A DNA stretch of 64,000 nucleotides from Candidatus Omnitrophota bacterium. GTDB lineage: Bacteria > Omnitrophota > Gorgyraeia > Gygaellales > Profunditerraquicolaceae. A program made the position numbers and the translations under genes. The notes under the pieces are model-generated. The model saw only the letters and a program-made list of their open reading frames with translations, did not search any database and had not been told where the DNA came from. The stretch is taken from NCBI GenBank assembly GCA_022710715.1, contig JAKLGJ010000001.1:362041-426040 (forward strand). The letters are read 5' to 3'. Below, in pieces: positions 1-64,000 of this stretch; within the stretch, counting starts at the first letter, position 1, and the number at the start of each line of letters is the position of its first letter.

Positions 1-1
1 A

Positions 2-196
2 ATCACGGAATTAGCGGATCGTATCGGCGTCACTCCCAAGACGATTGTGCGCTGGGAGAAGTCCGGGAAGATCGGGCCGTCCAAACGCGACTGGCGAGGA
101 TGGCGGGTATACGAGAAAGACGACTTGAGGAAGCTCAAGCAATTCAAAGAGTCGATCTTTGTCGTGGAAGAAGTGGGGGCCAGACATGAAGCTTAA
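2..196 (+). CDS. 3' fragment of a MerR/excisionase-type HTH DNA-binding protein, cut by the window edge
   Basis: Frame-2 translation ITELADRIGVTPKTIVRWEKSGKIGPSKRDWRGWRVYEKDDLRKLK fits the MerR-type HTH pattern (GV..T.R.WE..G...P.R...G.R.Y...DL..L). Stop TAA at 194-196. Confidence 0.45.
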   Translation: MTELADRIGVTPKTIVRWEKSGKIGPSKRDWRGWRVYEKDDLRKLKQFKESIFVVEEVGARHEA

Positions 197-1082
197 TATA
201 CTGGTTTTCACGATCATGGTTTCCTTAATATGTAGCGCGGCTTTTGCCCAGACGCAGCCGACGGATCAGCCCACAGGAACGCAGTCCGCAGAAACGCAGT
301 CCGCAGAAGCTCAACCGTCTGTTCAGCAGGCTAGCGAGCAACCGCCCGCTACTACGCCCGTTATTACCGGCGATCAGCCCACCACAGCCGCGCCAGAGGC
401 TCCAGTAGCCCCGGCGCAGCTCCCGGCTGTAGTCACCGCCACCACCTCCAGCCATGACGAAGTGCTCTATACCCTCGGCCCGGACGACGTCATCGAGATC
501 ACCGTGCAGCGCCACCCGGAATTCAGCGGCACTTTTCCCATCAACCAGGAAGGCAAGATCCAGTATGAATTCGTGGGAGACTTGCAGGTGACCGGGATGA
601 CCAAGAAACAGCTGGAAGAGAGGCTGCGCCAGTTGATCTCCCGCTATGTGGCTAATCCTGTGGTCAACGTGACCATTACCGATTACCGCTCTAAATTTTA
701 CTTCGTCATCGGCGACGTCGGCCATCCGGGTAAATATTACATGCGCTCCGAGACTACTACCGTGCGCGACGCCATCGTGGAAGCCGGGCTTCCCACGCTT
801 TCCGCGGCGATCCGCAAAGTGCAGTTGATCACTCCGGACAAGAACGGCAGGCCGCGTAAAAAGGCGGTCAATCTGTACGCCATCCTTTACGCCGGCAACC
901 TCAAGCATAACATCGATGTTCGCCCCGGCGATGTGCTTTATATTCCGTCGACAGTGATGGCCAAGGTCTTCCGGACCATCGCTCCGATCACCGAGCCGGT
1001 AACTGCGGCGGCAGAAGCCCAGACCGGCGTAACTTCTTTAAATACCCGTCCGGAGAATCCCCGGCCACGCACAGGTAATTAA
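186..1082 (+). CDS. polysaccharide export outer-membrane protein (Wza/EpsA-like, Poly_export + SLBB)
   Basis: Signal peptide MKLNILVFTIMVSLICSAAFA. Segment YTLGPDDVIEITV...INQEGKIQYEFVGDLQVTGMTKKQLEERL...PVVNVTIT.YRS..YFVIGDV is typical of Poly_export domains. ATG at 186 preferred over the ORF-track start at 159 because of the signal peptide. Confidence 0.85.
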   Translation: MKLNILVFTIMVSLICSAAFAQTQPTDQPTGTQSAETQSAEAQPSVQQASEQPPATTPVITGDQPTTAAPEAPVAPAQLPAVVTATTSSHDEVLYTLGPDDVIEITVQRHPEFSGTFPINQEGKIQYEFVGDLQVTGMTKKQLEERLRQLISRYVANPVVNVTITDYRSKFYFVIGDVGHPGKYYMRSETTTVRDAIVEAGLPTLSAAIRKVQLITPDKNGRPRKKAVNLYAILYAGNLKHNIDVRPGDVLYIPSTVMAKVFRTIAPITEPVTAAAEAQTGVTSLNTRPENPRPRTGN

Positions 1083-1085
1083 TCT

Positions 1086-2396
1086 ATGGAAAACACAACT
1101 CCGAACACCAAATTTCAGAATCCTTTAAGCTATCTCAAGCTGTTCTTCCGCCGCAAATGGTTCTTTATCGCGCCGTTGTTCTTCGGGACAGTGTTTGGCG
1201 TGGTGGCGATGCTGGTTTTGCCGCCCACCTATCAGTCATCGACGGTAATCCTGGTGGAAGAGCAGGGCACGATCAACCCTTTGATCCAGAACCTGGCGGT
1301 AACCACCAGCGTGGCCCAGCGCGTGCAGACCTTGCGCGAGCAGATCTTAAGCTGGAACAATCTCAACGATCTGATCAAGCAGTTGAACCTGGACAAAAGC
1401 GTGGAGAATCCTTTGCAGTTCGAAGGTTTGATCGCGGACCTGCGCAAGCAGATCGTGGTGCAGATGAACGCGCAAAACGTTTTCCAGATCTCATACCGCA
1501 ACCAGGATCCCCAGATCACTTATCAGGTAGTTAAGAATCTTACCGACATCTTCATTCAGGAGAACATGCGTCGGGTGACCAAAGAAACCGACGTAGCCAT
1601 CGACTTCCTGAAAGAACAACTGCAGGTTTACAAGCGCAAAATGAAAGAGTCAGAGATCGCCAATATGGAAGATCAGCTGCGCACGTTGCTGGTCGATTCC
1701 ACCCCGGAACATCCCATGGTGCAGGAATTGCAGCGCAAGATCGACGACGCCAAAAAAGAAATGAATTCCGGCAATTATAAGGTAGAAGAGAAACCGGCCA
1801 GCGCGCAGGTGCGCGAGTTGCTCAAAAATGAATTAAATAAAATTACCCAGGATCAAGCCGCCAGCACTACGAACAGTCCAATGATGGACACGTTGAGTTC
1901 TAACGGCAATGATCAGTCCAATACCGCGCTTTACAAACTGTTTCTGATGGACAGGCTCGACCAATCCATGGCGAGGGATATGCAGGTGAATGAGCGGGTC
2001 TACAACATGCTCCTGGAACGCCTGGAAACGGCCAAGATCACCCAGCGTCTGGAAGCTTCCAAACAGGGCACCCGTTATACTATCGTCGATCCGCCGCGTT
2101 TGCCGTTGCGTCCGGTCAAACCGCCGACTTTAATGCTCATGCTGGGCATTTTTATGGGCGGGGCTTCCGGCGTAGGCCTGGTTTTCGGCCGGGAATTCCT
2201 GGATCAGTCTTTTATCGACATCGACGACGCCAAAGCCAGCCTGAACGGCCCGGTATTGGGAGCGATCTCTCGGATCACCACGCCGGATGAGATCAGACAC
2301 GAACGTCAGGCGCATATCATCTGGATCATGATTTCGCTGGTCCTGGGCAGCGGCCTGGTGGTTACCGCGGTCCTTTATTCATTATTGAGGAAATAA
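1086..2396 (+). CDS. polysaccharide chain-length determinant protein (Wzz/GumC-type, PEP-CTERM-locus EpsF-like)
   Basis: N-terminal TM helix then PPTYQSSTVILVEEQ Wzz motif, a long coiled-coil middle region, and a C-terminal TM helix (LMLMLGIFMGGASGVGLVFG). Confidence 0.8.
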   Translation: MENTTPNTKFQNPLSYLKLFFRRKWFFIAPLFFGTVFGVVAMLVLPPTYQSSTVILVEEQGTINPLIQNLAVTTSVAQRVQTLREQILSWNNLNDLIKQLNLDKSVENPLQFEGLIADLRKQIVVQMNAQNVFQISYRNQDPQITYQVVKNLTDIFIQENMRRVTKETDVAIDFLKEQLQVYKRKMKESEIANMEDQLRTLLVDSTPEHPMVQELQRKIDDAKKEMNSGNYKVEEKPASAQVRELLKNELNKITQDQAASTTNSPMMDTLSSNGNDQSNTALYKLFLMDRLDQSMARDMQVNERVYNMLLERLETAKITQRLEASKQGTRYTIVDPPRLPLRPVKPPTLMLMLGIFMGGASGVGLVFGREFLDQSFIDIDDAKASLNGPVLGAISRITTPDEIRHERQAHIIWIMISLVLGSGLVVTAVLYSLLRK

Positions 2397-3394
2397 TGTA
2401 CGAAAAATTTTACAATTTCAGCGAGAAACCTTTTAATACCACGCCGGACTCCAAGTTCTTTTTCCCGAGTCCCAAGCATACCGAGGCGTTGAACAGCCTG
2501 CTTTACGCGATCAACGAGCGCAAAGGGTTTGTGGTGATAACCGGCGAAATCGGCGCGGGCAAGACCACGGTGATCCGCACCGTGCTCAACAACTTGAGCC
2601 TGAACACCAAAGTGGCGATCATCACCAACACTCATTTGACCAATAAAGAGCTCATCGCCGAAGTCCTGGAAGAATTCGACGTGGAGCATACCGGCGGCAC
2701 CAAGCAGAAACTGCTCTCGCATCTGAATAAATTCCTCATCCAGCAACTGTCCGCGGATATGAACCTGGTATTGATCATCGATGAGGCGCAGAATTTAAGC
2801 ACCAAGGTCATGGAAGAAGTGCGCATGCTCTCCAACCTGGAGACGGAAAAAGAAAAGCTGATCCAGATCATCATGGTCGGCCAGCCGCAGCTCAAAGCAA
2901 AATTAGATAATCCCAAACTGGAGCAATTCAAACAGCGTATTTCGGTATTTTATCACCTGGCGCCGTTGAGCAGGAAAGAAACCGAGGAATATATCGTACA
3001 CCGCTTAAGCAAAGTCAGCACTAACGGCTATTCCGAGATCTTCACGTCCGAAGCCATCAAGTACGTCTTCGCTTATTCTAAAGGCGTGCCGCGCCTGATC
3101 AATCTGCTCTGCGACAGTTGTTTGCTCTCCGGATATGTCTATGAACGCAAACAGATCACCGGCGACATCGTCAGAGAAGTGATCAAAGAACGCGATTTCA
3201 ACTCGATCCCGGCTGAATCGTCGGAGGAGAGAGAAGGCGGCGCGCATAAAACTTATTGCTGCACTGCCTGCCAGCAATACAACAATTGCCCCTTGAAATG
3301 GATCCGGGGCACCCGGAATCAGGAGCAGCTTTGCTGCGATTCCTGCCAGGATTATTTACACTGCATGGTGAACAAGCCAGCATCGAAAGGTTAA
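2396..3394 (+). CDS. ExeA-like AAA ATPase of exosortase/EPS loci (TIGR03015-like) with a Cys-rich C-terminal tail
   Basis: Walker A GEIGAGKTT and Walker B LIIDEAQNL. taATG start overlaps the upstream stop. The tail carries a duplicated CCxxCQxYxxC motif. Confidence 0.75.
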   Translation: MYEKFYNFSEKPFNTTPDSKFFFPSPKHTEALNSLLYAINERKGFVVITGEIGAGKTTVIRTVLNNLSLNTKVAIITNTHLTNKELIAEVLEEFDVEHTGGTKQKLLSHLNKFLIQQLSADMNLVLIIDEAQNLSTKVMEEVRMLSNLETEKEKLIQIIMVGQPQLKAKLDNPKLEQFKQRISVFYHLAPLSRKETEEYIVHRLSKVSTNGYSEIFTSEAIKYVFAYSKGVPRLINLLCDSCLLSGYVYERKQITGDIVREVIKERDFNSIPAESSEEREGGAHKTYCCTACQQYNNCPLKWIRGTRNQEQLCCDSCQDYLHCMVNKPASKG

Positions 3395-3400
3395 ACTCTC

Positions 3401-4192
3401 ATGGGAAAAATTACCGACGCTTTGAAGAAAGCCACTGAAGAACGCATGACCCGTCTGGAAAAGCTCGATTCCCGGGACGAGGTCAAATACCAGTTTATCG
3501 CCCAGAAGACCGTCGATTCCAAGATCGACCCGCGCATCGTGGCGTTTTATGAGCCGGCCTCGCCGGTTGCCGAGCAATACCGCATACTGCGCACCAATAT
3601 TCTGGCTCTGGGCACCAACAAAATACTCAAAACCGTGGCCGTGACCAGCTCGATCCACAGCGAAGGTAAGACCATTTCCTGTATTAACTTCGCTATCTCC
3701 ATGGCCCAGGATTTGAACAAAAAGAAGATTTTATTGATCGACGCGGATATGCGCCGCGGCCGGATAAAGAGTTATTTAGGGATCAATACCGAACTGGGAT
3801 TATCCGATCTTCTGGCGGATAAAACCACCACCGAAGAGGAATTCATCAGTATCGGCGGTATTGAAAACCTCACGGTGCTGCCCTGCGGCAAATACCCGAA
3901 TAACCCGGCGGAACTTCTGGGCTCGATGAAATTTCGCAATCTTTTAAGCTTATTGAAGGAACGCTACGATTTTATCATCATCGATTGCCCGCCGATCATC
4001 CCGGTCACCGACGCTAATATCATCGGTCCTTTGACCGACGGCGTGGTCATGGCGGTGCAGGCAGGCAGAACTCAACGCGGGGTAGTCAAAAACAGCGAAG
4101 CCATCTTGAAACAGGCAAATACCAAGCTCCTGGGATACATCATTACCAACGTGCAATACCATATCCCGGCTTATATCTATCGTTACTTGTAA
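3401..4192 (+). CDS. BY-family protein tyrosine autokinase (EpsG/CpsD-like)
   Basis: Walker A SSIHSEGKT, Walker A' LLIDADMRRGR and Walker B DFIIIDCPP. C-terminal tyrosine cluster YHIPAYIYRYL. Confidence 0.8.
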   Translation: MGKITDALKKATEERMTRLEKLDSRDEVKYQFIAQKTVDSKIDPRIVAFYEPASPVAEQYRILRTNILALGTNKILKTVAVTSSIHSEGKTISCINFAISMAQDLNKKKILLIDADMRRGRIKSYLGINTELGLSDLLADKTTTEEEFISIGGIENLTVLPCGKYPNNPAELLGSMKFRNLLSLLKERYDFIIIDCPPIIPVTDANIIGPLTDGVVMAVQAGRTQRGVVKNSEAILKQANTKLLGYIITNVQYHIPAYIYRYL

Positions 4193-4200
4193 GGAGAACT

Positions 4201-5583
4201 ATGAAGACATTGATCAGAAACAGGCAGAAATTATTCGGCACCGACGGCATCCGCGGCACGCCCGGCGTCTATCCGTTGACCGACGACATGCTCGCGGTGA
4301 TCGCCCAGGCAGTGGCCCAGAAGATCATCTCTGAAAACGGCGCTACCCGTAAGAAACACCGCGTGGTCATCGGTAAAGATACCCGTTTAAGCGGCGACAA
4401 CATCGAAGGCATACTGGCGGACAGCATCCGCGCTTTCGGGGTGGACGTGCTGATCATCGGCACGATCACTACTCCCGGGCTTTCTTTCTTCGCCACCGAC
4501 CTTAAAGCCGACGTGGGGATCATGATCTCCGCGTCCCACAATAAAGCTACTGACAACGGGATCAAATTTTTCAATGGCCGCGGCCATAAATTCAGCCAGA
4601 CAGAAGAAGAGGCGGTCGAGGATATAATCTTCGAGGATCTGGTGACCAAACCGCATCCCAGGGCAAAGATTAAGGGTAAACTGATCAAAGTCAAAGACGC
4701 CCAGTCCCGCTACGGGAAATTCCTGGCTTCAACGGTCAAAGGCCTTGATCTGACCGGCTATAAAGTGGCTTTGGATTGCGCCTGGGGCGCAGCAGCTCCT
4801 TTTGCCAAGAAGATTTTTACTGACCTGGGGGCCAAAGTCGAAGCTATACACGACAAGCCTTCGGGAGATAAAGTCAATGAAGGCGGCGCTATCCATCCGG
4901 AACTGCTCAAGAAACTGGTCCTGGAGACGAAAGCGGATATCGGCGTGGCGGTGGACGGCGACGGCGACCGGGGCATCCTGGTGGATGAAACCGGCACGAT
5001 CGTAGACGGAGACTGTACCATCGCCATCGTGGCCCGTTACTTAAAGAAGAAAAATTGCCTGCGGGCGAATACCGTGGTCGGCACAGTGATGAGCAATCTG
5101 GGATTGAAAGTTTCCCTGGCCGAAGAAGGGATCAAGATCCTTTGCACCAATGTCGGCGACAAATACGTCCTGGAATCACTGCTGAAGAATAACCTGACCC
5201 TGGGCGGCGAACAGTCCGGCCACATCATTTTCCTGGACCATCTTTCCACGCCCGACGGATTGCTGACGGCATTGCAGATGCTGCGGGTGATGAAAGAAAA
5301 AGATATGTCTTTGAGTAAGCTATGCAAATGCATGACCAAATTTCCCCAGATACTGGTTAATGTGAAGGTTAAAGAACGCAAGCCTTTCGAAGAAATGCCC
5401 AAAGTGCATACCAAACTGCAGGATTATAACAGCCGGCTCAAAGAAGACGGCCGGATACTCCTGCGTTATTCCGGCACGGAACTGCTGGCCCGGGTAATGG
5501 TGGAAGGCAGGGACAGATCCGAGATCGAGACTATCGCCAATACTCTGGCCTCGGAGATCCGTCAGGAAATAGGAGCCGAATAA
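4201..5583 (+). CDS. glmM: phosphoglucosamine mutase
   Basis: GTDGIRG motif, active-site SASHNKATDNGIKFF, VDGDGDR metal site and GEQSGH sugar-binding loop. RBS AAGGAGA lies 5 nt upstream. Confidence 0.85.
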   Translation: MKTLIRNRQKLFGTDGIRGTPGVYPLTDDMLAVIAQAVAQKIISENGATRKKHRVVIGKDTRLSGDNIEGILADSIRAFGVDVLIIGTITTPGLSFFATDLKADVGIMISASHNKATDNGIKFFNGRGHKFSQTEEEAVEDIIFEDLVTKPHPRAKIKGKLIKVKDAQSRYGKFLASTVKGLDLTGYKVALDCAWGAAAPFAKKIFTDLGAKVEAIHDKPSGDKVNEGGAIHPELLKKLVLETKADIGVAVDGDGDRGILVDETGTIVDGDCTIAIVARYLKKKNCLRANTVVGTVMSNLGLKVSLAEEGIKILCTNVGDKYVLESLLKNNLTLGGEQSGHIIFLDHLSTPDGLLTALQMLRVMKEKDMSLSKLCKCMTKFPQILVNVKVKERKPFEEMPKVHTKLQDYNSRLKEDGRILLRYSGTELLARVMVEGRDRSEIETIANTLASEIRQEIGAE

Positions 5584-6177
5584 ATGACGAATAAACTTAA
5601 AGCAATCGCGGAATTGAGCAAACGGGACGAAGATCGTTTCAAACGGCTGTATGAACTTATCGCCAAAGGCGTGGATATCGTCGATCCTTTTACCACTTTT
5701 ATCGCCGAGGGCGTAAAAATAGGCAAAGGGACTACAATTTATCCTCTGACGGTGATCGAAGAAGATGTAATCATCGGCAAGAACTGCAAGATCGGGCCGT
5801 TCGCGCGCATCCGGCCGCATGTCCGGCTCAAAGATGAAGTGGTAGTGGGCAATTTTGTGGAAGTCAACCGCTCGACCATGGAAAAAGGCGCCAAAGCCAA
5901 ACATCTGACGTATCTGGGCGACACTACCGTCGGAGAAAAAGCCAATATCGGCGCCGGGACCATCGTGGCCAATTACGACGGCAAAGAAAAGCATAAGACT
6001 CTGGTCAAAAAAGGCGCATTCATCGGCAGTGGATCGATCTTAGTCGCTCCGGTAACGGTAGGCAGGAATGCCATGACCGGAGCCGGCGCAGTGGTTACCC
6101 GTAATCATAATGTTCCGGACAACTGTGTGGTGGTAGGAATTCCAGCCCGCGTATTCAAAAAAGGAGAGAAGAAATAA
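5584..6177 (+). CDS. hexapeptide-repeat acetyltransferase matching the C-terminal domain of GlmU only
   Basis: Aligns along its whole length to the E. coli GlmU C-terminal domain (NFVE..K...GKG.KA.HLTYLGD..IG...NIGAGTI..NYDG..K.KT.....FIGS...LVAPVT.G......AG..VTRN). No nucleotidyltransferase domain is present. Confidence 0.75.
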
Positions 6178-7481
6178 TGAACACCTACGAGCAACTCAAA
6201 TCCAAGATCAAAGATAAATCCGCGCAAGTTTGTATCGTCGGATTAGGTTATGTCGGCCTGCCTCTGGCAGTGGAATTTGCCAAAAAAGGCTATTTTGTCT
6301 ACGGTTACGACACTGATCCGCACCGCATCGAGAAACTGCGCACCGGCGAGAAATTCATCGTGGACGTGGATCCTAAAGAAGTCCTGGAATTGATGAAGAA
6401 CAACCGCTTCGTTCCGACCACAGACGACACGGTGATCAAAGATTCCGACGCGATCATCATCGCCGTGCCTACGCCGCTGCGTAAGGTCAAATTCCCGGAT
6501 GTTTCCTATGTGGTCAGCGCTTCTACTACCGTGAAAAAGAACATGCGCAAGGGGCAGTTGATCATCCTGGAAAGCACTTCTTATACTACGACTACCCGTA
6601 ATGTCACCCTTCCCATCCTGAAGAAATCCGGACTCAAGGAAGAACGCGATTTCTTCCTTTGTTTTTCTCCGGAGCGGGTCAATCCCGGGGATAAGAAATT
6701 CCCGGTGATCAAGATACCCAAAGCAGTGGGAGGGATGTCCGAACAGTCCACGGAATTAGCTTTCATGCTTTATTCGGTGATCATGGAAAAAGTATTCAAA
6801 GTTTCCAGCCCGGAAGTAGCGGAAACCTCGAAACTTCTGGAAAATACCTTTCGCCTGGTGAACATCGCTTTGATCAGCGAATTCGCCATCCTGTGCAATA
6901 AGCTGGGGATCAGCATCTGGGAAGTCATCGAATGCGCCAAGACCAAGCCCTTCGGGTTCATGCCGTTCTATCCCGGCCCGGGCATCGGCGGCCATTGCAT
7001 TCCCTGCGATCCGGTATTCCTTTCCTGGAAGGCTAAGAAGCTGGGCTACAAGACCAAAATGATCGATCTGGCATTGGAGATGAACCGCTACATGCCTAAA
7101 TATACGGTAGAGAGAGTCGTGGAGCTTCTGGCGTCGAAAAAGAAGCCGATCGAAAAAGCCAATATTCTGATCCTGGGCGTAACCTATAAGAAAGACGTCA
7201 AAGATCTGCGTGAATCTCCGGCTCTGGAGATCATCGAGCATTTCAAGCATAAAGCAGCCAAGGTCAGCTTCCACGATTCAATGATCCCTTACATCAAGAT
7301 CGACGGGATCAATATGGAAGGTACAGCCATTACGCCGGCGAACTTGAAGAAGTTCGACTGCGTGGTGCTGATCACCGACCACTCGGATGTGGATTACAGC
7401 TTCATCCAGAAGCACGCCAGACTCATCTTTGACGCGCGCAACGTGTATAAGGAAAAACACAGCAACGTAGTTAAACTTTAG
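6177..7481 (+). CDS. nucleotide-sugar dehydrogenase (UDP-GlcNAc/UDP-ManNAc 6-dehydrogenase, WbpA/TviB/WecC-like)
   Basis: N-terminal Rossmann motif VCIVGLGYVGLPLA and catalytic GGHCIPCDP. Length of 434 aa is typical for the family. Confidence 0.85.
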   Translation: MNTYEQLKSKIKDKSAQVCIVGLGYVGLPLAVEFAKKGYFVYGYDTDPHRIEKLRTGEKFIVDVDPKEVLELMKNNRFVPTTDDTVIKDSDAIIIAVPTPLRKVKFPDVSYVVSASTTVKKNMRKGQLIILESTSYTTTTRNVTLPILKKSGLKEERDFFLCFSPERVNPGDKKFPVIKIPKAVGGMSEQSTELAFMLYSVIMEKVFKVSSPEVAETSKLLENTFRLVNIALISEFAILCNKLGISIWEVIECAKTKPFGFMPFYPGPGIGGHCIPCDPVFLSWKAKKLGYKTKMIDLALEMNRYMPKYTVERVVELLASKKKPIEKANILILGVTYKKDVKDLRESPALEIIEHFKHKAAKVSFHDSMIPYIKIDGINMEGTAITPANLKKFDCVVLITDHSDVDYSFIQKHARLIFDARNVYKEKHSNVVKL

Positions 7482-7516
7482 TCATTGCGAGCCCCGAAGG
7501 GGCGAAGCAATCTTAA
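7481..7516. repeat. 36-bp palindromic repeat element, copy 1 (intergenic)
   Basis: gtcattgcgagccccgaaggggcgaagcaatcttaa is identical to 8240-8275. It contains the hairpin gcccc-gaa-ggggc flanked by ttgc/gcaa. Confidence 0.8.
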
Positions 7517-7530
7517 TAAAAGGAGTTCAC

Positions 7531-8532
7531 ATGCGTTTTCTCGTCACCGGCGGCGCCGGTTTCATCGGTTCCCATATCACCGACAAATTACTTAAAGACG
7601 GCCATTTTGTGCGCGTCCTGGATAATTTTTCTTCGGGTAAAGAAGAGAATCTGGAGTATGCTAAAGGCTACCCGGCCAACTTCGAGTTGATGCGCGGCGA
7701 CATCTGCGACAAGAATACCTGTTTGCAGGCGACTAAAGGCGTGGATGCGGTCTGCCATCAGGCGGCTTTGCGCAGCGTGCCTAAATCCATGACCATCCCG
7801 CACGAATATAATCGCGTGAATATCGACGGCACTCTGAATTTGCTCGAAGCCTGCCGCGAGAATAAGATCAAGCGTTTAGCTATGGCCTCATCCAGCTCGG
7901 TGTACGGCGATGTAACAAAATTCCCGGAAAAAGAAACCTTTTATCCGGAGCTGATCTCGCCTTATGCTTTGAGCAAATTGACTGACGAATACTATTGCCG
8001 CATCTTCTCCGAACATTTCGGGGTAGAAACGGTTTGCCTGCGCTATTTTAACGTATTCGGCCCGCGTCAGGCCCTGGATGACGAATATGCCGTGGTCATC
8101 CCAAAGTTCATTCACTGCGTGTTGAATGATCAGCAGCCGCCGATATTTGGCACCGGCAAGCAGTCCCGCGATTTCACCTATATCGACAACGTGGTCCAGG
8201 CGAATTACTTGTCTTTGACCAAAGATCTGTCTCTTTCCCGTCATTGCGAGCCCCGAAGGGGCGAAGCAATCTTAAAGGGGAAGGTCTTTCATGGCGTTTT
8301 CAACGTCGCCAACGGAAAAGATACTACAGTACTGCAGATTGTAGTCCTGTTGAACAAGATACTGGGAAAGAACATTCAGCCGAACTTCCTGCCGGTTCGC
8401 GCAGGAGACGTATTCCGCACCAATGCGGATATATCCAAGATAAAGAAAGCCCTGGGTTTCAAGCCCCAGGTTGGTTTCGAAGAAGGATTACGCAAGACAG
8501 TGGAGTGGTTTAAAGCTAAGTGGAATAAGTAA
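7531..8532 (+). CDS. NAD-dependent nucleotide-sugar epimerase/dehydratase (WbpP/TviC-like) carrying an in-frame repeat insertion
   Basis: LVTGGAGFIGSH Rossmann motif and YALSK catalytic Y..K. RBS AAGGAG is present. Residues SRHCEPRRGEAIL are encoded by the 36-bp repeat. Confidence 0.8.
   Translation: MRFLVTGGAGFIGSHITDKLLKDGHFVRVLDNFSSGKEENLEYAKGYPANFELMRGDICDKNTCLQATKGVDAVCHQAALRSVPKSMTIPHEYNRVNIDGTLNLLEACRENKIKRLAMASSSSVYGDVTKFPEKETFYPELISPYALSKLTDEYYCRIFSEHFGVETVCLRYFNVFGPRQALDDEYAVVIPKFIHCVLNDQQPPIFGTGKQSRDFTYIDNVVQANYLSLTKDLSLSRHCEPRRGEAILKGKVFHGVFNVANGKDTTVLQIVVLLNKILGKNIQPNFLPVRAGDVFRTNADISKIKKALGFKPQVGFEEGLRKTVEWFKAKWNK
8240..8275. repeat. 36-bp palindromic repeat element, copy 2 (in-frame inside the epimerase CDS)
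   Basis: Identical to 7481-7516. Its 36 bp preserve the reading frame of the epimerase. Confidence 0.8.
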
Positions 8533-8585
8533 AAATAATAACAATGCAGGGGTCAGATTAGCAGGAGGAGAAGGGAACATGCCCG

Positions 8586-8909
8586 ATGAAATCATCTTTT
8601 ACTCTAAGCAGATTATTGCCCCTGTTTATTCTTTTATTGATACTTCCGGGCTGTAAGCTCGGCGGCGGAGGTGGTGGCGGCGGCAGTTCTGCAGCCGGCA
8701 GTCCCGGCGCCGGGATCATCAGCGATATGCAGATGGTCAGCACGCAAGAGCTGACGACACAAAACGACAACCTGACACTTACCGAGAACTTCACCAATCA
8801 GTCTGCGCCGATCAACACCGCAGTCATTCCTGAACCGGCAACCATGGGGTTGCTGTTAGGCGGCGCAGCTTTGATTTTCATCAAAAATAATCGAGCGAAG
8901 GAGCAATAA
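8586..8909 (+). CDS. small lipoprotein with a C-terminal PEP-CTERM sorting signal
   Basis: Lipobox LILPGC followed by a G8 run. C-terminus VIPEPATMGLLLGGAALIFIKNNRAKEQ is PEP plus TM helix plus basic tail. An alternative ATG at 8579 is better placed to the AGGAGG RBS but gives only a featureless 25-aa ORF. Confidence 0.7.
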   Translation: MKSSFTLSRLLPLFILLLILPGCKLGGGGGGGGSSAAGSPGAGIISDMQMVSTQELTTQNDNLTLTENFTNQSAPINTAVIPEPATMGLLLGGAALIFIKNNRAKEQ

Positions 8910-8910
8910 A

Positions 8911-9189
8911 ATGGATCAGGCAAATCAACTAAGTGAAGCAGAGATCAAAGCAAAGATCAGAGGTTTTATCAAAGACAATTTCCTCCTGGGCAATGACGCT
9001 AAACTCCAGGATACGGATTCTTTGATGGAAAAGGGTATTGTGGATTCCACCGGTATCCTGGAAGTAGTCACCTTTGTGGAAGAGAACTTCGGCTTCAAAG
9101 TCGCAGACGAAGAGCTCCTGCCGGAGAATCTGGATTCGTTGAATCAACTCACGGCATATATACAGAAAAAGACGGTTGGAGGGGCGTAA
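8911..9189 (+). CDS. acyl carrier protein
   Basis: 92 aa, acidic, with phosphopantetheine-site DS motif (GIVDSTGILEVV). RBS GAAGGAG is present. Confidence 0.8.
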   Translation: MDQANQLSEAEIKAKIRGFIKDNFLLGNDAKLQDTDSLMEKGIVDSTGILEVVTFVEENFGFKVADEELLPENLDSLNQLTAYIQKKTVGGA

Positions 9190-9192
9190 GCA

Positions 9193-10272
9193 ATGATTAT
9201 GAATAATCCTTTAATTAGCATTATAGTTCCGACCTACAACGAAGCTCAAAATATTAACGAGTTGTTGAATCGTGTCCACGCTGCTTTAAATGGGATTGAG
9301 CATGAAATCATCGTTGTCGATGATGATTCACCGGATAAAACCTGGGAGATAGCAGAGAACAGAAGTAAAGCTGATTCATGGGTGCGGGTTATCAGACGTA
9401 AAGATCGTGGTTTAAGCAAAGCGGTGGTAGCGGGCTTTAATGAAGCTAAAGGAGAATTGTTAGGGGTTATTGACGCGGATTTGCAGCATGATGAACGTAT
9501 TTTGCCGGAAATGATAAAGAAAATCGAAGTAGCGCCTATAGTAGTCGGCTCCCGGTATGTGGAAGGCGGCGGAGTAGGCGATTGGAAGCTCGATCGGAAG
9601 ATCAAAAGCTGGTTAGCCACTAAAGTGGCTGCATTGATCTTGAATGTTTCAGTTAACGACCCGATGGCCGGTTTCTTTATCGTTAAGAAAGATGTTTACC
9701 AGAGAGTAAAAGAAAAAGTTAATCCACAAGGGTTTAAAATCCTGCTGGAGATTCTTTATCACGCTAACGTTGCTGTTGCCGAAGTTCCTTATCAGTTCAG
9801 GACCCGTCTGGCAGGAGAGAGTAAACTGTCTTCCAAGGTAGTTATTGAGTATTTTAAGCAAGTAATCCGGTTAAGAAGCACTAATCCGGTACCGGAAGGG
9901 CTTATTAAATATTCTATAGTGGGCGGCTCTGGTGTACTGGTTGATATGTTAGCTTTCGGCATCAGTTCGCATTTCCTAAAGATTCCGGTCGCCTTCTCTG
10001 GGATCATATCAAGTCAAGTTGCTATCTTTACAAATTTTATTCTCAATGATGTTTGGACTTTTGAAAGCCAGCGAGAGCAACCTTTATACGTGCGGTTTGC
10101 TAAATATGAGGCTACTTGCTTTATTGGGATCATCATTAAGTTTTTTGTTATACTTCTCACCGTAAATATATTTAGATTTAATCCTTATTTAGCGAATGGG
10201 ATAGGAATCATTCTTGTGGTCTTTAGCAACTTTATTTTTAGCAAATTATGGGTATGGAAAACACAAAAATAA
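9193..10272 (+). CDS. GT2 polyprenyl-phosphate glycosyltransferase (DPM1/ArnC-like) fused to a GtrA-like membrane domain
   Basis: ISIIVPTYNEAQNI...VVDDDSPDKT GT2 signature and DAD motif. C-terminal four-TM GtrA-like segment (IKYSIVGGSGVLVDMLAFG...). Confidence 0.8.
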   Translation: MIMNNPLISIIVPTYNEAQNINELLNRVHAALNGIEHEIIVVDDDSPDKTWEIAENRSKADSWVRVIRRKDRGLSKAVVAGFNEAKGELLGVIDADLQHDERILPEMIKKIEVAPIVVGSRYVEGGGVGDWKLDRKIKSWLATKVAALILNVSVNDPMAGFFIVKKDVYQRVKEKVNPQGFKILLEILYHANVAVAEVPYQFRTRLAGESKLSSKVVIEYFKQVIRLRSTNPVPEGLIKYSIVGGSGVLVDMLAFGISSHFLKIPVAFSGIISSQVAIFTNFILNDVWTFESQREQPLYVRFAKYEATCFIGIIIKFFVILLTVNIFRFNPYLANGIGIILVVFSNFIFSKLWVWKTQK

Positions 10273-11795
10273 ATACTACACAACTAAAAAAACACCATTC
10301 CGCCTGGCTCCTGGCGGCGATTCTTTTGCTTGCTCTTGGCATTAGGCTTGGAACTATGAATAATCATGGTGTTTGGATTGATGAAACCTGGGTAGTCACT
10401 ACTCCCAACTTTCATCTTGATTCAAAAGATATATTCCCTAAGTTTTTTGAGTATCCGCAAGTAAAAGAGCTTGCCGAATCAAAACAAGCATTGTTGAAGA
10501 AAGTATATAATATTCATCCGGTGGTACAAATATGTTTTATGCTTATCTCCGATATGCATCCGCCGTTTTACTATATAGTTTCGTACTTTTGGACTCGTCA
10601 TTTTGGCGAATCGTTATTTGCAATACGTGCATTGCCTTTATTATTCGGTTTGCTTACCATTGTATGTACTTACCTTATAGCTAAATCGCTCTTTGGGAAG
10701 AAAGTTGCTTTAATCGCAGCTTTATTTCTGGCTGTCTCACCTATGCACGTGCATTTCTCCCAAATGGCCAGAAATTTTTCCCTGATGACGTTCTTAGTAA
10801 CATTCAGTTATCTTGTTTTGCTGACTAAGCTTTTCAAAAGATTCGAACTCAAGTATGCCATTCTTTATGGCATTAGTGGATTTCTCGCTTTGCTTACCCA
10901 CTATTACTCGGTATTTTTTATCTTTACGCAGATAATCATGATAATTTTATGGGAGATCAAGGGCAAGAAGCGCTTCTTAAGATGGTTCGTAATTTTTCTT
11001 CTGATTGCGCTATTTTATACTCCTTGGCTGCCGGCCGTATATATCCAGATGTTTTTACGTAATCCTACGACTCAAAGTCAGCTGACTTCCACCAACTTGA
11101 ACACTGTTTTATCACAAATGTATGCCGTAGGTTTTATACCCTCGGTTACAACTAAATTCTTTTCTGGCGCTGTGGTAAATTTTCTAAAGATAATAAATTT
11201 GGTTGTAATCGTTTTTTTAGTTTTCTGTGGGGGTAATAAACTTAAAGCTCATGATCGTATGGCTTTTCGCTGGATATTGGTATGGTGCGGTATGCCGATT
11301 TTTTTACTTTCATGTCTTTCGTTGTTGAAACCTCTCTATTCAATCAAAAGTTTATTGCCGATTTTACCTGCTTTTTTTATTCTCTATGCGTTCGTACTCG
11401 CAAGGCTAAAAAACAAAGTTTTACTTAGTTTTATCTTGGTTTGTTTGTCCAGTATTATGTTGATTTCCCAGCTTGTCTGGCCCACTTATCCCGGGATTGA
11501 ATCGACAGAAGATACGAGAGGGGCAGTTGCACAGTTAAAAAGTTCAATAAGCTCTGAAGATATCGTAGCGGTTCAGCCGGGATTTTACAGGGACGGTTTA
11601 TGGTATTATTTACCAAGAGATTGTATGCTTTTAGACGAAGATCAAACTATTTTAATCCCGAGAGATAAAAATATTTGGTTATTCCGTTTTTGGGATAGGA
11701 ATAAATCAATACCTGAGATTGAACATGCTAATCCTGATTCAACTTATAAGTTTTTCGGAGTTTCTGCCTATTTATGGAAAAAGAGTTCCTTATGA
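10248..11795 (+). CDS. GT-C fold glycosyltransferase (ArnT/PMT-like, GT39/GT83)
   Basis: Multi-TM protein with a PMT_2/ArnT-like N-terminal region (IDETW, HPPFYYIVSYFW). Overlaps the preceding GT2 gene. Confidence 0.7.
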   Translation: MGMENTKINTTQLKKHHSAWLLAAILLLALGIRLGTMNNHGVWIDETWVVTTPNFHLDSKDIFPKFFEYPQVKELAESKQALLKKVYNIHPVVQICFMLISDMHPPFYYIVSYFWTRHFGESLFAIRALPLLFGLLTIVCTYLIAKSLFGKKVALIAALFLAVSPMHVHFSQMARNFSLMTFLVTFSYLVLLTKLFKRFELKYAILYGISGFLALLTHYYSVFFIFTQIIMIILWEIKGKKRFLRWFVIFLLIALFYTPWLPAVYIQMFLRNPTTQSQLTSTNLNTVLSQMYAVGFIPSVTTKFFSGAVVNFLKIINLVVIVFLVFCGGNKLKAHDRMAFRWILVWCGMPIFLLSCLSLLKPLYSIKSLLPILPAFFILYAFVLARLKNKVLLSFILVCLSSIMLISQLVWPTYPGIESTEDTRGAVAQLKSSISSEDIVAVQPGFYRDGLWYYLPRDCMLLDEDQTILIPRDKNIWLFRFWDRNKSIPEIEHANPDSTYKFFGVSAYLWKKSSL

Positions 11796-13246
11796 CACTG
11801 AAAGATATACTCTCAAATAGCGCAAGGAAATATTCTGACAACCAGGCAGTGATTTATCAGAAAGAACGTCTTTCCTATGCCGAATTGGAATCGCTTTCCG
11901 ACTTTATGGCTTGCCAGTTACTGGATAGAGGAGTTAGAAAAGCGGATAGAGTAGGGTTACTCCTGGAGAATTCGCCTTTATACGTGATCGCATTTTTCTC
12001 TGTGCTTAAAGCCGGGGCAGTAGTAGTTCCGATCAACACTCAACTGGTAACCCGGGAATTGGAAAGTATCATTTCGGATTGCCAACCGTCGATGATCATT
12101 ACGGATGACAGCCATAAACAATCCCTGGATACTTTCAAGGATATATCGATTTTCTCGGTAAGTTCCATCCGCTATACGCCTGTCGCCAGCCTGCAGTCTA
12201 TTCCGGCTAAGGAATCCGATCCGGCAATGATCATTTATACTTCCGGGACTACCGGTAAGCCCAAAGGCGTGATGCTTTCCCATCGTAACTTGGTAGCCAA
12301 TGCCGAGTCTATTGTTGATTACTTAAAACTATCTTCATCCGATTCGATGATGGTTATTTTGCCTTTTTATTATTCCTACGGTAATTCATTGCTTACCACC
12401 CATATCATGGTCGGTGCGACGTTAGTCATAGATAACCGTTTTGTTTTCCCTAACGTTGTTCTGGAAACCATGGAAAAAGAGAAAGTAACCGGGTTTGCTG
12501 GCGTCCCGTCTCATTACGCCATACTTTTGCGCAAATCAGCTTTACGCAATTATAAACTAACCAGCTTGCGTTATGTGACTCAAGCCGGGGGTGGAATGCC
12601 GGCTTCGATGATCAAGGAATTTACCGAAGTTGTGCCGCATGCGCAGTTTTTTGTGATGTATGGACAGACTGAAGCCACTGCCCGGTTGACCTATCTTGCG
12701 CCGGAGCATCTACGATCAAAATTAGGATCTATCGGTAAAGCTATTCCGGGAGTTGAGCTGGATGTGTTGAATGAGCAGGGCCAGCCGGTTCAGAATGGTG
12801 AAGTAGGCGAGATTGTGGCTCGCGGTAATAATATCATGCTAGGGTATTGGAATGCTGCTGAAGAAACCGGGAAAGTTAAGAGAAAAGAAGGCCTCTGGAC
12901 CGGGGATATGGCCAAAGTCGATAGCGATGGTTTTATCTATCTTATCAGCCGCAAGAAAGAGATGATCAAAAGCGGCGCCAATCGCATCAGCCCGTTGGAG
13001 ATCGAGGATGTAGTAAGCCGTTTGCCTGGCGTAGTAGAATGCGCGGCTGTAGGCGTTCCGGATGAGATTTTGGGTGAATCGATCAAGCTTTGCGTGGTTA
13101 AAAATGGAGTTCCCTTAACCAATAACGATATTCTCCTGCATTGCAAACAGCATTTAGCTCCCTTTAAGATGCCTAAAGAAGTGGCATTTGTGGCGTCTTT
13201 ACCCAAGACCAGTACAGGTAAGATCAAACGAAGCGAGTTAAAATGA
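11792..13246 (+). CDS. AMP-dependent acyl-CoA/acyl-ACP ligase (exosortase-locus ligase-like)
   Basis: AMP-binding motif IIYTSGTTGKPKGVMLSHRN, YGQTE and a C-terminal lysine motif. ATGA overlap with the upstream stop favours start 11792 over 11774. Confidence 0.85.
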   Translation: MTLKDILSNSARKYSDNQAVIYQKERLSYAELESLSDFMACQLLDRGVRKADRVGLLLENSPLYVIAFFSVLKAGAVVVPINTQLVTRELESIISDCQPSMIITDDSHKQSLDTFKDISIFSVSSIRYTPVASLQSIPAKESDPAMIIYTSGTTGKPKGVMLSHRNLVANAESIVDYLKLSSSDSMMVILPFYYSYGNSLLTTHIMVGATLVIDNRFVFPNVVLETMEKEKVTGFAGVPSHYAILLRKSALRNYKLTSLRYVTQAGGGMPASMIKEFTEVVPHAQFFVMYGQTEATARLTYLAPEHLRSKLGSIGKAIPGVELDVLNEQGQPVQNGEVGEIVARGNNIMLGYWNAAEETGKVKRKEGLWTGDMAKVDSDGFIYLISRKKEMIKSGANRISPLEIEDVVSRLPGVVECAAVGVPDEILGESIKLCVVKNGVPLTNNDILLHCKQHLAPFKMPKEVAFVASLPKTSTGKIKRSELK

Positions 13247-14208
13247 GCTTCCACAAAGAGATATTGAGGATAGACTGCACGAAGGAAGCTGAAAGAATAT
13301 GTGAATTTATTCGTCAGCAGACTTTGCGCTTGAAGCGCGACGGCGCGGTGATCGGTTTAAGCGGCGGTATCGATTCTGCTTTGAGCGCGGCCTTGTGCGT
13401 TAAAGCCTTGGGCAAAGACAAAGTATTCGGCTTGATGCTTCCGGACAAAGAATCCAGCCCGCAAAGTGAAGAATTCGCGGTTAAACATGCCAAACAGCTG
13501 GGTATCAGAGCTGAAACGGTGAGTATTACGCCGGTTCTGGAAGCTTTCGGTACTTATGAGAAGCGCGATGCGGTCGCCAAGTCAATCTTTTCGGAATTTG
13601 ACAACACCTATAAACTCAAGATCACCTTACCGGCAGATCTGCTGAACAAAGACTCTTATAACTTTTTTACTTTAACTATTGTGGATGACAAAGGTAATAC
13701 CAAATCTTCCCGGTTAAACAACGCCCAAGCTAAAGGCATTATCGCTGCCACTTGCACCAAGCATCGCACCCGGATGATGACCCAGTATTACTACGCCGAG
13801 AAAATGAACTATTTTGTCTGCGGCACCACTAATAAAAGCGAAGCTTTGCAGGGTTTGTTTGTGAAATACGGCGATGGTGGGGTGGATATAGAGCCTATCG
13901 CGCATTTGTTCAAAGCACAGATATTCCAATTGAGCGAGTATATGGGCGTGATCAGCGAGATCCTGCAGCGCAAACCCTGCCCGGACACCTACAGCGCCCC
14001 GGTTACCGATGAAGAGTGGTATTTTCGCATGCCTTATGGCATACTTGACCTATTGCTTTATGCCTGGGGAAAAAAAGTTGATATCTCTGAAGTCTGCAAA
14101 GTTATGAATTTAACCCAAGATCAGGTGGACCGTGTATTTAAGGATTTTAGTAATAAATTCAATGCTACAAAACATCTAAACGAAATTCCCCCGACAGTAG
14201 GAGCTTAA
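13243..14208 (+). CDS. PP-loop ATP pyrophosphatase, NAD synthetase (NadE)-like
   Basis: SGGIDS PP-loop plus a NadE-like block CGTTNKSEALQGLFVKYGDGGVDIEPIAHLFKAQIFQLSEYMGV. Confidence 0.65.
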   Translation: MSFHKEILRIDCTKEAERICEFIRQQTLRLKRDGAVIGLSGGIDSALSAALCVKALGKDKVFGLMLPDKESSPQSEEFAVKHAKQLGIRAETVSITPVLEAFGTYEKRDAVAKSIFSEFDNTYKLKITLPADLLNKDSYNFFTLTIVDDKGNTKSSRLNNAQAKGIIAATCTKHRTRMMTQYYYAEKMNYFVCGTTNKSEALQGLFVKYGDGGVDIEPIAHLFKAQIFQLSEYMGVISEILQRKPCPDTYSAPVTDEEWYFRMPYGILDLLLYAWGKKVDISEVCKVMNLTQDQVDRVFKDFSNKFNATKHLNEIPPTVGA

Positions 14209-14210
14209 CT

Positions 14211-15206
14211 ATGAAAATCTGCACTAAATGTATTCTTCCCGAAACATTCCCGGGTATCCACTTTGATAAGGAAGGCGTTTGCAATTTCTGCAGAGATTTC
14301 AAAGGCGAAGAAGCTTTGGAGACCGAAAAAAAAGAATATCACGAGAAATTTCTTAAATTGATCGAAGAAATCAAGGGGAAGAGTGCTTACGACTGTACTT
14401 TAGCATATTCCGGCGGAAAAGATAGCACATATACACTCTATTTGTTGAAAGAAGTTTTTAATTTAAGACCGCTCACCATTACTTTTGATAACGGTTTTAT
14501 ATCCGATCAAGCATTTAAGAATATTCGAACCGTAACCGAGACTTTAGGTGTAGATAACATTGTTTTCAAGGCTGATTTCCAATTATTAAAGAAAATATTC
14601 ATTGCAGGGATAGAGAATACTATGTATTCGGCCAAAGCTCTTGAGAGAGCTAGCACTATTTGCACATCCTGTATTGGTTTTGTTAAGTTTACTGTATTAA
14701 AAATTGCTCTGGAAAAGCATATCCCGCTTATGGCCTGGGGGTGGTCGCCGGGGCAAGCACCTATCAGATCTTCAATAATGAAAGTTAATGCGGCTTTGTT
14801 TAAAACAACTCAAGAAATGTATCGTAAACCAATGTTTGAAGTTGCTGGTGAACAAGTTAATAGATATTTTTTGACTGATGAACAGTTTATGTCCATCAAT
14901 TTTCCTTATAATGTTAGCCCGTTAGCTTTCATGGATTATGATGAGGAAAAAATCAAAGAGAAAATTAAAGATTTTGGATGGGAGATCCCAGGTGGCTTAG
15001 ATGCAAATTCAACTAATTGTTTGCTAAATACCTTTGCTAATCATGTCCATATCAAGAAACACAATTTCCATCCCTATGCCTTTGAGATTGCTGGGATGGT
15101 GCGGTCCGGAATAATTGAAAGGCAAGAAGGATTGAATAAGTTTGGAGAAGAAGCAAGTAGTATTAAAAATCTGGAATACATCAAAAAGAAACTAAGGATT
15201 TTTTGA
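14211..15206 (+). CDS. N-acetyl sugar amidotransferase (WbuX/PseA-like PP-loop enzyme)
   Basis: N-terminal zinc ribbon CTKC...CNFC followed by the SGGKDS PP-loop. Confidence 0.75.
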   Translation: MKICTKCILPETFPGIHFDKEGVCNFCRDFKGEEALETEKKEYHEKFLKLIEEIKGKSAYDCTLAYSGGKDSTYTLYLLKEVFNLRPLTITFDNGFISDQAFKNIRTVTETLGVDNIVFKADFQLLKKIFIAGIENTMYSAKALERASTICTSCIGFVKFTVLKIALEKHIPLMAWGWSPGQAPIRSSIMKVNAALFKTTQEMYRKPMFEVAGEQVNRYFLTDEQFMSINFPYNVSPLAFMDYDEEKIKEKIKDFGWEIPGGLDANSTNCLLNTFANHVHIKKHNFHPYAFEIAGMVRSGIIERQEGLNKFGEEASSIKNLEYIKKKLRIF

Positions 15207-15252
15207 TTGGACTTTGTGAAGTGAAAAATAAAAACTTAAAAAGAGGTAAGGA

Positions 15253-16065
15253 GTGAGAAATTCTATTAAGATGGTGAGTTTATTATTGATTGTTTTTTCT
15301 TCTTATGGGGGAGCCATGAAAGAGGATGACGCAACATGTGCAGGGATGGAGCAGATATTGACTGAGGTGTCGAAGAAGAAAATTTTCTTTGGTCATCAGT
15401 CGGTTGGCAATAATATTATAGGTGGGATAAGTCGAATCCTAGAAAGTTGTTCTGATAATCGGTTGGTGATTAAAGAGACGTCTGATGCTAACGATCTTAA
15501 TCTTCCAATTTTCGCTCATGCAAGACTTGGCCGTAATCTTGACCCCAAGCTTAAATGTGATGAATTTAAAAGAGTTTTGGATAGCGGGATTGGCAATCAA
15601 GTCGATGTGGCGATGTTAAAATTTTGTTATGCGGATATTGATGAAAATACAAACATTAAAGAGGTGTTCAAATACTACCGTGCAACCTTTTTATATTTGG
15701 AAAAAAAGTATCCCAGAGTTAGATTTATCCATTTAACTGTGCCGGTAACAGTTAGTCAGAATCCATTAGGATTAAAAGCCAGGATTAAAAGATTATTCAG
15801 AAAAGAACTTTATGGGGAGAAAGGAAACGTAAATAGAAATAAATTCAATGCTTTATTAACCAGTTTTTATAATAAAAATAACTTAATTTTCGATCTTGCG
15901 AAAATTGAGGCTACTAAGCCAGACGGGAGTTTGAACATCTTTAAGGCTGGTGACGGCTATAAATATTATGTACTTGTTGAAAGCTATTCCGATGATGGTG
16001 AACATCTGAATTATGTGGGTGGAAAAATTGTTGCTAAAGAATTATTGAAATTCATTACGGAGTAG
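15253..16065 (+). CDS. hypothetical secreted protein
   Basis: GTG start with an AAGAGG RBS, or ATG at 15271. Signal peptide MVSLLLIVFSSYGGA. No motif I recognise. Confidence 0.5.
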   Translation: MRNSIKMVSLLLIVFSSYGGAMKEDDATCAGMEQILTEVSKKKIFFGHQSVGNNIIGGISRILESCSDNRLVIKETSDANDLNLPIFAHARLGRNLDPKLKCDEFKRVLDSGIGNQVDVAMLKFCYADIDENTNIKEVFKYYRATFLYLEKKYPRVRFIHLTVPVTVSQNPLGLKARIKRLFRKELYGEKGNVNRNKFNALLTSFYNKNNLIFDLAKIEATKPDGSLNIFKAGDGYKYYVLVESYSDDGEHLNYVGGKIVAKELLKFITE

Positions 16066-16068
16066 AGA

Positions 16069-16887
16069 ATGGAAGAATTTAAATTTATTAATAATAGAGT
16101 GGGGAAGAAGCTGTATGGAGTTCTACATTTTCCTGCTAACCGAGAATCAAAAGAAGTTTTTGTTTTTTCTTCCCCGACTTTTGGCGAAAAAACTAAGTCT
16201 TATCGTGTCTTGGGCAACTTTGCCAGGCTTTTGGCTTTAAATGGTTATTGGGTATTTAGATTTGACTTTATGGGTGAGGGGGATAGTGAAGGAGACTTTA
16301 AAGAGGCTTCTATTAGAACCAGGATAGAAGATCTTTATTCGGTCATTGATTACCTTCAGAGTGAAATTAAACAACAAGATATTGTATACAATATCTTTGG
16401 TGCAAGGCTAGGAGCAACAATTGCTTCAGCATTCGCGCGCGAAAAATTAGTGAAAATCGGAAAATTAGTTATGTGGGATCCGGTTATTGATCCTGCTCAA
16501 TATTTATTGGAATTCTTGCGGGGAAATTTATCCAATCAATTGTTGATACATAGAAAAATTCTGCTGAATCGGGAAGATCTTGTTAATCAAATTAAATCAG
16601 GATTAGAGGTTAATGTTGATGGTTGGATTGTTGGAAAGGAGCTTTGGGAGCAGGCAGCGACAATGAATTTGTTTGTGGATTTAGAGAGAATCACTATCCC
16701 TTGTTTCATAAGCTTATCCTTGGGATTAGATAAAAAACTATTCGGCGCAGAAAAAAACGTTCATAGATCAAATTTTACTTTGTTTAATGCACCGCAAGAA
16801 TTTACATGGAGTGATTGGAAAAACTATAATCCTTCTCCTGAGATTATATTTGATAAAACACTTAATTGGATAAACGAGAATAAATGA
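16069..16887 (+). CDS. alpha/beta-hydrolase-fold protein (exosortase-associated hydrolase-like) with an atypical nucleophile elbow GARLG
   Basis: Size, secondary-structure pattern and position suggest an alpha/beta hydrolase. The nucleophile position holds Arg instead of Ser or Cys. Confidence 0.55.
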   Translation: MEEFKFINNRVGKKLYGVLHFPANRESKEVFVFSSPTFGEKTKSYRVLGNFARLLALNGYWVFRFDFMGEGDSEGDFKEASIRTRIEDLYSVIDYLQSEIKQQDIVYNIFGARLGATIASAFAREKLVKIGKLVMWDPVIDPAQYLLEFLRGNLSNQLLIHRKILLNREDLVNQIKSGLEVNVDGWIVGKELWEQAATMNLFVDLERITIPCFISLSLGLDKKLFGAEKNVHRSNFTLFNAPQEFTWSDWKNYNPSPEIIFDKTLNWINENK

Positions 16888-17834
16888 TGGAAGAGATCGT
16901 AACCTTCAATAATAAAGATAATTTGCGACTTGTAGGCATTGAAACAATTCCTGTTGCTCCTAATCCTGTTAGGAAAGGAGTTATCCTTCTGAATACAGGA
17001 GTAAATTATAGGATTGCTTGGCATCGTCTCAATGTTAAATTAGCCAAATTTTTGTCAGAAGAAGGTTTTTTTGTATTAAGATTCGATACCCATGGCATTG
17101 GAGATAGCGAAGGTGAGTTAAAAAGGGGCAATATTGTAGATATTTTTGAAGCTATTCAAAAGGGTTTGTTTGTTGATGATACAATCAAGGCGATCAAGTA
17201 TTTCAAGGAAAAAGAGAAATTAAATAAAATATATTTATTAGGTTTGTGTGGAGGCGCTCTGACAGCAATGTATGCAGCTTCAAAGGTTAGAGAAGTCGAA
17301 GGCATTATTCATATTGCTGGCCCGATAACGCTTTCTTCTGAACACCATCTTGAGAATAAGCACCCTTGGGAAGCAAGGAATACTTTGCTCCAGTATGGCC
17401 ATAAAATCATTAGTTTTAATGCATGGTTACGGTTTTTCTCCGGGGCAAGTGAGTATAAAACGATACACACTTCGTTAAAGACTTTATTTGGTTCATTCCT
17501 TCGAACGAAGCGTCTTAAGAAGTTTAGTAAATTCAAGAAAGATGTAGAGAACGAGCAAGATAATAAATCTTGGGATAATTTGAATATCGATTTTATAGAA
17601 AGCTTTAAAAATTATTGTGCTTCTGGCAGGAAAATATTATTCATCTTTGCTGATAAAGATGCTGCGACTTGGGAATTTCGCACCATGTTTTTGAATACTT
17701 TATTGAAGAAAGAAAAGTATAAAAAGAACTATAAATATTCTGAAATCAATGATACCAATCACATTTTTTCCTCCACAACTTCACAGGAAACGCTGAAAGT
17801 ATTGATTAAAACTTGGTTTATTGATAATGCGTAA
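16884..17834 (+). CDS. alpha/beta-hydrolase-fold protein with a Cys nucleophile elbow (GLCGG), dienelactone-hydrolase-like
   Basis: LGLCGGALTAMYAAS nucleophile elbow. Paired with the preceding hydrolase-like gene. Confidence 0.6.
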   Translation: MMEEIVTFNNKDNLRLVGIETIPVAPNPVRKGVILLNTGVNYRIAWHRLNVKLAKFLSEEGFFVLRFDTHGIGDSEGELKRGNIVDIFEAIQKGLFVDDTIKAIKYFKEKEKLNKIYLLGLCGGALTAMYAASKVREVEGIIHIAGPITLSSEHHLENKHPWEARNTLLQYGHKIISFNAWLRFFSGASEYKTIHTSLKTLFGSFLRTKRLKKFSKFKKDVENEQDNKSWDNLNIDFIESFKNYCASGRKILFIFADKDAATWEFRTMFLNTLLKKEKYKKNYKYSEINDTNHIFSSTTSQETLKVLIKTWFIDNA

Positions 17835-17844
17835 GGAGACAACT

Positions 17845-18840
17845 ATGGAGACCATGCTCCATAAAAGTCCTTTAGTTAGTGTTATAATTCCCACTTATAA
17901 TCGAGCAATGTTTATTGTAGAAGCCGTTAAGAGTGTTTTGAATCAAACATTCAAGGATTACGAGTTAATTATTGTTGATGATGGATCGAAAGATAAAACG
18001 AAAGAGATTCTTGAACCATATAAAGCACAAATCCGCTATGTATATCAAAATAACAAGGGGCATGCATCGGCGCGAAATACTGGGATTAGAATGGCTGTCG
18101 GGAAATATATAGCGTTTAATGATTCTGATGATATTTTGCTGCCGAACACTTTAGAGATTTTGGTTGATTTTATGCAGCGGGTGAACGATGTGGGATTAAC
18201 TTTCGTTGATATGGAAGTTTTTGAAGGTGATAAGATAGTCAATCCATCTTTTTTATCAAACAAAACTCATCTTAGACGTATTCCATTCCTTCCTTATCCT
18301 AATAAAGCGAGATTACTAAATCAGAATAGTTTTAATGAGCAGATAAAAGAATACTTTATTCCTTCTCCTGGAACAATGATAAGAAAAGAGGTATTTGAAC
18401 AAGTAGGGCTTTTTGACGAGTCTCTGTTTAATCAGGCTGATCGAGATATGTGGTTCAGGATTAGTCGCAACTATAAAATTGCTTATATTAATGATATTTT
18501 AGTGAGATGCCGACAACACGGGGGTAATTTTAGAGTTAATACGGAATTTATTATCAAATCGCATATACAGCTTTTTTTGAAAGTTATTGGAACCTATGTC
18601 GGGATTTCAAATAAAACCAGGAATATTATTCTCAAGAAGCTTTCTTTAGAATATTACGAATTAGGTTACTACTACTATTCCCGACAACAAATGAAACTGG
18701 CTAGAAGTGCTTTTCTAACCAGTTTGCACTATGATGCAAACAATTTGAAATCGGGATTATACTATACACTCACTTATCTTCACCCCGGAATTCTAGAAAA
18801 AATTAAGAGATTCAGAAAATTGTACGTTACTCCACATTAA
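17845..18840 (+). CDS. GT2 family glycosyltransferase
   Basis: VSVIIPTYNRAMFI...IIVDDGSKDKT and DSDD motif. RBS AAGGAGA lies 5 nt before the ATG at 17845. Confidence 0.85.
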   Translation: METMLHKSPLVSVIIPTYNRAMFIVEAVKSVLNQTFKDYELIIVDDGSKDKTKEILEPYKAQIRYVYQNNKGHASARNTGIRMAVGKYIAFNDSDDILLPNTLEILVDFMQRVNDVGLTFVDMEVFEGDKIVNPSFLSNKTHLRRIPFLPYPNKARLLNQNSFNEQIKEYFIPSPGTMIRKEVFEQVGLFDESLFNQADRDMWFRISRNYKIAYINDILVRCRQHGGNFRVNTEFIIKSHIQLFLKVIGTYVGISNKTRNIILKKLSLEYYELGYYYYSRQQMKLARSAFLTSLHYDANNLKSGLYYTLTYLHPGILEKIKRFRKLYVTPH

Positions 18841-18856
18841 GCATTTCGAAAAACCA

Positions 18857-20371
18857 ATGATTAATAAAGGATTACAATTAGTTAAAGGCTCGGTTTTTAA
18901 GCTAATAGAATTCTTCTTAGGGGCTATTCTAGGCTTGTTTCTAATGCCATTTATAATAGAGACTTTAGGGGAAGCTTCTTATGGTTTATGGATATTGGTA
19001 GGGTCTTTCATAGGGTATTATTCGCTCATGGAGCTTGGTTTAACTTCGGCTATTCAAAGATTTGTCTCAAGGGCAATTGGACAACGTGATGAACTAACTA
19101 TAAACAAAGTAGTAAATACAACTTTAAGTATCTTTTTATTTCTAGGTTTTTGTGTTTTTATCCTAACCTTTCTCTTAGCAATTTTTGTACCTAGGGTTAT
19201 TAAGAATATAGACGATATTCGAAGTTTTAGGTTCGTAATCCTTATCTTAGGATGGACTTTTGCAATTAGTCTACCAGGAAAAGTCTTCTCAGGAATATTG
19301 GCTGCCAATATAAGATTTGATTTAACAGCCATAATAGAAATTATTAGACTATCGATTAGAACAATACTTATAATAATATTCCTTAAAAAAGGTGAAGGGA
19401 TAATTGCCTTGACGATAATATCTGCCGTTACGGAATTGGGTTGCAGTCTGGCTAAATTTATCTGTGTGAAGAAGCTGTATGGCTATATTATTTTATCTCA
19501 TAAGTTCATTGAGATTAAAAGGATAAAGGAACTCTTTAGCTACAGTATAAATACATTTCTATCAACGATTGCAGATCAATTAAGATTTAATGTTGACAAT
19601 CTAGTGTTAGTTAATTTTATAGGTTTATCATCAATTACTATGTTTTCAATTGGGGCAAGATTGATTCAGTACTTTAAAGAATTTATGCTGAGTTTATTGG
19701 GTTCGACAATACCAATATTTAGTCAATATGAAGGGCAGGGAGATTATGATTCGATAAGAGAAAAGTTCATTTTTTTAACAAAAATCAGTATCTACTTTTC
19801 AATAACAATCGGTGGTTTATTGATTGTATTGGGAAAAGCTTTCATTCTAAAATGGGTTGGTATGGGTTATGTTCAATCTTATACTATTCTGCTGATCCTA
19901 CTTATTCCTACCCTGTTTGACACAATTTTGATCCCGGGTGGAGGGCTTCTGTATGGATTGTCTAAACATAGATATTATATGTTTTCTAATATTGGAGAAG
20001 GTGTCCTAAATCTCTTTCTGAGTATACTGTTAGTAAAGAACTTTGGTATATATGGTGTTGCTTTGGGAACGGCTATCCCAATGATGATAACCAAGATTTT
20101 CATTCAACCGATATACACTTGTCGAATAATACAACTTAGTATTAAAGATTTCTATTGCCGCCATTTTTTGCCAGTTTTAGGGTTATCAAGTGCAGTTTTG
20201 CTAATATTTTGGATGATTATCAAGAATCTTATTCTAAGAGACTATCTTAATCTTCTATTATTGTCTATCGCTGGATTGTGCTTGATGCTTGCAACCTTTT
20301 TCCTGTTTGGGTTTTCCAAAGATGAAAAGGGATATTTAATTGAGTTAGCATCAAAAGTATATAAAAAGTAA
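18857..20371 (+). CDS. oligosaccharide flippase (Wzx/MOP superfamily polysaccharide biosynthesis protein)
   Basis: About 14 predicted TM helices across 504 aa. Typical polysaccharide-biosynthesis (PST) family architecture. Confidence 0.75.
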   Translation: MINKGLQLVKGSVFKLIEFFLGAILGLFLMPFIIETLGEASYGLWILVGSFIGYYSLMELGLTSAIQRFVSRAIGQRDELTINKVVNTTLSIFLFLGFCVFILTFLLAIFVPRVIKNIDDIRSFRFVILILGWTFAISLPGKVFSGILAANIRFDLTAIIEIIRLSIRTILIIIFLKKGEGIIALTIISAVTELGCSLAKFICVKKLYGYIILSHKFIEIKRIKELFSYSINTFLSTIADQLRFNVDNLVLVNFIGLSSITMFSIGARLIQYFKEFMLSLLGSTIPIFSQYEGQGDYDSIREKFIFLTKISIYFSITIGGLLIVLGKAFILKWVGMGYVQSYTILLILLIPTLFDTILIPGGGLLYGLSKHRYYMFSNIGEGVLNLFLSILLVKNFGIYGVALGTAIPMMITKIFIQPIYTCRIIQLSIKDFYCRHFLPVLGLSSAVLLIFWMIIKNLILRDYLNLLLLSIAGLCLMLATFFLFGFSKDEKGYLIELASKVYKK

Positions 20372-20486
20372 AGTAATTGAGCTTAGTGCAATACCAACAA
20401 GGAAAGTACAAGAAGTTGGCGTTTTTTTGATCGTCATAATAACCAATCTAAACTTGTGCAAATTCTTATTTGGTTGGAGGTGATTG

Positions 20487-22394
20487 ATGCAAGGAATATT
20501 CGGTTGTTTTAAGAAAAAAGATATTTCTTGTTTGTCTGCTAGGTCACTCATCGAGAAGATGAGTGCGATTTTGGGGGAGGGGCAATCTTTACAGCCGAAA
20601 AGAATCTATATTAACAAAAAGACAGAACTTTCTTTTTATGGAAATTCTAGCAATTTCAAGGCGCGCACTTTTAAAACTCATGAACAAGTTTTGCATATTA
20701 TCTTACACGGAAAAATTTTTAATTTCACCTCGGATGCTTTAATCTCGTATAGAAGCGATGGGATGGATGATTTAGAAAAAATTAGAGATCTCTATGAGAA
20801 ACACAAAGAGAACACTGGTTTATTCTTGGATGGAGAGTTCAATGTAGTCATATATGATGAGTTTTTGGGCCGTCTTACAATCCTCAACGATCGGTTTGGA
20901 TTTAAAAACCTGTATTTCTATGAAGACGAGAATTTATTCATTTTTGGTCCTACAATCGCTTCTCTTTTAGTGTATGCTCATACTAATAAGAGAATTGATA
21001 TCTCATCTGTGTCCGACTTCTTTCACTATGGATATCTTCTAAGCAATAAAACGCTCTTTAAAGAAATAAAAATGTTAAGAGGTGGATCAGTTTTAATCAT
21101 AGACTCGGATAACCCCGGTGTTACTAAACAATATTGGGATTTTCATTCTGTAGACAAAAATTCTTCAGGTACCCTTCAATCTTGCGCCGAGAAAACCTTT
21201 TCTCTGCTTTCGGCTGCTGTTAAAAAGAGAGTAGAGGGGAACTCTAGGATTATTGTTCAAATTAGCGGCGGTCTTGATTCCAGAATGATCGCAGCTTTGG
21301 TTAGAGCAGCTGGGCGTGAATTTGCAGCGGTAACTTTTGGAGCAAGAAAATGTCGTGAAGTGTTACTTGCCCGAGAAGTTGTTGTTAAATTGCGCTGTGA
21401 TAGCCATTTAATAAAAGAAATAAGGCCTCAAGGATTCGTTGGTTCGATTATGGAAACTTTGAAAAATACTGAATGTCAATGTGAAAGCTTAGGATTGTCA
21501 GGTCCATATAGCACAATGAAAGAGACATTGGCTAACAATCAATTTGATTTGCTTCTAGGAGGGTTTTGTGGGGATTTAATACTAGGAGGAAGTTTCCTTA
21601 GGAGAGATGGAGTAATAAATAGTAATGAGAATTTAGATCAAGTAGCACAGTATTTGTTTAATCTCATGGAAGGTCCAGAACTCGCTCCTTTTCAAGCCTC
21701 AATCTTTACGGAAGTTATGCAAGAAAACTTTACACGCTACCGACTTTCAAATATTAAAAACGAGTTAAAGATAATCAGTGATAAAGTCGATTCCTATGGG
21801 GATCTGTTGGACTGGTTTATAATAACAAACAAAATTTTTCACTTTATTAACTATGCACAGAGAAATAATACTATTCATGTTAAAGAGTTTTACCCGTTTT
21901 TTGATTACGAATTTTTCGATTTTGTTTACTCTCTTCCGTTGTCGATGAGAAAGAAGCACCGGATCTATAAGGAAATCTACAAAATGCAGTTTCCGGAATT
22001 GGCGGAAATTCCTTGGTTGAAGAGCGGAGTTAATCTATATTCGAATCCAGGAAAATTAAGGACTTTTATTCGTAAGCAGGTAATCAGTTTTTCTCAGGCT
22101 GTAAGCCGTTTGAGTTTTGGTAAGATGAATATCGATAATCCGTATGCATATGCTAATTACGACAATTGGTTTCGAACGGATAAGACTTTTAGACAAATTA
22201 TTGAAAAGGTTCTGATGGATCCCAGAACGATTGAGCGTGGGTATTACTCAAAAACCGGTCTGAGGAATCTATTAAACATGCAGAAGAATGGGAAAAACTA
22301 TTTTACTTTAATAGATAGGTTATTTACTTTCGAAATGTGGAATCGCTTGTTTATTGATAATCAAGGTGTTGGCAATTCTATGAATGCTTTCTAG
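20487..22394 (+). CDS. asparagine synthase family amidotransferase paralog lacking the N-terminal Cys nucleophile
   Basis: SGGLDS PP-loop and an AsnB-like C-terminal domain. N-terminus is MQGIFGC instead of MCGI. RBS GGAGGTG is present. Confidence 0.75.
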   Translation: MQGIFGCFKKKDISCLSARSLIEKMSAILGEGQSLQPKRIYINKKTELSFYGNSSNFKARTFKTHEQVLHIILHGKIFNFTSDALISYRSDGMDDLEKIRDLYEKHKENTGLFLDGEFNVVIYDEFLGRLTILNDRFGFKNLYFYEDENLFIFGPTIASLLVYAHTNKRIDISSVSDFFHYGYLLSNKTLFKEIKMLRGGSVLIIDSDNPGVTKQYWDFHSVDKNSSGTLQSCAEKTFSLLSAAVKKRVEGNSRIIVQISGGLDSRMIAALVRAAGREFAAVTFGARKCREVLLAREVVVKLRCDSHLIKEIRPQGFVGSIMETLKNTECQCESLGLSGPYSTMKETLANNQFDLLLGGFCGDLILGGSFLRRDGVINSNENLDQVAQYLFNLMEGPELAPFQASIFTEVMQENFTRYRLSNIKNELKIISDKVDSYGDLLDWFIITNKIFHFINYAQRNNTIHVKEFYPFFDYEFFDFVYSLPLSMRKKHRIYKEIYKMQFPELAEIPWLKSGVNLYSNPGKLRTFIRKQVISFSQAVSRLSFGKMNIDNPYAYANYDNWFRTDKTFRQIIEKVLMDPRTIERGYYSKTGLRNLLNMQKNGKNYFTLIDRLFTFEMWNRLFIDNQGVGNSMNAF

Positions 22395-22435
22395 AACATG
22401 CCTGTTCTTCTGCTTAAGGGAGTGCTATTTACAAT

Positions 22436-23599
22436 ATGACATTTTTCAGAGAGTACAGCAGCTTATTACTATTGATTCTATTACTATTCGTTGCAATCAA
22501 ACTTAATAGATATAGATGGTTACCCTTGTATTGTGCGAAGCGTTCTTTTTCTTTAAAGAAAAAACAAGGAAACGGCTTAATACACATTATTGTGTGTATA
22601 GTTGATCATTTTGAACCAGCGAATGGCAATGCTACATTAAACACTCAAAGGTTGAGAATTGATACGTGGTGTGAATGCTATCCCCGGATGGCAAAGCAAT
22701 TTAGGGATTCAGATGGTAAAGTTCCCCAACACACCTGGTTTTATCCACCGCATCATCAAGAAGCTTTTCTCGAAGATTTAGTGACGCTATGCAAAAAGGG
22801 TTTTGGGGAGATCGAGATGCACATGCATCATAACCGAATGAATCCCTTTCCGGAAATAAATGATAGTTTCAGAGTTAAGTTATTGAAATGCGTAGAAGAT
22901 TATTCAAAATATGGAATTTTTTGCTTACCCGATGGTTCAAAAAAATTTGGATTTATTCATGGCGATTGGTCATTGGATAATGCGCGGGGTGAAAAGTTCT
23001 GCGGAGTCAATAACGAGATCCAACTGTTGAAAGAGTGTGGATGTTATGCTGATTTTACTTTTCCTACAATTGAAATAGCTCAACCCAGGATGATTAACAA
23101 AATGTACTATGCCAATGATAACCCTTTAAAATCAAAATCTTATGATGTTGGAAATGAGATAGTAGTTCATGGCGAGGTTTCAGGAGATTTGATGATAGTT
23201 CAAGGAATATTGGGGTTAAGATGGGGATCAAAAAGATTCTTCCTGAAGCCTACAATTGAGACATCGAATCTTGACTTTAACGAAGAACCGACAATAGCTA
23301 GGACAGACTTTTGGGTGAAGAATGCGATTGTTGTTAAAGGACGTCCGCAGTGGAGATTTATAAAGCTTCATACACATGGAGCGAGGGAGGAAACCTGGGA
23401 TTCATTATTTGGTAGTTCGGCAGAGAGTATGTTTAATCATTTGAGTCAGGTATATAATGACAAAGAACGGTATTCGCTCCATTATGTGACAGCTAGAGAA
23501 ATGTATAATATTGTCAAAGCGGCAGAAGCTGGGAAAGAAGGTAATCCTAATCAGTTCAGGGATTTTATTATCCCACGGTACATCTATTTAGAGAAATAA
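22436..23599 (+). CDS. hypothetical protein (His-rich, possibly a metal-dependent deacetylase or hydrolase fold)
   Basis: 387-aa ORF with coding periodicity. Motifs VDHFEP and HMHHNRMNP. Confidence 0.45.
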   Translation: MTFFREYSSLLLLILLLFVAIKLNRYRWLPLYCAKRSFSLKKKQGNGLIHIIVCIVDHFEPANGNATLNTQRLRIDTWCECYPRMAKQFRDSDGKVPQHTWFYPPHHQEAFLEDLVTLCKKGFGEIEMHMHHNRMNPFPEINDSFRVKLLKCVEDYSKYGIFCLPDGSKKFGFIHGDWSLDNARGEKFCGVNNEIQLLKECGCYADFTFPTIEIAQPRMINKMYYANDNPLKSKSYDVGNEIVVHGEVSGDLMIVQGILGLRWGSKRFFLKPTIETSNLDFNEEPTIARTDFWVKNAIVVKGRPQWRFIKLHTHGAREETWDSLFGSSAESMFNHLSQVYNDKERYSLHYVTAREMYNIVKAAEAGKEGNPNQFRDFIIPRYIYLEK

Positions 23600-23601
23600 T
23601 T

Positions 23602-24849
23602 ATGCTTTTTTTCTGTCTTCTTCTTTTTATAGTCATTACATATATTCAACCGCAGGATTTTATTCCAATCGTCAAGGGCTTGCCCATTGTATATTTTCTT
23701 TTAATGTTCCTCGGTATACTTTGGTCTTTTCGATTATTAACAAAAGGAGATTTAAAGTTAGGAAAAGCACCACAAAATATCCTTATGTTTTTATTCTGGA
23801 TAGCTATTACTCTTTCAACCCTTAAGGTCGCTTGGTTTCCGTATACTCTTGAGATATTTTTAGAATGGTCTAAAGTAATAATAATTTATTGTTTTGTTGT
23901 TACTATAGTTAATTCGGAAGAAAAATTAATAGCGACTAATTGGGCAATCGTTCTTTCAATATTAATAACGGCTTGGTTGGGGATTTTGCAAAACTTTGGA
24001 TTGGATTTTACTGGTTTGGGAACTCATCTAGCAGGCCGGATTAGAGGTGTGGGGATTTTTGGAACCAACCAGTTGGCTTACGCCATGTGTTTTACTCTTC
24101 CTTTGGTCTTTTATTTATTTAGAATAACTCCCAAAATACTTCCCAGAATTTTGCTTATCCTAACAGCTATCTCTTTGGGCTACTGCACTTTTCTTACACA
24201 ATCCAGGGGTGGATTGCTATGTTTTTCGATAGTGATTTTACTCACTTTTATCTCATTTACGAAGAAAAAAAGAATTAAATTATTAGGAATTGTTTTAAGT
24301 ATCGCTATATTCATTCTCCTAATAAAATTCGCTCCGCGGTTCTCAAGCACTTTTGAATATCAGGAAGATGCGTCTGCAGTCAATAGGTTGAATGCTTGGG
24401 CTGATGGGTTAAGTATGGCCAAGGAAAATCCATTATTTGGAATTGGGAAGAATCAATTTGTTGAGACTTTTAAAATAGCCGCACATAATTCATTTATTGA
24501 GACATTAACTGAAGTGGGATTTGTCGGTTTATTTATCTGGTTAGGACTTTTCTCCCTTACGCTAAGGAATTTACGTGCAATATTTAAAAATGATACTAAT
24601 AATTCAACCGCAATGAGGATTTACAGCAAGTATCTTTCAATAAGCTTTTATGCTTATCTGATTGGTTCTTATTTTTCTGCGAGTTCTTATTATATTCCTC
24701 TTTATATCTTGTTTGCATTGAGTGTTATTCTTCAGAATTTATTATACCGTGAAGAATTAAGTTATATTCGTTGGAAGGATTTAGGCAACATTGCTTTTAT
24801 TGAAATTGGAGTGTTAATCTTCATTCATTTAGTAGCGAGGTTTTCTTAG
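23602..24849 (+). CDS. O-antigen ligase / Wzy-like polymerase family membrane protein
   Basis: About 10-12 TM helices and a periplasmic loop containing AAHNSFIETLTEVGFVGL (Wzy_C-like). Confidence 0.75.
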   Translation: MLFFCLLLFIVITYIQPQDFIPIVKGLPIVYFLLMFLGILWSFRLLTKGDLKLGKAPQNILMFLFWIAITLSTLKVAWFPYTLEIFLEWSKVIIIYCFVVTIVNSEEKLIATNWAIVLSILITAWLGILQNFGLDFTGLGTHLAGRIRGVGIFGTNQLAYAMCFTLPLVFYLFRITPKILPRILLILTAISLGYCTFLTQSRGGLLCFSIVILLTFISFTKKKRIKLLGIVLSIAIFILLIKFAPRFSSTFEYQEDASAVNRLNAWADGLSMAKENPLFGIGKNQFVETFKIAAHNSFIETLTEVGFVGLFIWLGLFSLTLRNLRAIFKNDTNNSTAMRIYSKYLSISFYAYLIGSYFSASSYYIPLYILFALSVILQNLLYREELSYIRWKDLGNIAFIEIGVLIFIHLVARFS

Positions 24850-24850
24850 A

Positions 24851-26212
24851 ATGGCTCTGACAAGTTCTGATGCTAATAAAGTGTTAATCGTTTCTTACAA
24901 CTTCCCACCAGTTAATAGTCCTGGGGTCTACAGAATAATTGGTTTCCTGAAGCACTTAAAAACATTTGGCTATGAGCCGATTGTGCTCACAGTTAAAAAC
25001 CCTTTTGGCGATGTTGTTGATGAATCAATGACGAGTTGTATACCTGTCGGTACGGAAGTCCATAGAGTTTTTTCTTTCGAAATTGATCGGCTAAAAACAA
25101 ACATTATTGATTTCTTAAAGAATGCAGGATCCCGTTCATGCCGAGGCGGTTCTGATTCTAATTCCGCGCGAGGTCGCGGGAGTAATATTTTTTCTTCTTA
25201 TTTGAAGGATATTGAAAAATTCCTTTTCCTGCCAGATCGAAAGATTGGATGTATCCCTCAATTGTGCTTGTGCGCTCTTTGGATTTGTTGGCTGAAGAAG
25301 GTAAAATTTATTTTTATTTCTTCTCCGCCGCATTCTCTGCATCTCGTCGGTGTGTTCTTAAAAAAAGTTCTCGGGGTTAACGTAATTTCTGATTTTCGGG
25401 ATCCATGGGGCAATGAATTGATTTCTCGATCTGTGTTTGCCCGTTGTATCAATCTTGCAATTGAGAAAACTGTTTTGAAGAACAGCGATTGTGTGATTGC
25501 TAATACAGATGGCTTGAAGCTGAAAATTAAGAATAAACACACGTGGCTTGAAGAAGATAAAATTGAAGTTATCACAAATGGTTTCGATAGAAACGAAATG
25601 CAGAGCTATGAGATGAAAGAAATTCCTGCGCCGATTAAAAGAGGAGATAAGCTCTCTTTGGTTTTTATTGGCACTATTTATCCCGGGATGATTGACGGAT
25701 TTATTAAGGCGCTTGAGGAATTATACAATTCTAATAAAGAGATTTCTACATTGATTCGAATTACCTTTGCTGGAACTCTTTCGGAAAGCGATATAGGGCA
25801 GTTTGATAAAGTCGGATTACGTGATATGGTTAGCTATCTCGGTTTCATTTCTAGAAAAGCCTCAATAAAGTGTATTCAAGAGTCTGATATTCTGCTGCTT
25901 TTTCTTCCAGATAATGAACAGTTTAATTCTTGTATACCCAGTAAAGTTTTTGATTATATTTTAACTGCGAAGCCCATCTTTGCATTAATACCGGAAGGGG
26001 ATACAACGAGGTTTTTGCAAAAAACTAAGACCGGAATATGCATTGCACCAAATAATGTCAACGAGATTAAAACCATAATTTTGCGTCTTTTAGATGATTT
26101 TCATGCAGATAAAATCAAGATTGATCCGGATTGGTGTGAAATTGAAAAATTTAATAGGTATGATCTAACTAAAAAGTTAGTGAGGATCTTTGATCTTTTA
26201 AAGAGCAAGTGA
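24851..26212 (+). CDS. glycosyltransferase (GT4-like)
   Basis: N-terminus VLIVSYNFPPVNSPGVYRI is typical of GT4 N-terminal domains. C-terminal Rossmann-like domain. Confidence 0.6.
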   Translation: MALTSSDANKVLIVSYNFPPVNSPGVYRIIGFLKHLKTFGYEPIVLTVKNPFGDVVDESMTSCIPVGTEVHRVFSFEIDRLKTNIIDFLKNAGSRSCRGGSDSNSARGRGSNIFSSYLKDIEKFLFLPDRKIGCIPQLCLCALWICWLKKVKFIFISSPPHSLHLVGVFLKKVLGVNVISDFRDPWGNELISRSVFARCINLAIEKTVLKNSDCVIANTDGLKLKIKNKHTWLEEDKIEVITNGFDRNEMQSYEMKEIPAPIKRGDKLSLVFIGTIYPGMIDGFIKALEELYNSNKEISTLIRITFAGTLSESDIGQFDKVGLRDMVSYLGFISRKASIKCIQESDILLLFLPDNEQFNSCIPSKVFDYILTAKPIFALIPEGDTTRFLQKTKTGICIAPNNVNEIKTIILRLLDDFHADKIKIDPDWCEIEKFNRYDLTKKLVRIFDLLKSK

Positions 26213-26243
26213 TTATCAGAAGTGCTAAGATTATGCAAATAAT

Positions 26244-27419
26244 ATGAAAAAGAGAATTTTGGTTGTCGAAGATTTGGATATGAAGAAAGTTGATTCTTGG
26301 ATTGAGTTCCATCGGAGTTTTTTAATTGCCGCAAAAGCTAGAAATATCGAGGTCCATTTTGTTCTACCTAAAGAGCCTTGTGAAAACGTAATAAGCAGAT
26401 TGAGGGATGTTGACTTTCGTTATATAGTGTTTGACAATTGGTGGAATAAGCATAATGCAGAGAGAAGAAACAACATCGCATTGGCACTGGTTGTTACAAG
26501 AATACTTTTAAAAGGTGATTATGATTTAGTTGAGTTCGATTTTTGTTATGAACTCTCTGTTTTCTTAATTACTATTTTCGCAAAATTAATGTTCAAAAAA
26601 ACAAGATTCATTTGGAGACAACATTCTCAAAGTGGTATGATGAGGAACCAGCGTAAATTGTCAGAGGTAATAAAACGCTATTGTTCTAAAATGAGGGTTA
26701 TTTCTTGGCTAATTGACCAGGTCATAGTTTTATCTGAATGCCAAAAACAGGTTTTTGTAAAGAGAGGAATTCTTGCTAAGAAAATACAAGTTGTGCCAAC
26801 TGGTATTAATCTGGATAAATATGTGAGTGTTCGAAACGGGCAGCTCTTGATGAAGCAATTTGATTTGAGCAATTTTCAATTTGCAATTATGACCGTTGCT
26901 TCTTTAATACCTGATAAAGGGATAAACTTTCTTTTAGATGCCGCTCAGATTGTTCTAAAAAAGTATAGCAAAGTTTGTTTTCTTATAGTGGGGGATGGTC
27001 CGGAAGCGCATAATTTGAAAGCGCAAGCGAAGCGTTTAAAAATTGAAAACAATGTAATTTTTATGGGATTGCGCAATGATATCCCTGAATTGCTTTCGAC
27101 TGCTGATATTTTTGTGCTTCCTACTCTGGCTGAAGCTATGTCGTTCTCTATATTAGAAGCGATGTCTTCGGGCAAACCTATCATTGCTTCTGACGTTGGA
27201 GGGATTCCTGAAGTGGTCCAACACCAATATAATGGTTTTTTAATCCCTCCCAAACATCCTGAAGTTTTAGCCGATCATCTTTTGCTATTAATCGATAATT
27301 CTAACCTAAGGGAAATAATGGGCAAAAGGAGTATTCAAATAGTTGAACAAAAATTTAATTTGAATTCTTCTATTGAGCGAACTTGGAAAATATTCGATTT
27401 TTGTTTAGCAAAACTTTAA
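26244..27419 (+). CDS. GT4 family glycosyltransferase
   Basis: EX7E motif EAMSFSILEAMSSGKPIIASDVGGIPE. Confidence 0.85.
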   Translation: MKKRILVVEDLDMKKVDSWIEFHRSFLIAAKARNIEVHFVLPKEPCENVISRLRDVDFRYIVFDNWWNKHNAERRNNIALALVVTRILLKGDYDLVEFDFCYELSVFLITIFAKLMFKKTRFIWRQHSQSGMMRNQRKLSEVIKRYCSKMRVISWLIDQVIVLSECQKQVFVKRGILAKKIQVVPTGINLDKYVSVRNGQLLMKQFDLSNFQFAIMTVASLIPDKGINFLLDAAQIVLKKYSKVCFLIVGDGPEAHNLKAQAKRLKIENNVIFMGLRNDIPELLSTADIFVLPTLAEAMSFSILEAMSSGKPIIASDVGGIPEVVQHQYNGFLIPPKHPEVLADHLLLLIDNSNLREIMGKRSIQIVEQKFNLNSSIERTWKIFDFCLAKL

Positions 27420-27442
27420 TGAAATCTGGAGCGTGTGTGATG

Positions 27443-28117
27443 AGTGTTATGAGAAAAATTATAGATATAATTTTGAACCCGCATCTTGCGAATACATTTA
27501 TTCAGGAGCGAGAAATCAAGAAAATGATCAAAAAGTTAGGCGGTAATGCTTTGATTCTGAATATTGGTTCAAAGAATGTTAGATTCCCCAGCAATGTCCT
27601 AAATCTTGATTTAGCCCATAGTCCTCAGGTTGATGTGGTTGGCGATGCGCATTGTTTACCCTTTAAGGACGAATGTGTTGATGGCGTAATTGTCACTGCT
27701 TTATTGGAGATTGTTGAAAATCCAGAAAAGGTTGTTAATGAGATACATCGAGTTCTCAACCCCCAAGGAGTAATACTAGCTACTTTGCCTTTTTTGCAAA
27801 CATATCACCCTGATCCAACTGATTTTAGAAGATTTACTAAAGAAGGAGTTGAGAAACTATTTAAAAATTTTAAGAAGGAAAAGATTATTAATACGAGAGG
27901 GTTATTCTCCTCTTTTTTATGGATATTAAGAGATTTTCTAGCAATACTATTCTCTTTTAATAATTTTAAACTATGGTGTATATGGAATATAATTTTTGGT
28001 TGGTTACTCTATCCATTTAAATTTCTTGATTATATGTTTTATGATTTTAAATTTCAGTATTATATATCATCAAGTTTTCTTTATCTGGGGGAAAAAAGAG
28101 AAAGCGGGATATCTTAA
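27443..28117 (+). CDS. class I SAM-dependent methyltransferase
   Basis: LNIGSKN...LDL...DVVGDAHCLPF...DGVI, Methyltransf_11-like. Start at 27443 avoids overlap with the upstream gene. Confidence 0.65.
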   Translation, partial: SVMRKIIDIILNPHLANTFIQEREIKKMIKKLGGNALILNIGSKNVRFPSNVLNLDLAHSPQVDVVGDAHCLPFKDECVDGVIVTALLEIVENPEKVVNEIHRVLNPQGVILATLPFLQTYHPDPTDFRRFTKEGVEKLFKNFKKEKIINTRGLFSSFLWILRDFLAILFSFNNFKLWCIWNIIFGWLLYPFKFLDYMFYDFKFQYYISSSFLYLGEKRESGIS

Positions 28118-28213
28118 TCCAGTAAGTTTGTTAACATCCAAGTTTATATAGAGTTTTAGCAGGTCTTGTTTTCTAATATAATAGGACCTGTTAATGCAAT
28201 AAGGCTAGATTAA

Positions 28214-29341
28214 ATGAGTAATAAAAAGATCAATGTGATGCATATTCAAGAATCGTTAGATGTTGGTGGAATGGAAAATGGGATTGTCAATCTAGCCAAT
28301 CATCTAAATGGAGAATATTTTAAGGTTACGTTGTGCTGTCTTAACAAAATGGGTTCTTTATGCAATAGAGTAAATGACAAAAGGGTGAGAATTATTAATA
28401 TGGAACAGAAAGAGGGATTGGCACTGTTTTTGGTTTTTAAATTAATCAAAGTTCTTAGAAAAGAGAAGATAGGGATTGTGCACACGCATAACTTTTACAG
28501 TGGTTTATATGGAATTATTGCGGCTCGATTAGCTGGTATTCACGTCGTAATTCATGGCGAACATGGGACAACGATCTTAAACAAGCCAATTAGAATTCTG
28601 GCAATGCGTTTTCTCTCCCGATGTGTTGATAAGTTATTTGCTGTTTCTCATGACTTGAAGGAAGAATTGATGAAAAAGTTAAATATATCCGGCACTAAGA
28701 TAGATGTTCTTGTTAATGGAGTAGATATTGAGCACTTTAGAGCTGCTAAAGAGGCGTGGAATTTAAAAAATGATCTGGGAATCCCGGTCTCCAACTTTAT
28801 AGTTGGGAGCGTCGGGCGGCTTGTCCCTATAAAGAACTTTAAGTTGTTGATTGGTGTTAAGAAAAAACTTGATCTCGCTGGGTTTAATACTAGTTGTATA
28901 ATAATAGGAGCTGGACCCTGCAGAGCAGAACTGGAAAATTATGCCAAAGAGATCGGCACAGAGATTTTGTTTTTGGGGGAACGTGATGATATCTCCGACC
29001 TTTTGGCGATTTTTGATCTTTTTGTACTGACTTCTTTGAATGAAGGAATGTCAAATACCATTCTCGAAGCTATGGCTTGTGGAAAACCAGTGATTGCAAC
29101 TCAAGTGGGGGGGAATTTGGAGCTGGTAGAAGAAAACAAAACCGGATTTCTGGTCCCGTCAGATAATCTTGAAGAATTATTTAATGCCATTGTAAAGCTC
29201 ATAAATAACAAAAAGTTGCTTGCTCATTTTGGTCGCTGTGCTAGAGATACGGTAGAACAAAAATTTTCTCTGCAAGCGATGGTTAAGAATTACGAGCATG
29301 CATATTTAACACTTGCCCAAAAGAAAGGGTTATTGGATTAA
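28214..29341 (+). CDS. GT4 family glycosyltransferase
   Basis: EX7E motif EGMSNTILEAMACGKPVIATQVGGNLE. Confidence 0.85.
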   Translation: MSNKKINVMHIQESLDVGGMENGIVNLANHLNGEYFKVTLCCLNKMGSLCNRVNDKRVRIINMEQKEGLALFLVFKLIKVLRKEKIGIVHTHNFYSGLYGIIAARLAGIHVVIHGEHGTTILNKPIRILAMRFLSRCVDKLFAVSHDLKEELMKKLNISGTKIDVLVNGVDIEHFRAAKEAWNLKNDLGIPVSNFIVGSVGRLVPIKNFKLLIGVKKKLDLAGFNTSCIIIGAGPCRAELENYAKEIGTEILFLGERDDISDLLAIFDLFVLTSLNEGMSNTILEAMACGKPVIATQVGGNLELVEENKTGFLVPSDNLEELFNAIVKLINNKKLLAHFGRCARDTVEQKFSLQAMVKNYEHAYLTLAQKKGLLD

Positions 29342-29343
29342 AC

Positions 29344-31227
29344 ATGTGCGGTATTTGTGGGTTGATAAATCTTGATAAAAGGTGTCTTTTTGATGAGCGC
29401 GTTGTTAGTGCAATGACGGATACATTTAAACATCGTGGCCCGGATGATGCAGGTTCTTTTATCCATAATGCAGTTAATCTTGGACATAGGCGCTTAAGTA
29501 TCATTGATTTAGCTACCGGCCATCAGCCGCTTTCTAATGAGGATGGCAGTTGCACCATTATTCTGAACGGAGAGATCTACAATTATCGGGAATTGCAAAA
29601 GGATTTGCAGCATAAAGGACATGCTTTTAAGACGCATTCGGATACGGAAGTAATCGTTCATGCCTACGAAGAATATGGATTTAAATGCATTGAAATGTTT
29701 CGGGGTATGTTTGCTTTTGCTCTCTGGGATGAAAAGAAGCAGATTCTTTTCCTGGCCCGAGACCGTTTAGGGAAAAAACCGCTTTATTACTATGCAGATT
29801 CACTGCGTTTGATTTTTGCTTCAGAGATCAAAGCGCTTCTTAAAACGGGTCTTATGAAGGCGGAGGTTAACCACGCGGCGATTGATGAGTTCCTTTCTCT
29901 GGGATATGTTATTGCTCCGAATACTTTGTTTAAAAATATCAAGAAGGTTTTGCCTGGGAATATTGTTGTTGTCAAAGAGGGGAAGTTTACGCAGCAGCCA
30001 TATTGGAATTTAGAGGAGGTTCAGAACGAGAATCGTTCTTTTAATGCTTTTCAGGTAGAGTTGAGAGCAGTCTTGGATGAATCTGTACGGTTGCGGATGA
30101 TCAGCGATGTTCCTCTTGGAGCTTTTTTAAGCGGCGGGATTGATTCCAGTATTATTGTCGGTATTATGAGCAAGTTTTCTAAGCAGCCAGTGAAGACATT
30201 CTCCGTAGGGTATAAAAATCAGGAAGAGTTCAGCGAACTTAGTTATGCCAAGATTGTCGCTGATTTCTTCAAGACAGAGCATCATGAGATATTTCTTGAG
30301 CCTGTAGATTTTTATGAAGCTATCCCACGAATGGTTTGGCATCTGGATGAGCCGATAGCTGATCAGGCATGCATTCCTTTATGGCTTATGTCTAAGGAAG
30401 CAAAGAAATACGTTACGGTTTTGCTTTCCGGAGAAGGTTCCGATGAGTTATTTGCCGGTTATCCTATTTATTCTCTAATGCTGGGATTGGAACAGTATCA
30501 GCATATTCCTCAGTGGATGCGTATTCATTGTATCGATCCGCTGATCCCCCGTATCTTGGGAGAAAGGCGCGGGCAAAAATACGTGGAGTGGTCTCGTTTG
30601 CCGCTGGAAGAAAGATTTCTGGGAGATATGGCGGATTTTTCTACCCATCTCAGACAGCAGCTGTATTCCGCAGATTTTCTAAATTTTTCTTCAAAAAATG
30701 ATTTTCGGAGCGTGATTCGCTCTTTTTACGATAAGGTTCACGGAAGGGATGTTCTGGACAGGATGCAGTACCTGGATATGAAAACATGGCTTGTTGATGA
30801 TCTGCTACTTAAAGCAGATAAAATGACCATGGCTGCTTCGGTGGAGTTGAGATGTCCTTTTCTGGATCATAAGCTGGTTGAATTAAGCCGGAAAATTCCT
30901 TCAAGGTTGAAGCTTAAAGGTGTGACAACCAAGTACATCCTTAAAGAAACCTATAAGGATTTTCTTCCGAAGGATATTGCTTACAGAAAAAAAAGGGGTT
31001 TCCCTGTGCCTTTGACCAGTTGGTTCCAAGGGGATTTGAACAAACAGATTGAGACTGTTTTGCTGGATAAACGCTCCCAAGAGAGGAATTTTTTTAATAG
31101 TAATTTTATCAAAGAGATAATTGAGAAACAATCCGGTGGAAAAGAAGATTATAGCAAATTGTTATGGAGTTTGCTGGTTTTAGAGTATTGGCATCGTGTC
31201 TTTATAGATGGAGATCCTATTGAGTAA
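29344..31227 (+). CDS. asparagine synthase (glutamine-hydrolysing), AsnB-like; candidate exosortase-associated amidotransferase
   Basis: MCGICG N-terminal Cys nucleophile, HRGPDD, SGGIDSS PP-loop and the full AsnB C-terminal domain. Confidence 0.85.
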   Translation: MCGICGLINLDKRCLFDERVVSAMTDTFKHRGPDDAGSFIHNAVNLGHRRLSIIDLATGHQPLSNEDGSCTIILNGEIYNYRELQKDLQHKGHAFKTHSDTEVIVHAYEEYGFKCIEMFRGMFAFALWDEKKQILFLARDRLGKKPLYYYADSLRLIFASEIKALLKTGLMKAEVNHAAIDEFLSLGYVIAPNTLFKNIKKVLPGNIVVVKEGKFTQQPYWNLEEVQNENRSFNAFQVELRAVLDESVRLRMISDVPLGAFLSGGIDSSIIVGIMSKFSKQPVKTFSVGYKNQEEFSELSYAKIVADFFKTEHHEIFLEPVDFYEAIPRMVWHLDEPIADQACIPLWLMSKEAKKYVTVLLSGEGSDELFAGYPIYSLMLGLEQYQHIPQWMRIHCIDPLIPRILGERRGQKYVEWSRLPLEERFLGDMADFSTHLRQQLYSADFLNFSSKNDFRSVIRSFYDKVHGRDVLDRMQYLDMKTWLVDDLLLKADKMTMAASVELRCPFLDHKLVELSRKIPSRLKLKGVTTKYILKETYKDFLPKDIAYRKKRGFPVPLTSWFQGDLNKQIETVLLDKRSQERNFFNSNFIKEIIEKQSGGKEDYSKLLWSLLVLEYWHRVFIDGDPIE

Positions 31228-31234
31228 GAATCCG

Positions 31235-32392
31235 ATGAATATACTTATAGTTACGATGTTATTTCCAAACTCGAAGGAGCCTACGAAAGCTCCTTTTAAC
31301 TTGGAGATAGCTAAAGCATTATCTAAAGTAGCGCAACTTTATGTTGTTGCTCCGGTTCGGATACTGCCTGGGAGAGGGGTAAAAGATGTCCCGGTAAAGG
31401 AGTTTATCGAAGGGATCCCGGTTTTTCATCCTCGAATTTTTCTGCCTCCGAAGATCTGTATTTTTCTTCATGGGTGGATTTATTATCTGGTGATCAAGAC
31501 ATGGTTACGGAAAGTTATCCGCGAGTTCGATTTTGATATTATCTTGTCGCCTTATTTATTCCCGGATGGGTTCGCCGGGGCATTACTGGGAAAGTCCTTT
31601 GCCAGACCTGTGGTACTCGAGGCATTGGGTTGTGACGTCAATCTGTTGACGAAGCTGGTTGTAAGAAGCAAGTTGATCAAGAAGGCTTGTTTGTTATCTG
31701 AGAGAGTGATCAGCGTGAATCAGGATATGAAGAGAACCCTGGTATCTCTCGGCGTTCCGGAAGGCAGAATTCAAGTGATCTATAATGGAGTTGATAAGTC
31801 GAAATTCCAAGTTTTGGACAAAGATTCTTGCCGATATCAGTTAAAGCTTCCTGCTGAAAAACGAATTTTCTTATTCGTGGGAAGCTTGGAAATAGTTAAG
31901 GGCGTATATACTCTCCTGAAAGCCTGGAAACTTTTTGTCGTCACTGCCGGTAAAGAAAACTTGCTGGTTATCGTTGGAAATGGGAGAGAGCAGGTGGGGA
32001 TGGAAGAATTTATTCGGCAGAAAGGGTTATCCGATTCGATTTTTATGGCTGGAGCCAGATCTCATGCTGAAATTCCTGTTTGGATGAACGCCAGTGATAT
32101 TTTCTGTCTTCCAAGTATTCGTGAGGGATATCCGAATGTATTGGTTGAAGCTTTAAGCTGCGGGAAATTCGTGGTTGCAAGCGCAGTGGGTGGCATCCCA
32201 GAGATTATCGTTTCGCCGGCCCAGGGAGCATTGGTTGCTCCGAATCAGCCTGAAGCATTGAAAGAGGCTTTTGAGAAATCCCTGCGAATGGTAACAGATG
32301 GAACAACAGCAGTCTCGTCAGTTATGTCCTGGGAAGAATCGGCTCTGCAACGATATAGGCTGTTTCAGGATATACTCCAAAAAAGAAAGTAA
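31235..32392 (+). CDS. GT4 family glycosyltransferase
   Basis: EX7E motif EGYPNVLVEALSCGKFVVASAVGGIPE. MNILIVT start preferred over the overlapping 31208. Confidence 0.8.
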   Translation: MNILIVTMLFPNSKEPTKAPFNLEIAKALSKVAQLYVVAPVRILPGRGVKDVPVKEFIEGIPVFHPRIFLPPKICIFLHGWIYYLVIKTWLRKVIREFDFDIILSPYLFPDGFAGALLGKSFARPVVLEALGCDVNLLTKLVVRSKLIKKACLLSERVISVNQDMKRTLVSLGVPEGRIQVIYNGVDKSKFQVLDKDSCRYQLKLPAEKRIFLFVGSLEIVKGVYTLLKAWKLFVVTAGKENLLVIVGNGREQVGMEEFIRQKGLSDSIFMAGARSHAEIPVWMNASDIFCLPSIREGYPNVLVEALSCGKFVVASAVGGIPEIIVSPAQGALVAPNQPEALKEAFEKSLRMVTDGTTAVSSVMSWEESALQRYRLFQDILQKRK

Positions 32393-32396
32393 AACA

Positions 32397-33179
32397 ATGA
32401 GCAATTTGTTCTTTTCCCTTTATCTGCTGAATCTTCAGGCTGGGGTTAGGCCTTTTCTGAAAGGATTTGACTATTTTCGCCTTAGAGAATATTTAATGAC
32501 TTCCCGGCAGATTTTGGATTGTTTCTCAGTAATAAGGAAGTCTAAAACCTTACTTGATATTGGTTGTGGCGAGGAGATATGGGGGATATTTGCCTCTACT
32601 TTCTTGGGTTTTGAAGTTACAGGAATCGATATTGATCAGGGGAGGATTGATTTGCAAAGAAAATACTCCCGGAGATTAAAACCGCCTGTATTCAAGTCCC
32701 TATATGTCGATGCAGCAAGAATGCCTTTTCCTAGCGAGTCATTTGATGTAGTTAACTGTTTTGCGGTTCTGCCTTTGATCCCCGGGGATGGAGACAGTAG
32801 CGTGATGCGTGAGGTCGGGCGTGTATTGAAAAGAGGAGGCAGAGCGTACATTACTGTTGGTTATGATGTGGCGTATCTGGAACAGAATGATACCCCCAGT
32901 ACAAAAGGTTTCTCTAGGGTTTACGATGAGAAAGCTTTGGAGGACCGATTGATAAAGCCTTCAGGCTTACGATTGGAGAAACGGTTGTATTTTGTCGAGC
33001 CTTTTATTAACTTCAGCAACTTTTGGTACCGTTTGCCCTTTATTTTGAGACTATTTTTTCGTGCTTGGGCGTTGCCATTGCTGTCGTTGTTTTTCTTAAA
33101 AGAATTCGATCCATCAAAGGGACGAACTATTGATATAAAGAAGATTGGCGGAGTGTTGCTTGTTTTGGAGAAACAATAA
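32397..33179 (+). CDS. class I SAM-dependent methyltransferase
   Basis: LLDIGCGEE motif I and DVVNCF motif. Internal ATG at 32397 avoids overlap with the upstream gene. Confidence 0.65.
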   Translation: MSNLFFSLYLLNLQAGVRPFLKGFDYFRLREYLMTSRQILDCFSVIRKSKTLLDIGCGEEIWGIFASTFLGFEVTGIDIDQGRIDLQRKYSRRLKPPVFKSLYVDAARMPFPSESFDVVNCFAVLPLIPGDGDSSVMREVGRVLKRGGRAYITVGYDVAYLEQNDTPSTKGFSRVYDEKALEDRLIKPSGLRLEKRLYFVEPFINFSNFWYRLPFILRLFFRAWALPLLSLFFLKEFDPSKGRTIDIKKIGGVLLVLEKQ

Positions 33180-34325
33180 ATGAAAGATCAGCATATTATC
33201 TATTTTTCTTCCGATGAATGGAACAGCGGGTTGAAGACCAGTCAGTATCATATTGCAGTTCGTTTAGCCCGTGAGAACAAGGTTTTATACGTCAATTCCA
33301 TAGGGTTGCGTAAACCAACTGTCTCTAAAGCTGATTTCTTGAGAATCGTTGATAAATTAAAACGTTGCTTTAGAGGGGTACAGCGGATAGACCGCAATCT
33401 TTATGTTTTTACTCCGATTGTTCTGCCTTTTCACGGGATACCCTGGGTTAATGCATTCAACCGGTTTTTGTTAATGATGTTTATCCGATATTTTCAAATA
33501 AGACTAGGATTAGACAAGCCATATATCGTCACTTTTCTGCCCAATACAGTAGATATTTTAGGGCGGTTTGGGGAAAGAAAAGTGATCTATTATTGTGCTG
33601 ATCAGGTTAGTTCTTTTAAGGGCGTAGACACGGCAAAGATTGAAGAGATGGAAAAAAGATTGCTGCTTCAGGCAGATTATATCTTTGTAACTTCCCGGCA
33701 GCTTTATGAGCAGAAAAAAAACTTCAGTTCTAGAGTTGTTTATTTGCCTCATGGGGTTGATACAGAATTATTCAATAAGGCGCTGAAGCCGGAAACAGAA
33801 GTTCCGTCTGATGTTAGTCAGCTTAGAGAGCCAATTATTGGTTTCTTTGGCCATGTTTCCCGGGACTGGGTGGATTTTGAGATTGTGACTTTTTTGGCGC
33901 AAAAACATCCGGAATGGTCAATTCTGCTTATCGGAAAGGTGGCTGCGGATATTCCGGAGCTGAGTGTTTATAAGAATATTACACTTCTGGGTTCAAGAGA
34001 ATACACCTCATTGCCGAATTATTCCAAGGCGTTTTCAGTAGCGGTTATTCCCTTTGTAGACTCTATGTTGACGCGCAATTCCAATCCGTTGAAGCTGAAG
34101 GAGTATCTTGCTGCTGGTCGGCCGGTTGTTTCTACTCCAATTCCAGAATTGTTAAATTTTTCTGATATTATCAAGATAGCATCCGGGAAAGAAGCTTTTC
34201 TTGCTGCTGTTGAAGAATATGTGGAATCGGACAGTGAAGAAAATCGACTCAAACGGAGTAAATTAATGGAGCGGGAAACTTGGGATCAGAGGTTTGCTTT
34301 TTTTGTCGAGATAATTAAGAGATAG
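33180..34325 (+). CDS. GT4-like glycosyltransferase (TuaH-like)
   Basis: N-terminus IIYFSSDEWNSGLKTSQYHIAVRLA resembles TuaH-type GT4 enzymes. Confidence 0.65.
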   Translation: MKDQHIIYFSSDEWNSGLKTSQYHIAVRLARENKVLYVNSIGLRKPTVSKADFLRIVDKLKRCFRGVQRIDRNLYVFTPIVLPFHGIPWVNAFNRFLLMMFIRYFQIRLGLDKPYIVTFLPNTVDILGRFGERKVIYYCADQVSSFKGVDTAKIEEMEKRLLLQADYIFVTSRQLYEQKKNFSSRVVYLPHGVDTELFNKALKPETEVPSDVSQLREPIIGFFGHVSRDWVDFEIVTFLAQKHPEWSILLIGKVAADIPELSVYKNITLLGSREYTSLPNYSKAFSVAVIPFVDSMLTRNSNPLKLKEYLAAGRPVVSTPIPELLNFSDIIKIASGKEAFLAAVEEYVESDSEENRLKRSKLMERETWDQRFAFFVEIIKR

Positions 34326-34326
34326 T

Positions 34327-35241
34327 ATGCCATTGCTTACTGATTTTATCGTTAAACAGAACGTAAATCCGCTGATAATTGCGGCAGGGACTTTTTTATT
34401 CCCGAAATGGCTGCATAGGCAATTTCTTTTACCGAATCTTAATAAACAGATTGGATGGAAGCAAAAATCTGCTTGTTTAACGATTTCTTTTGATTGCGAT
34501 TATCCGAGGGATGCTGAAGCTTTGCCGCAAGTCCTTAATATTTTCTCTGCGTACGCTTTTAAAGCTTCTTTTGCTTGTGTCGGCCACTGGATTGAGAAGT
34601 ATCCGATTGAGCATAAATTGATTGTCGAACATGGCCATGAAATTATCAATCATACCTATTCCCATCCGGATAACGAGATCTTGAATCCCGGCAGGAAATT
34701 CCGGCTGATCAGCAGGCAGGAAAAAATCGAAGAGATCAGCCGGTGTCATGATATTTGCCGGACTATTCTTGGTGTTTCTCCAACAGGCTGCAGAATACCG
34801 CATTTTAAGACGCTTTTTACGCCGGATATTTATTCTATCTTGAAAGAACTGGGGTATGCTTATTCTTCTTCGACTTGGTTAACTAGCACGTATTCCCATG
34901 GGATGCCATTTATTGCGTCAGATGGTATCATTGAGTTTCCGGTTTCAACTTGTCCTAAACATCCCTTTACTGTTTTTGACACGTGGCACTCTTTGAATTC
35001 TCCTAAATTGTTATATCGACTTGGCCATCGTTCAGCAGTAGAATACATCTCGTTGGCGAAGTATCTGGTGCAGTTGGCCATTGAGACGCACTCATATATA
35101 AACATCTATATCGATCCGTTCGATGTGATCAATATGCCTGGATTTAACGATCTGCTTGCTTATATTGCTTCCTTGAAAGACTCTCTGGAAGTATTGACAT
35201 ATACTGAGATCGTAAGCAGGTCTAAGAAAGAGGCGATTTGA
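34327..35241 (+). CDS. polysaccharide deacetylase (CE4 / NodB fold)
   Basis: ISFDCDYPRD (Asp-Asp motif) and HTYSHP (His-His motif). Confidence 0.75.
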   Translation: MPLLTDFIVKQNVNPLIIAAGTFLFPKWLHRQFLLPNLNKQIGWKQKSACLTISFDCDYPRDAEALPQVLNIFSAYAFKASFACVGHWIEKYPIEHKLIVEHGHEIINHTYSHPDNEILNPGRKFRLISRQEKIEEISRCHDICRTILGVSPTGCRIPHFKTLFTPDIYSILKELGYAYSSSTWLTSTYSHGMPFIASDGIIEFPVSTCPKHPFTVFDTWHSLNSPKLLYRLGHRSAVEYISLAKYLVQLAIETHSYINIYIDPFDVINMPGFNDLLAYIASLKDSLEVLTYTEIVSRSKKEAI

Positions 35242-36353
35242 TGAAGAGGAAGAAGATCCTTGTTGTTTTTGGTACGCGGCCTGAAGCCATTAAAATGGCC
35301 CCGGTAGTTAAAGAGTTGAGGAAAGAAAAGAGCAGTTTTCAGACAGTGGTTTGCGTGACCGGACAGCATCGGCATATGCTCGATCAGGTCTTGAAGCTTT
35401 TTAAGATCAGGCCGGATATGGATTTGAATCTAATGCAGGAAAATCAAAGCTTGCCCTCACTGACTGCCAGGGCTTTGGTTATCTTAACTGAAACGTTACA
35501 GCGAGTAAAGCCCGACCTTGTCCTGGTTCAGGGAGATACGACTACAGCTATGGTTGCTGCTCTCGCTGCTTTTTACCAGAAAATCCCTGTAGGGCATGTT
35601 GAGGCTGGTTTGAGAACACACGATATTTACAATCCTTTTCCTGAAGAGGTTAACCGATGTATTATTTCTGCTATGGCCAGCTTTAATTTTGCGCCCACTC
35701 GGATATCTTATCAGGCTTTAATCGATCAGGGAATTAGCAAGCAAAGGGTATTATTAACAGGAAATACTGTTGTCGATGCGCTCAGAATGATCGTGAAATC
35801 CGGGAAATTCGCTAAAGTCAATATTGCTCTCAAGAAGAACTCTCGGCTTATCTTGGTTACTGCCCATCGCAGGGAAAATTTTGGCCGGCCTCTCGAACAA
35901 ATATGCGATGCTTTGAATGCTATCGTGAAAAGAAATCCAGATGTTGAGGTGGTTTATCCTGTGCATCTTAATCCCAATGTAAAGAACACTGTTTATGAAA
36001 GATTGGCTGGCAAAGAACGCATTCATCTGATCGCTCCTACTGAATATGACCAGCTGGTATATTTGATCAAAAACGCTTATCTGATATTAACAGATTCCGG
36101 TGGGATTCAGGAAGAGGCACCGGCATTTGGCAAACCTGTTCTGGTTATGCGAGAAGAGACAGAGCGTCCCGAAGGGATTGAAGCAGGAGTGGCTAGATTG
36201 GTAGGAACAAATACGGCGATTATTGTTAAAGAAGTCGAGAAGTTATTGACTCGAGAAGCAGTATACAACAAAATGTCAAGAGCTGTTTCTCCTTATGGCG
36301 ATGGCAAGGCAGCTGAGCGGATTATTAAGCATTTAAAATTTCATCTGGGGTAG
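35238..36353 (+). CDS. wecB: UDP-N-acetylglucosamine 2-epimerase (non-hydrolysing)
   Basis: KILVVFGTRPEAIKMAPV, HVEAGLRT and DSGGIQEEAP signatures. ATGA overlap with the upstream stop. Confidence 0.9.
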   Translation: MMKRKKILVVFGTRPEAIKMAPVVKELRKEKSSFQTVVCVTGQHRHMLDQVLKLFKIRPDMDLNLMQENQSLPSLTARALVILTETLQRVKPDLVLVQGDTTTAMVAALAAFYQKIPVGHVEAGLRTHDIYNPFPEEVNRCIISAMASFNFAPTRISYQALIDQGISKQRVLLTGNTVVDALRMIVKSGKFAKVNIALKKNSRLILVTAHRRENFGRPLEQICDALNAIVKRNPDVEVVYPVHLNPNVKNTVYERLAGKERIHLIAPTEYDQLVYLIKNAYLILTDSGGIQEEAPAFGKPVLVMREETERPEGIEAGVARLVGTNTAIIVKEVEKLLTREAVYNKMSRAVSPYGDGKAAERIIKHLKFHLG

Positions 36354-36355
36354 GC

Positions 36356-37501
36356 ATGAATTTTCTTTTTCCATATATGGCTCGCTGGAAGAGCGTTAAC
36401 TGGACGAGGTATCACCAGATTTTCACAGAACTGGCCAGGGAAGGCCATAATGTTCATGTTATTCAGACTCCGCCTCAGGTTTCCAGAGAGACAAATTTCC
36501 AGGAAATCGAGGTGGAGATTCCCGAGAAACTTTTTCTGCACGAAATCGGAGTGGATCCCTTCATCTGGCAGGCGCAGCTACCTTTGAATAAGCTTATAAA
36601 AAAGGGATATTACAGTTATAAGTGTATCAAGGAAGTCAAGCGTATGGTTAAGGAATACGCTATTGATGTGCTCTTTTTATATAATATTCCTCAATTACCG
36701 CTTATGGATGTAAAAGGTTGTGTTAAGATCTTTGATTTTGCAGATGATTATACCGCGATGTTGAAGCAGGAGTTAGGGCCATTGTCTAATCCATTGGTAA
36801 TGAAGATAGGTCAATCAATGCTGAACAGCATGGTAGAAAAAAGCGATCTGACTTTAGCCGTATCCAAAGTTTTGGCTGATTCTATACAGAGTAAAGATCC
36901 GAGAAAAATCCATGTGCTGCCCAATGGGGTTGACTTAGATCCTCTTCGGATAGGAACCGGTAAAGACATCAGGGCGAAGTATAAAAAACCGATTATCGGT
37001 TTTATCGGATCATTCGAGTATTTTATAGATTTTGAATTAATTTTGGAGGGAGCGCGTAGATTTTTGGAATACACTTTTTTGTTGGTCGGTGGAGGGAGAG
37101 ATTTCGCTCGGGTTAAGCAGCAGGTGGAGAAAGACGGTTTGAACAATGTAGTTCTGACTGGTGGAGTTCCGCATGCAGACATCTATAAATATATTGATGC
37201 GATGGACGTTTGTTTGAATATTTTTAAGCCTATCAGGATTTCGCATGCCGCTTGTCCAATCAAGCTGTTTGAGTATCTTTCGATGAAGAAGCCTGTTATC
37301 AGTACACGGTTGGAAGAACTGAAGTATATCGATCAGAATTTCTTGTTTTATGCGGATAATGCAGACGAATTAGTCAAAGCAGTAAATACGATTTTGCAAG
37401 ACAAAGCAGACACTCTAAGAAAGATTGAAGTTGGTTTTCGTCTTGTTGAAAATAACTATCAATGGTCGGAGATTGCCTCGCGATTGCTTGATATGTTGTA
37501 A
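36356..37501 (+). CDS. glycosyltransferase (GT4-like)
   Basis: Two Rossmann-like halves and a C-terminal GT1/4-type domain. Confidence 0.65.
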   Translation: MNFLFPYMARWKSVNWTRYHQIFTELAREGHNVHVIQTPPQVSRETNFQEIEVEIPEKLFLHEIGVDPFIWQAQLPLNKLIKKGYYSYKCIKEVKRMVKEYAIDVLFLYNIPQLPLMDVKGCVKIFDFADDYTAMLKQELGPLSNPLVMKIGQSMLNSMVEKSDLTLAVSKVLADSIQSKDPRKIHVLPNGVDLDPLRIGTGKDIRAKYKKPIIGFIGSFEYFIDFELILEGARRFLEYTFLLVGGGRDFARVKQQVEKDGLNNVVLTGGVPHADIYKYIDAMDVCLNIFKPIRISHAACPIKLFEYLSMKKPVISTRLEELKYIDQNFLFYADNADELVKAVNTILQDKADTLRKIEVGFRLVENNYQWSEIASRLLDML

Positions 37502-37542
37502 CCTCGTGCAATGACTCGAGTATTTTTATTAAGAAGGGATAT

Positions 37543-38586
37543 ATGTCAGATATCAAGAAGGGAAGAATTACAAGCATTGATTCTTTTAAAGTGATAGCAA
37601 TTTTTGCAGTCATTTGTATTCACACGCGGCCATTTAAGTACAGTGGCATTTCTTATTTGAATGATAATCTTTTATTTATTTCAAAACTTATTAATGTTTC
37701 TTGCCGTTTTGCGGTTCCTTTTTTCTTTATTGTTACTGGTTATTTCTGGGGTGAAGCTTTAAAACAGGGAGAAAAAATTGAAGGTCTTCTAAAGAAGACG
37801 GTTTTAAAATTAGTCAAATCATATTTATTCTGGATGACGGTATATGCTTTTTTCCCCGAAGGTTTCATGGACGCTATTTTAAAAGACGGATTACTAATCG
37901 GTTTGAAAAAATCTTTTGAAGCCAATACTTTAGTATTAATTAAAGAGCATCTCCTTGGTTTTGTCCTTCGCGGTACTTCTTTTCATCTATGGTTTATTCC
38001 TGCTCTTTTATTTGCTGTGATTTTTTTGGCGTTATGTATTAAGTTACGTAAGGCAATCTATATTCTTCCAATTTCGATTGCCTTATATGTTTTGGGTTTA
38101 GTTGGAGGTACTTATTCAAAATTCTTTAGTGGATTGCCATTTACCTACGATACTCGTAACGGACCTTTTATGGGGACTCTTTTTGTAGCTTTAGGATGGG
38201 TGTTTTCTTATTATGGAGTTAAGAAGTATGTAAATTGGTATTGTGCTTTTCTCGTTCTTTGCGTAGGATTAGTTATGCAGTTAATTGAATTCAAAATGAG
38301 CGGATTCCTCTTTGATTATGCAATTGGCACAGTTCCCTATGCTTCTGGTTTTTTTCTTTTAGCTTTGTCAAAACCCGAAATGAAGTTCTTTATTTATAAT
38401 CTGGGTAGATTTACTGCAGGGATTTACTTCGCGCATATCTTTTTTCTTAATCTTTTCCTTCCTTTTCAGGTGTTTGTCTTGCCTTGGGTGTGGGATTTGA
38501 CCTTTTGTTTTGTTATTATGTTTGCCACTTCTGGTGCTGTATTATTAATGCAGAAGAATAAGCTACTCAAACAATTTGTCCTCTAA
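37543..38586 (+). CDS. acyltransferase family 3 membrane O-acyltransferase (OatA/WecH-like)
   Basis: IDSFKVIAIFAVICIHT motif and about 10 TM helices. Confidence 0.8.
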   Translation: MSDIKKGRITSIDSFKVIAIFAVICIHTRPFKYSGISYLNDNLLFISKLINVSCRFAVPFFFIVTGYFWGEALKQGEKIEGLLKKTVLKLVKSYLFWMTVYAFFPEGFMDAILKDGLLIGLKKSFEANTLVLIKEHLLGFVLRGTSFHLWFIPALLFAVIFLALCIKLRKAIYILPISIALYVLGLVGGTYSKFFSGLPFTYDTRNGPFMGTLFVALGWVFSYYGVKKYVNWYCAFLVLCVGLVMQLIEFKMSGFLFDYAIGTVPYASGFFLLALSKPEMKFFIYNLGRFTAGIYFAHIFFLNLFLPFQVFVLPWVWDLTFCFVIMFATSGAVLLMQKNKLLKQFVL

Positions 38587-38674
38587 CTCTTTTAAAAATA
38601 TTATAGGTCATTGAGTTTTTTTATATAATAGTGTTCAGCGTTGAAATGATTAATGCTGAAAGGAAGGAGACAGT

Positions 38675-40210
38675 ATGGTCAATATTTTTAAAGAAAAACA
38701 GAATAAAATAACTTTCTTTGTTTTTATCTCGTTGCTTTTCATTTCCTTGATCCCACTTTTTGCTACGAAAGTATTACCTCTTTACGACTATCCGAATCAT
38801 ATGGTTCGGTTGCATATAATACATAATATCAATACTAATCCTGTTTTAGGCCAATTTTATACTGTGAATTGGCAATTATTGCCTAATCTTGCTTTTGATA
38901 TAATAGGTTTGTTTTTTACTATGATATTCGGCGCAGACACTGCTGGTCGAATTTTTGTCGGTCTTATATTTATCATTATATCTACGGGAACGGTTGCTTT
39001 ACACTATGCGTTGTATAAGAAAGTGTCGCCATGGATATTAATTGTATTCCTTTTTCTCTACAATGAAGTCTTGCTTGTGGCAAATTTGTCTTATTTATTT
39101 AGCGTTGGCTTTTTCTTGTGGGTGACCGCTTTATGGATTATATTCCGTAAACAAAAAACTTGGGTGAATATCGCAGTTTTTTCAACAATAACATTTCTGC
39201 TCTTTATCAGTCATTTGTATGGTTTTTGTCTTTATGGTCTAGTTGTGGTTGGATATGAACTCAAACAGCATCAAAATGCTAAAAAATCGTTCTTCAGGCC
39301 TTCGAAATATCTTATTTTATCAATTGCGCAGTTTGTTCCTTCATTATTGCTTTATTTCTTTGTAAGCCCTACATCTACTTCAGCAGGGTCGCATAGAATT
39401 GGTTTTGCAAGCTTGATTGAAAAAGTAATAAGCTGGTCATATATCATTGATTTCTATCATCCACCTCTTCAATTAGTCGTGGCGTGTTTACTACTCTTGG
39501 GTGGAGCATATTTAATCTGGCGACGAGATATTGTATTCGCTAAAGACATGTTGTTTTCTGCTATTATTCTTTTCGTGGCATTTTTGTTTGCCCCAACAGG
39601 AATTATCGGTACTTATTTTGTATCGCAGCGATTGCCTGTAGCTATAACCTTTTTTCTTATCGCATGTATTTCTATTCCACATTTTAATACCCGCTTTCGT
39701 AGGATAATCCCTTTTGCGATAAGTTTGCTTGTTATAATCCATACGGGATTTATATATTCCAAATGGCAATCTTTTCAGCCTATTTATGAAGATTTTTTTA
39801 ATGCGATGAATAAGGTTGAACGGGCCTCGACAATTATAACGGTAATTGCGAATAATGGTTCGTGGCATAAAACTTTAGAACCGTCATTGTTATATGCGAG
39901 CTGTTTTTCAGTTATTGAAAAACCAATTTTTGTTTCATCGCTATTTGTTTATAAAACGCAGCAGCCTCTTAACGTTAAACCTGCTTACGAATCTCTTGTG
40001 GTTGATGGAATTATTTTCACAGAAGGGACGCTTAAACAAGTGCAACAAGAAGGTGCTCGAAGTTCAAGAAATCCTTTGCAAAACGATTTACTTATGAAAT
40101 ATGATTATGTTCTTATTGTCAATGAAGAGTTTTTTCCTTTTCCTATATCGGATAATTTTGAAAGAAAATATGCATCTGAAAAAATAAAGTTGTATCAAAA
40201 AAAGAAATAA
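38675..40210 (+). CDS. hypothetical polytopic membrane protein (possibly GT-C-like); not exosortase-like
   Basis: RBS GGAAGGAGA. About 12 TM helices in the N-terminal 380 aa, then a soluble C-terminal domain. Confidence 0.55.
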   Translation: MVNIFKEKQNKITFFVFISLLFISLIPLFATKVLPLYDYPNHMVRLHIIHNINTNPVLGQFYTVNWQLLPNLAFDIIGLFFTMIFGADTAGRIFVGLIFIIISTGTVALHYALYKKVSPWILIVFLFLYNEVLLVANLSYLFSVGFFLWVTALWIIFRKQKTWVNIAVFSTITFLLFISHLYGFCLYGLVVVGYELKQHQNAKKSFFRPSKYLILSIAQFVPSLLLYFFVSPTSTSAGSHRIGFASLIEKVISWSYIIDFYHPPLQLVVACLLLLGGAYLIWRRDIVFAKDMLFSAIILFVAFLFAPTGIIGTYFVSQRLPVAITFFLIACISIPHFNTRFRRIIPFAISLLVIIHTGFIYSKWQSFQPIYEDFFNAMNKVERASTIITVIANNGSWHKTLEPSLLYASCFSVIEKPIFVSSLFVYKTQQPLNVKPAYESLVVDGIIFTEGTLKQVQQEGARSSRNPLQNDLLMKYDYVLIVNEEFFPFPISDNFERKYASEKIKLYQKKK

Positions 40211-40294
40211 TTTGCAATGTTAAGCTTTTTTATTGCATTACGCTAAATGTTTTCTGGCGTTCCTTAACAATATTGCGTTCGATTTTTTACGTTA

Positions 40295-40323
40295 TTGGCA
40301 AGATTGACTTTTTATGTTATAGT
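40295..40323 (+). promoter_or_regulatory. sigma70-like promoter of the short beta-helix gene
   Basis: TTGGCA, 17-nt spacer, TATAGT. Its downstream part is duplicated exactly at 42300-42328. Confidence 0.5.
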
Positions 40324-40374
40324 CTAGTAGAAGAAAAAAATTAGCCAGATCATTATCATAATTCTTGCAGAACT

Positions 40375-42180
40375 ATGAAAACAATCAAAATCTTGCTTAT
40401 AGTGCTGGTAACCCAGTTGTTGTTCTTGTCTTCATTTGTTTATGCAGCCACATACTATGTAGATGGGGCTGTGGCTACGGATAGCGGCAATGGAAGTCAA
40501 TCTTCCCCCAAGAAATATATTAAATCCGGTATCGCTCTTATGTCTGGGGGAGATACGCTTATTATAGCTGACGGTACATACACAGGTACGCAGAATAATA
40601 TGTGTACCGATGGCGGGTGGGATTGGACGGGTATTCCTGATGGATCGTCAGGGGCATACACTACCATTAAAGCAGCTAATGACTTTGGTGTCATTATTGA
40701 TGGTGGCGGGACACTTACTGGATTATATCCTAACGGATTGAGCTACGCGGTCATACAGGGGATAATTTTCCAGAATGGCGGTTCCAATGTATATCTTACT
40801 CATTGCGATCATGTGAAAATTATTAAGTGCGGTGGTGTTGATGCTGCCGCTGGGAATGTATGTAATTTTAATTCAGCTGACGGTGATTATATTTTGTTTG
40901 AAGATTGCTTTTCGTGGGGGAGGGGTAGATATAAATTTCTTATAGGAGGCGGATCAACGTATACTGTGTTGCGGCGGTGTGTAGGGCGATATGACTATCA
41001 CGATGCCGAAAATCCTCATGGCGTTTTTTCCTTTTATGGCGGCTCTACTGCGGATTGCTATGTTCAAAATTGCATTGCTATTGATGGTCTTGCTGTGTCC
41101 GGGTCAAATACACAAGCTCTTTATGCTCCGAACGGATCGACTCGGTTGACTTTTGATTCTTGTATTGTTCTGAATAATGGCGGACCTGGAAACTTTTTTG
41201 AGTCATCTGCAACCTCACCAACCTTAAAAAATAGCGTTATTTGGTATGGGACTGCAACTGATACTGCTGCCTCGCAATCATACACGCCGCCCTCAAGCGA
41301 GACTGTTATTGGTTGTACTCTAGGTAGATTCCCTTATGGGATTATTGCACAAGGGACAACAGTTACCAATTCTATATTTTATGGAATGACACACGATGGT
41401 ATTTCCTGGGCAACTAACGATTATTGTAATTTATACGGTAACGGAAATGCTTATTCAAGCACTACTGGTGGATCGCATAATACATTAGTTAATCCACTTG
41501 TCAACGGTTTGACATATTTACCGCGTATAGAATCTGGATCGACACTTAAAACAGCAGGTTCTTCTGGTGGTCAGATCGGTGCGCAAATAGAATATAAATT
41601 GGGAACCTCAGGATCTCTCTACGGAGAAACCGGATGGAATACGTTAACCAGTGATTCCTTATGGCCATTTCCGAATGAAGATGTGATTCGGGAAAGAATG
41701 CGGGTATATAATCTACATGATGTTAATGGTGCTCGTGGTTTTTGCGCTGACGGCCAGACCCTCACCAAATACATCTGGGAATATTTAGGGAATACCATAC
41801 CTGTGGAAATCTATGAGAGCGGGCGAGATTCCGCGGAAAGTACTTCTGGTAATAATGCCAATAGTGTGAGTTCAGTTGAATCTCCCATTTCCAATCCAGT
41901 TGTAGGTGGTAGTAACAGTGGAGGAGGAGGTGGTGGTGGAAGTTGTTTTATAGCTTCAGCTGTTTATGGCGCAAACGCCAATGAAACGAAAACTTTAAGA
42001 GAGTTTAGAGATGGTTATTTATTAAAATCAAAACTTGGGAATGTTTTAGTAAAGTTATACTACATATCTACTCCTCCAATAGCGCATTATTTAGAAAAAA
42101 GAATTTGGGCGAAGAATGTAATGCGTAAAGTATTAAATCCTCTCGTTGCGTTGGTTAATCAAGAATTAAATAAACGATAG
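40375..42180 (+). CDS. secreted right-handed parallel beta-helix (pectin-lyase-fold) protein with a Gly-run + Cys-initiated conserved C-terminal module
   Basis: Signal peptide, then [45 protein letters not shown] typical of beta-helix proteins. G7-S-CFIASAVYG... C-terminal domain. Confidence 0.8.
   Translation: MKTIKILLIVLVTQLLFLSSFVYAATYYVDGAVATDSGNGSQSSPKKYIKSGIALMSGGDTLIIADGTYTGTQNNMCTDGGWDWTGIPDGSSGAYTTIKAANDFGVIIDGGGTLTGLYPNGLSYAVIQGIIFQNGGSNVYLTHCDHVKIIKCGGVDAAAGNVCNFNSADGDYILFEDCFSWGRGRYKFLIGGGSTYTVLRRCVGRYDYHDAENPHGVFSFYGGSTADCYVQNCIAIDGLAVSGSNTQALYAPNGSTRLTFDSCIVLNNGGPGNFFESSATSPTLKNSVIWYGTATDTAASQSYTPPSSETVIGCTLGRFPYGIIAQGTTVTNSIFYGMTHDGISWATNDYCNLYGNGNAYSSTTGGSHNTLVNPLVNGLTYLPRIESGSTLKTAGSSGGQIGAQIEYKLGTSGSLYGETGWNTLTSDSLWPFPNEDVIRERMRVYNLHDVNGARGFCADGQTLTKYIWEYLGNTIPVEIYESGRDSAESTSGNNANSVSSVESPISNPVVGGSNSGGGGGGGSCFIASAVYGANANETKTLREFRDGYLLKSKLGNVLVKLYYISTPPIAHYLEKRIWAKNVMRKVLNPLVALVNQELNKR
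41944..42177 (+). other. conserved C-terminal module (short paralog)
   Basis: CFIASAVYGA...LREFRDGYLL...VKLYYISTPPIAHYLEKR...LNPLVALV aligns with 51812-52042. Confidence 0.6.
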
Positions 42181-42299
42181 CAATATCTTTCAAGATCAAT
42201 CCTAAAGTAAATTTCCCGCCAAAACAAATTTTAATTAAAACATTGTTATAGAATAACTTACAAACATAAATAATTTGTTTAAAAATATTCAACGTGATA

Positions 42300-42328
42300 T
42301 TGACAAGATTAACTTTTTATGTTATAGT
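42300..42328 (+). promoter_or_regulatory. sigma70-like promoter of the giant beta-helix gene (duplicate)
   Basis: TTGACA, 17-nt spacer, TATAGT. Sequence is identical to 40310 onward. Confidence 0.5.
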
Positions 42329-42379
42329 CTAGTAGAAGAAAAAAATTAGCCAGATCATTATCATAATTCTTGCAGAACT

Positions 42380-45300
42380 ATGAAAACAATCAAAATCTTG
42401 CTTATAGTGCTGGTAACCCAGTTGTTGTTCTTGTCTTCATTTGTTTATGCAGCCACATACTATGTAGATGGGGCTGTGGCTACGGATAGCGGCAATGGAA
42501 GTCAATCTTCCCCCAAGAAATATATTAAATCCGGTATCGCTCTTATGTCTGGGGGAGATACGCTTATTATAGCTGACGGTACATACACAGGTACGCAGAA
42601 TAATATGTGTACCGATGGCGGGTGGGATTGGACGGGTATTCCTGATGGATCGTCAGGGGCATACACTACCATTAAAGCAGCTAATGACTTTGGTGTCATT
42701 ATTGATGGTGGCGGGACACTTACTGGATTATATCCTAACGGATTGAGCTACGCGGTCATACAGGGGATAATTTTTCAAAATGGCGGTTCCAATGTATATC
42801 TTACTAATTGCGACCATGTAAAAATTTTAAAATGCGCTGGAGTTGATGCTGCCGCTGGGAATGTGTGTAATTTTAATTCAGCTGACGGTGATTATATTTT
42901 GTTTGAAGATTGCTTTTCTTGGGGGAGAGGCCGGTATAAGTTTCTGATTGGAGGAGGTTCAACATATACTATCTTGCGAAGATGTGTAGGGCGATATGAT
43001 TATCATGATGCCGAGAATCCTCACGGAGTTTTTTCTTTTTATGGGGGTTCTTCGACTGATTGTTACGTGCAAAATTGTATTGCTGTTGATGGTCTTGCTG
43101 CTTCTGGTTATGGAACTACCGCATTGTATGCTCCTAATGGGTCCACAAGATTAACTTTTGATTCTTGTATTGTTCTGAATAATGGAGGTGCGGGCAATTT
43201 CTTTGAATCCGGAGCGACATCCCCAACATTGAAGAATAGCGTTATTTGGTATGGCACTTCAGCAGGTACGGCGGCTTCTCAATCATATAGTGAACCATCT
43301 AATGAAACCGTTATAAATTGCACTCTTGGTAGATTCCCATATGGAATTATATCAGCCCATACGAGCGTATCTAACAGTATATTCTATGGCATGACGAGTG
43401 ATGCGATCTCTTGGTCTACAAATAATTATTGTAATTTGTATGGCAATGGTAATAACTATTCAAGCACAACCGGAGGAGTAAATAATGTTGTGTATTCGCC
43501 ACTAACCAATGGTTTAAGATACCTCCCTAGAATAGAATCCAGTTCAACTCTTAAGACCGCTGGTTCATCTGGTGGTCAAATTGGAGCACAGATTATTTAT
43601 CGTCTGGGTGTTTCGGGTACTCTTTACGGAGAGACTGGGTGGAATACGCTAACTGATGAGAATCTATGGCCATTTCCGAATGAAGATGTGATTCGAGAAA
43701 AAATGCGTGTATATAATTTGCATGATGTTAATGGTACTCGCGGTTTTTGCGCGGATGGCCAGACCCTCACCAAGTACATCTGGGAATATTTAGGGAATAC
43801 CATCCCTCCGGAAATTTATGGTGCGCCGGCGACGCCGACGATCAGCACGAGTTCTTTAGCCGGGGGGACAACCGGGACAGCGTACAGCCAGACTTTAGCG
43901 GTTTCCGGCGGGACTTCGCCTTATTCCTGGACCGTTGCTTCCGGTTCGTTGCCTGCGGGCTTGAGCCTGAATATTTCTACCGGAGTTATCTCCGGCACGC
44001 CTTCGGCTGTCGGGACTTCGAGCTTTACCGTGCAGGTGATGGATGCCGAGACGGTGACTGATACCCAGGCGCTTTCTATCGTGGTCAGCGCTCCGGATTT
44101 GACCGCGCCCACGATTTCCTCAATCGCTGCGGGAAGTATTACCGGTTCAGGCGCTGCGATCACCTGGACGACCAATGAAGCGGCTACTTCGCGGGTGGAA
44201 TACGGCACGAGCGTTGCTTATGGTTCACAGACTACTTTGGATAGTACCTTGGTTACCAGCCATTCGGTGAATCTTACCGGCTTGAGCGCTAATACTACCT
44301 ATCATTACCGGGTGAAGAGCCAGGATGCGGCGGCTAATGAAACAGTATCCGCGGACAATTCTTTTACTACCGGTGGTTCTACGGATTACGTCAGCCCCAG
44401 CCCGGACGTAAACTTAACTGATTTTGAATCGGTTCCCGAAGAAGGGACAATGACCGTGAATATTCCGGTTGATCCTTCCACGGCTACTTCTGCAGCGATC
44501 ATTTTAACTATTTATGACGCGGAGAATCCCAATGAAGGCAACTTCTATATCAACGGCAACGGAGAGACTGCGATTCCGTACGGCGATTCTTATGATTCCG
44601 TAGATCATACTTTTGCCCCGATCACGATTAACAAGTCTTATCTGGTGCAGGGCGATAATACCATCAGGTTTACCCATTTAGCTACCAGCGGATTTATTGT
44701 CAGGGATGTGACTATTCGTTTGACCTTTACCGGGTCAAGCGATACTACCGCGCCTTCAGCCGTCAGCACCCTGGCTGCTGCTACCGGCACGAACCGGGGG
44801 ACGGTGAATCTGACCTGGACCTCGCCCGGGGATGATGCTGCTACCGGCACAGCCACCAGCTATACCATCAAGTATTCCACTTCCCAGATCACCAATGACG
44901 CGCAGTTTACCGCGGCTACGGATGTGACCGGTGAACCCGCGCCGGCAGTAGCCGGGACTTCGCAATCGATGACGGTTACCGGTTTGACTCCGGGGACGAC
45001 TTATTATTTCGCGATCAAGACCACAGATGAAGCCGGCAATACCGCCACGATCTCCAATTCTCCCGGCGCGCAGGCTAAGCCCAATGTTCTTCCGGTTTTA
45101 GCTGCGATCGGCGCCAAGAGCGTGAATGAGAATGCCGCGCTTTCCTTTACTATCAGCGCTACTGACGCGGATGGCGACGCGATCACTTATTCTGCCAGCG
45201 GTTTGCCTTCCGGAGCCACGTTCACTGCCGGTACCCGGACATTTGCCTGGACGCCTGCGTACACCCAGGCGGGTTCCTATTCCGTAACCTTTACCGCCAC

Positions 45301-48300
45301 TGATACCCAGTCAGCCAGCGATTCCGAAACCGTCACTATTACCGTAGCTAATGTCAACCGCGCGCCGGTATTGGCGGCGATCGGGGCAAAGAGCGGGTCG
45401 GAAAATACTTTATTGACCTTTACTTTGAGCGCTACGGATGCTGACAGCGATGCTTTGACCTATTCCTGCACTAATCTGCCTTCCGGATCGACTTTGAATG
45501 AATCGACCGGCGTGTTCAGCTGGACCCCGTCATATACCCAGGCAGCCACGTACGGGGCGGTGCATTTCGTGGTTTCCGACGGTAGTCTGACGGATACCGA
45601 GAATATCACCATTACCATCGCTAATACCAACCGCGCGCCGGTGCTTGATGCTATCGGTAATAAGTCGGTCAATGAAAACAGCGCTTTGAGTTTTGACCTT
45701 AATGCCACGGATGCGGATGATGATATCGTAGCTTACAGCGCTTCAGGTTTACCTGCCGGCGCGGTTTTCGACGCGGGGAACTTCAGCTGGACTCCGACGT
45801 ACTCCCAAGCAGGCACATACACCGTGACTTTTACCGCGGATGATCTTAGCGGCGGGACTGATTCCGAGACGATCACTATCACTGTGGGCAATCTGAACCG
45901 CGTGCCGGTGTTAGCGGCTATCGGGAATAAGGCCGTGGATGAGAATGCGCTGTTGAGTTTTGTGATCAGCGCTACTGATGCGGATAGCGATACCTTGACT
46001 TATTCCGCCACGAATTTGCCTTCGGGCGCTACTTTTACCGCCGGGACCAGGACTTTCGCCTGGACGCCGGGCGGCACGCAGGCCGGTAATTACAGTGTAT
46101 CTTTCAGCGTGACCGATCCTAACGGCGGCATCGATTCCGAGACGATCACTATTACCGTAGGCGATGTGAATGCTCCTCCGGTTCTGGCAGCTATCGGCGC
46201 TAAATCGGTGAATGAGAATGCGGCATTGAGCTTTGTGATCAGCGCTACTGATGGTGATGGCGACGCGTTGACCTATGCTGCCGCTAATCTGCCTTCCGGC
46301 GCTACTTTTACCGCCGGGACCAGGACTTTCGCCTGGACGCCGTCGTATACCCAGTCCGGTTCGTATACCGTGACTTTCAGCGTGGATGACGGTCTGGGCG
46401 GGACGGATTCCGAAGCGGTGGTGATTACTGTGGCTAATATGAATCGCGCGCCGGTGCTGGGAGCGGTGGGGAACAAAGCCGTGAATGAGAATGCGGCGTT
46501 GAGCTTTACGTTGAGCGCTACCGATGCGGACAGCGATACTTTAGTTTATTCTGCCACAGGTTTACCTGTCGGCGCTACTTTAGACAGCGCGACCGGGTCT
46601 TTTGCCTGGACGCCGACCTACGCGCAGTCGGGCAACTACAGCGTGACCTTCAGTGTCAGCGACGGCAACGGCGGGACGGATTCGGAAACCATCGGTATCG
46701 CGGTGAATAATGTCAACCGGGTGCCGGTGCTGGACGCGGTAGGCGCGAAATCGGTAGATGAAGGGGTAGCTTTGACTTTTACTTTGAACGCTGCTGACGC
46801 GGATAGCGATACTCTGACTTACGCGGCTGCTAATTTGCCTTCCGGCGCCACGTTTACCGCCGGCACGCGCACTTTCGCCTGGACGCCGGGCGGCACGCAA
46901 TCCGGAACTTACAATGTGACTTTCAGCGTGGATGACGGCAACGGCGGCACAGATTCGGAAACAATCGCGATTACCGTAAATAATGTCAATGTCGCGCCGG
47001 TGTTGAGCGCGATCGGCGCCAAGAGTGTGAATGAGAACGCGGCATTGAGTTTTGTGATCAGCGCTACGGATAGCGATGGAGACGCGATAACCTGCGCGGC
47101 TTCCAATCTACCCGCAGGCGCTACTTTTACCGCCGGGACCAGGACATTCGCCTGGACGCCGTCGTATACACAGTCCGGATCTTACACCGTGACTTTCAGC
47201 GTGGATGACGGTTTGGGCGGGACGGATTCCGAAGCGGTGGCGATTACGGTGGCTAATGTGAATCGCGTTCCGGTATTGGCGGCTGTGGGCAACAAAAACG
47301 TGGATGAAAACGTGGCGTTGAGTTTCAGCTTGAGCGCCACTGACGCAGATAGCGATACTTTGACATATTCCGGTGCCGGGATGCCTGTGGGCGCGACTTT
47401 TAATAGTGCCAACGGAGCGTTCAGCTGGACGCCGACCTATACCCAGGCCGGAAGCTATAGCGTAACTTTCAGCGCCAGCGACGGTAACGGCGGCGAGGAT
47501 TCCGAGGCTATCACTATTACTGTCGCGAATGTAAATCGCGTTCCGGTGTTGGCGGCAATCGGGGCAAAGAGCGTGGACGAGGGAACGGGTTTGAGCTTTA
47601 CGGTCAGCGCGACGGATGCGGATAACGATACCTTGACTTATACGGCTGCGGATGTGCCGGCTGGAGCGAGTTTCACTGCCGGAACCAGGACGTTCAGCTG
47701 GACTCCCAGTTGTCTGCAGTCGGGTGTGTATACGGTGACTTTCAGCGTGGATGACGGCAATGGCGGCACAGATTCCGAAGCGGTGGTTATCAGCGTGAAC
47801 AACGTGAATTGTCCGCCGGTGTTAGCGGCGATCGGCGCAAAGAGCGTTAACGAGAACGCGCAGTTGCAGTTTACGGTCAGCGCCACGGATCCGGAAGGCG
47901 ACAGCTTAACTTATTCCGCGGCGGGATTACCGGCGGGAGCGACTTTTGCGGGTTCGACATTTACCTGGACGCCGTCATATAGTCAGGCGGGTTCTGCTAC
48001 AGTGACGATTACTGCCGACGACGGTAACGGCGGCACGGATTCCGAAGCTGTGGTTATCAGCGTGGCGGATGTGAACCGCTCGCCGATCCTGGATCTGACC
48101 GGCAATAAGACGGTGAATGAGAACAGCGTTTTGAGTTTTGATATCAACGCGACTGATCCGGATGGCGACGTGGTGGCTTATAGCGCGACCGGTGTTCCTG
48201 CGGGCGCGGTATTCAGCGCGGGCAGCTTTAGCTGGACACCGTCATATACCCAGGCCGGTTCCTATACTGTGGTCTTTACCGCGGATGATCTCAATGGCGG

Positions 48301-51300
48301 GGAAGATTCGGAAACGATCACCATTACCGTGAATAATGTGAATCGCGCGCCGGTGCTGGCGGCGATCGGGAATAAGAGCGTGAATGAAGCCGCCGCTCTG
48401 GTTTTCAGCGTCAGCTCAACCGACGCAGACGGCCAGGCTTTGACTTTGTCCGCTGCGAACCTGCCTGCGGGCGCTACTTTTAACGCCGGGACCGGGGTGT
48501 TCAGCTGGACTCCTTCGTATTCCCAGGCCGGCGCATTTGCCGGGGTGCATTTCGAAGTTACCGACGGCGCGGCCACGGATAGCGAAGATATTACCATTAC
48601 GGTGAGCAATGTGAACCGGGAACCGGTTCTGGCCGCCATCGGCGCTAAAACGGTGAATGAAAACGTGCAATTGCAGTTTACCGGTTCCGCGACCGATGCG
48701 GACGGCGATGTTTTGACTTACAGCGCTACCGGATTGCCGGCAGGAGCGACCTTCGCGGGTTCGACTTTTACCTGGACGCCGACGTACGCGCAGTCCGGGA
48801 ATTTCACCGTGACCATCAGCGTGGCGGATACTAACGGCGGGACGGATTCCGAAGCGGTGACGATTTCCGTAGGTAACGTGAACCGGCCGCCGGTATTGGC
48901 TGCGGTGGGGAATAAGACTGTAGCCGAGAATGCGGCGTTAGGATTTACGGTCAACGCTACGGATCCGGACGGTGATGCAGTGACGCTATCTGCAGCGAAT
49001 CTGCCTTCCGGCGCGACGTTTAACGCTGCGACGGGCGCGTTCAGCTGGACTCCGGGTTACGCGCAAGCCGGGGCATACGCGACCGTGCAATTCGCAGCCA
49101 GTGATGGCTCTTTGAGTGATGCGGAAACCATTACGATCACTGTTACAAACACTGATACCACACCGGTTTTAGCGGCTATCGGAAACAAGACGGTGACGGA
49201 AAATGCGGCGCTGTCGTTTACGGTCAGCGCTGTTGACGTAGATGGCGACGCTTTGACGTATGCTGCGGCCGGATTGCCGGCCGGGGCTTCGTTCGCCAGC
49301 CAGGCATTTAACTGGACCCCGGGTTATGATCAGGCGGGTACCTATACGGTGACATTCTCGGTGGAGGATGGGGCGGGCAATAGCGATTCCGAAGCGGTTA
49401 CGATTACGGTGAGCAATGTTAACCGCGCGCCGGCGATGGCTGCGATCGGGAATAAGTCGGTGGTGGCTAAGTCCGAACTGACCTTTACCGTCAGCGCTAC
49501 TGATGCCGACGGCGACGCGGTGACTTATGCGGCTTCAGGTTTGTCGGCCGGTGCGACGTTTAATGCCGATTCCGGTGTGTTCAGCTGGATCCCGACCAAT
49601 GCCGACGCCGGGAATCATACCATTACTTTCAGCGCGACGGATGGTTTAGCTTCCGCTACCGAGGCGATCACCGTGGCAGTGGATGTCCTGGATGAAGAGC
49701 CGCCGTATCTGGATTCATTGAATCCGGAAGAGGGCGAAGTGCAGGTTTCGCGCGATTCCGACGTGTTCTTCTACCTGAAGGACGCGCTTAAGGGGGTCAA
49801 TAAGGATACGATCAATTTGAGCATCAAGCGCGAAGGCGACGCCGCGGCGACCAATGTTATCGTCAACGGGGTAAATCAGCTCTCATCGTATCCGAATAAC
49901 GTGATCCTCCAGAGCAGCAGCGGCAATTACGCGGTAAAGTACGATCCTCCGACCAGCCGCGACTATCGCTTTAAATACGAGCAGAAGATCACGGTGACAG
50001 TCAGCGGCCGCGACCTGGCCGGCAATCAGCTGGCGCCGTACACCTATGATTTCACTACCGCCATGCTGCTTAAGGGGCCGAACAAGAGGGTGAGTACCAC
50101 CACTACGACTACGGCTGAACCTGCTCCGGCGCCGGCAGGCGGCGTGGATGGCGCGGTGCAGCCGCCGGCTGCGACCCAGGTGGTGAATAAAGATAATTCC
50201 TGTCTGGTGATGAATAAATCCAGCAACAAAGTGTATATGGTCTGGCAGGACGACGCCGGACAGATCTGGTTCAATAAATCCGAGGACCGGGGGGTGACTT
50301 TTATCCAGGATACCCAGTTGACCGGCGCTTTGACCGGAACGAACCGCAATCCGCAGATGGCCGTGGATGATCCTGGGAACTTGTATGTGATCTGGGAGAA
50401 CGTGCAGACGGATAATTCGTCGGATCTGTATTTTGCCCGGCTGGATAATAACAGCGCTGCCTGGCAGATCGCGGTGATCCCGGCGGATATCGCGCTGGGC
50501 GTTGCGGCGAATCAGGCGCAGCCGTCTTTAGACGTAACTTCGAGCGGCACGGTGGTGATCGCCTGGGTCAACGGCGCTTCCGGTGTATATTATGCCCGGT
50601 CGACGGATCAGGGCGATAGTTTATGGAATCTGACTGCCGCGCAGACCAAACGGGTGGACGACGGGACTGCGGCGGCGTTTGCTTATCCGGAAATCAAGTT
50701 GAGCGTGAATAGTCAGAATAAGTATGTGGTCTGGAGCGCGGAGAAAAATAGCGAGCGCAATATTTATTTCAACGCTTTGAATAATCAGAATAATCGGGTT
50801 TACGCCCAGGATATTCAGATCAACGACGCGAATAGCGGCACTGCGGCGGACCGGCCGAGTCTGGCCATGCGGCCGGAAGTCGGCGGCGGCGGGCAGAAGG
50901 TGGGTATTTGCGCGGCCTGGGAAAATACCGGCGCTGACGGCGATACGGATATTTATTTCGACAAATCGGTTACCGGCGAGGTGTGGGGCGCGGATATTCA
51001 GGTCAACGAAGACGCGCAGACGCCGCAGGCGCAGAAAGAGCCGGCGCTGGCCATGGATGCCGACGGAAGTATTTTTGCGGTGTGGAGCGATTACCGCAAC
51101 GGCGAATGGGATATTTATTACGCCAATTGCCTGGATAACGGGTTGACTTTCAAGACGAATATTCTGGTGAATGCCGATTCCGGCACCGCGGTGCAGGATA
51201 AACCTTCCTTGTACTTGAGCGCGGACGGCAACCACGTGTGCATCTCCTGGACGGATTATCGTGACGGTAACGGAGCGATCTATTTTAACCGCAACTCCTA

Positions 51301-52045
51301 TGTGGATGAGGACACGACTGAAGAGTCTTTTGTGGATGATTCCGCCGGCGGGACGTTGACGGCCACCGGCAATGCGGATATTCAGCGGGCTTCGGTGGTG
51401 CTGCCGGGCAATGTGCTGGAAGTGCCTACGACCGTGACCATCACCAAAGTGGAATGCCCGCCGCCGGATGCCAACGAGTCGATCGCCGAGAAGGCGGTGG
51501 ATTTCGGGCCCAGCGGTACGGTATTCAAACAGCCGGTAACGATCAAAGTGCCGTATACCGCGGCGGATATGAGCGCGGTGGGGATCACCGATGCGCGGCG
51601 GCTGCGGCTGTTCTACTATAACCTGAAGACGTTGATGTGGGAAAAGCTGGCGGATTCGTATGTGGATACTACGAATCAGCTGATCTGCGCCGAGGTGCTG
51701 CATTTCTCGATCTACGGCGCGGGAGACGGCGGGCCGATCGCGCAGGCTGCGACTACGGGCAGCTCGGCTGCGCCTGCGGGCGGCGGTGGTGGCGGCGGCG
51801 GTGGCGGCGGGTGTTTCATCGCTACGGCTGCGTACGGTTCGTATGATGAGCCTAATGTGAAGATACTGCGGGTATTCAGAGATAAATGTTTGATGACCAA
51901 AGAGTGGGGCCGGAAGTTCGTGAAGTTCTATTATCGCCACAGCCCGGCGATCGCGGATTACATTGAGAGCCGCGAAGGGCTGAAGCTGATGGTGCGCTGG
52001 GCGCTCAAGCCGCTGGTGCTGGCTGCGCGCTCCGCCCTCCGCTAA
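42380..52045 (+). CDS. giant (3221 aa) secreted surface protein: beta-helix domain, He_PIG Ig, two FN3, 17 cadherin-like ~90-aa repeats, Ig-like, BNR/Asp-box propeller, and a Gly-run + Cys C-terminal module
   Basis: Single uninterrupted ORF with coding periodicity. N-terminal 143 aa identical to the 601-aa paralog. Asp-box motifs [17 protein letters not shown] and LDNGLTF. C-terminus G11[10 protein letters not shown]... Confidence 0.8.
45086..49700 (+). repeat. intragenic array of 17 tandem ~270-bp (~90-aa) cadherin-like / He_PIG-like Ig repeats
   Basis: Consensus [41 protein letters not shown]...[40 protein letters not shown]. Several units are about 90% identical at the nucleotide level. 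Confidence 0.85.
51812..52042 (+). other. conserved C-terminal module (giant paralog)
   Basis: [76 protein letters not shown], preceded by G11. Confidence 0.6.
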
Positions 52046-52125
52046 AGGGGACAGGTCCACCCAAAACGGCTCGTCGAGAAAATCGGACAGATGTGTCCCC
52101 TTTGAGATTTGCTGTGTCCCCTTTT
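52044..52125 (+). repeat. ~80-nt structured gene-end element, copy A, directly after the stop codon of the giant gene
   Basis: aggggacaggtccaccc...ggacagatgtgtcccct...tgtgtcccctttt. Its reverse complement recurs at 62636-62714. Confidence 0.8.
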
Positions 52126-52213
52126 AGGGACGGTGTGATGTGCGAGTTGTGAATGGAACCCCTGGGCAGTCTTCGTCCACGTTTTACTTTCCTTCGACTG
52201 ACTGCCATTCTGA

Positions 52214-52257
52214 TGCGGGGATGCTTCCGGGCAGAAGCATCCCCGGCTTTTTTTTTG
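52214..52257 (+). terminator. rho-independent terminator
   Basis: Stem cggggatgcttc / gaagcatccccg with loop cgggca, followed by T9. Confidence 0.75.
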
Positions 52258-52717
52258 AAGGACGCTCCCACAAAAAATGATTTACAGTACGGAATATAAG
52301 GTATAAAATACCAATATAAAGAGCGGAGTCCATGGATGCGGACAATATACGGTAGTGCTTAGGCAACTCTGAAAAAGGGTTGTCATTTTTTTTGATAGTC
52401 AGTATTTGACACGGTTGGCGCGAAATGTTGCAGCATTTGCATTACTGAAGTATCATTTGTTTTAATCTCGCAACAATAACTTATTGGTATGCTGGAGGTT
52501 ATTGTTAAAGTAGAAAAAAGATAGTTTTCAGAACACTTAGTCAGTTCAATGGTTAGCGTAATAGATTAATAATCTTAAGCTTGTGTCAGAAAGACGGTAT
52601 GAATTATGCTTATTTTAATGGGATGGGTTTTTTTGTGCCCAGAATAACCAGGGTGAAATTTTAGTCTATTCTACCTGGTCTGGTGGCGAATATGCTCCAG
52701 AATCTAAAAAATAAATA

Positions 52718-55700
52718 ATGACAAAAGAAGATCGGTTCTTTCCCCGTATTCTATTTTGTACGGCAATTCTTGCTGTTGTTTCATTTATTCCTGCCTATAT
52801 TTTTTCTGTTTCAGCCAATGAATCTGCCACGTCTTCCTGCCAGCATAATCAAGGAACTTGTTCCAAAGAGCCTCATTGTCCTGGAAAACCCAGTTATCCC
52901 AACCCTCCACCCGGTTGTCCCCAAAAGAAGTATTGCAGTCTTTATCCTATTGCGTTAAATGTAACAGTCATTAGTAATGCCAAGGTTGGAGACCGCATAC
53001 CTGATATCCTTAATGAGGGTGGCCCGGGCAATCTGGGTTGGCTTAGCTGGAATGGTAATAATAGCACTGCGATGTTAGTCAGGAGCTTAATCCCGCCTGG
53101 CGCAAGCTTATTGTACAGAAATCCTTATGATGAGCGCGATCATGTAGTTTCTCAAGGAGACTGGATCAGGGGAATGCCGGGTGATCATAATGGCAGCGCA
53201 ATACGGATTGCTCTAAATATGTTAAAAACCCAGCACGTAACTATACCCGTTTGGGATACTGTTAAAAAGCAGAAGGGAGAACTTCTGTATCATGTATCTG
53301 GATTCGCGAAGGTGCAGATAATTGATTTCAATTTAAGCAAAGACAAACGTATATCGGCGATTTATCTTGGCAAGGTGACGTGTGGTGACGAACAAAACCA
53401 ATCTCCAGTTGCTCATGCCGGAGTTGACCAGCAGGTAGCAATTGGCAGTACTGTTACTTTAGACGCCTCGGCTTCTTCTGATCCCGATGGTGATAATCTT
53501 ACCTATAAATGGGCTATTCTGACCAAACCAGATGAGAGTAGCGCTGTGCTTGTGAATGCTGATCAAGCTAATCCTACTTTCATCGCCGATAAATCCGGAC
53601 AATATACTGTCCAGCTCATTGTTAATGACGGTAAAGTCGATAGCCAACCGGCTGCAGTTACAATAAGCACTATCAATCGTCAGCCGGTTGCTAACGCAGG
53701 AGAGAATGTTTCTGCGCAAGTTGGCTCTGAAGTGAATTTGGATGGCAGCGGGTCTAGTGACCCAGATGGCGATCTCTTAAGCTACCTATGGAGTATTACA
53801 ACCAAGCCCCAGAACAGTAACGCGGTATTAGATCATACCGATATTGTAAAACCTTCCTTTGTTGCTGATGTAGGAGGGCAGTATACCGTTCAACTTATCG
53901 TTAACGACGGTAAACTCGACAGTGCTCCTGCTGTGGCAGTTATCAATACCTTAAATCAAGCGCCAATAGCAAATGCAGGCGCTGATGTCAATGTATTTGT
54001 CGGCGCGCTCATTAAACTGGATGGGAGCAATTCCAATGATCCCGATGGGGATCAATTAACCTATTCATGGAGTATTGTAAGCCAACCCGATGGAAGCAAT
54101 GCTGTGTTGCTGGATCCGGCTACAGCTACGCCGTCATTAACTCCCGATAAAGCCGGAACGTATGTAGTGCAATTGATCGTAAGCGACGGACAATTGGACA
54201 GTGTAGCGACAATAATCCGCGTAATCACGGAAAACCGCTCTCCGGCAGCTAATGCCGGGCAGGATATGAGCGTTAATCTCGGGCAGGTGGTGATTCTGGA
54301 TGGAAGCGCCTCCAGTGATCCTGACGGCGATCCGTTGACTTATATATGGAGTATTACGAATAAACCAGAGGGAAGTGGTACTGCTCTTGCCAATGCAGCT
54401 ACTTCAGCACCATCAATGACTCCCGATTTTATTGGGACATACGATGTGCAATTAATAGTTAATGATGGTAAAGTTGATAGCTCGACTTCAGTTGTGCATG
54501 TTACAGCTATTTCCGTCAATAAACCGCCCGAAGTTCATGCCGGTGACGATGTGACAATTACTTTCTCAGTCGATAGAGCAAATCTCAACGGTTCCGCAAG
54601 CGATGATGGGTTACCGTCAGGCGGTACATTAACAGTCTTGTGGAGTGAGGTAAGCGGGCCAGGCGCGGTTACTTTTGAAGACGCGACGTCTTTAATGACC
54701 ACAGCTAGTTTTTCTCAGGCTGGGACCTATGTTTTAAGGCTAACAGCCAGCGATTCTGTCCTTTCAACCAGCAGCGATATGACTGTAACGGTTACTATGG
54801 CTCCTCGGTGCCTTGCTGATCGCGATATACCGCCTCCGAGCGTCGATGGAAGCGGATCATGGGGATGGATCAACCAGGCTTCTTTGATAAATGCTCGTTC
54901 TGAACATACCGCGACACTTTTGCCGTCCGGAAAGGTCCTTGTTGTCGGGAGTAGTTCGAATGGAGGGGCGACTGCAGAGTTGTATGATCCGGCGACCCAA
55001 CGCTGGACTGAAGTAGCGTCTATGCATTATCCCCGTTTTGCGCATACTGCGACATTGCTGCCTGATGGGAAGGTATTGATTACAGGTGGATGGTCAGGTT
55101 CGAATTCGTATGCTTCTGCGGAAGTTTATGACCCTGCAACGAACACGTGGGCGGACGCCGCGCCGATGAACTCTGCTCGAAGCTGGCATACGGCGAATCT
55201 GTTGAGCACGGGTAAGGTTCTGGTTGTTGGGGGGAACGCAGGGACGGCAGCAGAACTTTACGATCCCGCGACGGATTCATGGGCTTCCGCCGGTTCTCTC
55301 AGCTTGAGCCATGTAGGTCATTCAGCAACAACATTAGCGAACGGCGATGTGCTTGTCATGGGAGGCCGTCCCGTGAATAATGCGACCGAGATCTATCATG
55401 TCGCGAGTAATTCGTGGGAACGTTTGAGCGATGCTCCCGTGGCCTGTGCTTTCTACAGGGCGGTGCTCCTGCCTGGCGGAAGGGTCCTGGTTACCGGCGG
55501 GTATAACGATTCCCAGAGATTGAAGGCCGTGCAGCTTTTCGATCCCTCGGTGAACCAGTGGACACGGGTCAAGGACATGAGTGTCGAGCGTGCCGATCAT
55601 GCTATCGCTATTCTTCCAGACGGGAAGGTGATGGTCGGTGGGGGGTACACCAATACGGATATTACCGATACTGTTGAGTTGTATGACGTTGTTGCCGATC

Positions 55701-58700
55701 AATGGACTAATGAGACCAGTTTGCCTTTAGCAAAAGCTTATTCCACCTGGACGCAATTCTCTGACGGGTCGATTTTGTCCGCGGGTGGATATCATGGCGG
55801 AGCTTTGTCCTCAACGGAAATTCTCGCAAAGGGGATCGCCGGATGGCGTAAGATTGCGTCTATGGGTTCGCCTCGATGGAATCATACTACCACGGCTCTT
55901 GCCGATGGCCGCGTTCTTGTCGCGGGCGGCGCCACGGTATGGAGTAATGCGCCGACCCAGGATGCTTTGGATACAGCCGAAATATATGACCCGGCAACAT
56001 CTCAGTGGTCAGCAACGGGATTAATGAATTTCAAGCGTTTCCGTTTCCAATCGGTTTTGCTTTGTGACGGCAGAGTATTGGCAGCAGGAGGGTATGAAAT
56101 GAATGGGAATAGCCTTGCTCAACCCACTGCCGAGATTTTTGATCCCGTAGCAAACGTTTGGACTAGAGTTGCTGATATGCATTATCCTAGAGGGCATGAA
56201 GCAATCGCGCTTTTGCGTGACGGAAGAGCTTTGATCGTCGGAGCTGTATTGGAAAACGGCGATGAGTTTATCACAAAGACCGCGGAAATTTATGAGCCCG
56301 GCCTTAATACGTGGATATTGACCAGTCCTATGCATGACGTGCGCGAGCATCCGCAGGTAACAACATTGAAAGATGGTCGGGTTTTGGTAACAGGGGGTGC
56401 TTATGTATGGTCAATTCCATCCGGGGTTGATATCTCGGCACAGTCTACCGCAGAGATTTATGATCCTTTGTCTGACCAATGGACATTAACAGCTCCGATG
56501 CATCGCCATCTTTCCGGCCACGAGTCAGTTTTACTCTCAGATGGCCGGGTAATGGTTATGGGTGGGATGAGTTATCCTGAGGGAGTGATTACCAGTGGTG
56601 CGGAGATTTACGATCCGGTCAGTGACACATGGACCGAAGTTGCGCCAATGTCCCAGGGACGTCTTGGTTTTTCTGCCGAGCTTTTGGGCGATGGCCGGAT
56701 TCTGGTCACCGGCGGTGGATCAGCTAACTGGTCTTTGGCTGAGATTTATGATCCTGTGACTAATGTTTGGCATGCGATTCCTTCTATGTTCCAGGGGCAT
56801 GGTTTTCTCTCTAATGGGGGAGCTGTTTTAAATGACGGTAGAGTCATGATCGCAGGAGGATGCAGCGGGTCGACCAGTGGTATAACCGAGCACGTCACTG
56901 GAGTCTTGTCGGAGGTTGAAATCTACGATCCCAATACCAGAAATTTGCCGCCGGCAGTAACCGCTGGCGCGGATCAAAGGATTGTTCTATCTAATAACGC
57001 CGTTTTGACCGGTACTGTCAGTGACGATGGCTTGCCCAGAGGGAATAGTGTTGCCGTCTCTTGGAGCCAATTAAGTGGACCGGCAGGTGTAAGTATTCTA
57101 GATCAACATTCGCAGGTCGCTCAGGCGAGTTTTTCGCAAGAAGGCACGTATGTTTTCCGGCTTACTGCTACGGATGGTGAATTGACCTCTTTTGATGAAG
57201 TGGTGATTACTGTTTTGCCTGTAGCTTCGGATGTTACCCCGCCTGATGTGTCGGTATCCGTCAGTCCTGGAAGCACGATCAACACTGGTGATGTCGTTCA
57301 GATCCGGGTCAGGGCTACGGATAATGTCGGTATTACCGCCTTGCAACTGACAGTTAACGGCAGCGTTTTGGCCCTGCAGCCTGATCCCCAGGATTCGGCT
57401 ATTCAGCAGGCGAGTTTTTCTTCCGAAGTCGCTGGGGTTTTCACTGCTTTAGCAGTTGCCCAAGACGCTGCTGGAAATCAGGGCCAGGCTTCATTGCAGA
57501 TCACCGTTAATGAGCAGACTACGCCTCCGCAGCCGCCGATAGTGGAAATTTCTTCGCCGGCAGACGGTGCACATCTTAGTATGACGCAGACATTCGTTGG
57601 AACAGTATTTTCGTCGAACTTGGTGAGTTACACTCTCGAATACTCGTTTGTCGGTGAGGATAACTTTATTACGTTCGCTACGGGGACTAATGCTGTCAAT
57701 CATGACGTTCTGGGGATTTTGAATACCAATGTTCTAATGAATGGATTCTACGATATCAGATTGACTGCGACAGATGCCAGCGGTCTTACAGTATCAATTA
57801 CAATGCGATACAGTGTCCAGAGTGATCTAAAGATAGGGCAATTCGGGTTTAGCCAGCAGGATCTGGTTATTCCGGTCAATGGTATGCCGCTATCCGTGAT
57901 CCGGACGTATAGTTCATTGAATCCGAATGCCGGTGATTTTGGGTATTCCTGGACGTATGCCATCCAGGATATGAATGTGCAATTCAATGAGTATCGGTCT
58001 GATAATAACGTTGAGTCATTTAGTCAGCGCACGGGTGGAAGCCGGGATATTTCCTTGACTCTGCCGGATGGCCGCCGGACGACATTCACGTATAATCTTC
58101 AAATGGAATCTGTTTTCGGCACGCCGAACTTACAAACAATACGGCAGCTAGCGGTCTGGACACCTCCTCCGGGCGTATATGATACCTTGACCCCGATCGT
58201 ATCCAATCGGCTGATTACTTTGTACAGCACTATAGAAAATACGAGAATTTCTTATTGGGAAGCTGATCCGCAGATGGGGAATATGGATGTTTATGATTTC
58301 CCGGCTTTTATATTGACAACGAAAGAAGGCGTTAAATATTTGATCACCAGGGAAGACCTCGGGAGCCATATGACGGACAGCGCTATTACGGTCCACGCGT
58401 ATGGTAAAGCCCATTTGAGCAGGATTACGGATAGGAATGGGAACTGGACCGAGATAGCTGCTTCGCGGATCGACAGTTACAATGCTCAAGGTGTCAATAC
58501 CCGTTCGGTCATTTTTCAAAGGGACAGTCAAAACCGTATTATATCAGTCACCGATCCTAATAGTCAGTCTAACGGTGGCCCGGCAGCAGTCACCTACGAT
58601 TATGACAGCTCAGGGAATTTGTTCCACGTCAACCGTTTAGTCAGTAATGAGTCCGGTCATGCCCCGGTATATGAGACCACTACATTTCTATACCTTAATC

Positions 58701-61700
58701 CTAACTATCCGCATTACATAACCGATATCCAGGATCCGCGCGGGTTAACTCCGTTAAGGACTGTTTATGACAGCGAAGGCAGGCTTATTGGAACTATCGA
58801 TGCTCAAGGTAATCAGATCAGGCTTACCCATGATATTGCCGGTCATAGTGAAACTGTATATGACCGGCTGGGAAATCCAACTATCCACACATACGACGAC
58901 CGGGGTAATGTTATAGCTACCGTTGATGCGTTGGGCAATACGGTTGAATGCCAATACGACGATAACAACAATTTGATCGCAGAAATCGATGCTTTGGGCC
59001 ACTCGACTATTTATACCTATGATGACCGGGGAAACCAACTGACACGTCGCGACCCCTTAGGCAATGTCACCACTTTGACGTATGATTCTTTAGGGAATAT
59101 TTTAACAGAAACTGATCCGCTTGGTTATGTGACTGAAAATACGTATGATGCGCACGGGAATCTGTTGACGGTCAAAGATGCAATGGGCAACATTACGACT
59201 AATACGTACGATGACAACGGGAATCTGGCAACATCTACCAATGCGCTGGGCAGGACGACTTCTTATCAATATGATAATGCCGGGCATATGATTCAGCAAA
59301 CTGACGCGTTGGGGAATGCGGCGACGTTTACCTACGATTCTAACGGGAATAAACTCACTCAAACCGTAAATCGCGTGAACGGCAGTGAGGCTGAAGCTAT
59401 AACCACCCAATATGTGTACGATTCAGAGAATAGAGTTGTAAGAACCGTTTATCCTGATAGCACCAGCACACAAACTGTGTATAACAACATCGGTAAACAG
59501 GCGGCGGTTATTGATCAATCAGGCAGGCAGACGGCATTCGAGTATGATTCTACCGGTAATCTGGTGAAGACTACGTATCCGGACGATACAACTCAGACTT
59601 CAACGTATGATGTCAATGGCCGGCAATTAAGTACGACTGACGCTGCCGGCCATGTAGTTAGTTTCCACTATGACGCTGTGGGGCAGTTGATACGGACTAC
59701 GTATCCGGATAATACATTCTCGACAACAACATATGACCCTGCCGGACGCACAATCGCGGTTACTGATGCCAAAGGCAACACCACGACGTATTTCTATGAT
59801 AATGCCAATCGTCAGATTTCGATACAATTCGCCGATAACACTGCGCAGGCTACTGAGTATGATGCTTCGGGCAGGATGATCTCTAAGACTGATCAAACTG
59901 GCCTTCAGACCCGGTATGAGTATGACTCTTTGGGCCGGCTGATTAGAGTAACCGACGCGTTGGAGAATGTTACCAGTTATACCTATGATCAAATAGGCAA
60001 TCAACTTACCCAGACAGATGCCAATGGGCATACGACGACCTTTACGTATGACGCCGTGGGGCATCGAATCAGGAGGACTTTGCCTCTGGGGATGTTCGAG
60101 ACGTATCAGTATGACTCAACCGGACAGATGGTTCAGAAAACCGATTTTAACGGAAGAACCACGACGTACAGTTATGATATCATGAATCGTTTAGTCCAGA
60201 AGATACCTGATCCCAGTTTCGGTGCGCCGGCCATTTCATTTATTTATAATAGCTTGGGCCAGCGTATATCCATGAATGACGCGAGTGGCACGACGACCTA
60301 TACGTATGATAACCGCAATCGGTTACTGACAAAATCTACTCCTGAAGGAACGCTAACCTATACGTATGACGTGGTGGGTAATGTCCGGAGTATACGATCG
60401 TCGCATAGTAACGGCGTTTCAGTTGACTACAGCTATGATGTTATGAATCGGCTTGCCACCGTTGCAGATAACCTGTTGCCAGATAATAAAGTGACGAGCT
60501 ATTCGTATGATCAGGTGGGGAATGTGCAGAGTTATATTTATCCCAACGGGGTGCAGTCTGCGTATACGTATAATAATTTGAACCGACTGACAAATTTAAC
60601 GGTGGCTCGATCTTCAACCCTCGCTTCATATACCTATACGCTGGGACCTGCCGGGAATCGACTTTCTGTAGCGGAGTCGGCTGGTCGACGGGTAAATTAT
60701 TCCTATGATGCAACCTATAAATTAACCGGAGAATCCATTTCAGGTGATAATAACGGCGGCAATGGTTCGATATCATATACTTATGACCCTGTAGGCAATC
60801 GCTTGGCCCGGTCTTCGAGTGTTTCGGCTATTTCCAGCCAGGGTTTTACTTATGACGCCAACGATCGGTTGTCTATCGATGGCTATGATGCCAACGGCAG
60901 CACCGTTTCGTCAGGGTCAGATACTTATACGTATGATTTTGAGAATCGTCTCATCAGTTCTACGGCTGGCGGGGGCGTGAGATTTGTTTACGATGGCGAC
61001 GGCAATCGTGTAGCGAAGACTTCGGGAGGGGCTACGATCCAATATCTGGTCGATGACCGAAATCTTACCGGATATGCACAGGTAATGGAAGAGATTGCGG
61101 GGGGAACCGTACAGAAGAGTTATACTTATGGCCTGGCGCGGATCTGCCAGAATCAGGGCGGCACGGTGAGTTTCTATGGTTATGACGGGCATGGGAATGT
61201 GCGGGTACTGACCGATTCCAATGGGGCCGTGACGGATACGTATGATTATGATGCGTTTGGGAATATGATTCAACATGTTGGAGATACTGCCAATATGTTT
61301 TTATATTCCGGTGAACAACTAGATTCGAATGTTGGCTTTTATTTCTTACGCGCTCGGTACATGAATCCTTTTAATGGACGATTCTTAACATTAGATAGTT
61401 ACATGGGTGATATGTGGTTGCCATTATCGTTGCATAAATATTTTTATGCATATAATAATGCGATTAATGCTGTTGATCCCTCTGGTCAAATAACTTATTT
61501 GGATGTAATGTCGATAGATGACCTGATTGACGCTCCCATTTTTATTAAATCTAATAGAGTGAGTGATAAATCAATTATTATGAAGTCTAAGGCGAAAAGC
61601 CTTTTATCTGTGGTAGAATCGAGGGCTCAAGAATGGTTTGGAAGACCTTACGAATTTGGAGCAAAAGGTGATAAAGAACCTGATTACGCCATAGATTGTA

Positions 61701-62026
61701 GTCATTTTATTCAAAAGGTTTATAAAACACATGAATGCGGTACAGCCAATTATCATCTGCACAAAGACGAATGGGAGCGTTTAACAGCTTTAGAATCTTC
61801 TAAGCCCGAAGATTGTTTATTGCCTGCCGACATAATCGTATGGCAGGGGAAAAATAGTAAGGGTGATTATGTTGGGCATGTTGCTATTTGGACAGGATGG
61901 GGTGGGGGTGTGGCATTGCTTCATGCGAATTTGTCCTATGGCATGGTCTTACATACACCCAATTATGTTGACCAAATGTCCCAATTTACTGTTAGAAAGT
62001 ACTATCGGTATATAAAAGCAAGGTAG
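52718..62026 (+). CDS. RHS/YD-repeat polymorphic toxin (3102 aa): N-terminal unknown domain, ~6 PKD-like domains, ~20 Kelch blades, Ig/PKD domains, YD repeats, RHS core, and an NlpC/P60-like C-terminal toxin domain
   Basis: Kelch motifs (ARSEHTATLLPSGKVLVVGG...YDPAT..W). YD repeats (YTYDDRGNQLT, YQYDNAGHMIQ...). RHS core RARYMNPFNGRFLTLDSY...YAYNNAINAVDPSGQ. C-terminal DCSHF / GHVAIW / LLHAN. Confidence 0.85.
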   Translation: MTKEDRFFPRILFCTAILAVVSFIPAYIFSVSANESATSSCQHNQGTCSKEPHCPGKPSYPNPPPGCPQKKYCSLYPIALNVTVISNAKVGDRIPDILNEGGPGNLGWLSWNGNNSTAMLVRSLIPPGASLLYRNPYDERDHVVSQGDWIRGMPGDHNGSAIRIALNMLKTQHVTIPVWDTVKKQKGELLYHVSGFAKVQIIDFNLSKDKRISAIYLGKVTCGDEQNQSPVAHAGVDQQVAIGSTVTLDASASSDPDGDNLTYKWAILTKPDESSAVLVNADQANPTFIADKSGQYTVQLIVNDGKVDSQPAAVTISTINRQPVANAGENVSAQVGSEVNLDGSGSSDPDGDLLSYLWSITTKPQNSNAVLDHTDIVKPSFVADVGGQYTVQLIVNDGKLDSAPAVAVINTLNQAPIANAGADVNVFVGALIKLDGSNSNDPDGDQLTYSWSIVSQPDGSNAVLLDPATATPSLTPDKAGTYVVQLIVSDGQLDSVATIIRVITENRSPAANAGQDMSVNLGQVVILDGSASSDPDGDPLTYIWSITNKPEGSGTALANAATSAPSMTPDFIGTYDVQLIVNDGKVDSSTSVVHVTAISVNKPPEVHAGDDVTITFSVDRANLNGSASDDGLPSGGTLTVLWSEVSGPGAVTFEDATSLMTTASFSQAGTYVLRLTASDSVLSTSSDMTVTVTMAPRCLADRDIPPPSVDGSGSWGWINQASLINARSEHTATLLPSGKVLVVGSSSNGGATAELYDPATQRWTEVASMHYPRFAHTATLLPDGKVLITGGWSGSNSYASAEVYDPATNTWADAAPMNSARSWHTANLLSTGKVLVVGGNAGTAAELYDPATDSWASAGSLSLSHVGHSATTLANGDVLVMGGRPVNNATEIYHVASNSWERLSDAPVACAFYRAVLLPGGRVLVTGGYNDSQRLKAVQLFDPSVNQWTRVKDMSVERADHAIAILPDGKVMVGGGYTNTDITDTVELYDVVADQWTNETSLPLAKAYSTWTQFSDGSILSAGGYHGGALSSTEILAKGIAGWRKIASMGSPRWNHTTTALADGRVLVAGGATVWSNAPTQDALDTAEIYDPATSQWSATGLMNFKRFRFQSVLLCDGRVLAAGGYEMNGNSLAQPTAEIFDPVANVWTRVADMHYPRGHEAIALLRDGRALIVGAVLENGDEFITKTAEIYEPGLNTWILTSPMHDVREHPQVTTLKDGRVLVTGGAYVWSIPSGVDISAQSTAEIYDPLSDQWTLTAPMHRHLSGHESVLLSDGRVMVMGGMSYPEGVITSGAEIYDPVSDTWTEVAPMSQGRLGFSAELLGDGRILVTGGGSANWSLAEIYDPVTNVWHAIPSMFQGHGFLSNGGAVLNDGRVMIAGGCSGSTSGITEHVTGVLSEVEIYDPNTRNLPPAVTAGADQRIVLSNNAVLTGTVSDDGLPRGNSVAVSWSQLSGPAGVSILDQHSQVAQASFSQEGTYVFRLTATDGELTSFDEVVITVLPVASDVTPPDVSVSVSPGSTINTGDVVQIRVRATDNVGITALQLTVNGSVLALQPDPQDSAIQQASFSSEVAGVFTALAVAQDAAGNQGQASLQITVNEQTTPPQPPIVEISSPADGAHLSMTQTFVGTVFSSNLVSYTLEYSFVGEDNFITFATGTNAVNHDVLGILNTNVLMNGFYDIRLTATDASGLTVSITMRYSVQSDLKIGQFGFSQQDLVIPVNGMPLSVIRTYSSLNPNAGDFGYSWTYAIQDMNVQFNEYRSDNNVESFSQRTGGSRDISLTLPDGRRTTFTYNLQMESVFGTPNLQTIRQLAVWTPPPGVYDTLTPIVSNRLITLYSTIENTRISYWEADPQMGNMDVYDFPAFILTTKEGVKYLITREDLGSHMTDSAITVHAYGKAHLSRITDRNGNWTEIAASRIDSYNAQGVNTRSVIFQRDSQNRIISVTDPNSQSNGGPAAVTYDYDSSGNLFHVNRLVSNESGHAPVYETTTFLYLNPNYPHYITDIQDPRGLTPLRTVYDSEGRLIGTIDAQGNQIRLTHDIAGHSETVYDRLGNPTIHTYDDRGNVIATVDALGNTVECQYDDNNNLIAEIDALGHSTIYTYDDRGNQLTRRDPLGNVTTLTYDSLGNILTETDPLGYVTENTYDAHGNLLTVKDAMGNITTNTYDDNGNLATSTNALGRTTSYQYDNAGHMIQQTDALGNAATFTYDSNGNKLTQTVNRVNGSEAEAITTQYVYDSENRVVRTVYPDSTSTQTVYNNIGKQAAVIDQSGRQTAFEYDSTGNLVKTTYPDDTTQTSTYDVNGRQLSTTDAAGHVVSFHYDAVGQLIRTTYPDNTFSTTTYDPAGRTIAVTDAKGNTTTYFYDNANRQISIQFADNTAQATEYDASGRMISKTDQTGLQTRYEYDSLGRLIRVTDALENVTSYTYDQIGNQLTQTDANGHTTTFTYDAVGHRIRRTLPLGMFETYQYDSTGQMVQKTDFNGRTTTYSYDIMNRLVQKIPDPSFGAPAISFIYNSLGQRISMNDASGTTTYTYDNRNRLLTKSTPEGTLTYTYDVVGNVRSIRSSHSNGVSVDYSYDVMNRLATVADNLLPDNKVTSYSYDQVGNVQSYIYPNGVQSAYTYNNLNRLTNLTVARSSTLASYTYTLGPAGNRLSVAESAGRRVNYSYDATYKLTGESISGDNNGGNGSISYTYDPVGNRLARSSSVSAISSQGFTYDANDRLSIDGYDANGSTVSSGSDTYTYDFENRLISSTAGGGVRFVYDGDGNRVAKTSGGATIQYLVDDRNLTGYAQVMEEIAGGTVQKSYTYGLARICQNQGGTVSFYGYDGHGNVRVLTDSNGAVTDTYDYDAFGNMIQHVGDTANMFLYSGEQLDSNVGFYFLRARYMNPFNGRFLTLDSYMGDMWLPLSLHKYFYAYNNAINAVDPSGQITYLDVMSIDDLIDAPIFIKSNRVSDKSIIMKSKAKSLLSVVESRAQEWFGRPYEFGAKGDKEPDYAIDCSHFIQKVYKTHECGTANYHLHKDEWERLTALESSKPEDCLLPADIIVWQGKNSKGDYVGHVAIWTGWGGGVALLHANLSYGMVLHTPNYVDQMSQFTVRKYYRYIKAR
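61491..62023 (+). other. C-terminal toxin domain after the RHS core, NlpC/P60-like papain-fold (predicted peptidoglycan hydrolase)
   Basis: Cys-His-His arrangement in the order typical of NlpC/P60: AIDCSHFIQKVY ... GDYVGHVAIWTG ... LLHAN. Confidence 0.45.
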
Positions 62027-62220
62027 CAAATGGTGAACAAGGGAACTGGTCCGACGATTTTGTCTCGTTGACAATAGTGGCAAAAGTGCTGGATCAAGGT
62101 ACAATAGTGGACGCTCCTGAAGGTGTCACCCTTGCTGGTTCTGCCGCGTGAGGACGATCAGCTGGGGCACTCCCTCACAAAAAATGATTTACAGGTAGAG
62201 GGAAAAAGCAAAAATAGTTG

Positions 62221-62248
62221 TTGACAAATCCGGGAATGCTGGTACAAT
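62221..62248 (+). promoter_or_regulatory. sigma70-like promoter of the cold-shock gene
   Basis: TTGACA, 16-nt spacer, TACAAT. Confidence 0.5.
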
Positions 62249-62367
62249 TATCAATGTAGTAAACAAAGATTAGAAGTCGAAAGCCGAAAAGCAAAGAAGT
62301 CTAGCCTTTCGGTTTTTTTATTTTCTACTTCGTTTACTATAATCTTAGAAGAAAAGGAGGTTACACA

Positions 62368-62568
62368 ATGGTAAAAGGAAAAGTAAAGTGGTTCTCTAAC
62401 GAGAAGGGTTATGGATTTATAACTCCTGAGTCCGGTAAAGATGTATTCGTACATCATAGCGTCATTCAGGGTGAGGGATATAAAACACTCACCGAGGGAC
62501 AGGATGTTGAGATGGAAATCACCCAGGGCCCTAAAGGTGAGCAAGCTTCGAAAGTAATCAAGCTGTAA
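62368..62568 (+). CDS. cspA: cold-shock protein (CspA family)
   Basis: 66 aa with [16 protein letters not shown] (RNP1) and VFVHHS (RNP2). Strong RBS AAGGAGG. Confidence 0.9.
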
Positions 62569-62591
62569 TCTGAAGTTTTCACCACGAAAAA

Positions 62592-62627
62592 TGGCTCGGC
62601 AGGAAACTGCCGGGCCATTTTTTTTTA
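62592..62627 (+). terminator. rho-independent terminator after the csp gene
   Basis: Stem ggctcggcag / ctgccgggcc with loop gaaa, followed by T9. Confidence 0.7.
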
Positions 62628-62635
62628 AGATGGGC

Positions 62636-62714
62636 AAAGGGGACACAGCAAATTGCGAAGGGGACACATCTGTCCGATTTTCTCGACGAGCCCAAAAGGG
62701 TGGACCTGTCCCCT
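62636..62714 (-). repeat. ~80-nt structured gene-end element, copy B (inverted), directly after the stop codon of the minus-strand response-regulator gene
   Basis: The reverse complement matches 52046-52125 apart from a flipped loop (aaaac/ttttg) and a few substitutions. Confidence 0.8.
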
Positions 62715-63069
62715 ATTTCAGGGCGAGTTCGACGGATTGGACCAGGGTGTCAGTGGGCACGGGTTTGGTCAGGTAATCTACGATGTTGTATTTGACCGCT
62801 TCTTTCTTGATCTCGGGGCTGGCAAAGGCGCTGACAAAGATGATCTTGACCAGCTTGTCGAAACCGCGCACTTCCCGGGCGACTTCCAGGCCGTCGATCT
62901 TGGGCATGCGGATGTCCAGCAGGATCAGGTCCGGTTTGAACGATTTGGCCTGGTCGATGGCGCTTTTGCCGTCGGAAACAGAGGAAACTTCGTAATTGCG
63001 CTTGGAAAAAATGTTCTGTAAGGAATTCTGTGCGTCTTGTTCGTCTTCGCAGATCAGTATACGCTTCAT
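62713..63069 (-). CDS. single-domain CheY-like response-regulator receiver
   Basis: MKRILICEDEQ (acidic pocket), LLDIRMP (phospho-Asp), FVSAF and YLTKP. RBS GGGAGG is present. Confidence 0.8.
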   Translation of the reverse strand: MKRILICEDEQDAQNSLQNIFSKRNYEVSSVSDGKSAIDQAKSFKPDLILLDIRMPKIDGLEVAREVRGFDKLVKIIFVSAFASPEIKKEAVKYNIVDYLTKPVPTDTLVQSVELALK

Positions 63070-63125
63070 TGGGCCTCCCGTAAAAGTTATCCACAGGCAG
63101 TCCGGGACTCCCTGTGGATAAGTGG

Positions 63126-63680
63126 TTAGAGGACCGGCGGGGAGCTGATGCACAGCGCCCGGGCTACGGTTGAGCCGGTGTTCTTCAATGTATGTCTCTG
63201 CAGGCTGGTGGAGTAGAGGCTGTCGCCTTTTTCTGCATGGCCGTCTTTTTTGAGCCGATATGTTTTGCCTTCCATGGAAACTTCCATTTCCCCGTCTAAT
63301 ACATAAATAAACCGTTCCACCTTTTTGATGGTTTCTTCCAAGTACTGGGATTCCCCGGGTTTGAGAGAGATAAAGGTGGGGAGCATTTTCTTGGCCAGCG
63401 GGATAGTAGTCAGGATTTCCAGGAATTCCAGATAGATATCCTGTTTAACATTTCCGGCGCGGAATTCCGCCGGTTCCGGCAACTCATTTTCCATGTAAGC
63501 GTAGAACTCGGATAGTTTCAGCCCGAATACTTCAGCCAGCTTGCGATGGCATTCTACGGTGCCGGTCATTTTTCCGGATTCGATCTTGCTCACAATGGCT
63601 TTGTCCACATCAGAGCGTTTAGCGAGCTCGGTAAGAGTCATGTTTCCGCGTAACAATTTCAGTTTTGAGCCGATGTCCAT
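63126..63680 (-). CDS. XRE-family HTH transcriptional regulator with a C-terminal cupin domain
   Basis: LKLLRGNMTLTELAKRSDVDKAIVSKIE HTH, then a cupin-like C-terminal half. GGAG RBS lies before the ATG at 63680; an alternative start is at 63692. Confidence 0.7.
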   Translation of the reverse strand: MDIGSKLKLLRGNMTLTELAKRSDVDKAIVSKIESGKMTGTVECHRKLAEVFGLKLSEFYAYMENELPEPAEFRAGNVKQDIYLEFLEILTTIPLAKKMLPTFISLKPGESQYLEETIKKVERFIYVLDGEMEVSMEGKTYRLKKDGHAEKGDSLYSTSLQRHTLKNTGSTVARALCISSPPVL

Positions 63681-63950
63681 AACTTTCTCCATTCTCTGTT
63701 GGTGCCTGCGCCCGGTTTTATGTGAGTTGGCGCGGGTCTTTCGCTAACAGCAAGAAAAGCAGATAGTTATAACAGACATAAGAAATATAGCATAAACTGT
63801 GCAATTTGTCAATAAAAAATTGAAGAAAAATCACTTTATTTGAATGGGCAAGTAAAATATTTTTTGATTAAAAAGGCGTATTATTCATAACATATTGATA
63901 TTAAATAACTTGATATGTTGAAAATAGCGGGAATAAAATTCAACAAAGTG

Positions 63951-63979
63951 TTGACAAGCGGGGATTTATATGTTATATT
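63951..63979 (+). promoter_or_regulatory. sigma70-like promoter facing out of the window
   Basis: TTGACA, 17-nt spacer ending ttatatgt, then TATATT. Same architecture as the beta-helix gene promoters. Confidence 0.4.
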
Positions 63980-64000
63980 TTATGTGTAGCAACAAGAATG

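Follow-up and report, generated by a model that had tools for sequence, protein, structure and literature searches.

Short palindromic repeats with a CGTC or TGTC tag (or the variant CCTC), a stem starting with A-T and T-A, a short tail and a tendency to form dimers make up the superfamily of CGTC-tagged REPs, which includes dRS3 of Neisseria and RPE-4 and RPE-6 of Rickettsia (PMC3733652). Its members are mainly intergenic and close to the stop codon of the upstream gene, intragenic copies that keep the reading frame were found in several species, and no dedicated transposase was assigned to them at the time (PMC3733652). An enzyme that recognizes a hairpin of this kind was described in Neisseria: SsnA, which has 94 aa and consists of a single GIY-YIG domain, binds the NTS hairpin CGTCATTCCCGCGMAVGCGGGAATCYRG exclusively as single-stranded DNA, does not bind RNA, and cleaves a few nucleotides upstream of the NTS, with the three bases ahead of the palindrome (GTC) being most critical for cutting and the C after the palindrome for binding (PMC11893778). 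Homologs of Ssn are typically flanked by their own motifs of 20-50 nt, and the NTS-ssnA-NTS layout was likened to an insertion sequence, with mobilisation not shown there; 2% of the NTS copies lie inside genes (PMC11893778).

The locus described here lies in a window of 64 kb, meaning the whole stretch of DNA that was analysed, from a 1.62-Mb contig of a Candidatus Omnitrophota bacterium. This window contains exactly two copies of the 36-mer GTCATTGCGAGCCCCGAAGGGGCGAAGCAATCTTAA, both on the forward strand, the first in the spacer between two co-directional genes for nucleotide sugar enzymes and the second within the downstream gene. The copies are identical at 36/36 positions, the match breaks off exactly at both borders, and the chance expectation for such a pair in the window is none, even with three mismatches permitted. 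The features of the locus are as follows.

6177..7481, forward strand: UDP-sugar dehydrogenase, 434 aa, the gene upstream of copy 1
7481..7516, forward strand: hairpin repeat, copy 1, intergenic, in the dehydrogenase/epimerase spacer
7480-7483, forward strand: tag of copy 1, (A)GTC
7484-7488 and 7507-7511, forward strand: outer stem of copy 1, ATTGC and GCAAT
7491-7503, forward strand: inner hairpin of copy 1, GCCCC-GAA-GGGGC
7512 and 7513-7516, forward strand: trailing C and TTAA tail of copy 1
7531..8532, forward strand: SDR-type UDP-GlcNAc/UDP-GalNAc 4-epimerase-like ORF, 333 aa, the host of copy 2
8240..8275, forward strand: hairpin repeat, copy 2, in frame within the epimerase ORF
8239-8242, forward strand: tag of copy 2, CGTC
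8243-8247 and 8266-8270, forward strand: outer stem of copy 2
8248-8249 and 8263-8265, forward strand: internal loop of copy 2, GA opposite GAA
8250-8254 and 8258-8262, forward strand: inner stem of copy 2, closed by a GAA triloop at 8255-8257
8271 and 8272-8275, forward strand: C and TTAA of copy 2
37482..37515, reverse strand: weak candidate for a third, decayed unit (GATTGCTTG...CTCGTGCAATGAC on the forward strand)

Folding prediction gives the 36-mer two stems of 5 bp each, the outer separated from the inner by a 2x3 internal loop and the inner closed by a GAA triloop; the free energy is -8.1 kcal/mol as DNA and -15.1 kcal/mol as RNA, and the folding z-scores are about -2.5 to -3.2 for the forward strand and -1.9 when the complementary strand is folded as DNA. 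A preliminary description of this DNA had reported the two identical 36-mers, their palindromic nature and an in-frame insertion of 36 bp that adds 12 codons between the NYLSLTKD and VFNVANGKDTTV segments of the epimerase, and all of this was borne out, the 333-aa ORF being intact. Copy 1 lies between the two genes, and its first G is the final base of the TAG stop codon of the dehydrogenase. The 12-residue string given in the preliminary description was one codon off, taking in an S from the flanking sequence and leaving out the final L: copy 2 encodes RHCEPRRGEAIL, at about residues 237-248, in the context ..SLS-RHCEPRRGEAIL-KGK.. with the frame kept.

The 3' end of copy 1 lies 14 nt ahead of the epimerase ATG (7531), immediately 5' of an AAGGAG ribosome-binding site, and the copy has rebuilt the end of the dehydrogenase gene, which reads CTT TAG here and CTA TAA in a close relative. 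A duplication of TTA may accompany this copy, as taking away a 32-nt unit and one TTA from the sequence yields CTT TAA, with the stop at the position found in the relative; no target-site duplication was found at copy 2. The candidate third unit overlaps the stop codon of the ORF 36356-37501, and both of its arms are imperfect and its interior is without a hairpin. In all, about 73 kb of the source genome (the window and 9 kb upstream) contain two perfect units and one possibly decayed unit. A CRISPR repeat was rejected as a reading of the pair, there being two copies only, 723 bp apart; an intrinsic terminator was rejected for want of a T-run, and an integron attC site because of its consensus, which we take to be the wrong one.

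To place copy 2 in the context of its host gene, the epimerase was compared with its homologs. Apart from the insert the ORF is intact and keeps the family's conserved core as well as its invariant residues, and it matches PDB 6dnt (1.3e-69) as well as WbgU and WbpP (about 1e-60). The nearest ortholog (P0002), found in the same gene order at L121-L123, has 93% amino acid identity and is without the 12 residues, its loop being 30 nt shorter than that of the window. Copy 2 is absent from all three syntenic relatives (L121-L123; 84-92% DNA identity), and copy 1 is absent from two of them (L121 and L122); the dehydrogenase-epimerase spacer measures 9 nt in the relative versus 49 nt in the window, a difference of 40 nt. 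Removing the 36 nt from the window epimerase gives ..KDLSLSQGKVFHG.., a normal loop for the family, and many orthologs have a minimal loop of 13 aa, ILAATTPGIKHEV. These alignments show copy 2 to be an insertion relative to the orthologs. The metagenome sample of the source contig also contains one of the repeat-free contigs, meaning that the occupied and the empty type of allele are both present in one sample. The locus is a clean and datable example of how a hairpin repeat has lengthened an enzyme with an intact ORF by 12 residues.

The alignment to PDB 6dnt has a gap of 20 aa exactly at the insert. In an AlphaFold model of the epimerase (mean pLDDT 78, pTM 0.82), residues 231-253 form a coil between the helix 218-230 and the strand 254-258, with pLDDT below 50 at 236-249, and model and alignment together show that the insert sits in a disordered surface loop between helix and strand, as the preliminary description had expected. 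The 12 extra residues are most likely carried along as neutral passengers. That they instead stem from an ancestral loop, or were inserted as a functional adaptation of the enzyme, with the likeness to the intergenic copy being secondary, might be argued from the hypervariability of this loop across the family and from the occurrence of the same HCEPRRGEAI peptide in this loop of another ortholog, P0025. In P0025 the unit sits elsewhere in the loop, however, preceded by two half-units; the nearest relative is without the residues, their DNA is identical to the intergenic copy at 36 of 36 nucleotides, and the model is of low confidence over this segment, which the solved homologs do not have. 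We regard such an origin as extremely improbable.

Both window copies extend past the family terminus GCAATC by a TTAA tail, which just 3 of the 126 listed genomic copies of this variant have, and the two are therefore each other's closest relatives. Probably one was templated from the other, or both derive from a 36-nt master sequence specific to the source genome. It should be noted that the shared tail is equally compatible with local templated copying and with transposition. A purely local duplication, in which one copy was pasted from the other across 759 bp by template switching or break repair with no dedicated enzyme, would agree with the complete identity of the copies including this rare tail, with the lack of a target-site duplication at copy 2 and with the finding of only two perfect copies in about 73 kb. 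It would account for the second copy and not for the element: at least one copy must have come from elsewhere, given that relatives lack both, and units of the family are clearly scattered over many genomes and have entered orthologous loops independently. Such a duplication is possible, though on balance we consider it doubtful.

The wider distribution of the element was examined with its exact 29-nt core, which occurs in at least 120 places in other genomes, across Omnitrophota, Chloroflexota (including Anaerolineae), Planctomycetota (Planctomycetia), Gemmatimonadota (Gemmatimonadales), Patescibacteria and Proteobacteria, so that the family is present in at least six phyla and the dispersed repeat suspected beforehand is indeed found. 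A metagenome scan with the exact 36-mer matched two unrelated contigs. In the aligned flanks of the core copies, the C of CATTGC is preceded by a conserved (C/T)GT and GCAAT is followed by C(T/C)C, and an inverted partner very often follows 6-40 nt downstream of a unit (GAGATTGCTTCG...CTCGCAATGAC). In viral contigs the exact core variant was absent from those scanned, but a generic pattern of the family, GTCATTGCGAG-N6-30-CGAAGCAATC, is common there: among the matches listed, 170 units have 128 distinct interiors, and at least three nested pairs are present in 50% of the interiors versus 25% of shuffles, meaning that self-complementarity is enriched. As the interiors are diverse and yet self-complementary, the arms, tag and tail are what is conserved in sequence, whereas the inner hairpin keeps its structure only. 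GNA triloops (GAA, GCA, GTA) are frequent, and unit lengths vary widely within the family. Together, this shows that a unit consists of an unpaired (C/T)GTC tag and an outer stem of ATTGC and GCAAT that encloses a GA/GAA internal loop and an inner hairpin of variable sequence, with a C trailing behind. Separately, stacked 5' half-units were seen at several loci, an identical inner hairpin is common to genomes of different phyla, and two Anaerolineae genomes have the dimer at the center of two different MITE-like repeats with terminal inverted repeats of their own.

Units of the family are mostly intergenic, the flanking genes being co-directional in 148 cases, convergent in 18 and divergent in 6, and they are rarer in long open frames than expected (about 37% inside versus about 75% of random positions). 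This raises the question of whether the element is kept mainly as a functional RNA or DNA hairpin, such as an mRNA stabiliser, an attenuator or a modulator of translational coupling, with the intragenic copy as a by-product. The stable RNA fold (-15.1 kcal/mol, z about -3) speaks for it, as do the position of copy 1, behind one stop codon and ahead of the ribosome-binding site of the next gene in the same direction, and the preference of the family for sites between unidirectional genes, at a median of 18-20 nt from the upstream stop when co-oriented. Yet the close relative copes with a 9-nt spacer and no hairpin, the orientation of single units relative to the flanking genes is mixed, with no strong bias (46 antisense versus 31 sense), no T-run follows the hairpin, and SsnA does not bind RNA. 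Rfam gave no match at gathering thresholds over the whole window, and a permissive scan near the site returned only a chance match below threshold. A primary role as a functional hairpin therefore appears improbable to us.

In its CGTC/TGTC tag, its AT-starting stem (ATTGC/GCAAT) and its short unpaired tail the element resembles the CGTC-tagged REPs, and like these it frequently forms dimers, is mainly intergenic downstream of genes and has some in-frame copies. It differs in the stem, which in CGTC-1 to CGTC-4 is a continuous 8-9 bp with a loop of 4-5 nt and here consists of 5+5 bp with a 2x3 internal loop and a 3-nt loop, triloops being common; in the tail, which is CCA there and CTC or CCC here; and, if 'head' denotes the tagged end, in the arrangement of dimers, which are described as mostly head-to-head for CGTC-REPs; here 87 of the 107 neighboring pairs among the matches listed are tail-to-tail, with tags outward and tails facing each other. 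The preliminary description had called the behavior of the element RPE-like, in the sense of short palindromic repeats lying in frame in coding genes at permissive positions. The RPE hosts are Rickettsia, whereas the host here belongs to the Omnitrophota and is free-living or environmental, and RPE-1 elements are much longer, at about 100-150 bp; the link to the RPEs runs only via the CGTC superfamily. The term is nevertheless literally apt, as the element has the (C/T)GTC tag and AT-starting stem of the very superfamily that contains RPE-4 and RPE-6 (PMC3733652). The further statement that in-frame palindromes are rare outside Rickettsia needs correction, as REP insertions that keep the frame also occur in other bacteria, several species being listed by Di Nocera 2013 (PMC3733652). 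In-frame copies of CGTC-REPs and SRMs being documented already, the element of the window is not a new phenomenon in this respect.

The likeness to the SRM/NTS motifs consists in an inverted repeat of 20-50 nt able to fold as a single-strand hairpin, an unpaired, orienting (C/T)GTC 5' of a palindrome starting with AT and a conserved C 3' of it (CGTCATTCCCGCG...CGGGAATC in the NTS versus CGTCATTGCGAG...GAAGCAATC in the window element), together with a single-domain GIY-YIG gene of about 95 aa flanked on both sides and a dispersal as single and paired copies. Copy 2 reads CGTC, ATTGC...GCAAT and C, copy 1 has AGTC and C, and the family has YGTC and C; the bases critical for SsnA (GTC and C) are thus conserved in this family, which in its anatomy and in its flanking of GIY-YIG genes matches the Ssn/SRM system. 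The outer stem is ATTCC there and ATTGC here, and the stem of our family has two tiers with purines in the internal loop between them, the inner hairpin being hypervariable; copies lie rarely within genes there and repeatedly in frame here. The published SRM search pattern, HGTCWYN(0-2)YYVSBRHN(0-5)WNVSBRGN(0-2)RNCYNB (PMC11893778), matches neither window copy and 0 of 477 units of the family, whereas a canonical NTS used as control is matched. The main text of that study mentions neither this motif nor such hosts of it as Omnitrophota, Chloroflexota and Cyanobacteria, among others (PMC11893778), and literature searches with the arm sequences and the encoded peptides returned unrelated primers or nothing. 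The ATTGCGAG subfamily escapes the published search pattern and is new here. As judged from tag, stem and tail, the element is a subfamily of the CGTC-tagged REPs and Ssn-related motifs, and with it the Ssn/SRM (CGTC-REP) system comes to include an abundant group missed by the published pattern and phyla not discussed before.

To identify genes associated with the units, all ORFs in the fetched loci, which had been selected for the presence of units, were clustered. A protein family of about 95-96 aa lies directly between a unit in forward and a unit in inverted orientation in 5 of 6 copies from these unit-selected loci, and it consists of a single GIY-YIG domain (Pfam GIY-YIG only). In a reverse test with four GIY-YIG homologs picked irrespective of repeats, from Gloeotrichia (Cyanobacteria), Thermoflexales, Dehalococcoidales and an Omnitrophota genome, all four have a family unit upstream and an inverted unit downstream, about 0-60 nt from the gene; the Omnitrophota cassette is located between atpA and atpG. 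Viral contigs encode relatives of the protein (40-50% identity) between further hairpins that share this design, among them the canonical CGTCATTCCCGCGAAAGCGGGAATCCAG and, at L248, units of the ATTGCGAG type. The unit-flanked proteins are likewise 40-50% identical to proteins flanked by the canonical NTS. They have no PDB relative by sequence, and their only NCBIfam match is below the cut-off. This shows that the family is associated with GIY-YIG genes in other genomes. Within the approximately 73 kb of the source genome neither an ssn/GIY-YIG gene nor further perfect units were found, and the source contig is not represented among the best 120 GIY-YIG homologs.

The arrangement of a hairpin repeat and a small single-strand nuclease gene flanked by its own repeats, as well as the inverted dimers, is also reminiscent of the REP/REPIN-RAYT systems, in which the enzyme is of the HUH/Y1 type and the tag is GTAG, in contrast to the GIY-YIG protein and the GTC tag found here, and in which mobilisation is by that enzyme, undemonstrated for Ssn. 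We considered whether the units are classical GTAG REPs or REPINs that a RAYT (IS200/IS605-like) transposase moves, or else an ordinary MITE bounded by terminal inverted repeats. Their shortness, palindromic form and dispersal, the frequent inverted dimers and the position inside longer MITE-like repeats in two Anaerolineae genomes would allow this. The tag is (C/T)GTC and not GTAG, however, the recurrent flanked gene encodes a GIY-YIG nuclease and not a Y1 transposase, and the unit on its own lacks terminal inverted repeats as well as a target-site duplication, which makes both variants very unlikely.

We consider it quite probable that the 36-mers of the window are dispersed CGTC-REP/SRM hairpin units, which were inserted after the split from the relative and tolerated in a permissive loop. 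In such a scenario, the autonomous-looking form would be the cassette seen in other genomes, a forward unit, an ssn-type gene and an inverted unit, from which the short tail-to-tail dimers and single units would be gene-less derivatives. An Ssn-type GIY-YIG nuclease, extrapolating from the literature on another system, would bind the hairpin as single-stranded DNA and cut a few nucleotides 5' of the tag, and the units might spread through single-stranded intermediates, aided by an Ssn-type enzyme or by single-strand processing. After the split from the relative, at roughly 90% DNA identity, one unit would have entered the 9-nt spacer between dehydrogenase and epimerase and an identical unit a permissive surface loop of the epimerase 759 bp downstream. 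There, copy 2 would survive because its 36 nt are a multiple of three, the sense strand is almost always free of stops and the loop is structurally dispensable.

A more far-reaching version of this would have the ATTGCGAG-type unit-ssn-unit cassette move actively across phyla as a mobile element powered by a GIY-YIG single-strand nuclease, its gene-less units seeding in-frame peptides into loops across Omnitrophota, Chloroflexota, Cyanobacteria and phages, with two epimerase loops as recurrent landing pads and the 5' half-units as scars of cleavage 5' of the tag. We put this forward as speculative and rather unlikely: to our knowledge, transposition by a GIY-YIG single-strand nuclease has not yet been demonstrated in bacteria, and we know of no experiment in any system showing that Ssn proteins mobilise their motifs.

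Insertion into coding sequence is not restricted to the window. Epimerase orthologs from several Omnitrophota contain units in two loops, all in sense orientation: loop 2 holds two 5' half-units and the identical CCCCGAAGGGG unit in L124, a half-unit and a long unit in L285, and a half-unit and two full units in L286, whereas loop 1 of L287 holds a minimal unit of 26 nt. Positions, variants and reading frames differ between these four, and the insertions are therefore independent; the same two surface loops have been colonised repeatedly in these orthologs. The sense frames are free of stops in 86-95% of 255 unit variants, compared with about 63% for the antisense frames, owing to a TGA in GCAATGAC, and stop codons thus explain the sense orientation of these insertions. 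Unit lengths in the same 255 variants have no bias toward multiples of three, indicating that selection filters the survivors inside genes. The in-frame behavior is thus a property of the family, and it is relevant to annotation, as the peptides HCE..EAI, VIAS..KQS, SLR..RSN, DCF..LAMT and LLR..RND in proteins of metagenome-assembled genomes are marks of the repeat and not real domains. Outside the epimerases, a dimer was found within a PheT gene (L022), between the N-terminal domain and the B3_4 domain.

Many of the epimerase orthologs (P0001-P0120) have expanded loops at two positions, loop 1 after approximately residue 45 and loop 2 after approximately residue 232, and in the Omnitrophota the two positions seem to collect short repeats in general. 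Loop peptides resembling translated short repeats of other kinds include GLSP..GTVP, in which the palindrome GGGACnGTCCC is read in both orientations, as well as SPLRGEGKGEG, NTQYSILNT/RYTLNAK, RTVDRGP, and LGHWVTG; the check at the DNA level covered ATTGCGAG-type cases only. Just 3' of the window epimerase, a small ORF (8586-8909), conserved in the syntenic relative L121, encodes a product that begins like a lipoprotein, contains a poly-Gly stretch, and ends in a PEP-CTERM-like sequence (PEPATMGLLLGGAALIFIKNNRAKEQ).

At several loci, including loop 2 of epimerase orthologs, 5' half-units, each consisting of YGTCATTGCRAG and a further 10-15 nt, form tandem stacks immediately 5' of a full unit of the hairpin repeat:

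L124, ~3700-3790: tandem 5' half-units
L285, loop 2: tandem 5' half-units
L286, loop 2: tandem 5' half-units
L052, ~5600: tandem 5' half-units
L114, ~1095-1144: tandem 5' half-units
L024: tandem 5' half-units

Orphan 3' halves are absent, and the stacks might be a scar of the process acting 5' of the tag.

Units are also found with the GIY-YIG nuclease gene and within larger repeats:

L283, 355-728 (Omnitrophota JAPLLX010000002.1): unit - GIY-YIG - unit cassette
L280, 281-385 (Gloeotrichia echinulata CP170511.1): four 24-nt minimal units in tandem, (C)GTCATTGCGAGGCACGAAGCAATC
L001, L015, L057, L081, L097, L102, L108 (Anaerolineae): MITE-like repeats, one group
L017, L043, L055, L087, L099, L111 (Anaerolineae): MITE-like repeats, other group

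The L283 cassette lies in the interior of a core operon, between atpA and atpG, the genes for the alpha and gamma subunits of ATP synthase. In L280 the minimal units have a period of 27 nt, with a GIY-YIG gene directly 3' of the array and further units downstream. The Anaerolineae MITE-like repeats (~135-175 bp) are of two distinct kinds, which share the same central unit dimer and differ in their terminal inverted repeats (GTAACTGCCTACC.. and AGAGCTTGTCTTAAAA..). In a family of related phage contigs (27 viral loci, including L127-L131, L143, L148, and L151), which have genes of terminase, portal, and capsid-like type, units lie between structural genes and at the starts of such genes; for example, VIARSAATKQS is found at the N-terminus of L128 7011-7442.

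Within the window, one further candidate was found:

37482-37515 (- strand): candidate decayed third unit, GATTGCTTG...CTCGTGCAATGAC when read on the + strand

Both arms are imperfect, the interior forms no hairpin, and ORF 36356-37501 has its stop codon inside the candidate.

The GC content is 33-42% in window ~10000-44000, versus 47-58% on the flanks; because this drop begins immediately 3' of the sugar-nucleotide genes, the region may represent a glycan-synthesis island gained by horizontal transfer. Other repeats in the window include a direct duplication at 40293-43798 with an offset of 2005 nt, 99% identical over 300 nt (40293-40592 vs 42298-42597) and 72-79% in the remaining matched segments. 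At 45100-49650, a GC-rich tandem array of a 273/267-nt repeat (at least 16 copies, 60-77% identical) presumably encodes a repetitive-domain surface protein. A 79-nt inverted repeat (52046-52124 and 62636-62714), 90% complementary, brackets a 3102-aa ORF at 52718-62026.

Follow-up and report, generated by a model that had tools for sequence, protein, structure and literature searches.

The substrates of PEP-CTERM/exosortase systems, such as PepA of the floc-forming Zoogloea resiniphila and the hormogonium proteins of Nostoc punctiforme, combine an export signal with a C-terminal PEP-CTERM tail (PMC1569441, PMC12188702). Their bodies are rich in Ser, Thr and Asn (S/T/N), of low complexity and without homology outside the tail, and they are encoded in exopolysaccharide (EPS) loci (PMC1569441, PMC12188702). 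The S/T/N enrichment suggests glycosylation (PMC1569441), and in one proposal exosortase passes the protein on to a nucleophile of unknown identity (PMC1569441, Fig. 4). The suspected acceptor is exopolysaccharide or another envelope molecule, in a model that is still hypothetical (PMC1569441, PMC12188702, 10.1101/2023.06.07.544157), and the 2025 literature gives it as 'possibly' EPS, the outer membrane or both. The attachment target of exosortase has been in question for the twenty years since PEP-CTERM proteins were described.

Here we describe a 107-aa protein, the mini-protein, encoded in an EPS locus of Candidatus Omnitrophota within a stretch of 64,000 nucleotides that we call the window. 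It has the tail, the export signal, the low-complexity body and the genomic setting of these substrates. It differs from them in being much smaller (~60 residues predicted after processing, with no folded domain), in a signal that ends in a lipobox-type Cys and not in an SPI site, and in having no linked exosortase. On balance we read it as a PEP-CTERM surface protein of minimal size whose signal peptide is of the lipoprotein type and which would link the envelope to EPS. It is unusual, though 'not unprecedented-in-principle', for a tiny disordered protein to carry both an SPII-type signal and a PEP-CTERM tail; among the papers searched, none deals with a lipobox paired with a PEP-CTERM tail in a single protein or with Omnitrophota exosortases.

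The EPS locus and its neighboring genes

The same locus is found in JGI Ga0116241_10000002 (a 1.62-Mb contig of a Candidatus Omnitrophota MAG, where the window spans positions 777,452-841,451), GCA_035453765.1 and GCA_035390565.1. Its main features in the window are as follows.

186-4192, + strand: EPS export core by best HMM matches, with an OPX exporter (186-1082), a chain-length determinant, an ATPase and a BY-kinase
4201-8532: nucleotide-sugar genes, upstream of the mini-protein gene
8533-8585, + strand: intergenic leader with a GGAGGAG/GAAGGG ribosome-binding region
8586-8909, + strand: PEP-CTERM mini-protein gene, a 107-aa ORF (NCBI HOW42765.1) called in the JGI and NCBI records
8911-9189, + strand: acyl carrier protein (ACP) gene by ACP family matches, the most constant neighbor
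9193-11795, + strand: GT2-GtrA polyprenyl-phosphate glycosyltransferase (9193) and PMT_2 GT-C (10248), from Pfam/NCBIfam
11774-13246, + strand: acyl-CoA ligase, with NF004837 as top match (430 bits) and TIGR03098 second (406 against a cutoff of 592)
23602-24849, + strand: membrane protein like Wzy_C or the 'putative O-glycosylation ligase, exosortase A system-associated', TIGR03097 122.8 bits (cutoff 188)

The gene sits where the original prediction had placed it, after the nucleotide-sugar genes (4201-8532) and before the genes for ACP (8911), GT2-GtrA (9193) and PMT_2 (10248). The upstream core had been called the conserved exosortase-type EPS core. This holds insofar as XrtA-system families are the best matches of its four genes (TIGR03027, TIGR03007, TIGR03015 and TIGR03018), and is qualified by scores that all fall slightly below the curated cutoffs (311.7 against 324.5 for the ATPase, TIGR03015). 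The order MerR-exporter-ChnLen-ATPase-kinase is conserved in other Omnitrophota loci (our labels L009-L015, L025, L026 and L030). Farther along the operon lie hydrolases 2 and 1 (TIGR03101/03100-like), an stp2 glycosyltransferase, a deacetylase and a match to the XrtA-system amidotransferase (626.8 against a cutoff of 816.9). The two leading matches of the ligase are of different kinds, NF004837 being a generic long-chain-fatty-acid--CoA ligase subfamily and TIGR03098 an XrtA-associated family. The protein at 23602-24849 also matches Pfam Wzy_C (81.6 bits) and, weakly, TfpM. In all, ten XrtA-system families (TIGR03027, 03007, 03015, 03018, 03098, 03100, 03101, 03097, 03108 and 03088) are best or near-best matches in the operon, each below its curated cutoff; judged by these profiles the locus is XrtA-like in ten components.

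No GT2-GtrA/PMT_2 pair stands between the ACP and ligase genes of L025-L028, L030 and L031, and by gene order the pair reads as a lineage-specific insertion between these two genes. The link of the mini-protein to the GT2/GT-C pair, drawn in the original prediction, is weakened: in L027 and the other loci the ACP gene is followed directly by the ligase gene, and the closest relatives of PMT_2 lie in unrelated contexts. The PMT_2 GT-C was also considered as a dedicated spacer glycosyltransferase, a candidacy that is weakened by its 78 % PMT_2 relatives, which adjoin an aminotransferase or a transposase.

The mini-protein gene is under purifying selection

The ORF at 8586-8909 (+ strand) encodes 107 aa, in exactly the sequence quoted originally. 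HOW42765.1 is named 'PEP-CTERM sorting domain-containing protein' by NCBI, so that the PEP-CTERM half of the finding had been annotated before. Codon differences from the L019 homologue (78 % identical) comprise 21 synonymous and 23 non-synonymous ones (18/6/28 differences by codon position), and those from the L020 homologue 19 synonymous and 11 non-synonymous ones. This synonymous-rich pattern points to purifying selection, and we conclude that 8586-8909 is a real gene under such selection. The mini-protein diverges faster than its neighbors (78 % identity, as compared to 93 % for the epimerase and 83.5 % for the ACP). The 38 nt before the start codon, the GGAGGAG ribosome-binding region among them, are 100 % identical in L024, where the protein itself is only 78 % identical.

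No sigma-70-type promoter was found on the + strand near 8586-8909, and terminator-like matches around the gene were not above chance. The stop codon lies 1 nt from the ACP start. With no promoter or terminator signal of its own and a 1-nt gap to ACP, the gene lies inside a long co-directional operon, and it is probably translationally coupled to the ACP gene. One element was considered as the gene's own sigma-54 promoter:

8547-8565: sigma-54-like GG-N10-GC element, a weak reading

The window sequence has only GG-N10-GC, a pattern near chance level within the window, and this candidate is no more than a weak lead. A sigma-54-type TGG-N9-TGC is carried by L027.

Two terminal signals flank a disordered spacer

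The gene divides into the following parts, all on the + strand.

8586-8654, + strand: N-terminal signal, with an n-region (K2/R9), an h-region L10-L20 (11 residues) and L20-P21-G22-C23
8643-8654, + strand: lipobox-like L-P-G-C read from the sequence, Cys23 codon at 8652-8654
8661-8684, + strand: Gly8 run, G26-G33, two residues (K-L) past Cys23
8685-8825, + strand: acidic Ser/Thr/Asn/Gly-rich spacer, residues 34-80
8826-8909, + strand: PEP-CTERM sorting domain, PEP (P82-E83-P84) at 8829-8837, stop at 8907-8909
8838-8882, + strand: tail TM helix A85-I99, a 15-residue hydrophobic segment
8883-8900, + strand: tail basic cluster K100/R103/K105; the protein ends at residue 107

The tail passes the cutoff of the NCBIfam PEP-CTERM model TIGR02595 (20.6 bits against 16, E 5e-4, residues 81-103), the HMM check that the original call of a PEP-CTERM tail had called for, and falls just under that of Pfam PF07589 (19.1 against 20.7). 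The mini-protein scores above cutoff in none of the named PEP-CTERM subfamily models. The hydropathy profile has one N-terminal segment (residues 5-23) and a polar middle without a TM segment between signal and tail. An AlphaFold (AF2) model built on a four-sequence alignment contains only two helices, at residues 7-19 (signal) and 84-102 (tail), while residues 24-79 have pLDDT <50 and no secondary structure; this low pLDDT suggests a mature part that is flexible, a spacer without a folded domain. The spacer holds N-x-S/T sequons at N62, N68 and N71; these are plain, and no PglB-type D/E-x-N-x-S/T sequon occurs in the mini-protein.

A fast-evolving family recovered by gene neighborhood

A direct homology search with the 107-aa protein among 5.8 billion proteins returned only 3 relatives (72-100 % identity). 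The close homologues all keep LPGC, the Gly run, LTENFTNQSAP and VIPEPAT, and the epimerase-X-ACP order is kept in L019, L020 and L024. The two terminal signals with a Gly run between them, as originally described, thereby stand, both signals being conserved and LPGC, the Gly run and VIPEPAT being kept in the 72-90 % homologues. Since the EPS export core is conserved across Omnitrophota and the downstream part of the locus is variable, we walked gene neighborhoods from the adjacent ACP. The mini-protein gene is present in L024 (ACP 85 %), and two divergent positional homologues (30-36 % identity) were found in L027 and L026. In L027 (ACP 79 %) a 96-aa ORF lies between epimerase and ACP, MRVLLTMLLAVAVTQLSGCKSGGGGGGSG...PVPEPSTLALLGIGLSGLLLRRRSK, and overlaps the ACP gene by 23 nt. 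Its product, 30 % identical to the window protein, is S/T/N-rich in the middle and scores a strong 32.5 bits in its PEP-CTERM tail. In L026 (ACP 69 %) an 80-aa ORF with a Gly9 run and a PEP-CTERM tail of 20.1 bits comes right after the epimerase gene and a perfect 14-bp hairpin. This copy is N-terminally truncated, without signal peptide or Cys (the frame is closed 18 nt upstream), and three other genes stand between it and the ACP/ligase module. The small gene is absent from four sister loci, L025, L028, L030 and L031 (ACP 66-73 %), where the ACP-ligase-NAD-synthase module is kept and an NTP-transferase gene precedes ACP. The adjacency of small gene and ACP is kept in L019, L020, L024 and L027.

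TIGR02595 scores in the five members are 20.6, 19.8, 19.9, 32.5 and 20.1 bits, all above the cutoff of 16. Seven tail residues (P82, E83, P84, T86, L89, L90 and G93) are invariant in the five at 30-36 % identity, and the Gly run (6-9 residues) is the only internal feature invariant in all of them. The conservation of the residues that define PEP-CTERM argues for an enzyme that recognizes them; the absence of the gene from four sister loci and its faster divergence indicate that the mini-protein is dispensable. A strictly essential dual-anchor design is argued against by L026, by the four loci without the gene and by the SPI-type signals of the PEP-CTERM proteins in L009. The mini-protein family is a new subfamily of PEP-CTERM proteins. 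Fast-evolving mini-proteins of this kind escape sequence search and are recovered by neighborhood walking.

No exosortase is linked to the locus

All + strand ORFs of at least 100 aa in the window were compared with NCBIfam, and those unmatched with Pfam and, leniently, again with NCBIfam. More than 20 exosortase/archaeosortase models, including TIGR03109, had no match among the window ORFs of at least 100 aa, and no PF09721 gene was found in the 10-kb flanks on both sides. An XrtA seed from the proteobacterial locus L018, verified as a positive control (280 bits against a cutoff of 208), gave nothing by tblastn and phmmer in the six frames of the window, the flanks and seven related loci. A protein database search with an XrtA seed returned only alphaproteobacterial XrtAs among the matches listed. 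EpsI, PrsK/R/T, the FemAB-like protein and the TIGR03016 OMP are likewise absent from the 84 kb examined. The ORF at 38675-40210, the only polytopic one left unassigned, was considered as a divergent exosortase and rejected (hhalign probability 0.1 % against an XrtA profile). It belongs to a large unnamed family that comprises 3,222 cluster representatives with invariant P27, D38, H180, P307 and W364, and lacks a conserved Cys; 35 members have no Pfam match, and a single-sequence AF2 model (pLDDT 45) is too poor for a fold search. The profile, tblastn and phmmer searches being negative and the sole unassigned polytopic ORF rejected, the earlier statement that the 64-kb window encodes no exosortase is borne out.

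The same holds for the 13 related Omnitrophota loci searched (L009-L015, L025, L026 and L028-L031), none of which contains an exosortase, whereas in proteobacterial L018 XrtA follows the ATPase gene at a distance of about 2.5 kb. From this contrast an unlinked exosortase looks like a phylum-level habit: Omnitrophota EPS loci have many XrtA-system-like genes and are consistently without a linked exosortase. The mini-protein is the only PEP-CTERM protein in the 84 kb, while in the related locus L009 three canonical PEP-CTERM proteins stand in tandem beside the same EPS core. The median number of PEP-CTERM proteins per genome is 8, and singletons are suspect (Haft 2006, PMC1569441).

Alternative readings of the gene

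The reading of 8586-8909 as a chance ORF, with an antisense ORF or non-coding spacer DNA as the true feature, draws on its shortness and low complexity and on a 79-aa antisense ORF at 8558-8797. It is effectively refuted by substitutions that are third-position-biased in the + frame, length changes of the Gly run that stay in frame, a PEP-CTERM HMM passed in five members from three lineages, a conserved ribosome-binding region, and a gene that shares the operon's direction and is packed closely among its neighbors. Whether the product is a lipoprotein turns on the residues before Cys23. As a criterion we used [LVI][ASTVI][GAS]C after a charged n-region and an h-region, with the Cys within about 15-35 residues. 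The n-region, h-region and position of Cys23 agree with it, but LPGC matches none of the PROSITE (PS51257), G+LPP and DOLOP lipobox patterns because of the Pro at -2, which makes the lipoprotein call shaky on the window protein alone. An ordinary secreted PEP-CTERM protein, with SPI cleavage or a signal only, a Cys that is not lipidated and the C-terminal sorting signal acting alone, would be in keeping with this mismatch, with the L026 homologue that lacks the Cys, with the AHA/ASA-type SPI sites of the L009 trio and with the ordinary signal peptides described for PEP-CTERM proteins (Haft 2006, PMC1569441). We nevertheless consider it unlikely, given that Cys23 and Lys24 are invariant in close homologues and that L027, at 30 % identity, has a textbook L-S-G-C aligned with the window LPGC and followed by the same K-x-polyGly (LSGC-K-x-Gly6 and LPGC-K-x-Gly8). 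In addition, no AxA-type (small-x-small) SPI cleavage site is read from the sequence after the h-region. In view of the canonical lipobox of L027 at this distance and the lack of an SPI site, processing by SPII is the reading that fits best. In the related locus L025 the OPX exporter carries a canonical LAAC lipobox, which indicates that lipoprotein processing is used in the phylum; Lgt, LspA, Lnt and Lol genes are not found in the 64-kb window. The lipoprotein signal of the original prediction is thus upheld by the conserved Cys23 and the LSGC of L027, and is weakened by an LPGC that fails three standard patterns.

It is also possible, in our view quite unlikely, that the genome has no cognate exosortase and the PEP-CTERM gene is orphaned or decaying, with a product that is either held in the inner membrane by both ends or in the course of loss. 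This is favored by an exosortase that is absent within 84 kb and from every related Omnitrophota EPS locus sampled, a patchy presence (four sister loci lack the small gene), a truncated copy behind a hairpin in L026, a divergence faster than that of the neighbors and the status of sole PEP-CTERM protein in 84 kb; there is a precedent in Chlorobium tepidum, which has two PEP-CTERM proteins and no EpsH (Haft 2006, PMC1569441). However, the synonymous-rich pattern reflects purifying selection, and the PEP and tail residues, invariant at 30 % identity, are hard to explain without a recognizing enzyme. Canonical PEP-CTERM proteins adjoin the same EPS core in L009, and ten XrtA-system-like genes lie in the same operon. 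A last reading makes the mini-protein the dedicated partner of the ACP/acyl-CoA-ligase module, with the peptide or a glycan acylated and both signals serving only for delivery. The stop codon 1 nt from the ACP start, the 23-nt overlap in L027, the adjacency to ACP (and ligase) in every locus with an intact small gene, and the 'exosortase A system-associated' families among the best matches of the ligase and hydrolases would suit it. It is very unlikely, as L025, L028, L030 and L031 have the ACP-ligase-NAD-synthase module without the small gene, three other genes intervene in L026, and the ACP and ligase belong to the cytoplasm, the mature peptide to the periplasm or cell surface. Because the ACP module occurs without the small gene, any dependence is one-way at most.

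Proposed mechanism and significance

We return to the preferred reading of a lipoprotein-type signal on a minimal PEP-CTERM surface protein. The precursor would be exported by Sec, after which Cys23 would be diacylglyceryl-modified and the signal cut by signal peptidase II; the Lys at +2, were the E. coli sorting rule to hold here, would favor passage to the outer membrane. Meanwhile the C-terminal helix would keep the opposite end anchored in the inner membrane, with the PEP motif on the periplasmic side. Cleavage at PEP and transfer of the new C-terminus to an acceptor would then fall to an exosortase whose gene lies elsewhere in the genome. The spacer would probably be glycosylated, possibly by the O-ligase-like protein at 23602-24849, and the end product would be a ~60-residue lipopeptide that joins the cell envelope to EPS (or to another envelope molecule). 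The protein may act as a tether or as a glycosylation substrate, roles that fit the disordered S/T/N-rich spacer, the PglL/O-antigen-ligase-like gene and the model now current for these proteins (PMC12188702, PMC1569441). We put forward more tentatively, as somewhat unlikely in its full form, a minimal 'EPS tether': a ~60-residue disordered glycopeptide, lipid-anchored in the outer membrane, with its C-terminus covalently on the EPS of the operon. Less likely still, PEP-CTERM tails in Omnitrophota would be processed with no canonical exosortase linked to EPS.

If the tether reading is true, the mini-protein would be the smallest defined exosortase substrate, and the exosortase acceptor could be identified from its C-terminal adduct by mass spectrometry. 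An unstructured, membrane-fixed substrate of ~60 residues would be an unusually tractable probe for this acceptor and would give a concrete model for how a cell keeps hold of its capsule or EPS. For now the impact is modest, the protein being already annotated and the organism uncultivated.

Comparison with known systems

The XrtA-type (type 1) PEP-CTERM/EPS system of proteobacteria is matched in the window by the exporter, chain-length determinant, ATPase, BY-kinase, ligase and hydrolases 1/2, and its O-ligase-like protein, amidotransferase, stp2 glycosyltransferase and deacetylase are likewise best or near-best matches. The window locus differs from it in that these matches are below equivalog cutoffs and XrtA is absent from the 84 kb examined.

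In LPXTG/sortase, PGF-CTERM/archaeosortase A, GlyGly-CTERM/rhombosortase and T9SS CTD/PorU, as in the model proposed here, a C-terminal signal is replaced by a covalent link; the signal is tripartite and the link is to a cell-surface polymer or lipid (PMC7468200; 10.1101/2023.06.07.544157). These four systems differ from PEP-CTERM in motif and enzyme family. To our knowledge, none of them occurs together with an N-terminal lipobox at the other end of a 60-residue spacer.

In its mature form, Braun's lipoprotein Lpp of E. coli has 58 residues; its N-terminal Cys is lipid-anchored, and its C-terminus is attached covalently, by enzymes, to an envelope polymer. It forms a helical trimer and is joined to peptidoglycan by L,D-transpeptidases via its C-terminal Lys. 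The mini-protein differs from Lpp in its disordered body and its PEP-CTERM C-terminal signal. There is no sequence relationship between the two, and the likeness lies in the logic of the tether only.

Gene content and order of the EPS loci

A conserved trio of genes immediately precedes the EPS export core in Omnitrophota loci. One encodes a fusion of a ParA-like ATPase with an AMPK1/CBM48 carbohydrate-binding module, one a histone-H1-like protein (~150 aa) rich in Lys, and one a 66-aa MerR-type HTH protein:

L001 6832-8425; also in L010, L012, L013 and L030: ParA-CBM48 fusion, H1-like and MerR-type HTH genes

In another Omnitrophota MAG (locus L009), the same MerR-exporter-chain-length determinant-ATPase-kinase core is immediately preceded by a PEP-CTERM trio, with no exosortase within 10 kb:

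L009 4958-7115, minus strand: three canonical PEP-CTERM genes in tandem, each product 230-241 aa long and bearing an SPI-type signal; TIGR02595 scores 25.7-27.8 bits

Loci L010 and L013 lie on contigs labelled 'Candidatus Babeliales' and 'uncultured Planctomycetales'. Their ATPases are 67-73% identical to those of the Omnitrophota loci and the gene order is fully the same; both contigs are probably mis-binned or mis-classified.

The region between the epimerase and the ACP gene looks rearranged in locus L026, where an 80-aa PEP-CTERM ORF, a Fic-domain gene, an NTP-transferase and a VanZ-like gene (7241-9417) precede ACP in that order. Insertions interrupt Omnitrophota EPS loci that are otherwise syntenic: small genes for bAvd/23S_rRNA_IVP four-helix bundles, one for an AbiEii toxin, and a transposase. 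Such loci look like hot spots where mobile or defence genes insert.

L026 7172-7206: perfect 14-bp hairpin, CCGTTCGGGACGGT-ACATTGC-ACCGTCCCGAACGG, between the epimerase and the truncated 80-aa PEP-CTERM ORF
L025 2727-3110; L028 1613-1966 and 5515-6324; L022 5664-6920: inserted bAvd/23S_rRNA_IVP, AbiEii and transposase genes

Polytopic and giant proteins of the window

Four further proteins are encoded in the window:

38675-40210, plus strand: polytopic protein, 511 aa, ~11 TM segments and a soluble C-terminal part
40375-42180, plus strand: 601-aa protein ending in a CFI-box-CTERM domain (NF041770)
42380-52045, plus strand: 3,221-aa giant protein, next after the 601-aa protein and also ending in a CFI-box-CTERM domain (NF041770)
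52718-62026, plus strand: 3,102-aa RHS protein that has PKD/YD repeats, an RHS-associated core and, at its C-terminus, a distinct tip

The polytopic protein had no match in Pfam or NCBIfam. Its family is large, with 3,222 cluster representatives at E<=1e-3 and 488 at 1e-30; the first-loop motif PPLxDYPNHLAR is conserved in it, and D38, H180 and W364 are invariant. The members may be GT-C-like glycosyltransferases or polymerases of EPS loci, in a family that has yet to be named.

The 601-aa and 3,221-aa proteins share residues 1-480 at 90% identity, and ~140 N-terminal residues and ~100 nt of upstream sequence are identical; the pair looks like a recent duplication in which the middle was swapped. 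Each has a poly-Gly run before the CFI-box-CTERM domain (G7-S-CFIA and G11-CFIA, respectively). In this organism, poly-Gly is found repeatedly beside terminal anchor motifs.

The RHS protein is probably a polymorphic toxin; its gene follows shortly after the EPS locus and adjoins T2SS/pilus-like genes in the flank (L006).

Sequences upstream of the small PEP-CTERM gene

Upstream of the small gene (8586-8909), the window (8547-8565) and L027 (~345-362), the locus of a divergent positional homologue, share an element, GGGTCAGA...GC. The L027 copy, CTGGGTCAGAGCCTGC, fits the sigma-54 pattern TGG-N9-TGC, and the window copy retains GG-N10-GC only. An out-of-frame ATG 7 nt 5' of the start codon is kept in the window, L027, and the close relatives L020 and L024. 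The shared element weakly suggests a sigma-54 promoter for the small gene in the window and L027; such promoters are a known trait of proteobacterial PEP-CTERM genes.

Follow-up and report, generated by a model that had tools for sequence, protein, structure and literature searches.

A possible variant of the XrtA/PEP-CTERM-associated ACP-ligase-hydrolase 2-hydrolase 1 cassette in an exopolysaccharide operon of Candidatus Omnitrophota, with a proposed acylation scheme

The cassette associated with exosortase A (XrtA) comprises an acyl carrier protein (ACP), a TIGR03098 ligase, a TIGR03099 PLP decarboxylase, a TIGR03101 hydrolase 2 and a TIGR03100 hydrolase 1, as on the Sphingomonas parapaucimobilis plasmid NZ_CP155749 (L064). 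In literature searches, no work on these hydrolases came up. Carrier-protein-dependent acylation of glycans is known from DltA/DltC D-alanylation and from the RfbK-O tetronate module of Vibrio cholerae O1. In both, as at the locus described here, a surface-glycan locus encodes a small dedicated carrier protein together with an adenylating ligase; transfer onto the glycan follows loading of the carrier, a step that we propose here too.

We analysed a 64,000-nucleotide stretch of a Candidatus Omnitrophota bacterium (the window). All genes named below lie on the + strand in a single uninterrupted operon (Table 1), whose neighbouring reading frames overlap or nearly abut. It is a Wzx/Wzy-type exopolysaccharide operon: UDP-HexNAcA pathway genes lie upstream, genes for GlmM, a sugar dehydrogenase, a TviC-like epimerase and WecB are present, and export, chain-length, ATPase and tyrosine-kinase genes of XrtA type adjoin the cassette. 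The gene identities proposed in a sequence-only reading of this DNA were borne out, and the motifs GARLG, GLCGG, MQGIFGC and MCGICG were each found where it had placed them. The ligase start that it gave, 11792, is an internal ATG from which the gene would overlap the end of the upstream frame by 4 nt; the JGI call is 11774. The same reading had seen in these genes an exosortase-type accessory set. XrtA-associated families do lie nearest to the ligase, to both hydrolases, to one AsnB and to the O-antigen-ligase-like protein, but every such score falls below the curated cut-off, which marks the locus as divergent.

Table 1. Features of the operon discussed in the text (positions counted from the first nucleotide of the window)
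Feature	Position	Strand	Basis or remark
Small PEP-CTERM protein	8586..8909	+	TIGR02595 20.6 bits, above cut-off 16
Dedicated acyl carrier protein	8911..9189	+	DS phosphopantetheine motif
GT2-GtrA fusion and PMT_2/GT-C glycosyltransferase pair	9193..11795	+	inserted between ACP and ligase genes
GT2-GtrA fusion	9193-10272	+	
PMT_2/GT-C glycosyltransferase	10248-11795	+	
Adenylate-forming acyl ligase	11774..13246	+	TIGR03098 405.9, below 592; PRK06187 430, below 476
NadE-like PP-loop ATP-dependent amidating enzyme	13243..14208	+	NF002048 394.3 bits, above cut-off 313
WbuX/PseA-like N-acetyl-sugar amidotransferase (PP-loop)	14211..15206	+	TIGR03573 170.2, below cut-off 203.2
Exported protein, SGNH/GDSL-like motif blocks	15253..16065	+	FFGHQSVG with Ser50; G93-x-N95; D248-x-x-H251
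Hydrolase 2-like alpha/beta-fold pseudo-hydrolase, predicted (hydr2)	16069..16887	+	IFGARLGAT; TIGR03101 83.5, below cut-off 202.75
Hydrolase 1-like alpha/beta-fold enzyme (hydr1)	16884..17834	+	LLGLCGGAL; TIGR03100 104.8, below cut-off 168.45
GT2 glycosyltransferase and Wzx-type flippase	17821..20371	+	after hydrolase pair, likewise in many related loci
AsnB-family protein without Cys2 nucleophile	20487..22394	+	MQGIFGC; TIGR01536 119, below cut-off 267
O-antigen-ligase/Wzy-like membrane protein	23602..24849	+	TIGR03097 122.8, below cut-off 188
Intact glutamine-dependent AsnB-family amidotransferase, WbpS type	29344..31227	+	MCGICG

The ACP reaches 17.9 bits with Pfam PP-binding (cut-off 20.8). 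Its top NCBIfam matches are ACP models, led by NF052616 (48.6 bits) and all below cut-offs, and its counterpart at a bona fide XrtA locus shares 28% identity with it (E 4e-8). Along its full length, the ligase shares 32% identity with a Sphingomonas XrtA-locus ligase. The NadE-like protein matches Pfam NAD_synthase and has an insertion of ~70 aa relative to solved NadE structures (aligned to PDB 2e18). A long-chain fatty-acid CoA ligase model tops the ligase matches, the NadE-like protein passes the NAD synthase subfamily cut-off and the intact AsnB clears the cut-off of the generic asparagine synthase model, as would be expected if unrelated housekeeping enzymes (NAD synthase, asparagine synthase, fatty-acid CoA ligase, FAS ACP) had met in an operon by chance. 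We regard such an assembly as very improbable, since the ACP stays well short of the cut-offs for FAS ACPs, the reading frames overlap or nearly abut, and the combination recurs beside the hydrolase pair, order kept, in Omnitrophota, Desulfobacterales and several Acidobacteriota.

The NadE-like gene had been grouped with the cassette from the start, and it does occur with the ligase, hydr2 and hydr1 in six distant loci (L004, L016, L028, L035, L051, L055), five of which also carry the SGNH-like gene; an ACP gene was detected in 5/6. Association of the pair with ACP, ligase, NadE-like and SGNH-like genes thus extends to distant phyla. At most pair-carrying loci, for example that of Nitrospira (L008), a dedicated ACP or ligase is missing from the surrounding 10 kb, so the hydrolase pair is not strictly dependent on them. 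Among related loci, the WbuX-like gene is kept only in the Omnitrophota relative L004. There the ligase gene directly follows the ACP gene. The GT2-GtrA/GT-C pair that separates them here is outside the conserved module, and its GC3 is 0.37-0.40 versus 0.48-0.53 in the flanking genes. The SGNH-like gene accompanies the module in 9 loci. Its motif residues are invariant in 7 homologues, two of which give weak Lipase_GDSL_2 matches (best E 5.5e-4), and a sequence match in the PDB was not found; motifs and Pfam matches together suggest an SGNH-like protein.

Both hydrolases have their closest solved relatives in the Hydrolase_4 group of feruloyl esterases, PET46 and TTL lipase (8b4u, 7q4h, 7wwh, 9pir, 9pjb), with sequence-profile E values of 1e-22 to 1e-36 and a fold TM of ~0.77. 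In profile alignments with solved esterases, Arg113 of hydr2 and Cys122 of hydr1 fall exactly on the GxSxG serine, as the sequence-only reading had anticipated. For hydr2, this serine is the nucleophile of 9pir/9pjb. The AlphaFold model (pLDDT 92.3), nearest in predicted fold to PET46, TTL and feruloyl esterases (TM 0.77), places Arg113 at the nucleophile elbow, between strand 106-112 and helix 114-124. In three hydr2 sets the arginine occurs in 30/30, 51/53 and 120/120 sequences, and exchanging it in silico for Ser or Ala costs 3.2-3.4 bits of the TIGR03101 score. All three triad residues are gone from hydr2, with Arg for Ser and neither catalytic His nor Asp, which makes hydrolysis by the classical mechanism impossible; the early suggestion that this protein is non-catalytic as a hydrolase thus holds, and by its sequence hydr2 is classed as a pseudo-hydrolase.

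The predicted triad of hydr1 is Cys122-Asp259-His293, in agreement with the cysteine nucleophile proposed earlier. Cys and His align with Ser and His of the solved esterases. All 104 database homologues have the cysteine, as do 42 of 43 genome loci; His is likewise found in all 104 homologues and Asp in 76. Changing Cys or His in silico costs ~6 bits of the TIGR03100 score. Invariance, together with the loss of score in curated XrtA models upon mutation, identifies Cys and His of hydr1 and Arg of hydr2 as the family norm. In a genuine XrtA locus, the hydrolase 1, certified by PGAP, likewise has GNCDA and DSH, next to a protein with SIRGG. The motifs had been called deviant. On such a view they would be departures of this locus from active Ser-type members, through decay or neofunctionalisation. 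Although every family score here is below cut-off, we give this view almost no credence: Arg and Cys are kept in every clade examined and rewarded by the curated models TIGR03101 and TIGR03100, into which they are built, and the Cys-less AsnB has hundreds of relatives of the same kind. Locus-specific deviation is contradicted by this conservation and scoring.

Two paralogous, translationally coupled genes encode hydr2 and hydr1. The hydr1 start overlaps the hydr2 stop (ATGA), and in 34/41 loci it lies at -32 to +17 nt from that stop, with 27 overlapping. An N-terminal signal sequence is absent from both proteins. Together, the data point to a pair made of one working cysteine enzyme and an inactive arginine-bearing partner.

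Pfam profiles give hydr1 23.0 with LuxD-type Acyl_transf_2 (cut-off 20.3) and 20.6 bits with DLH, just below the cut-off of 21; a weak class III PhaC model match covers residues 102-157 and spans the elbow. hydr1 might be a true hydrolase, acting in type II thioesterase-like editing or release from the ACP, or as a polymer de-esterase, with no acyl transfer to sugar. Its closest solved relatives are esterases and lipases, dienelactone hydrolase itself has a Cys nucleophile, and trans-acting alpha/beta hydrolases that cleave ACP thioesters (DcsB 7d78, GrgF 6lzh) are among the weaker matches. We nevertheless think it unlikely. The Cys nucleophile is invariant, and enzymes of thioester exchange, PhaC among them, typically have a thiol in place of the hydroxyl; biosynthetic transfer also agrees better with an obligatory inactive partner and with the site between GT2 and flippase genes.

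We tentatively prefer, at somewhat less than even confidence, to see the locus as a variant of the XrtA/PEP-CTERM-associated cassette that most likely serves to acylate the polysaccharide in a carrier-protein-dependent way, with a chemistry that we infer as follows. The ligase would adenylate a carboxylic acid and load it onto the dedicated ACP. A PP-loop enzyme may then neutralise a second carboxylate on the acyl group: the NadE-like protein here, for which synteny is the basis, the intact AsnB in some relatives, the PLP decarboxylase in canonical XrtA loci. Cytoplasmic hydr1 would accept the acyl group on Cys122 from the ACP thioester, much as LuxD and PhaC load their nucleophiles, and hand it on to a sugar in the lipid-linked repeat unit. 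hydr2 would serve as the non-catalytic partner in a putative hydr1-hydr2 complex, its Arg probably binding an anionic group (phosphopantetheine phosphate, acidic ACP surface or uronate). Outside the cytoplasm, the exported SGNH-like protein could edit or relocate the ester. Separately, the intact AsnB and the WbuX-like enzyme would amidate and amidinate N-acetyl-hexosaminuronic acids supplied by the GlmM, dehydrogenase, epimerase and WecB genes. Against acylation count the weak LuxD and PhaC matches, the closeness of the solved structures of ordinary esterases, and the many loci at which the pair has no dedicated ACP or ligase nearby.

The product might instead be an acceptor or anchor for exosortase-cleaved PEP-CTERM proteins and not a polymer decoration, hydr1 moving an ACP-borne acyl or aminoacyl group onto the acceptor. 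The small PEP-CTERM gene, whose product combines a lipobox-like LPGC with a Gly run and the C-terminal end VIPEPATMGLLLGGAALIFIKNNRAKEQ, precedes the ACP gene by 1 nt, and PEP-CTERM ORFs adjoin hydr2 in L024 and L052 and lie near the pair in L034 and L054. The nearest families are moreover defined through co-distribution with exosortase A, and the same idea was raised for FemAB/VimA-type genes of such loci (PMC7468200). Against this, we detected no exosortase in the window and found none annotated within 10 kb either side, and among 58 related loci only L016 has one within 10 kb of the pair, as searched with an XrtA profile of three sequences that may miss distant exosortases. Glycosyltransferases and a flippase flank the pair, as expected of repeat-unit modification. 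On balance we consider an acceptor role improbable and retain polysaccharide acylation.

The two AsnB paralogues differ in standing. That one lacks Cys2 had been correctly noted; its ORF opens one codon earlier, at TTG, and alignment to the intact paralogue shows that the NGE glutaminase motif is also lost (HGK), with the SGGLDS PP-loop retained. Among its 150 nearest cluster representatives an MC start does not occur and 127 have Gly at position 3 (M-x-G), which places it by sequence in a large clade with hundreds of Cys-less relatives. It is no part of the conserved module: it had been listed as a recurrent member, but AsnB genes adjoining the pair elsewhere all start MCGI. The intact paralogue scores 626.8 with TIGR03108 (cut-off 816.9) and 549.4 with TIGR01536 (cut-off 267). 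For this type, the earlier statement that the chemistry is not established is outdated, as WbpS, WbqG and PGN_1234 convert uronic acid to uronamide (PMC7468200). The O-antigen-ligase-like protein has the XrtA-associated putative O-glycosylation ligase as its nearest family, and in ~30 loci its gene is found at most 10 kb away from the pair.

Compared with the XrtA cassette, the locus has in common the best-match families, the order ACP, hydr2, hydr1, the Cys and His of hydr1, the elbow Arg of hydr2, a PEP-CTERM protein and the export, chain-length, ATPase and tyrosine-kinase neighbours. It differs in its scores, all below curated cut-offs, and in the GT2-GtrA/GT-C pair between ACP and ligase genes. 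The PLP decarboxylase was looked for and is absent, with NadE-like, WbuX-like and SGNH-like genes instead; exosortase, FemAB and PrsK/PrsT genes were not found in the window. WbpS/WbqG/PGN_1234 (eps_aminotran_1, TIGR03108) are the best match of the intact AsnB (627 bits, below the cut-off of 817), which keeps Cys2 and the PP-loop in a locus encoding a UDP-HexNAc dehydrogenase and a TviC-like epimerase, its activity being predicted. The Cys-less AsnB resembles beta-lactam synthetase, carbapenam synthetase and lasso-peptide cyclases in having lost the N-terminal Cys and kept the PP-loop synthetase domain. It belongs to a separate large clade, mostly starting MPG[IL]xG, and scores 80 bits with the lasso-cyclase model, far below the cut-off of 525.

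The Hydrolase_4 esterases share an RFD-x-x-G-x-GDSEG loop and a lid with hydr1 and hydr2; their triad is Ser-His-Asp, whereas hydr1 has Cys for Ser and hydr2 Arg for Ser, without His or Asp. The hydr1 elbow G-L-C-G-G-A, with His and Asp, recalls LuxD (Ser nucleophile) and PhaC (Cys nucleophile in a G-x-C-x-G-G box), in partial matches; hydr1 is much smaller than PhaC and gives no hint of polyester synthesis. With the Dlt and RfbK-O systems, the sequence relationship seen is that of the generic ACP and ligase families. Their transferases are an MBOAT protein with DltD, or RfbO; here the corresponding proteins would be an alpha/beta-fold Cys enzyme and its pseudo-enzyme partner.

The catalytic motifs of the two alpha/beta-fold proteins encoded in the cassette, here called hydrolase 1 and hydrolase 2, had been described from the sequence alone as deviant, with a Cys (Cys122, in GLCGG) and an Arg (Arg113, in GARLG), respectively, at the nucleophile position. 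The residues stand as described, but they are not deviant: both are conserved family-wide and favoured by the curated models. All 104 aligned sequences (the window protein and 103 database homologues) have the elbow Cys of hydrolase 1; His293 is invariant among them, and Asp259 is found in 76/104. Among genome loci, the Cys is kept in 42 of 43, the single exception being a broken ORF. The elbow Arg of hydrolase 2 is conserved in 30/30 aligned homologues and in 51 of 53 genome loci; the other two homologues (L027 and L033) carry a Gly in its place (GLGLG). In profile searches against solved structures, the GxSxG serine of esterases 9pjb, 8b4u, 7wwh and 9pir aligned with the Cys of hydrolase 1 and the Arg of hydrolase 2, and no conventional Ser occupies this column in either protein. 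The catalytic D-H of these esterases aligned with an N-H in hydrolase 1, and the same profile alignment revealed no His or Asp at the catalytic positions of hydrolase 2. Neither protein carries the classical Ser hydrolase triad: hydrolase 2 has Arg for Ser and no conserved His/Asp, and hydrolase 1 has Cys-His-Asp. In the structural model of hydrolase 2 (pLDDT 92.3), Arg113 lies at the junction of strand 106-112 and helix 114-124; the folds closest to this model are those of PET46, TTL lipase and feruloyl esterases (TM ~0.77). Locus-specific decay of the active sites was rejected.

As the collected relatives all fall under the TIGR cut-offs, the residues of the canonical families were tested separately. 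The curated models were probed by in-silico mutation, which shows the preference of a model and bears only indirectly on its seed alignment. With TIGR03101, changing the Arg of the window hydrolase 2 to Ser or Ala lowered the score from 83.5 to 80.3 or 80.1 bits, and that of a relative (P0039) from 146.2 to 143.0 or 142.8, a cost of 3.2-3.4 bits. With TIGR03100, the window hydrolase 1 fell from 104.8 to 98.8 bits (C122S) and 99.2 bits (H293A), about 6 bits each, and a hydrolase 1 from Sphingomonas scoring above the curated cut-off fell from 181.1 to 175.0 bits when mutated. Judged by these losses, an Arg is expected by the hydrolase 2 model, and a Cys and a His by the hydrolase 1 model. The Sphingomonas protein comes from a bona fide exosortase A (XrtA) locus on a plasmid of Sphingomonas parapaucimobilis, reached by searching via AsnB and then XrtA, which encodes exosortase A, the XrtA amidotransferase, PLP decarboxylase, ACP and AMP ligase. 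Its PGAP-named hydrolase 1 carries GNCDA and DSH and is adjoined by a 231-aa hydrolase 2-like protein with SIRGG. The pattern x-x-R-[GS]-G is kept in 120/120 homologues of this neighbour, all from a sphingomonad clade annotated as 'hypothetical'. In the plasmid collection, this hydrolase 1 was found on no other plasmid, and tblastn with a hydrolase 2 relative returned generic alpha/beta hydrolases only.

Genes and motifs of the sequence-only reading were each recovered where it had placed them (see table). Its assignment to exosortase-A-type families stood in part: by sequence comparison these are the closest known families of the locus genes, but their curated cut-offs were missed, and by those thresholds the locus is therefore not a member. 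For the ligase, a generic long-chain-fatty-acid CoA ligase model of NCBIfam scored slightly above TIGR03098 (430 vs 405.9 bits). The TIGR03100 and TIGR03101 cut-offs were missed by all relatives collected in protein and genome searches, hydrolase 2 relatives scoring 79-146 bits with TIGR03101.

Features of the window and of related loci, with curated-model scores where available
Feature	Coordinates	Model	Score (bits)	Cut-off (bits)	Cut-off reached
XrtA-type ATPase homologue	2396-3394	TIGR03015			no
Beta-helix acetyltransferase	5584-6177	GlmU C-terminal domain			
PEP-CTERM protein	8586-8909	PEP-CTERM domain	20.6	16	yes
ACP	8911-9189				
GT2-GtrA fusion and PMT_2/GT-C glycosyltransferase	9193-11795				
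Ligase	11774-13246	TIGR03098	405.9	592.35	no
NadE-like	13243-14208	NF002048 (PRK00876, NAD+ synthase subfamily)	394.3	313	yes
WbuX-like	14211-15206	TIGR03573	170.2	203.2	no
SGNH-like	15253-16065				
Hydrolase 2	16069-16887	TIGR03101	83.5	202.75	no
Hydrolase 1	16884-17834	TIGR03100	104.8	168.45	no
Cys-less AsnB	20487-22394	TIGR01536	119	267	no
His-rich membrane-anchored protein	22436-23599				
Intact AsnB	29344-31227	TIGR03108 (best match)	626.8	816.9	no
Intact AsnB	29344-31227	TIGR01536	549	267	yes
Polytopic membrane protein	38675-40210				
Tandem duplication	40293-41800 / 42298-43800				
Region just beyond the right end of the window (L065)	record 830577-851143				
PEP-CTERM protein gene, Acidobacteriota L024	9064-9969				
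PEP-CTERM protein gene, Acidobacteriota L052	9540-9986				

Each of the two hydrolases matches the model of the other, so they are paralogues. In the window, the stop codon of hydrolase 2 and the start codon of hydrolase 1 overlap by 4 nt (ATGA). This arrangement recurs: in 34 of the 41 loci with both genes, hydrolase 1 starts -32 to +17 nt from the hydrolase 2 stop, with an overlap in 27 of these 34, ORF starts being approximate and many of the sequences coming from MAGs. No signal peptide was found in the sequence of either protein. A catalytic subunit with a dead paralogous partner is the simplest reading of the pair.

Polysaccharide loci carrying the pair were found in Nitrospira, Acidobacteriota, Desulfobacterota, Gammaproteobacteria and Omnitrophota as well as in other groups. 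A GT2 gene usually precedes the pair, and a flippase gene, GT4 genes and an O-antigen-ligase-like gene come after it. The NadE-like protein, ligase, hydrolase 2 and hydrolase 1 are found together in six loci (L004, L016, L028, L035, L051 and L055); five of them have the SGNH-like gene, an ACP gene was detected in five, and the intact AsnB is present in three (L016, L051 and L055). In the Omnitrophota locus L004 the order is ACP, ligase, NadE, WbuX, SGNH-like, hydrolase 2, hydrolase 1, GT2 and Wzx. The ACP gene there is directly followed by that of the ligase, which identifies the GT2-GtrA and GT-C genes lying between them in the window, an ArnC/ArnT-like pair, as an insertion. In most loci (e.g. 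Nitrospira L008), ACP and ligase genes are not nearby, and FemAB/GNAT-like, deacetylase and ATP-grasp genes are found instead. Chance co-location of housekeeping genes was rejected.

Co-occurrence with xrtA, also put forward by the sequence-only reading, was seen in the Sphingomonas XrtA locus, which carries the pair. With a profile of three XrtA proteins, which could miss distant exosortases, no exosortase was detected in the window or near the pair in 57 of 58 related loci, L016 being the only one to have it; none was present either among the Pfam-annotated genes in the 10 kb upstream and the 10 kb downstream of the window. Neither the window nor the 58 loci yielded a homologue of the Sphingomonas PLP decarboxylase certified by TIGR03099. 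A PEP-CTERM domain passing its cut-off is encoded in the window. That the cassette synthesises the acceptor for exosortase is, set beside this distribution, an unlikely explanation. The PEP-CTERM protein of the window is unusually small (107 aa), with a lipobox-like LPGC and a Gly run, and its gene precedes that of the ACP by 1 nt. In two Acidobacteriota loci (L024 and L052), a PEP-CTERM protein gene is immediately upstream of the hydrolase 2 homologue.

The window lies on a metagenomic contig of 1.62 Mb, and the proteins it encodes match those of a Candidatus Omnitrophota MAG identically. The cassette belongs to a single + strand operon extending from 159 to ~40200, in which genes abut or overlap. 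It starts with export, chain-length, ATPase and tyrosine-kinase genes, whose best NCBIfam matches are the XrtA/PEP-CTERM versions (TIGR03027, TIGR03007, TIGR03015 and TIGR03018), all below cut-off. These are followed by GlmM, a GlmU C-terminal-domain protein, a nucleotide-sugar dehydrogenase and a TviC-like epimerase, then by the PEP-CTERM protein. The ATPase homologue has a C-terminal Cys-rich tail (CCTACQQYNNCPLKW...CCDSCQDYLHC) outside the TIGR03015 match. The GlmU-like protein is a stand-alone 197-aa left-handed beta-helix acetyltransferase matching the GlmU C-terminal domain only, without a uridyltransferase domain. GC3 changes in steps located around 8.9 kb, 14.2 kb and 40-44 kb. It is ~0.66 in the upstream export and precursor genes, ~0.5 in the ACP, ligase and NadE-like genes and ~0.3 over the stretch that begins with the WbuX-like gene and runs to 40.2 kb; the giant gene at 42380 is again at 0.6. 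This stepwise fall marks the variable part of the operon as compositionally foreign, a mosaic which, judged by composition, is typical of horizontally exchanged glycan loci.

Several other genes of the region were recorded. One protein of 387 aa has a membrane helix at its N-terminus, His-rich motifs (DHFEP, EMHMHHN and HGDW) and no Pfam or NCBIfam match; conserved counterparts occur in Omnitrophota L004 (502 bits) and Rhodanobacter sp. L36 (L060, 359 bits). A 511-aa polytopic membrane protein, also without NCBIfam/Pfam match, is unlike XrtA. The tandem duplication has a 2005-nt spacing; its two copies share 99% identity over the first 300 nt, of which 82 nt precede the start codon, and 72-79% over the remainder. 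Both copies start secreted-protein genes (601 aa and 3221 aa) ending in a CFI-box-CTERM sorting domain. Just beyond the right end of the window, genes resembling those of type II secretion or pili (T2SSC, a T2SSG pseudopilin and PilN) and one for an unannotated 1842-aa protein come after the two giant surface-protein genes.

Among the remaining cassette proteins, the NadE-like enzyme keeps the PP-loop (GLSGGIDSA) and differs from solved NadE by an insertion of ~70 aa. The synteny that its gene keeps with the ligase gene and both hydrolase genes suggests a substrate other than NaAD. No HisH- or HisF-type partner of the WbuX-like protein was found among the window ORFs scanned with NCBIfam. The SGNH-like protein has a hydrophobic N-terminus, and its FFGHQSVG, G-x-N and D-x-x-H blocks are invariant in 7 sequences. 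Weak Lipase_GDSL_2 Pfam matches were obtained for 2/7 homologues, a PDB sequence search gave no match and the single-sequence fold model reached a pLDDT of only 36.5. It is probably an exported esterase or acyltransferase of SGNH type, with a putative fold.

These features can be assembled into a pathway in which the ligase would load an acid onto ACP, and Cys122 of hydrolase 1 would accept the acyl group and pass it on to the repeat unit before this is flipped. Hydrolase 2 would act as a binding partner, its Arg contacting an anionic group, and the exported SGNH-like protein might act on an ester outside the cytoplasm. In this clade a carboxylate-amidating enzyme stands where canonical loci have a decarboxylase; from gene content, we speculate that the acyl group may carry a second carboxylate, which would be neutralised. 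A more far-reaching reading is that hydrolases 1 and 2 form an obligate heterodimeric Cys-dependent transacylase, the invariant Arg of the pseudo-hydrolase docking phosphopantetheine/ACP or an anionic sugar. Its product, made jointly with ACP, the ligase and an enzyme that neutralises a carboxylate (the NadE-like one here, the PLP decarboxylase in XrtA loci), would be either a decoration of a new kind, amide- or ester-linked, or the long-sought exosortase acceptor for PEP-CTERM proteins. We propose this reading very tentatively and would not expect it to hold as a whole. A plain thioesterase or esterase activity of hydrolase 1 likewise appears improbable. PHA-synthase-like polymerisation, for which a 23-bit partial match was the sole support, was rejected.

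Curated TIGRFAM/NCBIfam models list the ACP-ligase-hydrolase cassette alongside exosortase A with no chemistry assigned, and the searchable literature yielded neither an account of its active sites nor anything on these hydrolases. From the sequence comparisons, the locus is best described as a divergent variant of this catalogued cassette, horizontally mosaic and with enzymes that are not broken. The result for the window is by itself modest, and is useful in that it also assigns active sites to both 'hydrolases' at the family level. A Cys-His hydrolase 1 together with an Arg-bearing pseudo-enzyme hydrolase 2 provides a testable model of carrier-protein thioester exchange by a catalytic/non-catalytic pair, and the organisms carrying the pair are of importance in flocs, biofilms and soil aggregates.

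The two AsnB-family proteins can be placed with respect to known enzymes. The Cys-less one (MQGIFGC) has HGK instead of NGE and keeps SGGLDS. Its single close relative shows 52% identity, and it is absent from L004 and the other related loci. An MC start is absent from all 150 of its nearest cluster representatives, 127 of which have M-x-G, mostly MPG[IL]. The intact one, with MCGICG and SGGIDS both present, has as its closest family that of the uronamide producers WbpS, WbqG and PGN_1234 (PMC7468200). Membership of this uronamide-forming family would fit the UDP-HexNAcA genes located upstream in the operon.

What the first reader, a model, noticed from the sequence alone, without database searches (positions are those of the whole stretch)
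9190..52045. Sharp base-composition mosaic: low-GC glycosylation island and a chimeric giant gene
Positions 1-9.1 kb (export, kinase and precursor genes) are roughly 55% GC. From about 9.2 to 43.8 kb (GT2/GT-C pair, acyl/amidotransferase set, about 12 glycosyltransferases, flippase, polymerase, and the beta-helix 5' domains) the sequence is strongly AT-rich, about 35-38% GC. The body of the giant gene from about 43.8 to 52.0 kb is about 58% GC. The RHS gene is about 48-50% GC. The giant ORF therefore switches composition abruptly within one reading frame, at the end of the duplicated beta-helix segment. This pattern is typical of horizontally exchanged serotype-determining polysaccharide cassettes and of domain-shuffled surface proteins.
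Basis: seen in the sequence. Interest (0 to 1): 0.55.

Follow-up and report, generated by a model that had tools for sequence, protein, structure and literature searches.

The report
Low-GC swappable sugar-coat gene cassette
An uncultured Omnitrophota bacterium carries a surface-polysaccharide gene cluster whose strain-variable half is much more AT-rich than the rest of the genome, and this foreign-looking stretch ends inside a very large surface-protein gene; this is the familiar mark of swapped polysaccharide cassettes, with one uncommon detail.

Summary
Segmentation puts the composition boundaries at 8,869, 43,732 and 52,247. GC is 0.515, 0.380, 0.566 and 0.467 in the four segments. About 28 kb of flanking and core DNA from the same contig averages 0.527.

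The difference lies at synonymous sites. GC3 is 0.27-0.53 in the island and 0.56-0.75 in core and flanking genes.

The organism is a Candidatus Omnitrophota MAG. Four assemblies carry the head/body junction, three identically and one with 4 mismatches elsewhere.

The low-GC stretch is layered, not one cassette:
- 9,143-11,804 is a GT2-GtrA/GT-C pair, absent from a sister species.
- 11.8-15.2 kb is a module that keeps its gene order in relatives, with GC falling along it.
- About 15.2-40.3 kb is the variable Wzx/Wzy/glycosyltransferase region. Three related loci (two species) carry non-orthologous, equally GC-depressed genes after the same conserved module, and a fourth relative carries such genes directly after the epimerase.

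The giant gene switches GC3 from 0.31 to 0.65 at codon 456. This is where similarity to the upstream 601-aa gene ends. The head's codon usage matches the island; the body's matches the core.

The head-plus-Ig architecture is ancestral, so this is a head replacement, not new domain shuffling.

Verdict: a new member of a known kind, of modest interest.

The parts
159..8532 (+). Conserved core of the exopolysaccharide locus: Poly_export, Wzz/GNVR, XrtA/PEP-CTERM-type ATPase, AAA_31 kinase-like ATPase, phosphomannomutase, hexapeptide transferase, UDP-glucose dehydrogenase, epimerase. GC 0.49-0.575; GC3 0.56-0.70.
   Evidence: Pfam and NCBIfam hits. Composition. Syntenic at 55-81% aa identity in Omnitrophota loci L009 and L026 (49-81% across L009, L010, L026, L030; the UDP-glucose dehydrogenase is only 34-37% in L072/L073), and the genes present on L025 are 90-98% identical.
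8586..9189 (+). Two small genes at the left composition boundary: a 107-aa protein with a PEP-CTERM motif (8586-8909) and a 92-aa acyl carrier protein (8911-9189).
   Evidence: PEP_CTERM TIGR02595 scores 20.6 bits (cutoff 16). ACP-family hits reach E=8e-13 but fall below the curated cutoffs. Segmentation boundary at 8,869. Contigs from three other assemblies end at 8,784-8,788.
9143..11804 (+). Inserted two-gene module: a GT2-GtrA polyprenyl-phosphate glycosyltransferase (9193-10272) and a PMT_2 GT-C transferase (10248-11795). GC 0.37-0.40. It sits between the ACP stop codon and the ligase start codon.
   Evidence: Absent from the sister species L025, whose homology jumps from 9,143 to 11,804. 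Also absent between ACP and ligase in L072-L075. An 18-nt imperfect direct repeat lies at 9,154 and 11,766 (the pattern was defined after the fact).
11774..15206 (+). Acyl/amido-transfer module that keeps its gene order in relatives: AMP-forming acyl-CoA ligase, NadE-like ATP-pyrophosphatase, WbuX-like N-acetyl-sugar amidotransferase. GC falls along it: 0.455, 0.455, 0.361.
   Evidence: Orthologues at 67-84% aa identity in the same order in L072 and L073, with the same GC decline. Strain L002 diverges from 12,925 onward.
15253..40210 (+). Variable, low-GC region (GC 0.32-0.44; GC3 0.27-0.45). It holds two alpha/beta hydrolases, GT2, Wzx flippase (18857-20371), AsnB-like protein, Wzy_C polymerase/ligase (23602-24849), six GT4, two methyltransferases, XrtA-type amidotransferase (29344-31227), deacetylase, WecB, acyltransferase_3 and a 511-aa multi-pass membrane protein. 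Sub-blocks: 14.2-29.3 kb at 0.35, 29.3-37.5 kb at 0.416, 37.5-40.2 kb at 0.34.
   Evidence: Mostly no orthologues at the corresponding place in L026, L072, L073: most hits are only 26-39% identical, with one 57% match in L072. RSCU correlation with the core is -0.41 to -0.02.
40295..40323 (+). Sigma-70-like promoter match (TTGGCA-17-TATAGT, with TG) at the first base of repeat copy 1.
   Evidence: a consensus match only; sequence read.
40375..42180 (+). 'Mini' surface protein, 601 aa: signal peptide, beta-helix head (aa 1-481), short linker, CFI-box-CTERM. Low GC throughout (0.416; GC3 0.317).
   Evidence: CFI_box_CTERM NF041770 scores 72.7 bits, cutoff 40. 88% aa identity to the giant's head. 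16 of 120 head homologues have the same head + CFI-box layout.
42300..42328 (+). Second copy of the promoter-like site (TTGACA-17-TATAGT, with TG), at the start of repeat copy 2.
   Evidence: sequence read.
42380..43820 (+). Head of the giant gene (codons 1-481): signal peptide plus a right-handed beta-helix. GC 0.415; GC3 0.325. Paralogue of 40375-41815. The 460 nt from 42,303 are identical to copy 1.
   Evidence: AlphaFold model pLDDT 93.8. Best structural matches are PL9 and PL6 lyases, lacto-N-biosidases and phage tailspikes, with TM-scores of only 0.33-0.54 among the top matches. RSCU correlation is 0.80 with island block A and -0.08 with the gene's own body.
43821..52045 (+). Body of the giant gene (codons 482-3221): He_PIG x18, Big_9, cadherin-like and PKD domains, fn3, Pur_ac_phosph_N, a BNR-like region, a ZU5-like domain and a C-terminal CFI-box-CTERM. 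GC 0.567; GC3 0.646, the level of the flanking housekeeping genes.
   Evidence: CFI_box_CTERM scores 103.5 bits. 273-nt tandem repeats. RSCU correlation with the core is 0.79.
52718..62026 (+). RHS-family protein, 3,102 aa: PKD, Kelch, RHS repeats, Rhs-associated core, NlpC/P60 tip. Intermediate GC of 0.475. The last ~250 codons drop to GC3 0.27-0.37.

Best explanation
The window comes from an uncultured Candidatus Omnitrophota genome whose local baseline is about 52-55% GC. It holds a Wzx/Wzy-type exopolysaccharide locus that resembles the XrtA/PEP-CTERM system.

The locus has two halves. The first is conserved and native in composition: export, chain-length control and sugar-precursor genes. 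The second is variable and 12-18 GC points lower.

The most likely history is repeated replacement of the variable half. Homologous recombination in the conserved flanks brought in DNA from an AT-rich pool of polysaccharide genes shared among related bacteria. This happened in several layers. One layer is a separately inserted GtrB-like/GT-C pair that would add a side-branch sugar.

The right-hand end of the foreign-looking DNA does not fall between genes. It falls inside a 3,221-aa surface protein that carries a C-terminal CFI-box-CTERM domain (a presumed anchoring or sorting signal), at the end of its N-terminal beta-helix head. That head has a polysaccharide-lyase/tailspike-like fold.

The giant protein therefore keeps its native Ig-repeat stalk and anchor. 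Its promoter-like site, signal peptide and head carry the island's codon usage. These parts are paralogous to the adjacent 601-aa head + anchor gene, and gene conversion has recently made their ends the same.

My functional inference is that the head acts on a polysaccharide and travels with the cassette that determines that polysaccharide.

**Shown:** the composition, the boundaries, the paralogy, the conserved architecture, and the non-orthologous cassettes in relatives.

**Inferred:** horizontal origin, recombination as the mechanism, the head's activity, and its link to the polysaccharide type.
For: **Composition and codon usage**
- Segment boundaries and their significance.
- The effect is at synonymous sites. 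Head GC1/GC2/GC3 are 0.44/0.48/0.325; body values are 0.526/0.529/0.646.
- RSCU correlations: head vs island 0.80, body vs core 0.79, head vs body -0.08.
- Flanking housekeeping genes have GC3 of 0.61-0.75.

**Identity and reality of the sequence**
- A 100% identical protein is named Candidatus Omnitrophota by NCBI. The nearest genomes are Omnitrophota.
- The head/body junction is carried by four assemblies. L006 and L007 are identical to the window across it, L008 differs by 4 mismatches elsewhere in the gene, and the JGI 1.62-Mb contig matches the window 100% in every stretch I retrieved on both sides of it.
- In sample ERZ761563 the core contig has coverage 21.1 and the island contig 21.0 (contig names).

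**Replaceability of the cassette**
- L026, L072 and L073-75 show a conserved core followed by different, lower-GC genes.
- L025 lacks 9,143-11,804.
- L025 identity falls from 90-95% to 78-86% on approaching the island.
- L002 diverges from 12,925 onward.
- No mobility genes or tRNA are present.

**The head**
- 88% aa identity to the mini gene over 491 aa.
- The first 128 codons and 77 upstream nt are identical. In the middle, pS is 0.78, and dN/dS is about 0.07 over codons 129-481. The two heads therefore diverged long ago, yet both remain at GC3 of about 0.3.
- The architecture is ancestral. P0006, P0165 and P0159 share 58-66% identity with the post-head region but only 33-46% with the heads. 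The best head homologues (P0001 at 61%, P0002 at 56%) have different tails.
- There is no GC3 jump at the head end in L062, L063 or L064.
- The beta-helix fold is predicted at pLDDT 93.8. Its top structural matches are polysaccharide lyases, glycosidases and tailspikes.
- In L064 the head protein also lies directly after a glycosyltransferase cassette.

**Precedent**
- Salmonella O-antigen clusters show the same layered low GC and the same gradient in conserved genes next to the variable part (PMC3715488).
Against: - No donor lineage or near-identical foreign copy was found, so transfer is inferred from composition and non-orthology.
- Low GC of variable polysaccharide genes recurs in every relative examined. 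It could partly reflect a general AT bias of accessory, weakly expressed or membrane-protein genes, not the donor's composition.
- Only 83.5 kb of the genome could be read. The genome-wide spread of GC is unknown.
- The right-hand edge could not be compared across species, because no orthologue of this giant gene from a close relative was retrievable.
- The discordant identities (head 33-46%, post-head 58-66%) could simply mean that heads evolve faster.
- Structural matches of the head are at fold level only (TM-scores of 0.33-0.54 among the top matches). Catalytic activity is not shown.
- Contig breaks at 8,788 could come from a repeated PEP-CTERM-coding sequence and not from strain variation.
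Confidence: 0.72

Rival explanations
1. The low GC is maintained in place and was not imported. Variable polysaccharide genes (membrane proteins, weakly expressed, accessory) drift to or are selected for AT-rich codons in any host. On this view the mosaic says nothing about transfer, and the head is AT-rich for the same local reason.
For: Every related locus examined shows a drop of about 10-15 GC points in its variable part, whatever the host's own GC. GC declines gradually through the conserved-order genes (ligase, NadE-like, WbuX-like) in several species. The cited O-antigen paper notes that wzx and wzy having the lowest GC still needs explanation (PMC3715488).
Against: - Gene content beyond the WbuX-like gene is non-orthologous between species, so replacement did occur.
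- A clean two-gene indel and a strain-level divergence onset are visible.
- The head is a soluble, secreted domain under strong purifying selection (dN/dS about 0.07). In relatives it shows no GC3 deficit against its own stalk.
- The shift inside one ORF spans fewer than 100 nt. Expression-linked codon bias cannot explain that within a single mRNA.
Confidence: 0.15
2. The giant gene's discontinuity is an assembly chimera. A low-GC head-bearing gene from one population was joined to a high-GC giant gene from another, through the conserved motif at the end of the head.
For: The junction lies in the most conserved motif of the family ([20 protein letters not shown]). All the data are short-read metagenome assemblies. 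Two public gene calls start the gene only at M442, just before the junction.
Against: - L006 and L007 are identical to the window across the junction, and L008 differs by 4 mismatches elsewhere in the gene.
- The JGI 1.62-Mb contig matches the window 100% in the stretches retrieved on both sides of the junction.
- The reading frame is continuous.
- The domain order across the junction is the same as in independent homologues.
- Exact identity between the two local copies around the motif is under 30 nt, shorter than typical final k-mers.
- Island and core contigs have equal coverage in one sample.
Confidence: 0.04
3. The high-GC body is the unusual part. Frequent recombination among the 273-nt He_PIG repeats raised its GC by GC-biased gene conversion, or the body is itself foreign. 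The head would then be closer to the ancestral state.
For: In relatives L062 and L063, the Ig-repeat genes are 0.50-0.55 GC against flanks of 0.40-0.46. The body contains 16 or more tandem repeats.
Against: The body's GC3 (0.646) and codon usage match the core and flanking housekeeping genes (GC3 0.61-0.75; RSCU correlation 0.79). The non-repetitive parts of the body, including the C-terminal 600 aa, are just as GC-rich. The head matches the island, not the genome.
Confidence: 0.06

Closest known systems
O-antigen and capsule (Wzx/Wzy-dependent) gene clusters of Enterobacteriaceae, e.g. the Salmonella enterica rfb region
   Same: Conserved flanking and precursor genes sit at genome GC. The central GT/wzx/wzy genes are 15-20 points lower. 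There are several compositional layers, and a GC gradient in conserved genes next to the variable part. Different serotypes carry non-orthologous centres, exchanged by recombination in the flanks (PMC3715488; compare).
   Different: The host is an uncultured Omnitrophota bacterium. The conserved half resembles the XrtA/PEP-CTERM EPS system, not rfb or cps. Serotypes are unknown. The right-hand compositional edge lies inside a structural surface-protein gene, not in a flanking housekeeping gene.
XrtA/PEP-CTERM (EpsH-type) exopolysaccharide loci, as defined by the NCBIfam/TIGRFAM family set
   Same: The window has a pepcterm ATPase, acyl-CoA ligase, hydrolases 1 and 2, amidotransferase, deacetylase, O-ligase-like Wzy and GT4 'stp' families, together with a small PEP-CTERM protein.
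   Different: Every system-specific match is below its curated cutoff. No exosortase gene lies in the window or in the 10-kb flanks that were read.
Gtr and ArnC/ArnT-type two-component glycan-modification modules (polyprenyl-phosphate GT2 plus GT-C)
   Same: A GT2 with a GtrA-like membrane domain is followed by a PMT_2 GT-C enzyme. The pair is present or absent as a unit between close relatives.
   Different: No phage or integrase context; a scan of viral contigs found nothing. The pair is inserted in-operon between the ACP and ligase genes. Its substrate is unknown.
Rhs and other polymorphic proteins with a composition break between a conserved core and an exchangeable end
   Same: There is an in-frame switch of GC at a domain boundary, caused by replacement of one end of a large gene. 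The neighbouring RHS gene shows the classic version at its toxin tip.
   Different: In the giant gene the exchanged part is the N-terminal 481 codons together with its promoter-like site and signal peptide. It is a beta-helix with a carbohydrate-enzyme fold, not a C-terminal toxin.
Large and giant adhesin-like ORFs of Omnitrophota
   Same: The same phylum. Long extracellular Ig-like repeat proteins have been proposed to mediate adhesion or degradation of surface polysaccharide (PMC10066038).
   Different: At 9.7 kb this gene is below the >20 kb class described there. It also has well-annotated domains and a CFI-box-CTERM.

Membership tests
Variable (serotype-type) region of a Wzx/Wzy-dependent polysaccharide locus | Wzx flippase, Wzy polymerase and several glycosyltransferases clustered with export and chain-length genes | tested here: met
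   Polysacc_synt/MatE at 18857-20371, Wzy_C at 23602-24849, 9 GTs, Poly_export and Wzz/GNVR.
Variable (serotype-type) region of a Wzx/Wzy-dependent polysaccharide locus | Conserved flanks with non-orthologous central genes in related genomes | tested here: met
   Left flank: L026, L072 and L073-75 keep the core but carry different downstream genes. The right flank could not be compared.
Variable (serotype-type) region of a Wzx/Wzy-dependent polysaccharide locus | Atypical (lower) GC and codon usage relative to the genome | tested here: met
   Met against 28 kb of local background only. A genome-wide test was not possible.
Variable (serotype-type) region of a Wzx/Wzy-dependent polysaccharide locus | Different polysaccharide structures or serotypes among strains | not testable with these tools
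   Uncultured organism; no chemistry or serology exists.
XrtA/PEP-CTERM exopolysaccharide system | Exosortase XrtA (EpsH) gene in or near the locus | tested here: not met
   No exosortase family hit among the ORFs of 150 aa or more that were scanned in the window. None among the precomputed Pfam labels of called genes in the flanks.
XrtA/PEP-CTERM exopolysaccharide system | System-specific accessory families scoring above NCBIfam curated cutoffs | tested here: not met
   TIGR03015 scores 311.7 (cutoff 324.5). TIGR03098 scores 405.9 (cutoff 592). TIGR03100/03101 score 105/84 (cutoffs 168/203). TIGR03108 scores 627 (cutoff 817). TIGR03006 scores 51 (cutoff 276). It resembles the system but cannot be filed as a member.
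XrtA/PEP-CTERM exopolysaccharide system | PEP-CTERM proteins encoded nearby | tested here: met
   The 107-aa ORF at 8586-8909 scores 20.6 bits on TIGR02595 (cutoff 16). PEP-CTERM genes also lie near the equivalent locus in L062 and L063.
CFI-box-CTERM domain proteins (NF041770) | C-terminal CFI-box domain scoring above the curated cutoff | tested here: met
   Mini gene 72.7 bits, giant gene 103.5 bits, cutoff 40.
Right-handed beta-helix polysaccharide lyases and hydrolases (PL9/PL6/tailspike-like) | Parallel beta-helix fold | tested here: met
   Model pLDDT 93.8, strand ladder over residues 60-360. Top Foldseek hits are 1ru4, 1dbg, 5gqc and 7o78 at probability 1.0.
Right-handed beta-helix polysaccharide lyases and hydrolases (PL9/PL6/tailspike-like) | Sequence membership in a characterised PL or GH family, and its catalytic residues | tested here: inconclusive
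   No PDB sequence hit at E<=1. Pfam Beta_helix at E=0.02 only, plus a faint precomputed PF22842. Invariant E176, R200, R205 and D237 in the family alignment are retained in both copies, but they were not mapped onto any known active site.
Classical genomic island (integrase-mediated) | tRNA or integrase at an edge, flanking direct repeats, mobility genes | tested here: not met
   No tRNA, no Rfam hit, and no integrase or transposase domain among the ORFs of 150 aa or more that were scanned. The only repeat is the 18-nt imperfect one around the small GT2/GT-C insertion.

The most novel reading that the evidence does not exclude
The exchangeable unit is not only the sugar-synthesis genes. It also includes the glycan-active 'head' of a giant surface protein presumed to be held by its C-terminal CFI-box domain. 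Recombination at the conserved motif that closes the beta-helix swaps promoter, signal peptide and head together with the polysaccharide cassette, while the native 2,700-aa stalk and anchor stay in place. The adjacent head + anchor 'mini' gene serves as a gene-conversion partner. If so, polysaccharide type and the specificity of a long-reach and a short-reach polysaccharide-processing or binding head would be inherited as one module in Omnitrophota.
Probability: 0.25. Interest if true: 0.55.

Novelty: new member of a known kind. Interest (0 to 1): 0.33.

Why it matters
- It extends the well-known rule that polysaccharide loci have a conserved half and a low-GC replaceable half to Omnitrophota. 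This is an uncultured phylum of very small, possibly host-dependent cells, where surface glycans and large surface proteins are thought to mediate contact with other cells.
- It has a practical consequence. The composition switch makes gene callers truncate the giant gene: it is called as 2,780 aa in two public assemblies, losing its signal peptide and head.
- The conserved core gives an anchor for typing the variable cassettes in metagenomes.
- The head/stalk breakpoint, if general, would be a tidy example of a functional module boundary that coincides with a recombination boundary.

Tried and rejected
- **tRNA, Rfam and mobility genes at the island edges:** none found. I rejected an integrase-type island.
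- **Phage origin of the GT2/GT-C pair:** a viral-contig scan with the PMT_2 protein found nothing. That scan only detects close relatives.
- **Sequence search of the head against PDB:** no hit. The fold had to be predicted instead.
- **Giant-gene orthologues from the sister species:** the protein search returned nothing above 67% identity and no hit longer than about 1,150 aa, so the right boundary could not be compared.
- **Context of the closest head homologue with a long contig (P0002):** gene list only, no DNA.
- **L064 as a possible donor-like locus:** its cassette proteins are only 25-48% identical to the island's. Rejected as a donor.
- **A simple recent tandem duplication of the head:** rejected, because synonymous sites are saturated in the middle.
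- **An amino-acid-composition explanation of the GC shift:** rejected, because GC1 and GC2 change little while GC3 doubles.
- **Contig ends at 8,784-8,788 as proof of strain variation:** kept only as a hint. A repeated PEP-CTERM-coding sequence could also break assemblies there.
- **Searches used up:** the genome contigs and metagenome-contig scans, the protein homologue searches and the contig look-ups are exhausted. I could not walk further along the genome.

Full report

Yes. A 1-kb profile and per-gene composition show four blocks. Likelihood segmentation puts the boundaries at 8,869, 43,732 and 52,247. Block GC is 0.515, 0.380, 0.566 and 0.467. The first split has LLR 567, against a maximum of 61.5 in 200 shuffles of 100-nt blocks.

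Its percentages are a little off: the left block is 51%, not 55%, and the low block ranges from 32 to 47% per kilobase.

The difference is carried by synonymous sites. GC3 is 0.56-0.70 in the eight left-hand genes and 0.27-0.53 in the low block. It is 0.646 in the body of the giant gene and 0.45 in the RHS gene.

Inside the giant ORF the GC3 change point is codon 456 (nt 43,748), going from 0.31 to 0.65. LLR is 182, against a permutation maximum of 19.

**2. Whose DNA is it, and is the sequence trustworthy?**

The exact proteins occur on a 1.62-Mb JGI contig, a 953-kb NCBI MAG contig, a 190-kb ENA contig and smaller contigs. L006 and L007 are 100% identical to the window over 30,375-52,180, which includes the head/body junction. 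L008 differs by 4 mismatches between 41,267 and 56,291, none at the junction. The JGI 1.62-Mb contig matches the window 100% in every stretch retrieved, on both sides of the junction.

NCBI names a 100% identical protein as coming from a Candidatus Omnitrophota bacterium. The nearest genomes in the species collection are Omnitrophota MAGs, with epimerase identities of 77% and 68%.

In sample ERZ761563, the contig with the core has coverage 21.1 and the contig with the island and giant gene has 21.0 (contig names). I therefore treat the mosaic as a property of one genome.

**3. The local baseline.**

I recovered 9.8 kb upstream and 9.7 kb downstream of the window. The upstream stretch holds a sigma-70 factor, PPDK and other housekeeping genes. 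The downstream stretch holds type-II-secretion-like genes and an 1,842-aa gene. They are 0.521 and 0.543 GC, with gene GC3 of 0.61-0.75.

The giant gene's body is therefore at baseline, and the left core sits at the low end of baseline. The 35-kb block is the outlier.

**4. What the genes are.**

- **159-8,532:** Poly_export, Wzz/GNVR, an ATPase close to the XrtA/PEP-CTERM ATPase family (311.7 bits, cutoff 324.5), an AAA_31 ATPase, phosphomannomutase, a hexapeptide transferase, UDP-glucose dehydrogenase and an epimerase.
- **8,586-9,189:** a small PEP-CTERM protein and an acyl carrier protein.
- **9,193-11,795:** a GT2-GtrA enzyme and a PMT_2 GT-C enzyme.
- **11,774-15,206:** an AMP-forming ligase, a NadE-like enzyme and a WbuX-like amidotransferase.
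- **15,253-40,210:** two alpha/beta hydrolases, GT2, Wzx, an AsnB-like protein, Wzy_C, six GT4, two methyltransferases, an XrtA-type amidotransferase, a deacetylase, WecB, an acyltransferase and a 511-aa multi-pass membrane protein with no family.

I count nine clear glycosyltransferases. All matches to XrtA-system families fall below the curated cutoffs, and no exosortase was found. The locus resembles that system but cannot be filed in it.

**5. Is the low-GC stretch replaceable?**

Comparative data say yes, but in layers.

- **(a) L026.** This is a relative with a 77% identical epimerase. It keeps the core in order at 0.44-0.47 GC. It then continues with glycosyltransferases only 26-39% identical to any in the window, at 0.28-0.31 GC.
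- **(b) L072 and L073-L075.** These are two more species. They keep the order core, ACP, ligase (67%), NadE-like (82-84%), WbuX-like (74-77%). After that they carry mostly different genes (one 57% match in L072), with GC3 of 0.27-0.46. GC declines through the last conserved genes exactly as it does in the window.
- **(c) L025.** This is a sister species at 87% nt identity. It aligns up to 9,143 and resumes at 11,804. It therefore lacks exactly the GT2-GtrA/PMT_2 pair. An 18-nt imperfect direct repeat sits at both edges, though I defined the pattern after seeing it.
- **(d) Identity gradient.** Identity to L025 falls from 90-95% at 4.3-7.2 kb to 78-86% from 7.8 kb onward.
- **(e) L002.** This near-identical strain has one mismatch in 12,924 nt, then 22 mismatches in the next 330 nt. 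Its contig then ends.
- **(f) Contig ends.** Contigs from three assemblies end at 8,784-8,788. This may reflect strain branching or a repeat.

There is no tRNA, integrase or transposase. The pattern matches what is described for Salmonella O-antigen clusters: several GC layers, the lowest GC in the GT/wzx/wzy genes, and a gradient in conserved genes next to the variable part (PMC3715488).

**6. The giant gene.**

The 601-aa gene at 40,375-42,180 and the first 481 codons of the giant gene are paralogues. They are 88% identical at the protein level, with an offset of 2,005 nt.

The repeat begins at a promoter-like site: 40,295-40,323 in copy 1 and 42,300-42,328 in copy 2. The identity profile is a mosaic:

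- about 460 nt are essentially identical (2 mismatches in the first 50-nt block), covering 77 nt upstream plus codons 1-128;
- identity then decays to about 60-70%;
- it rises again to 90-94% in the last 120 nt.

In the middle, synonymous sites are saturated (pS 0.78). Over codons 129-481, dN/dS is about 0.07. The two heads are therefore old, functional paralogues with recent conversion tracts at both ends.

Both proteins end in a CFI-box-CTERM domain (72.7 and 103.5 bits, cutoff 40). Those two domains are only 42% identical.

Codon usage splits the giant gene cleanly. The head correlates with island genes (r = 0.80) and not with its own body (r = -0.08). The body correlates with the core (r = 0.79).

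**7. Is it a new domain combination?**

No. Homologues P0006, P0165 and P0159 have the same order: head, He_PIG, Pur_ac_phosph_N, fn3. They are 58-66% identical to the 423 residues after the junction but only 33-46% identical to the heads.

The best head homologues (P0001 at 61%, P0002 at 56%) carry other tails. Sixteen of 120 head homologues have the mini-gene layout of head + CFI-box.

In the relatives whose DNA I could read (L062, L063, L064), GC3 does not change at the end of the head. The discontinuity is therefore specific to this genome.

The simplest reading is that a resident head-bearing giant gene had its 5' end replaced by island-type sequence. The replaced part covers the promoter-like site, signal peptide and head. 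The crossover lies in the nearly invariant closing motif [20 protein letters not shown].

The two heads diverged to synonymous saturation yet both remain at GC3 of about 0.3. That divergence most likely happened in a low-GC background before arrival. This last step is inference.

**8. What the head may do.**

An AlphaFold model built from a 45-sequence alignment is confident (pLDDT 93.8, pTM 0.92). It shows a right-handed parallel beta-helix.

Foldseek's best PDB matches are pectate lyase Pel9A, chondroitinase B and other PL6 lyases, lacto-N-biosidases, rhamnogalacturonan lyase, GH87 glucanase, phage tailspike depolymerases and the AlgE4 epimerase. Probability is about 1.0, but TM-scores among the top matches are only 0.33-0.54. 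There is no sequence-level match to any solved structure.

The head is thus probably a polysaccharide-binding or polysaccharide-cleaving module. In L064 a homologous head protein also lies directly after a glycosyltransferase cassette.

I infer that the head is matched to the polysaccharide the cassette makes. That would explain why the foreign-looking DNA ends at the head/stalk boundary. The mini protein would present the head at the cell surface, and the giant protein would present it at the tip of a stalk of about 2,700 residues. None of this is shown.

**9. Rivals.**

- **Composition maintained in place.** This is weakened by the non-orthologous gene content, the clean indel, the sub-100-nt switch within one mRNA, and the absence of the effect in relatives' heads.
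- **Assembly chimera.** This is weakened by three retrieved assemblies with the same join (two identical, one with 4 mismatches elsewhere), a fourth contig matching on both sides, equal coverage, a continuous frame, and a domain order shared with independent homologues.
- **GC-biased conversion raising the body.** This is unnecessary, because the body matches the housekeeping baseline, including its non-repetitive parts.

**10. Verdict.**

The polysaccharide mosaic is a textbook phenomenon, seen here in a new phylum. The in-gene boundary at a head/stalk junction, together with a conversion-linked mini paralogue, is an uncommon and testable detail, but not a new kind of system.

Noticed in passing
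window 61268-62026 (C-terminal ~250 codons of the RHS gene 52718-62026): A third in-frame composition break. GC3 falls from about 0.5 to 0.27-0.37 at the Rhs-associated core / NlpC-P60 tip, which is the classic Rhs core/tip pattern. No plausible immunity ORF follows in 62027-62367; the next gene is a cold-shock protein at 62368-62568.
   Followed up: partly
window 13243-14208: The NadE-like protein has 70-84% identical homologues in MAGs named as Atribacteria, Deltaproteobacteria, Actinomycetota, Acidobacteriota and even Nanoarchaeota. That is unusually high cross-phylum identity for a gene embedded in a polysaccharide locus.
   Followed up: no
window 42380-43703; loci L006 and L007: Public gene calls in two assemblies start the giant gene at Met442 (2,780 aa instead of 3,221). 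This drops the signal peptide and head. It is probably a gene-caller artefact of the codon-usage switch.
   Followed up: partly
window 38675-40210: A 511-aa multi-pass membrane protein with no Pfam or NCBIfam family lies directly upstream of the head genes. A 511-aa gene without a family also follows tandem head genes on the P0002 contig. It could be a partner of the head or CFI-box proteins, for example a sorting or polymerase-like enzyme.
   Followed up: no
window 8784-8788: Contigs from three other assemblies (GCA_035453765.1, ERZ27257455, JGI 3300025715) all end here, inside the small PEP-CTERM ORF and just before its sorting motif. The cause is either strain branching at the island edge or a repeated PEP-CTERM-coding sequence.
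   Followed up: partly
window 12925-13259; locus L002: A near-identical strain in ERZ27257456 has 1 mismatch in the first 12,924 nt, then 22 mismatches in 330 nt at the 3' end of the ligase gene. Its contig then stops. This looks like a recombination breakpoint within the population.
   Followed up: partly
window 9154-9171 and 11766-11783: An 18-nt imperfect direct repeat (14 of 18 positions identical) sits at both edges of the GT2-GtrA/PMT_2 insertion. The right copy looks like a duplicate of the 3' end of the ACP gene. The pattern was defined after seeing it, so its chance estimate is not a fair test.
   Followed up: partly
window 45140-49610: At least 16 head-to-tail repeats with a 267-273 nt period (He_PIG/Big_9 units), 60-77% identical to each other, make up much of the giant gene's stalk.
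   Followed up: no
locus L065 1141-4173 (protein P0006): In this homologue, GC3 rises from about 0.3 to about 0.55 at around residue 800, further downstream than in the window. This may be another in-gene composition junction in the same protein family.
   Followed up: no
loci L062, L063 and L064; downstream flank L059: In several Omnitrophota, head-bearing Ig-repeat genes lie next to type-II-secretion or pilus-like genes, PEP-CTERM proteins and a sensor kinase with a sigma-54 regulator pair. In this genome, T2SS-like genes lie 2-10 kb beyond the window's right end.
   Followed up: no
window 50621-52060 (minus strand): A 479-aa antisense ORF lies inside the GC-rich 3' end of the giant gene. 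It is most likely a by-product of high GC, not a gene.
   Followed up: no
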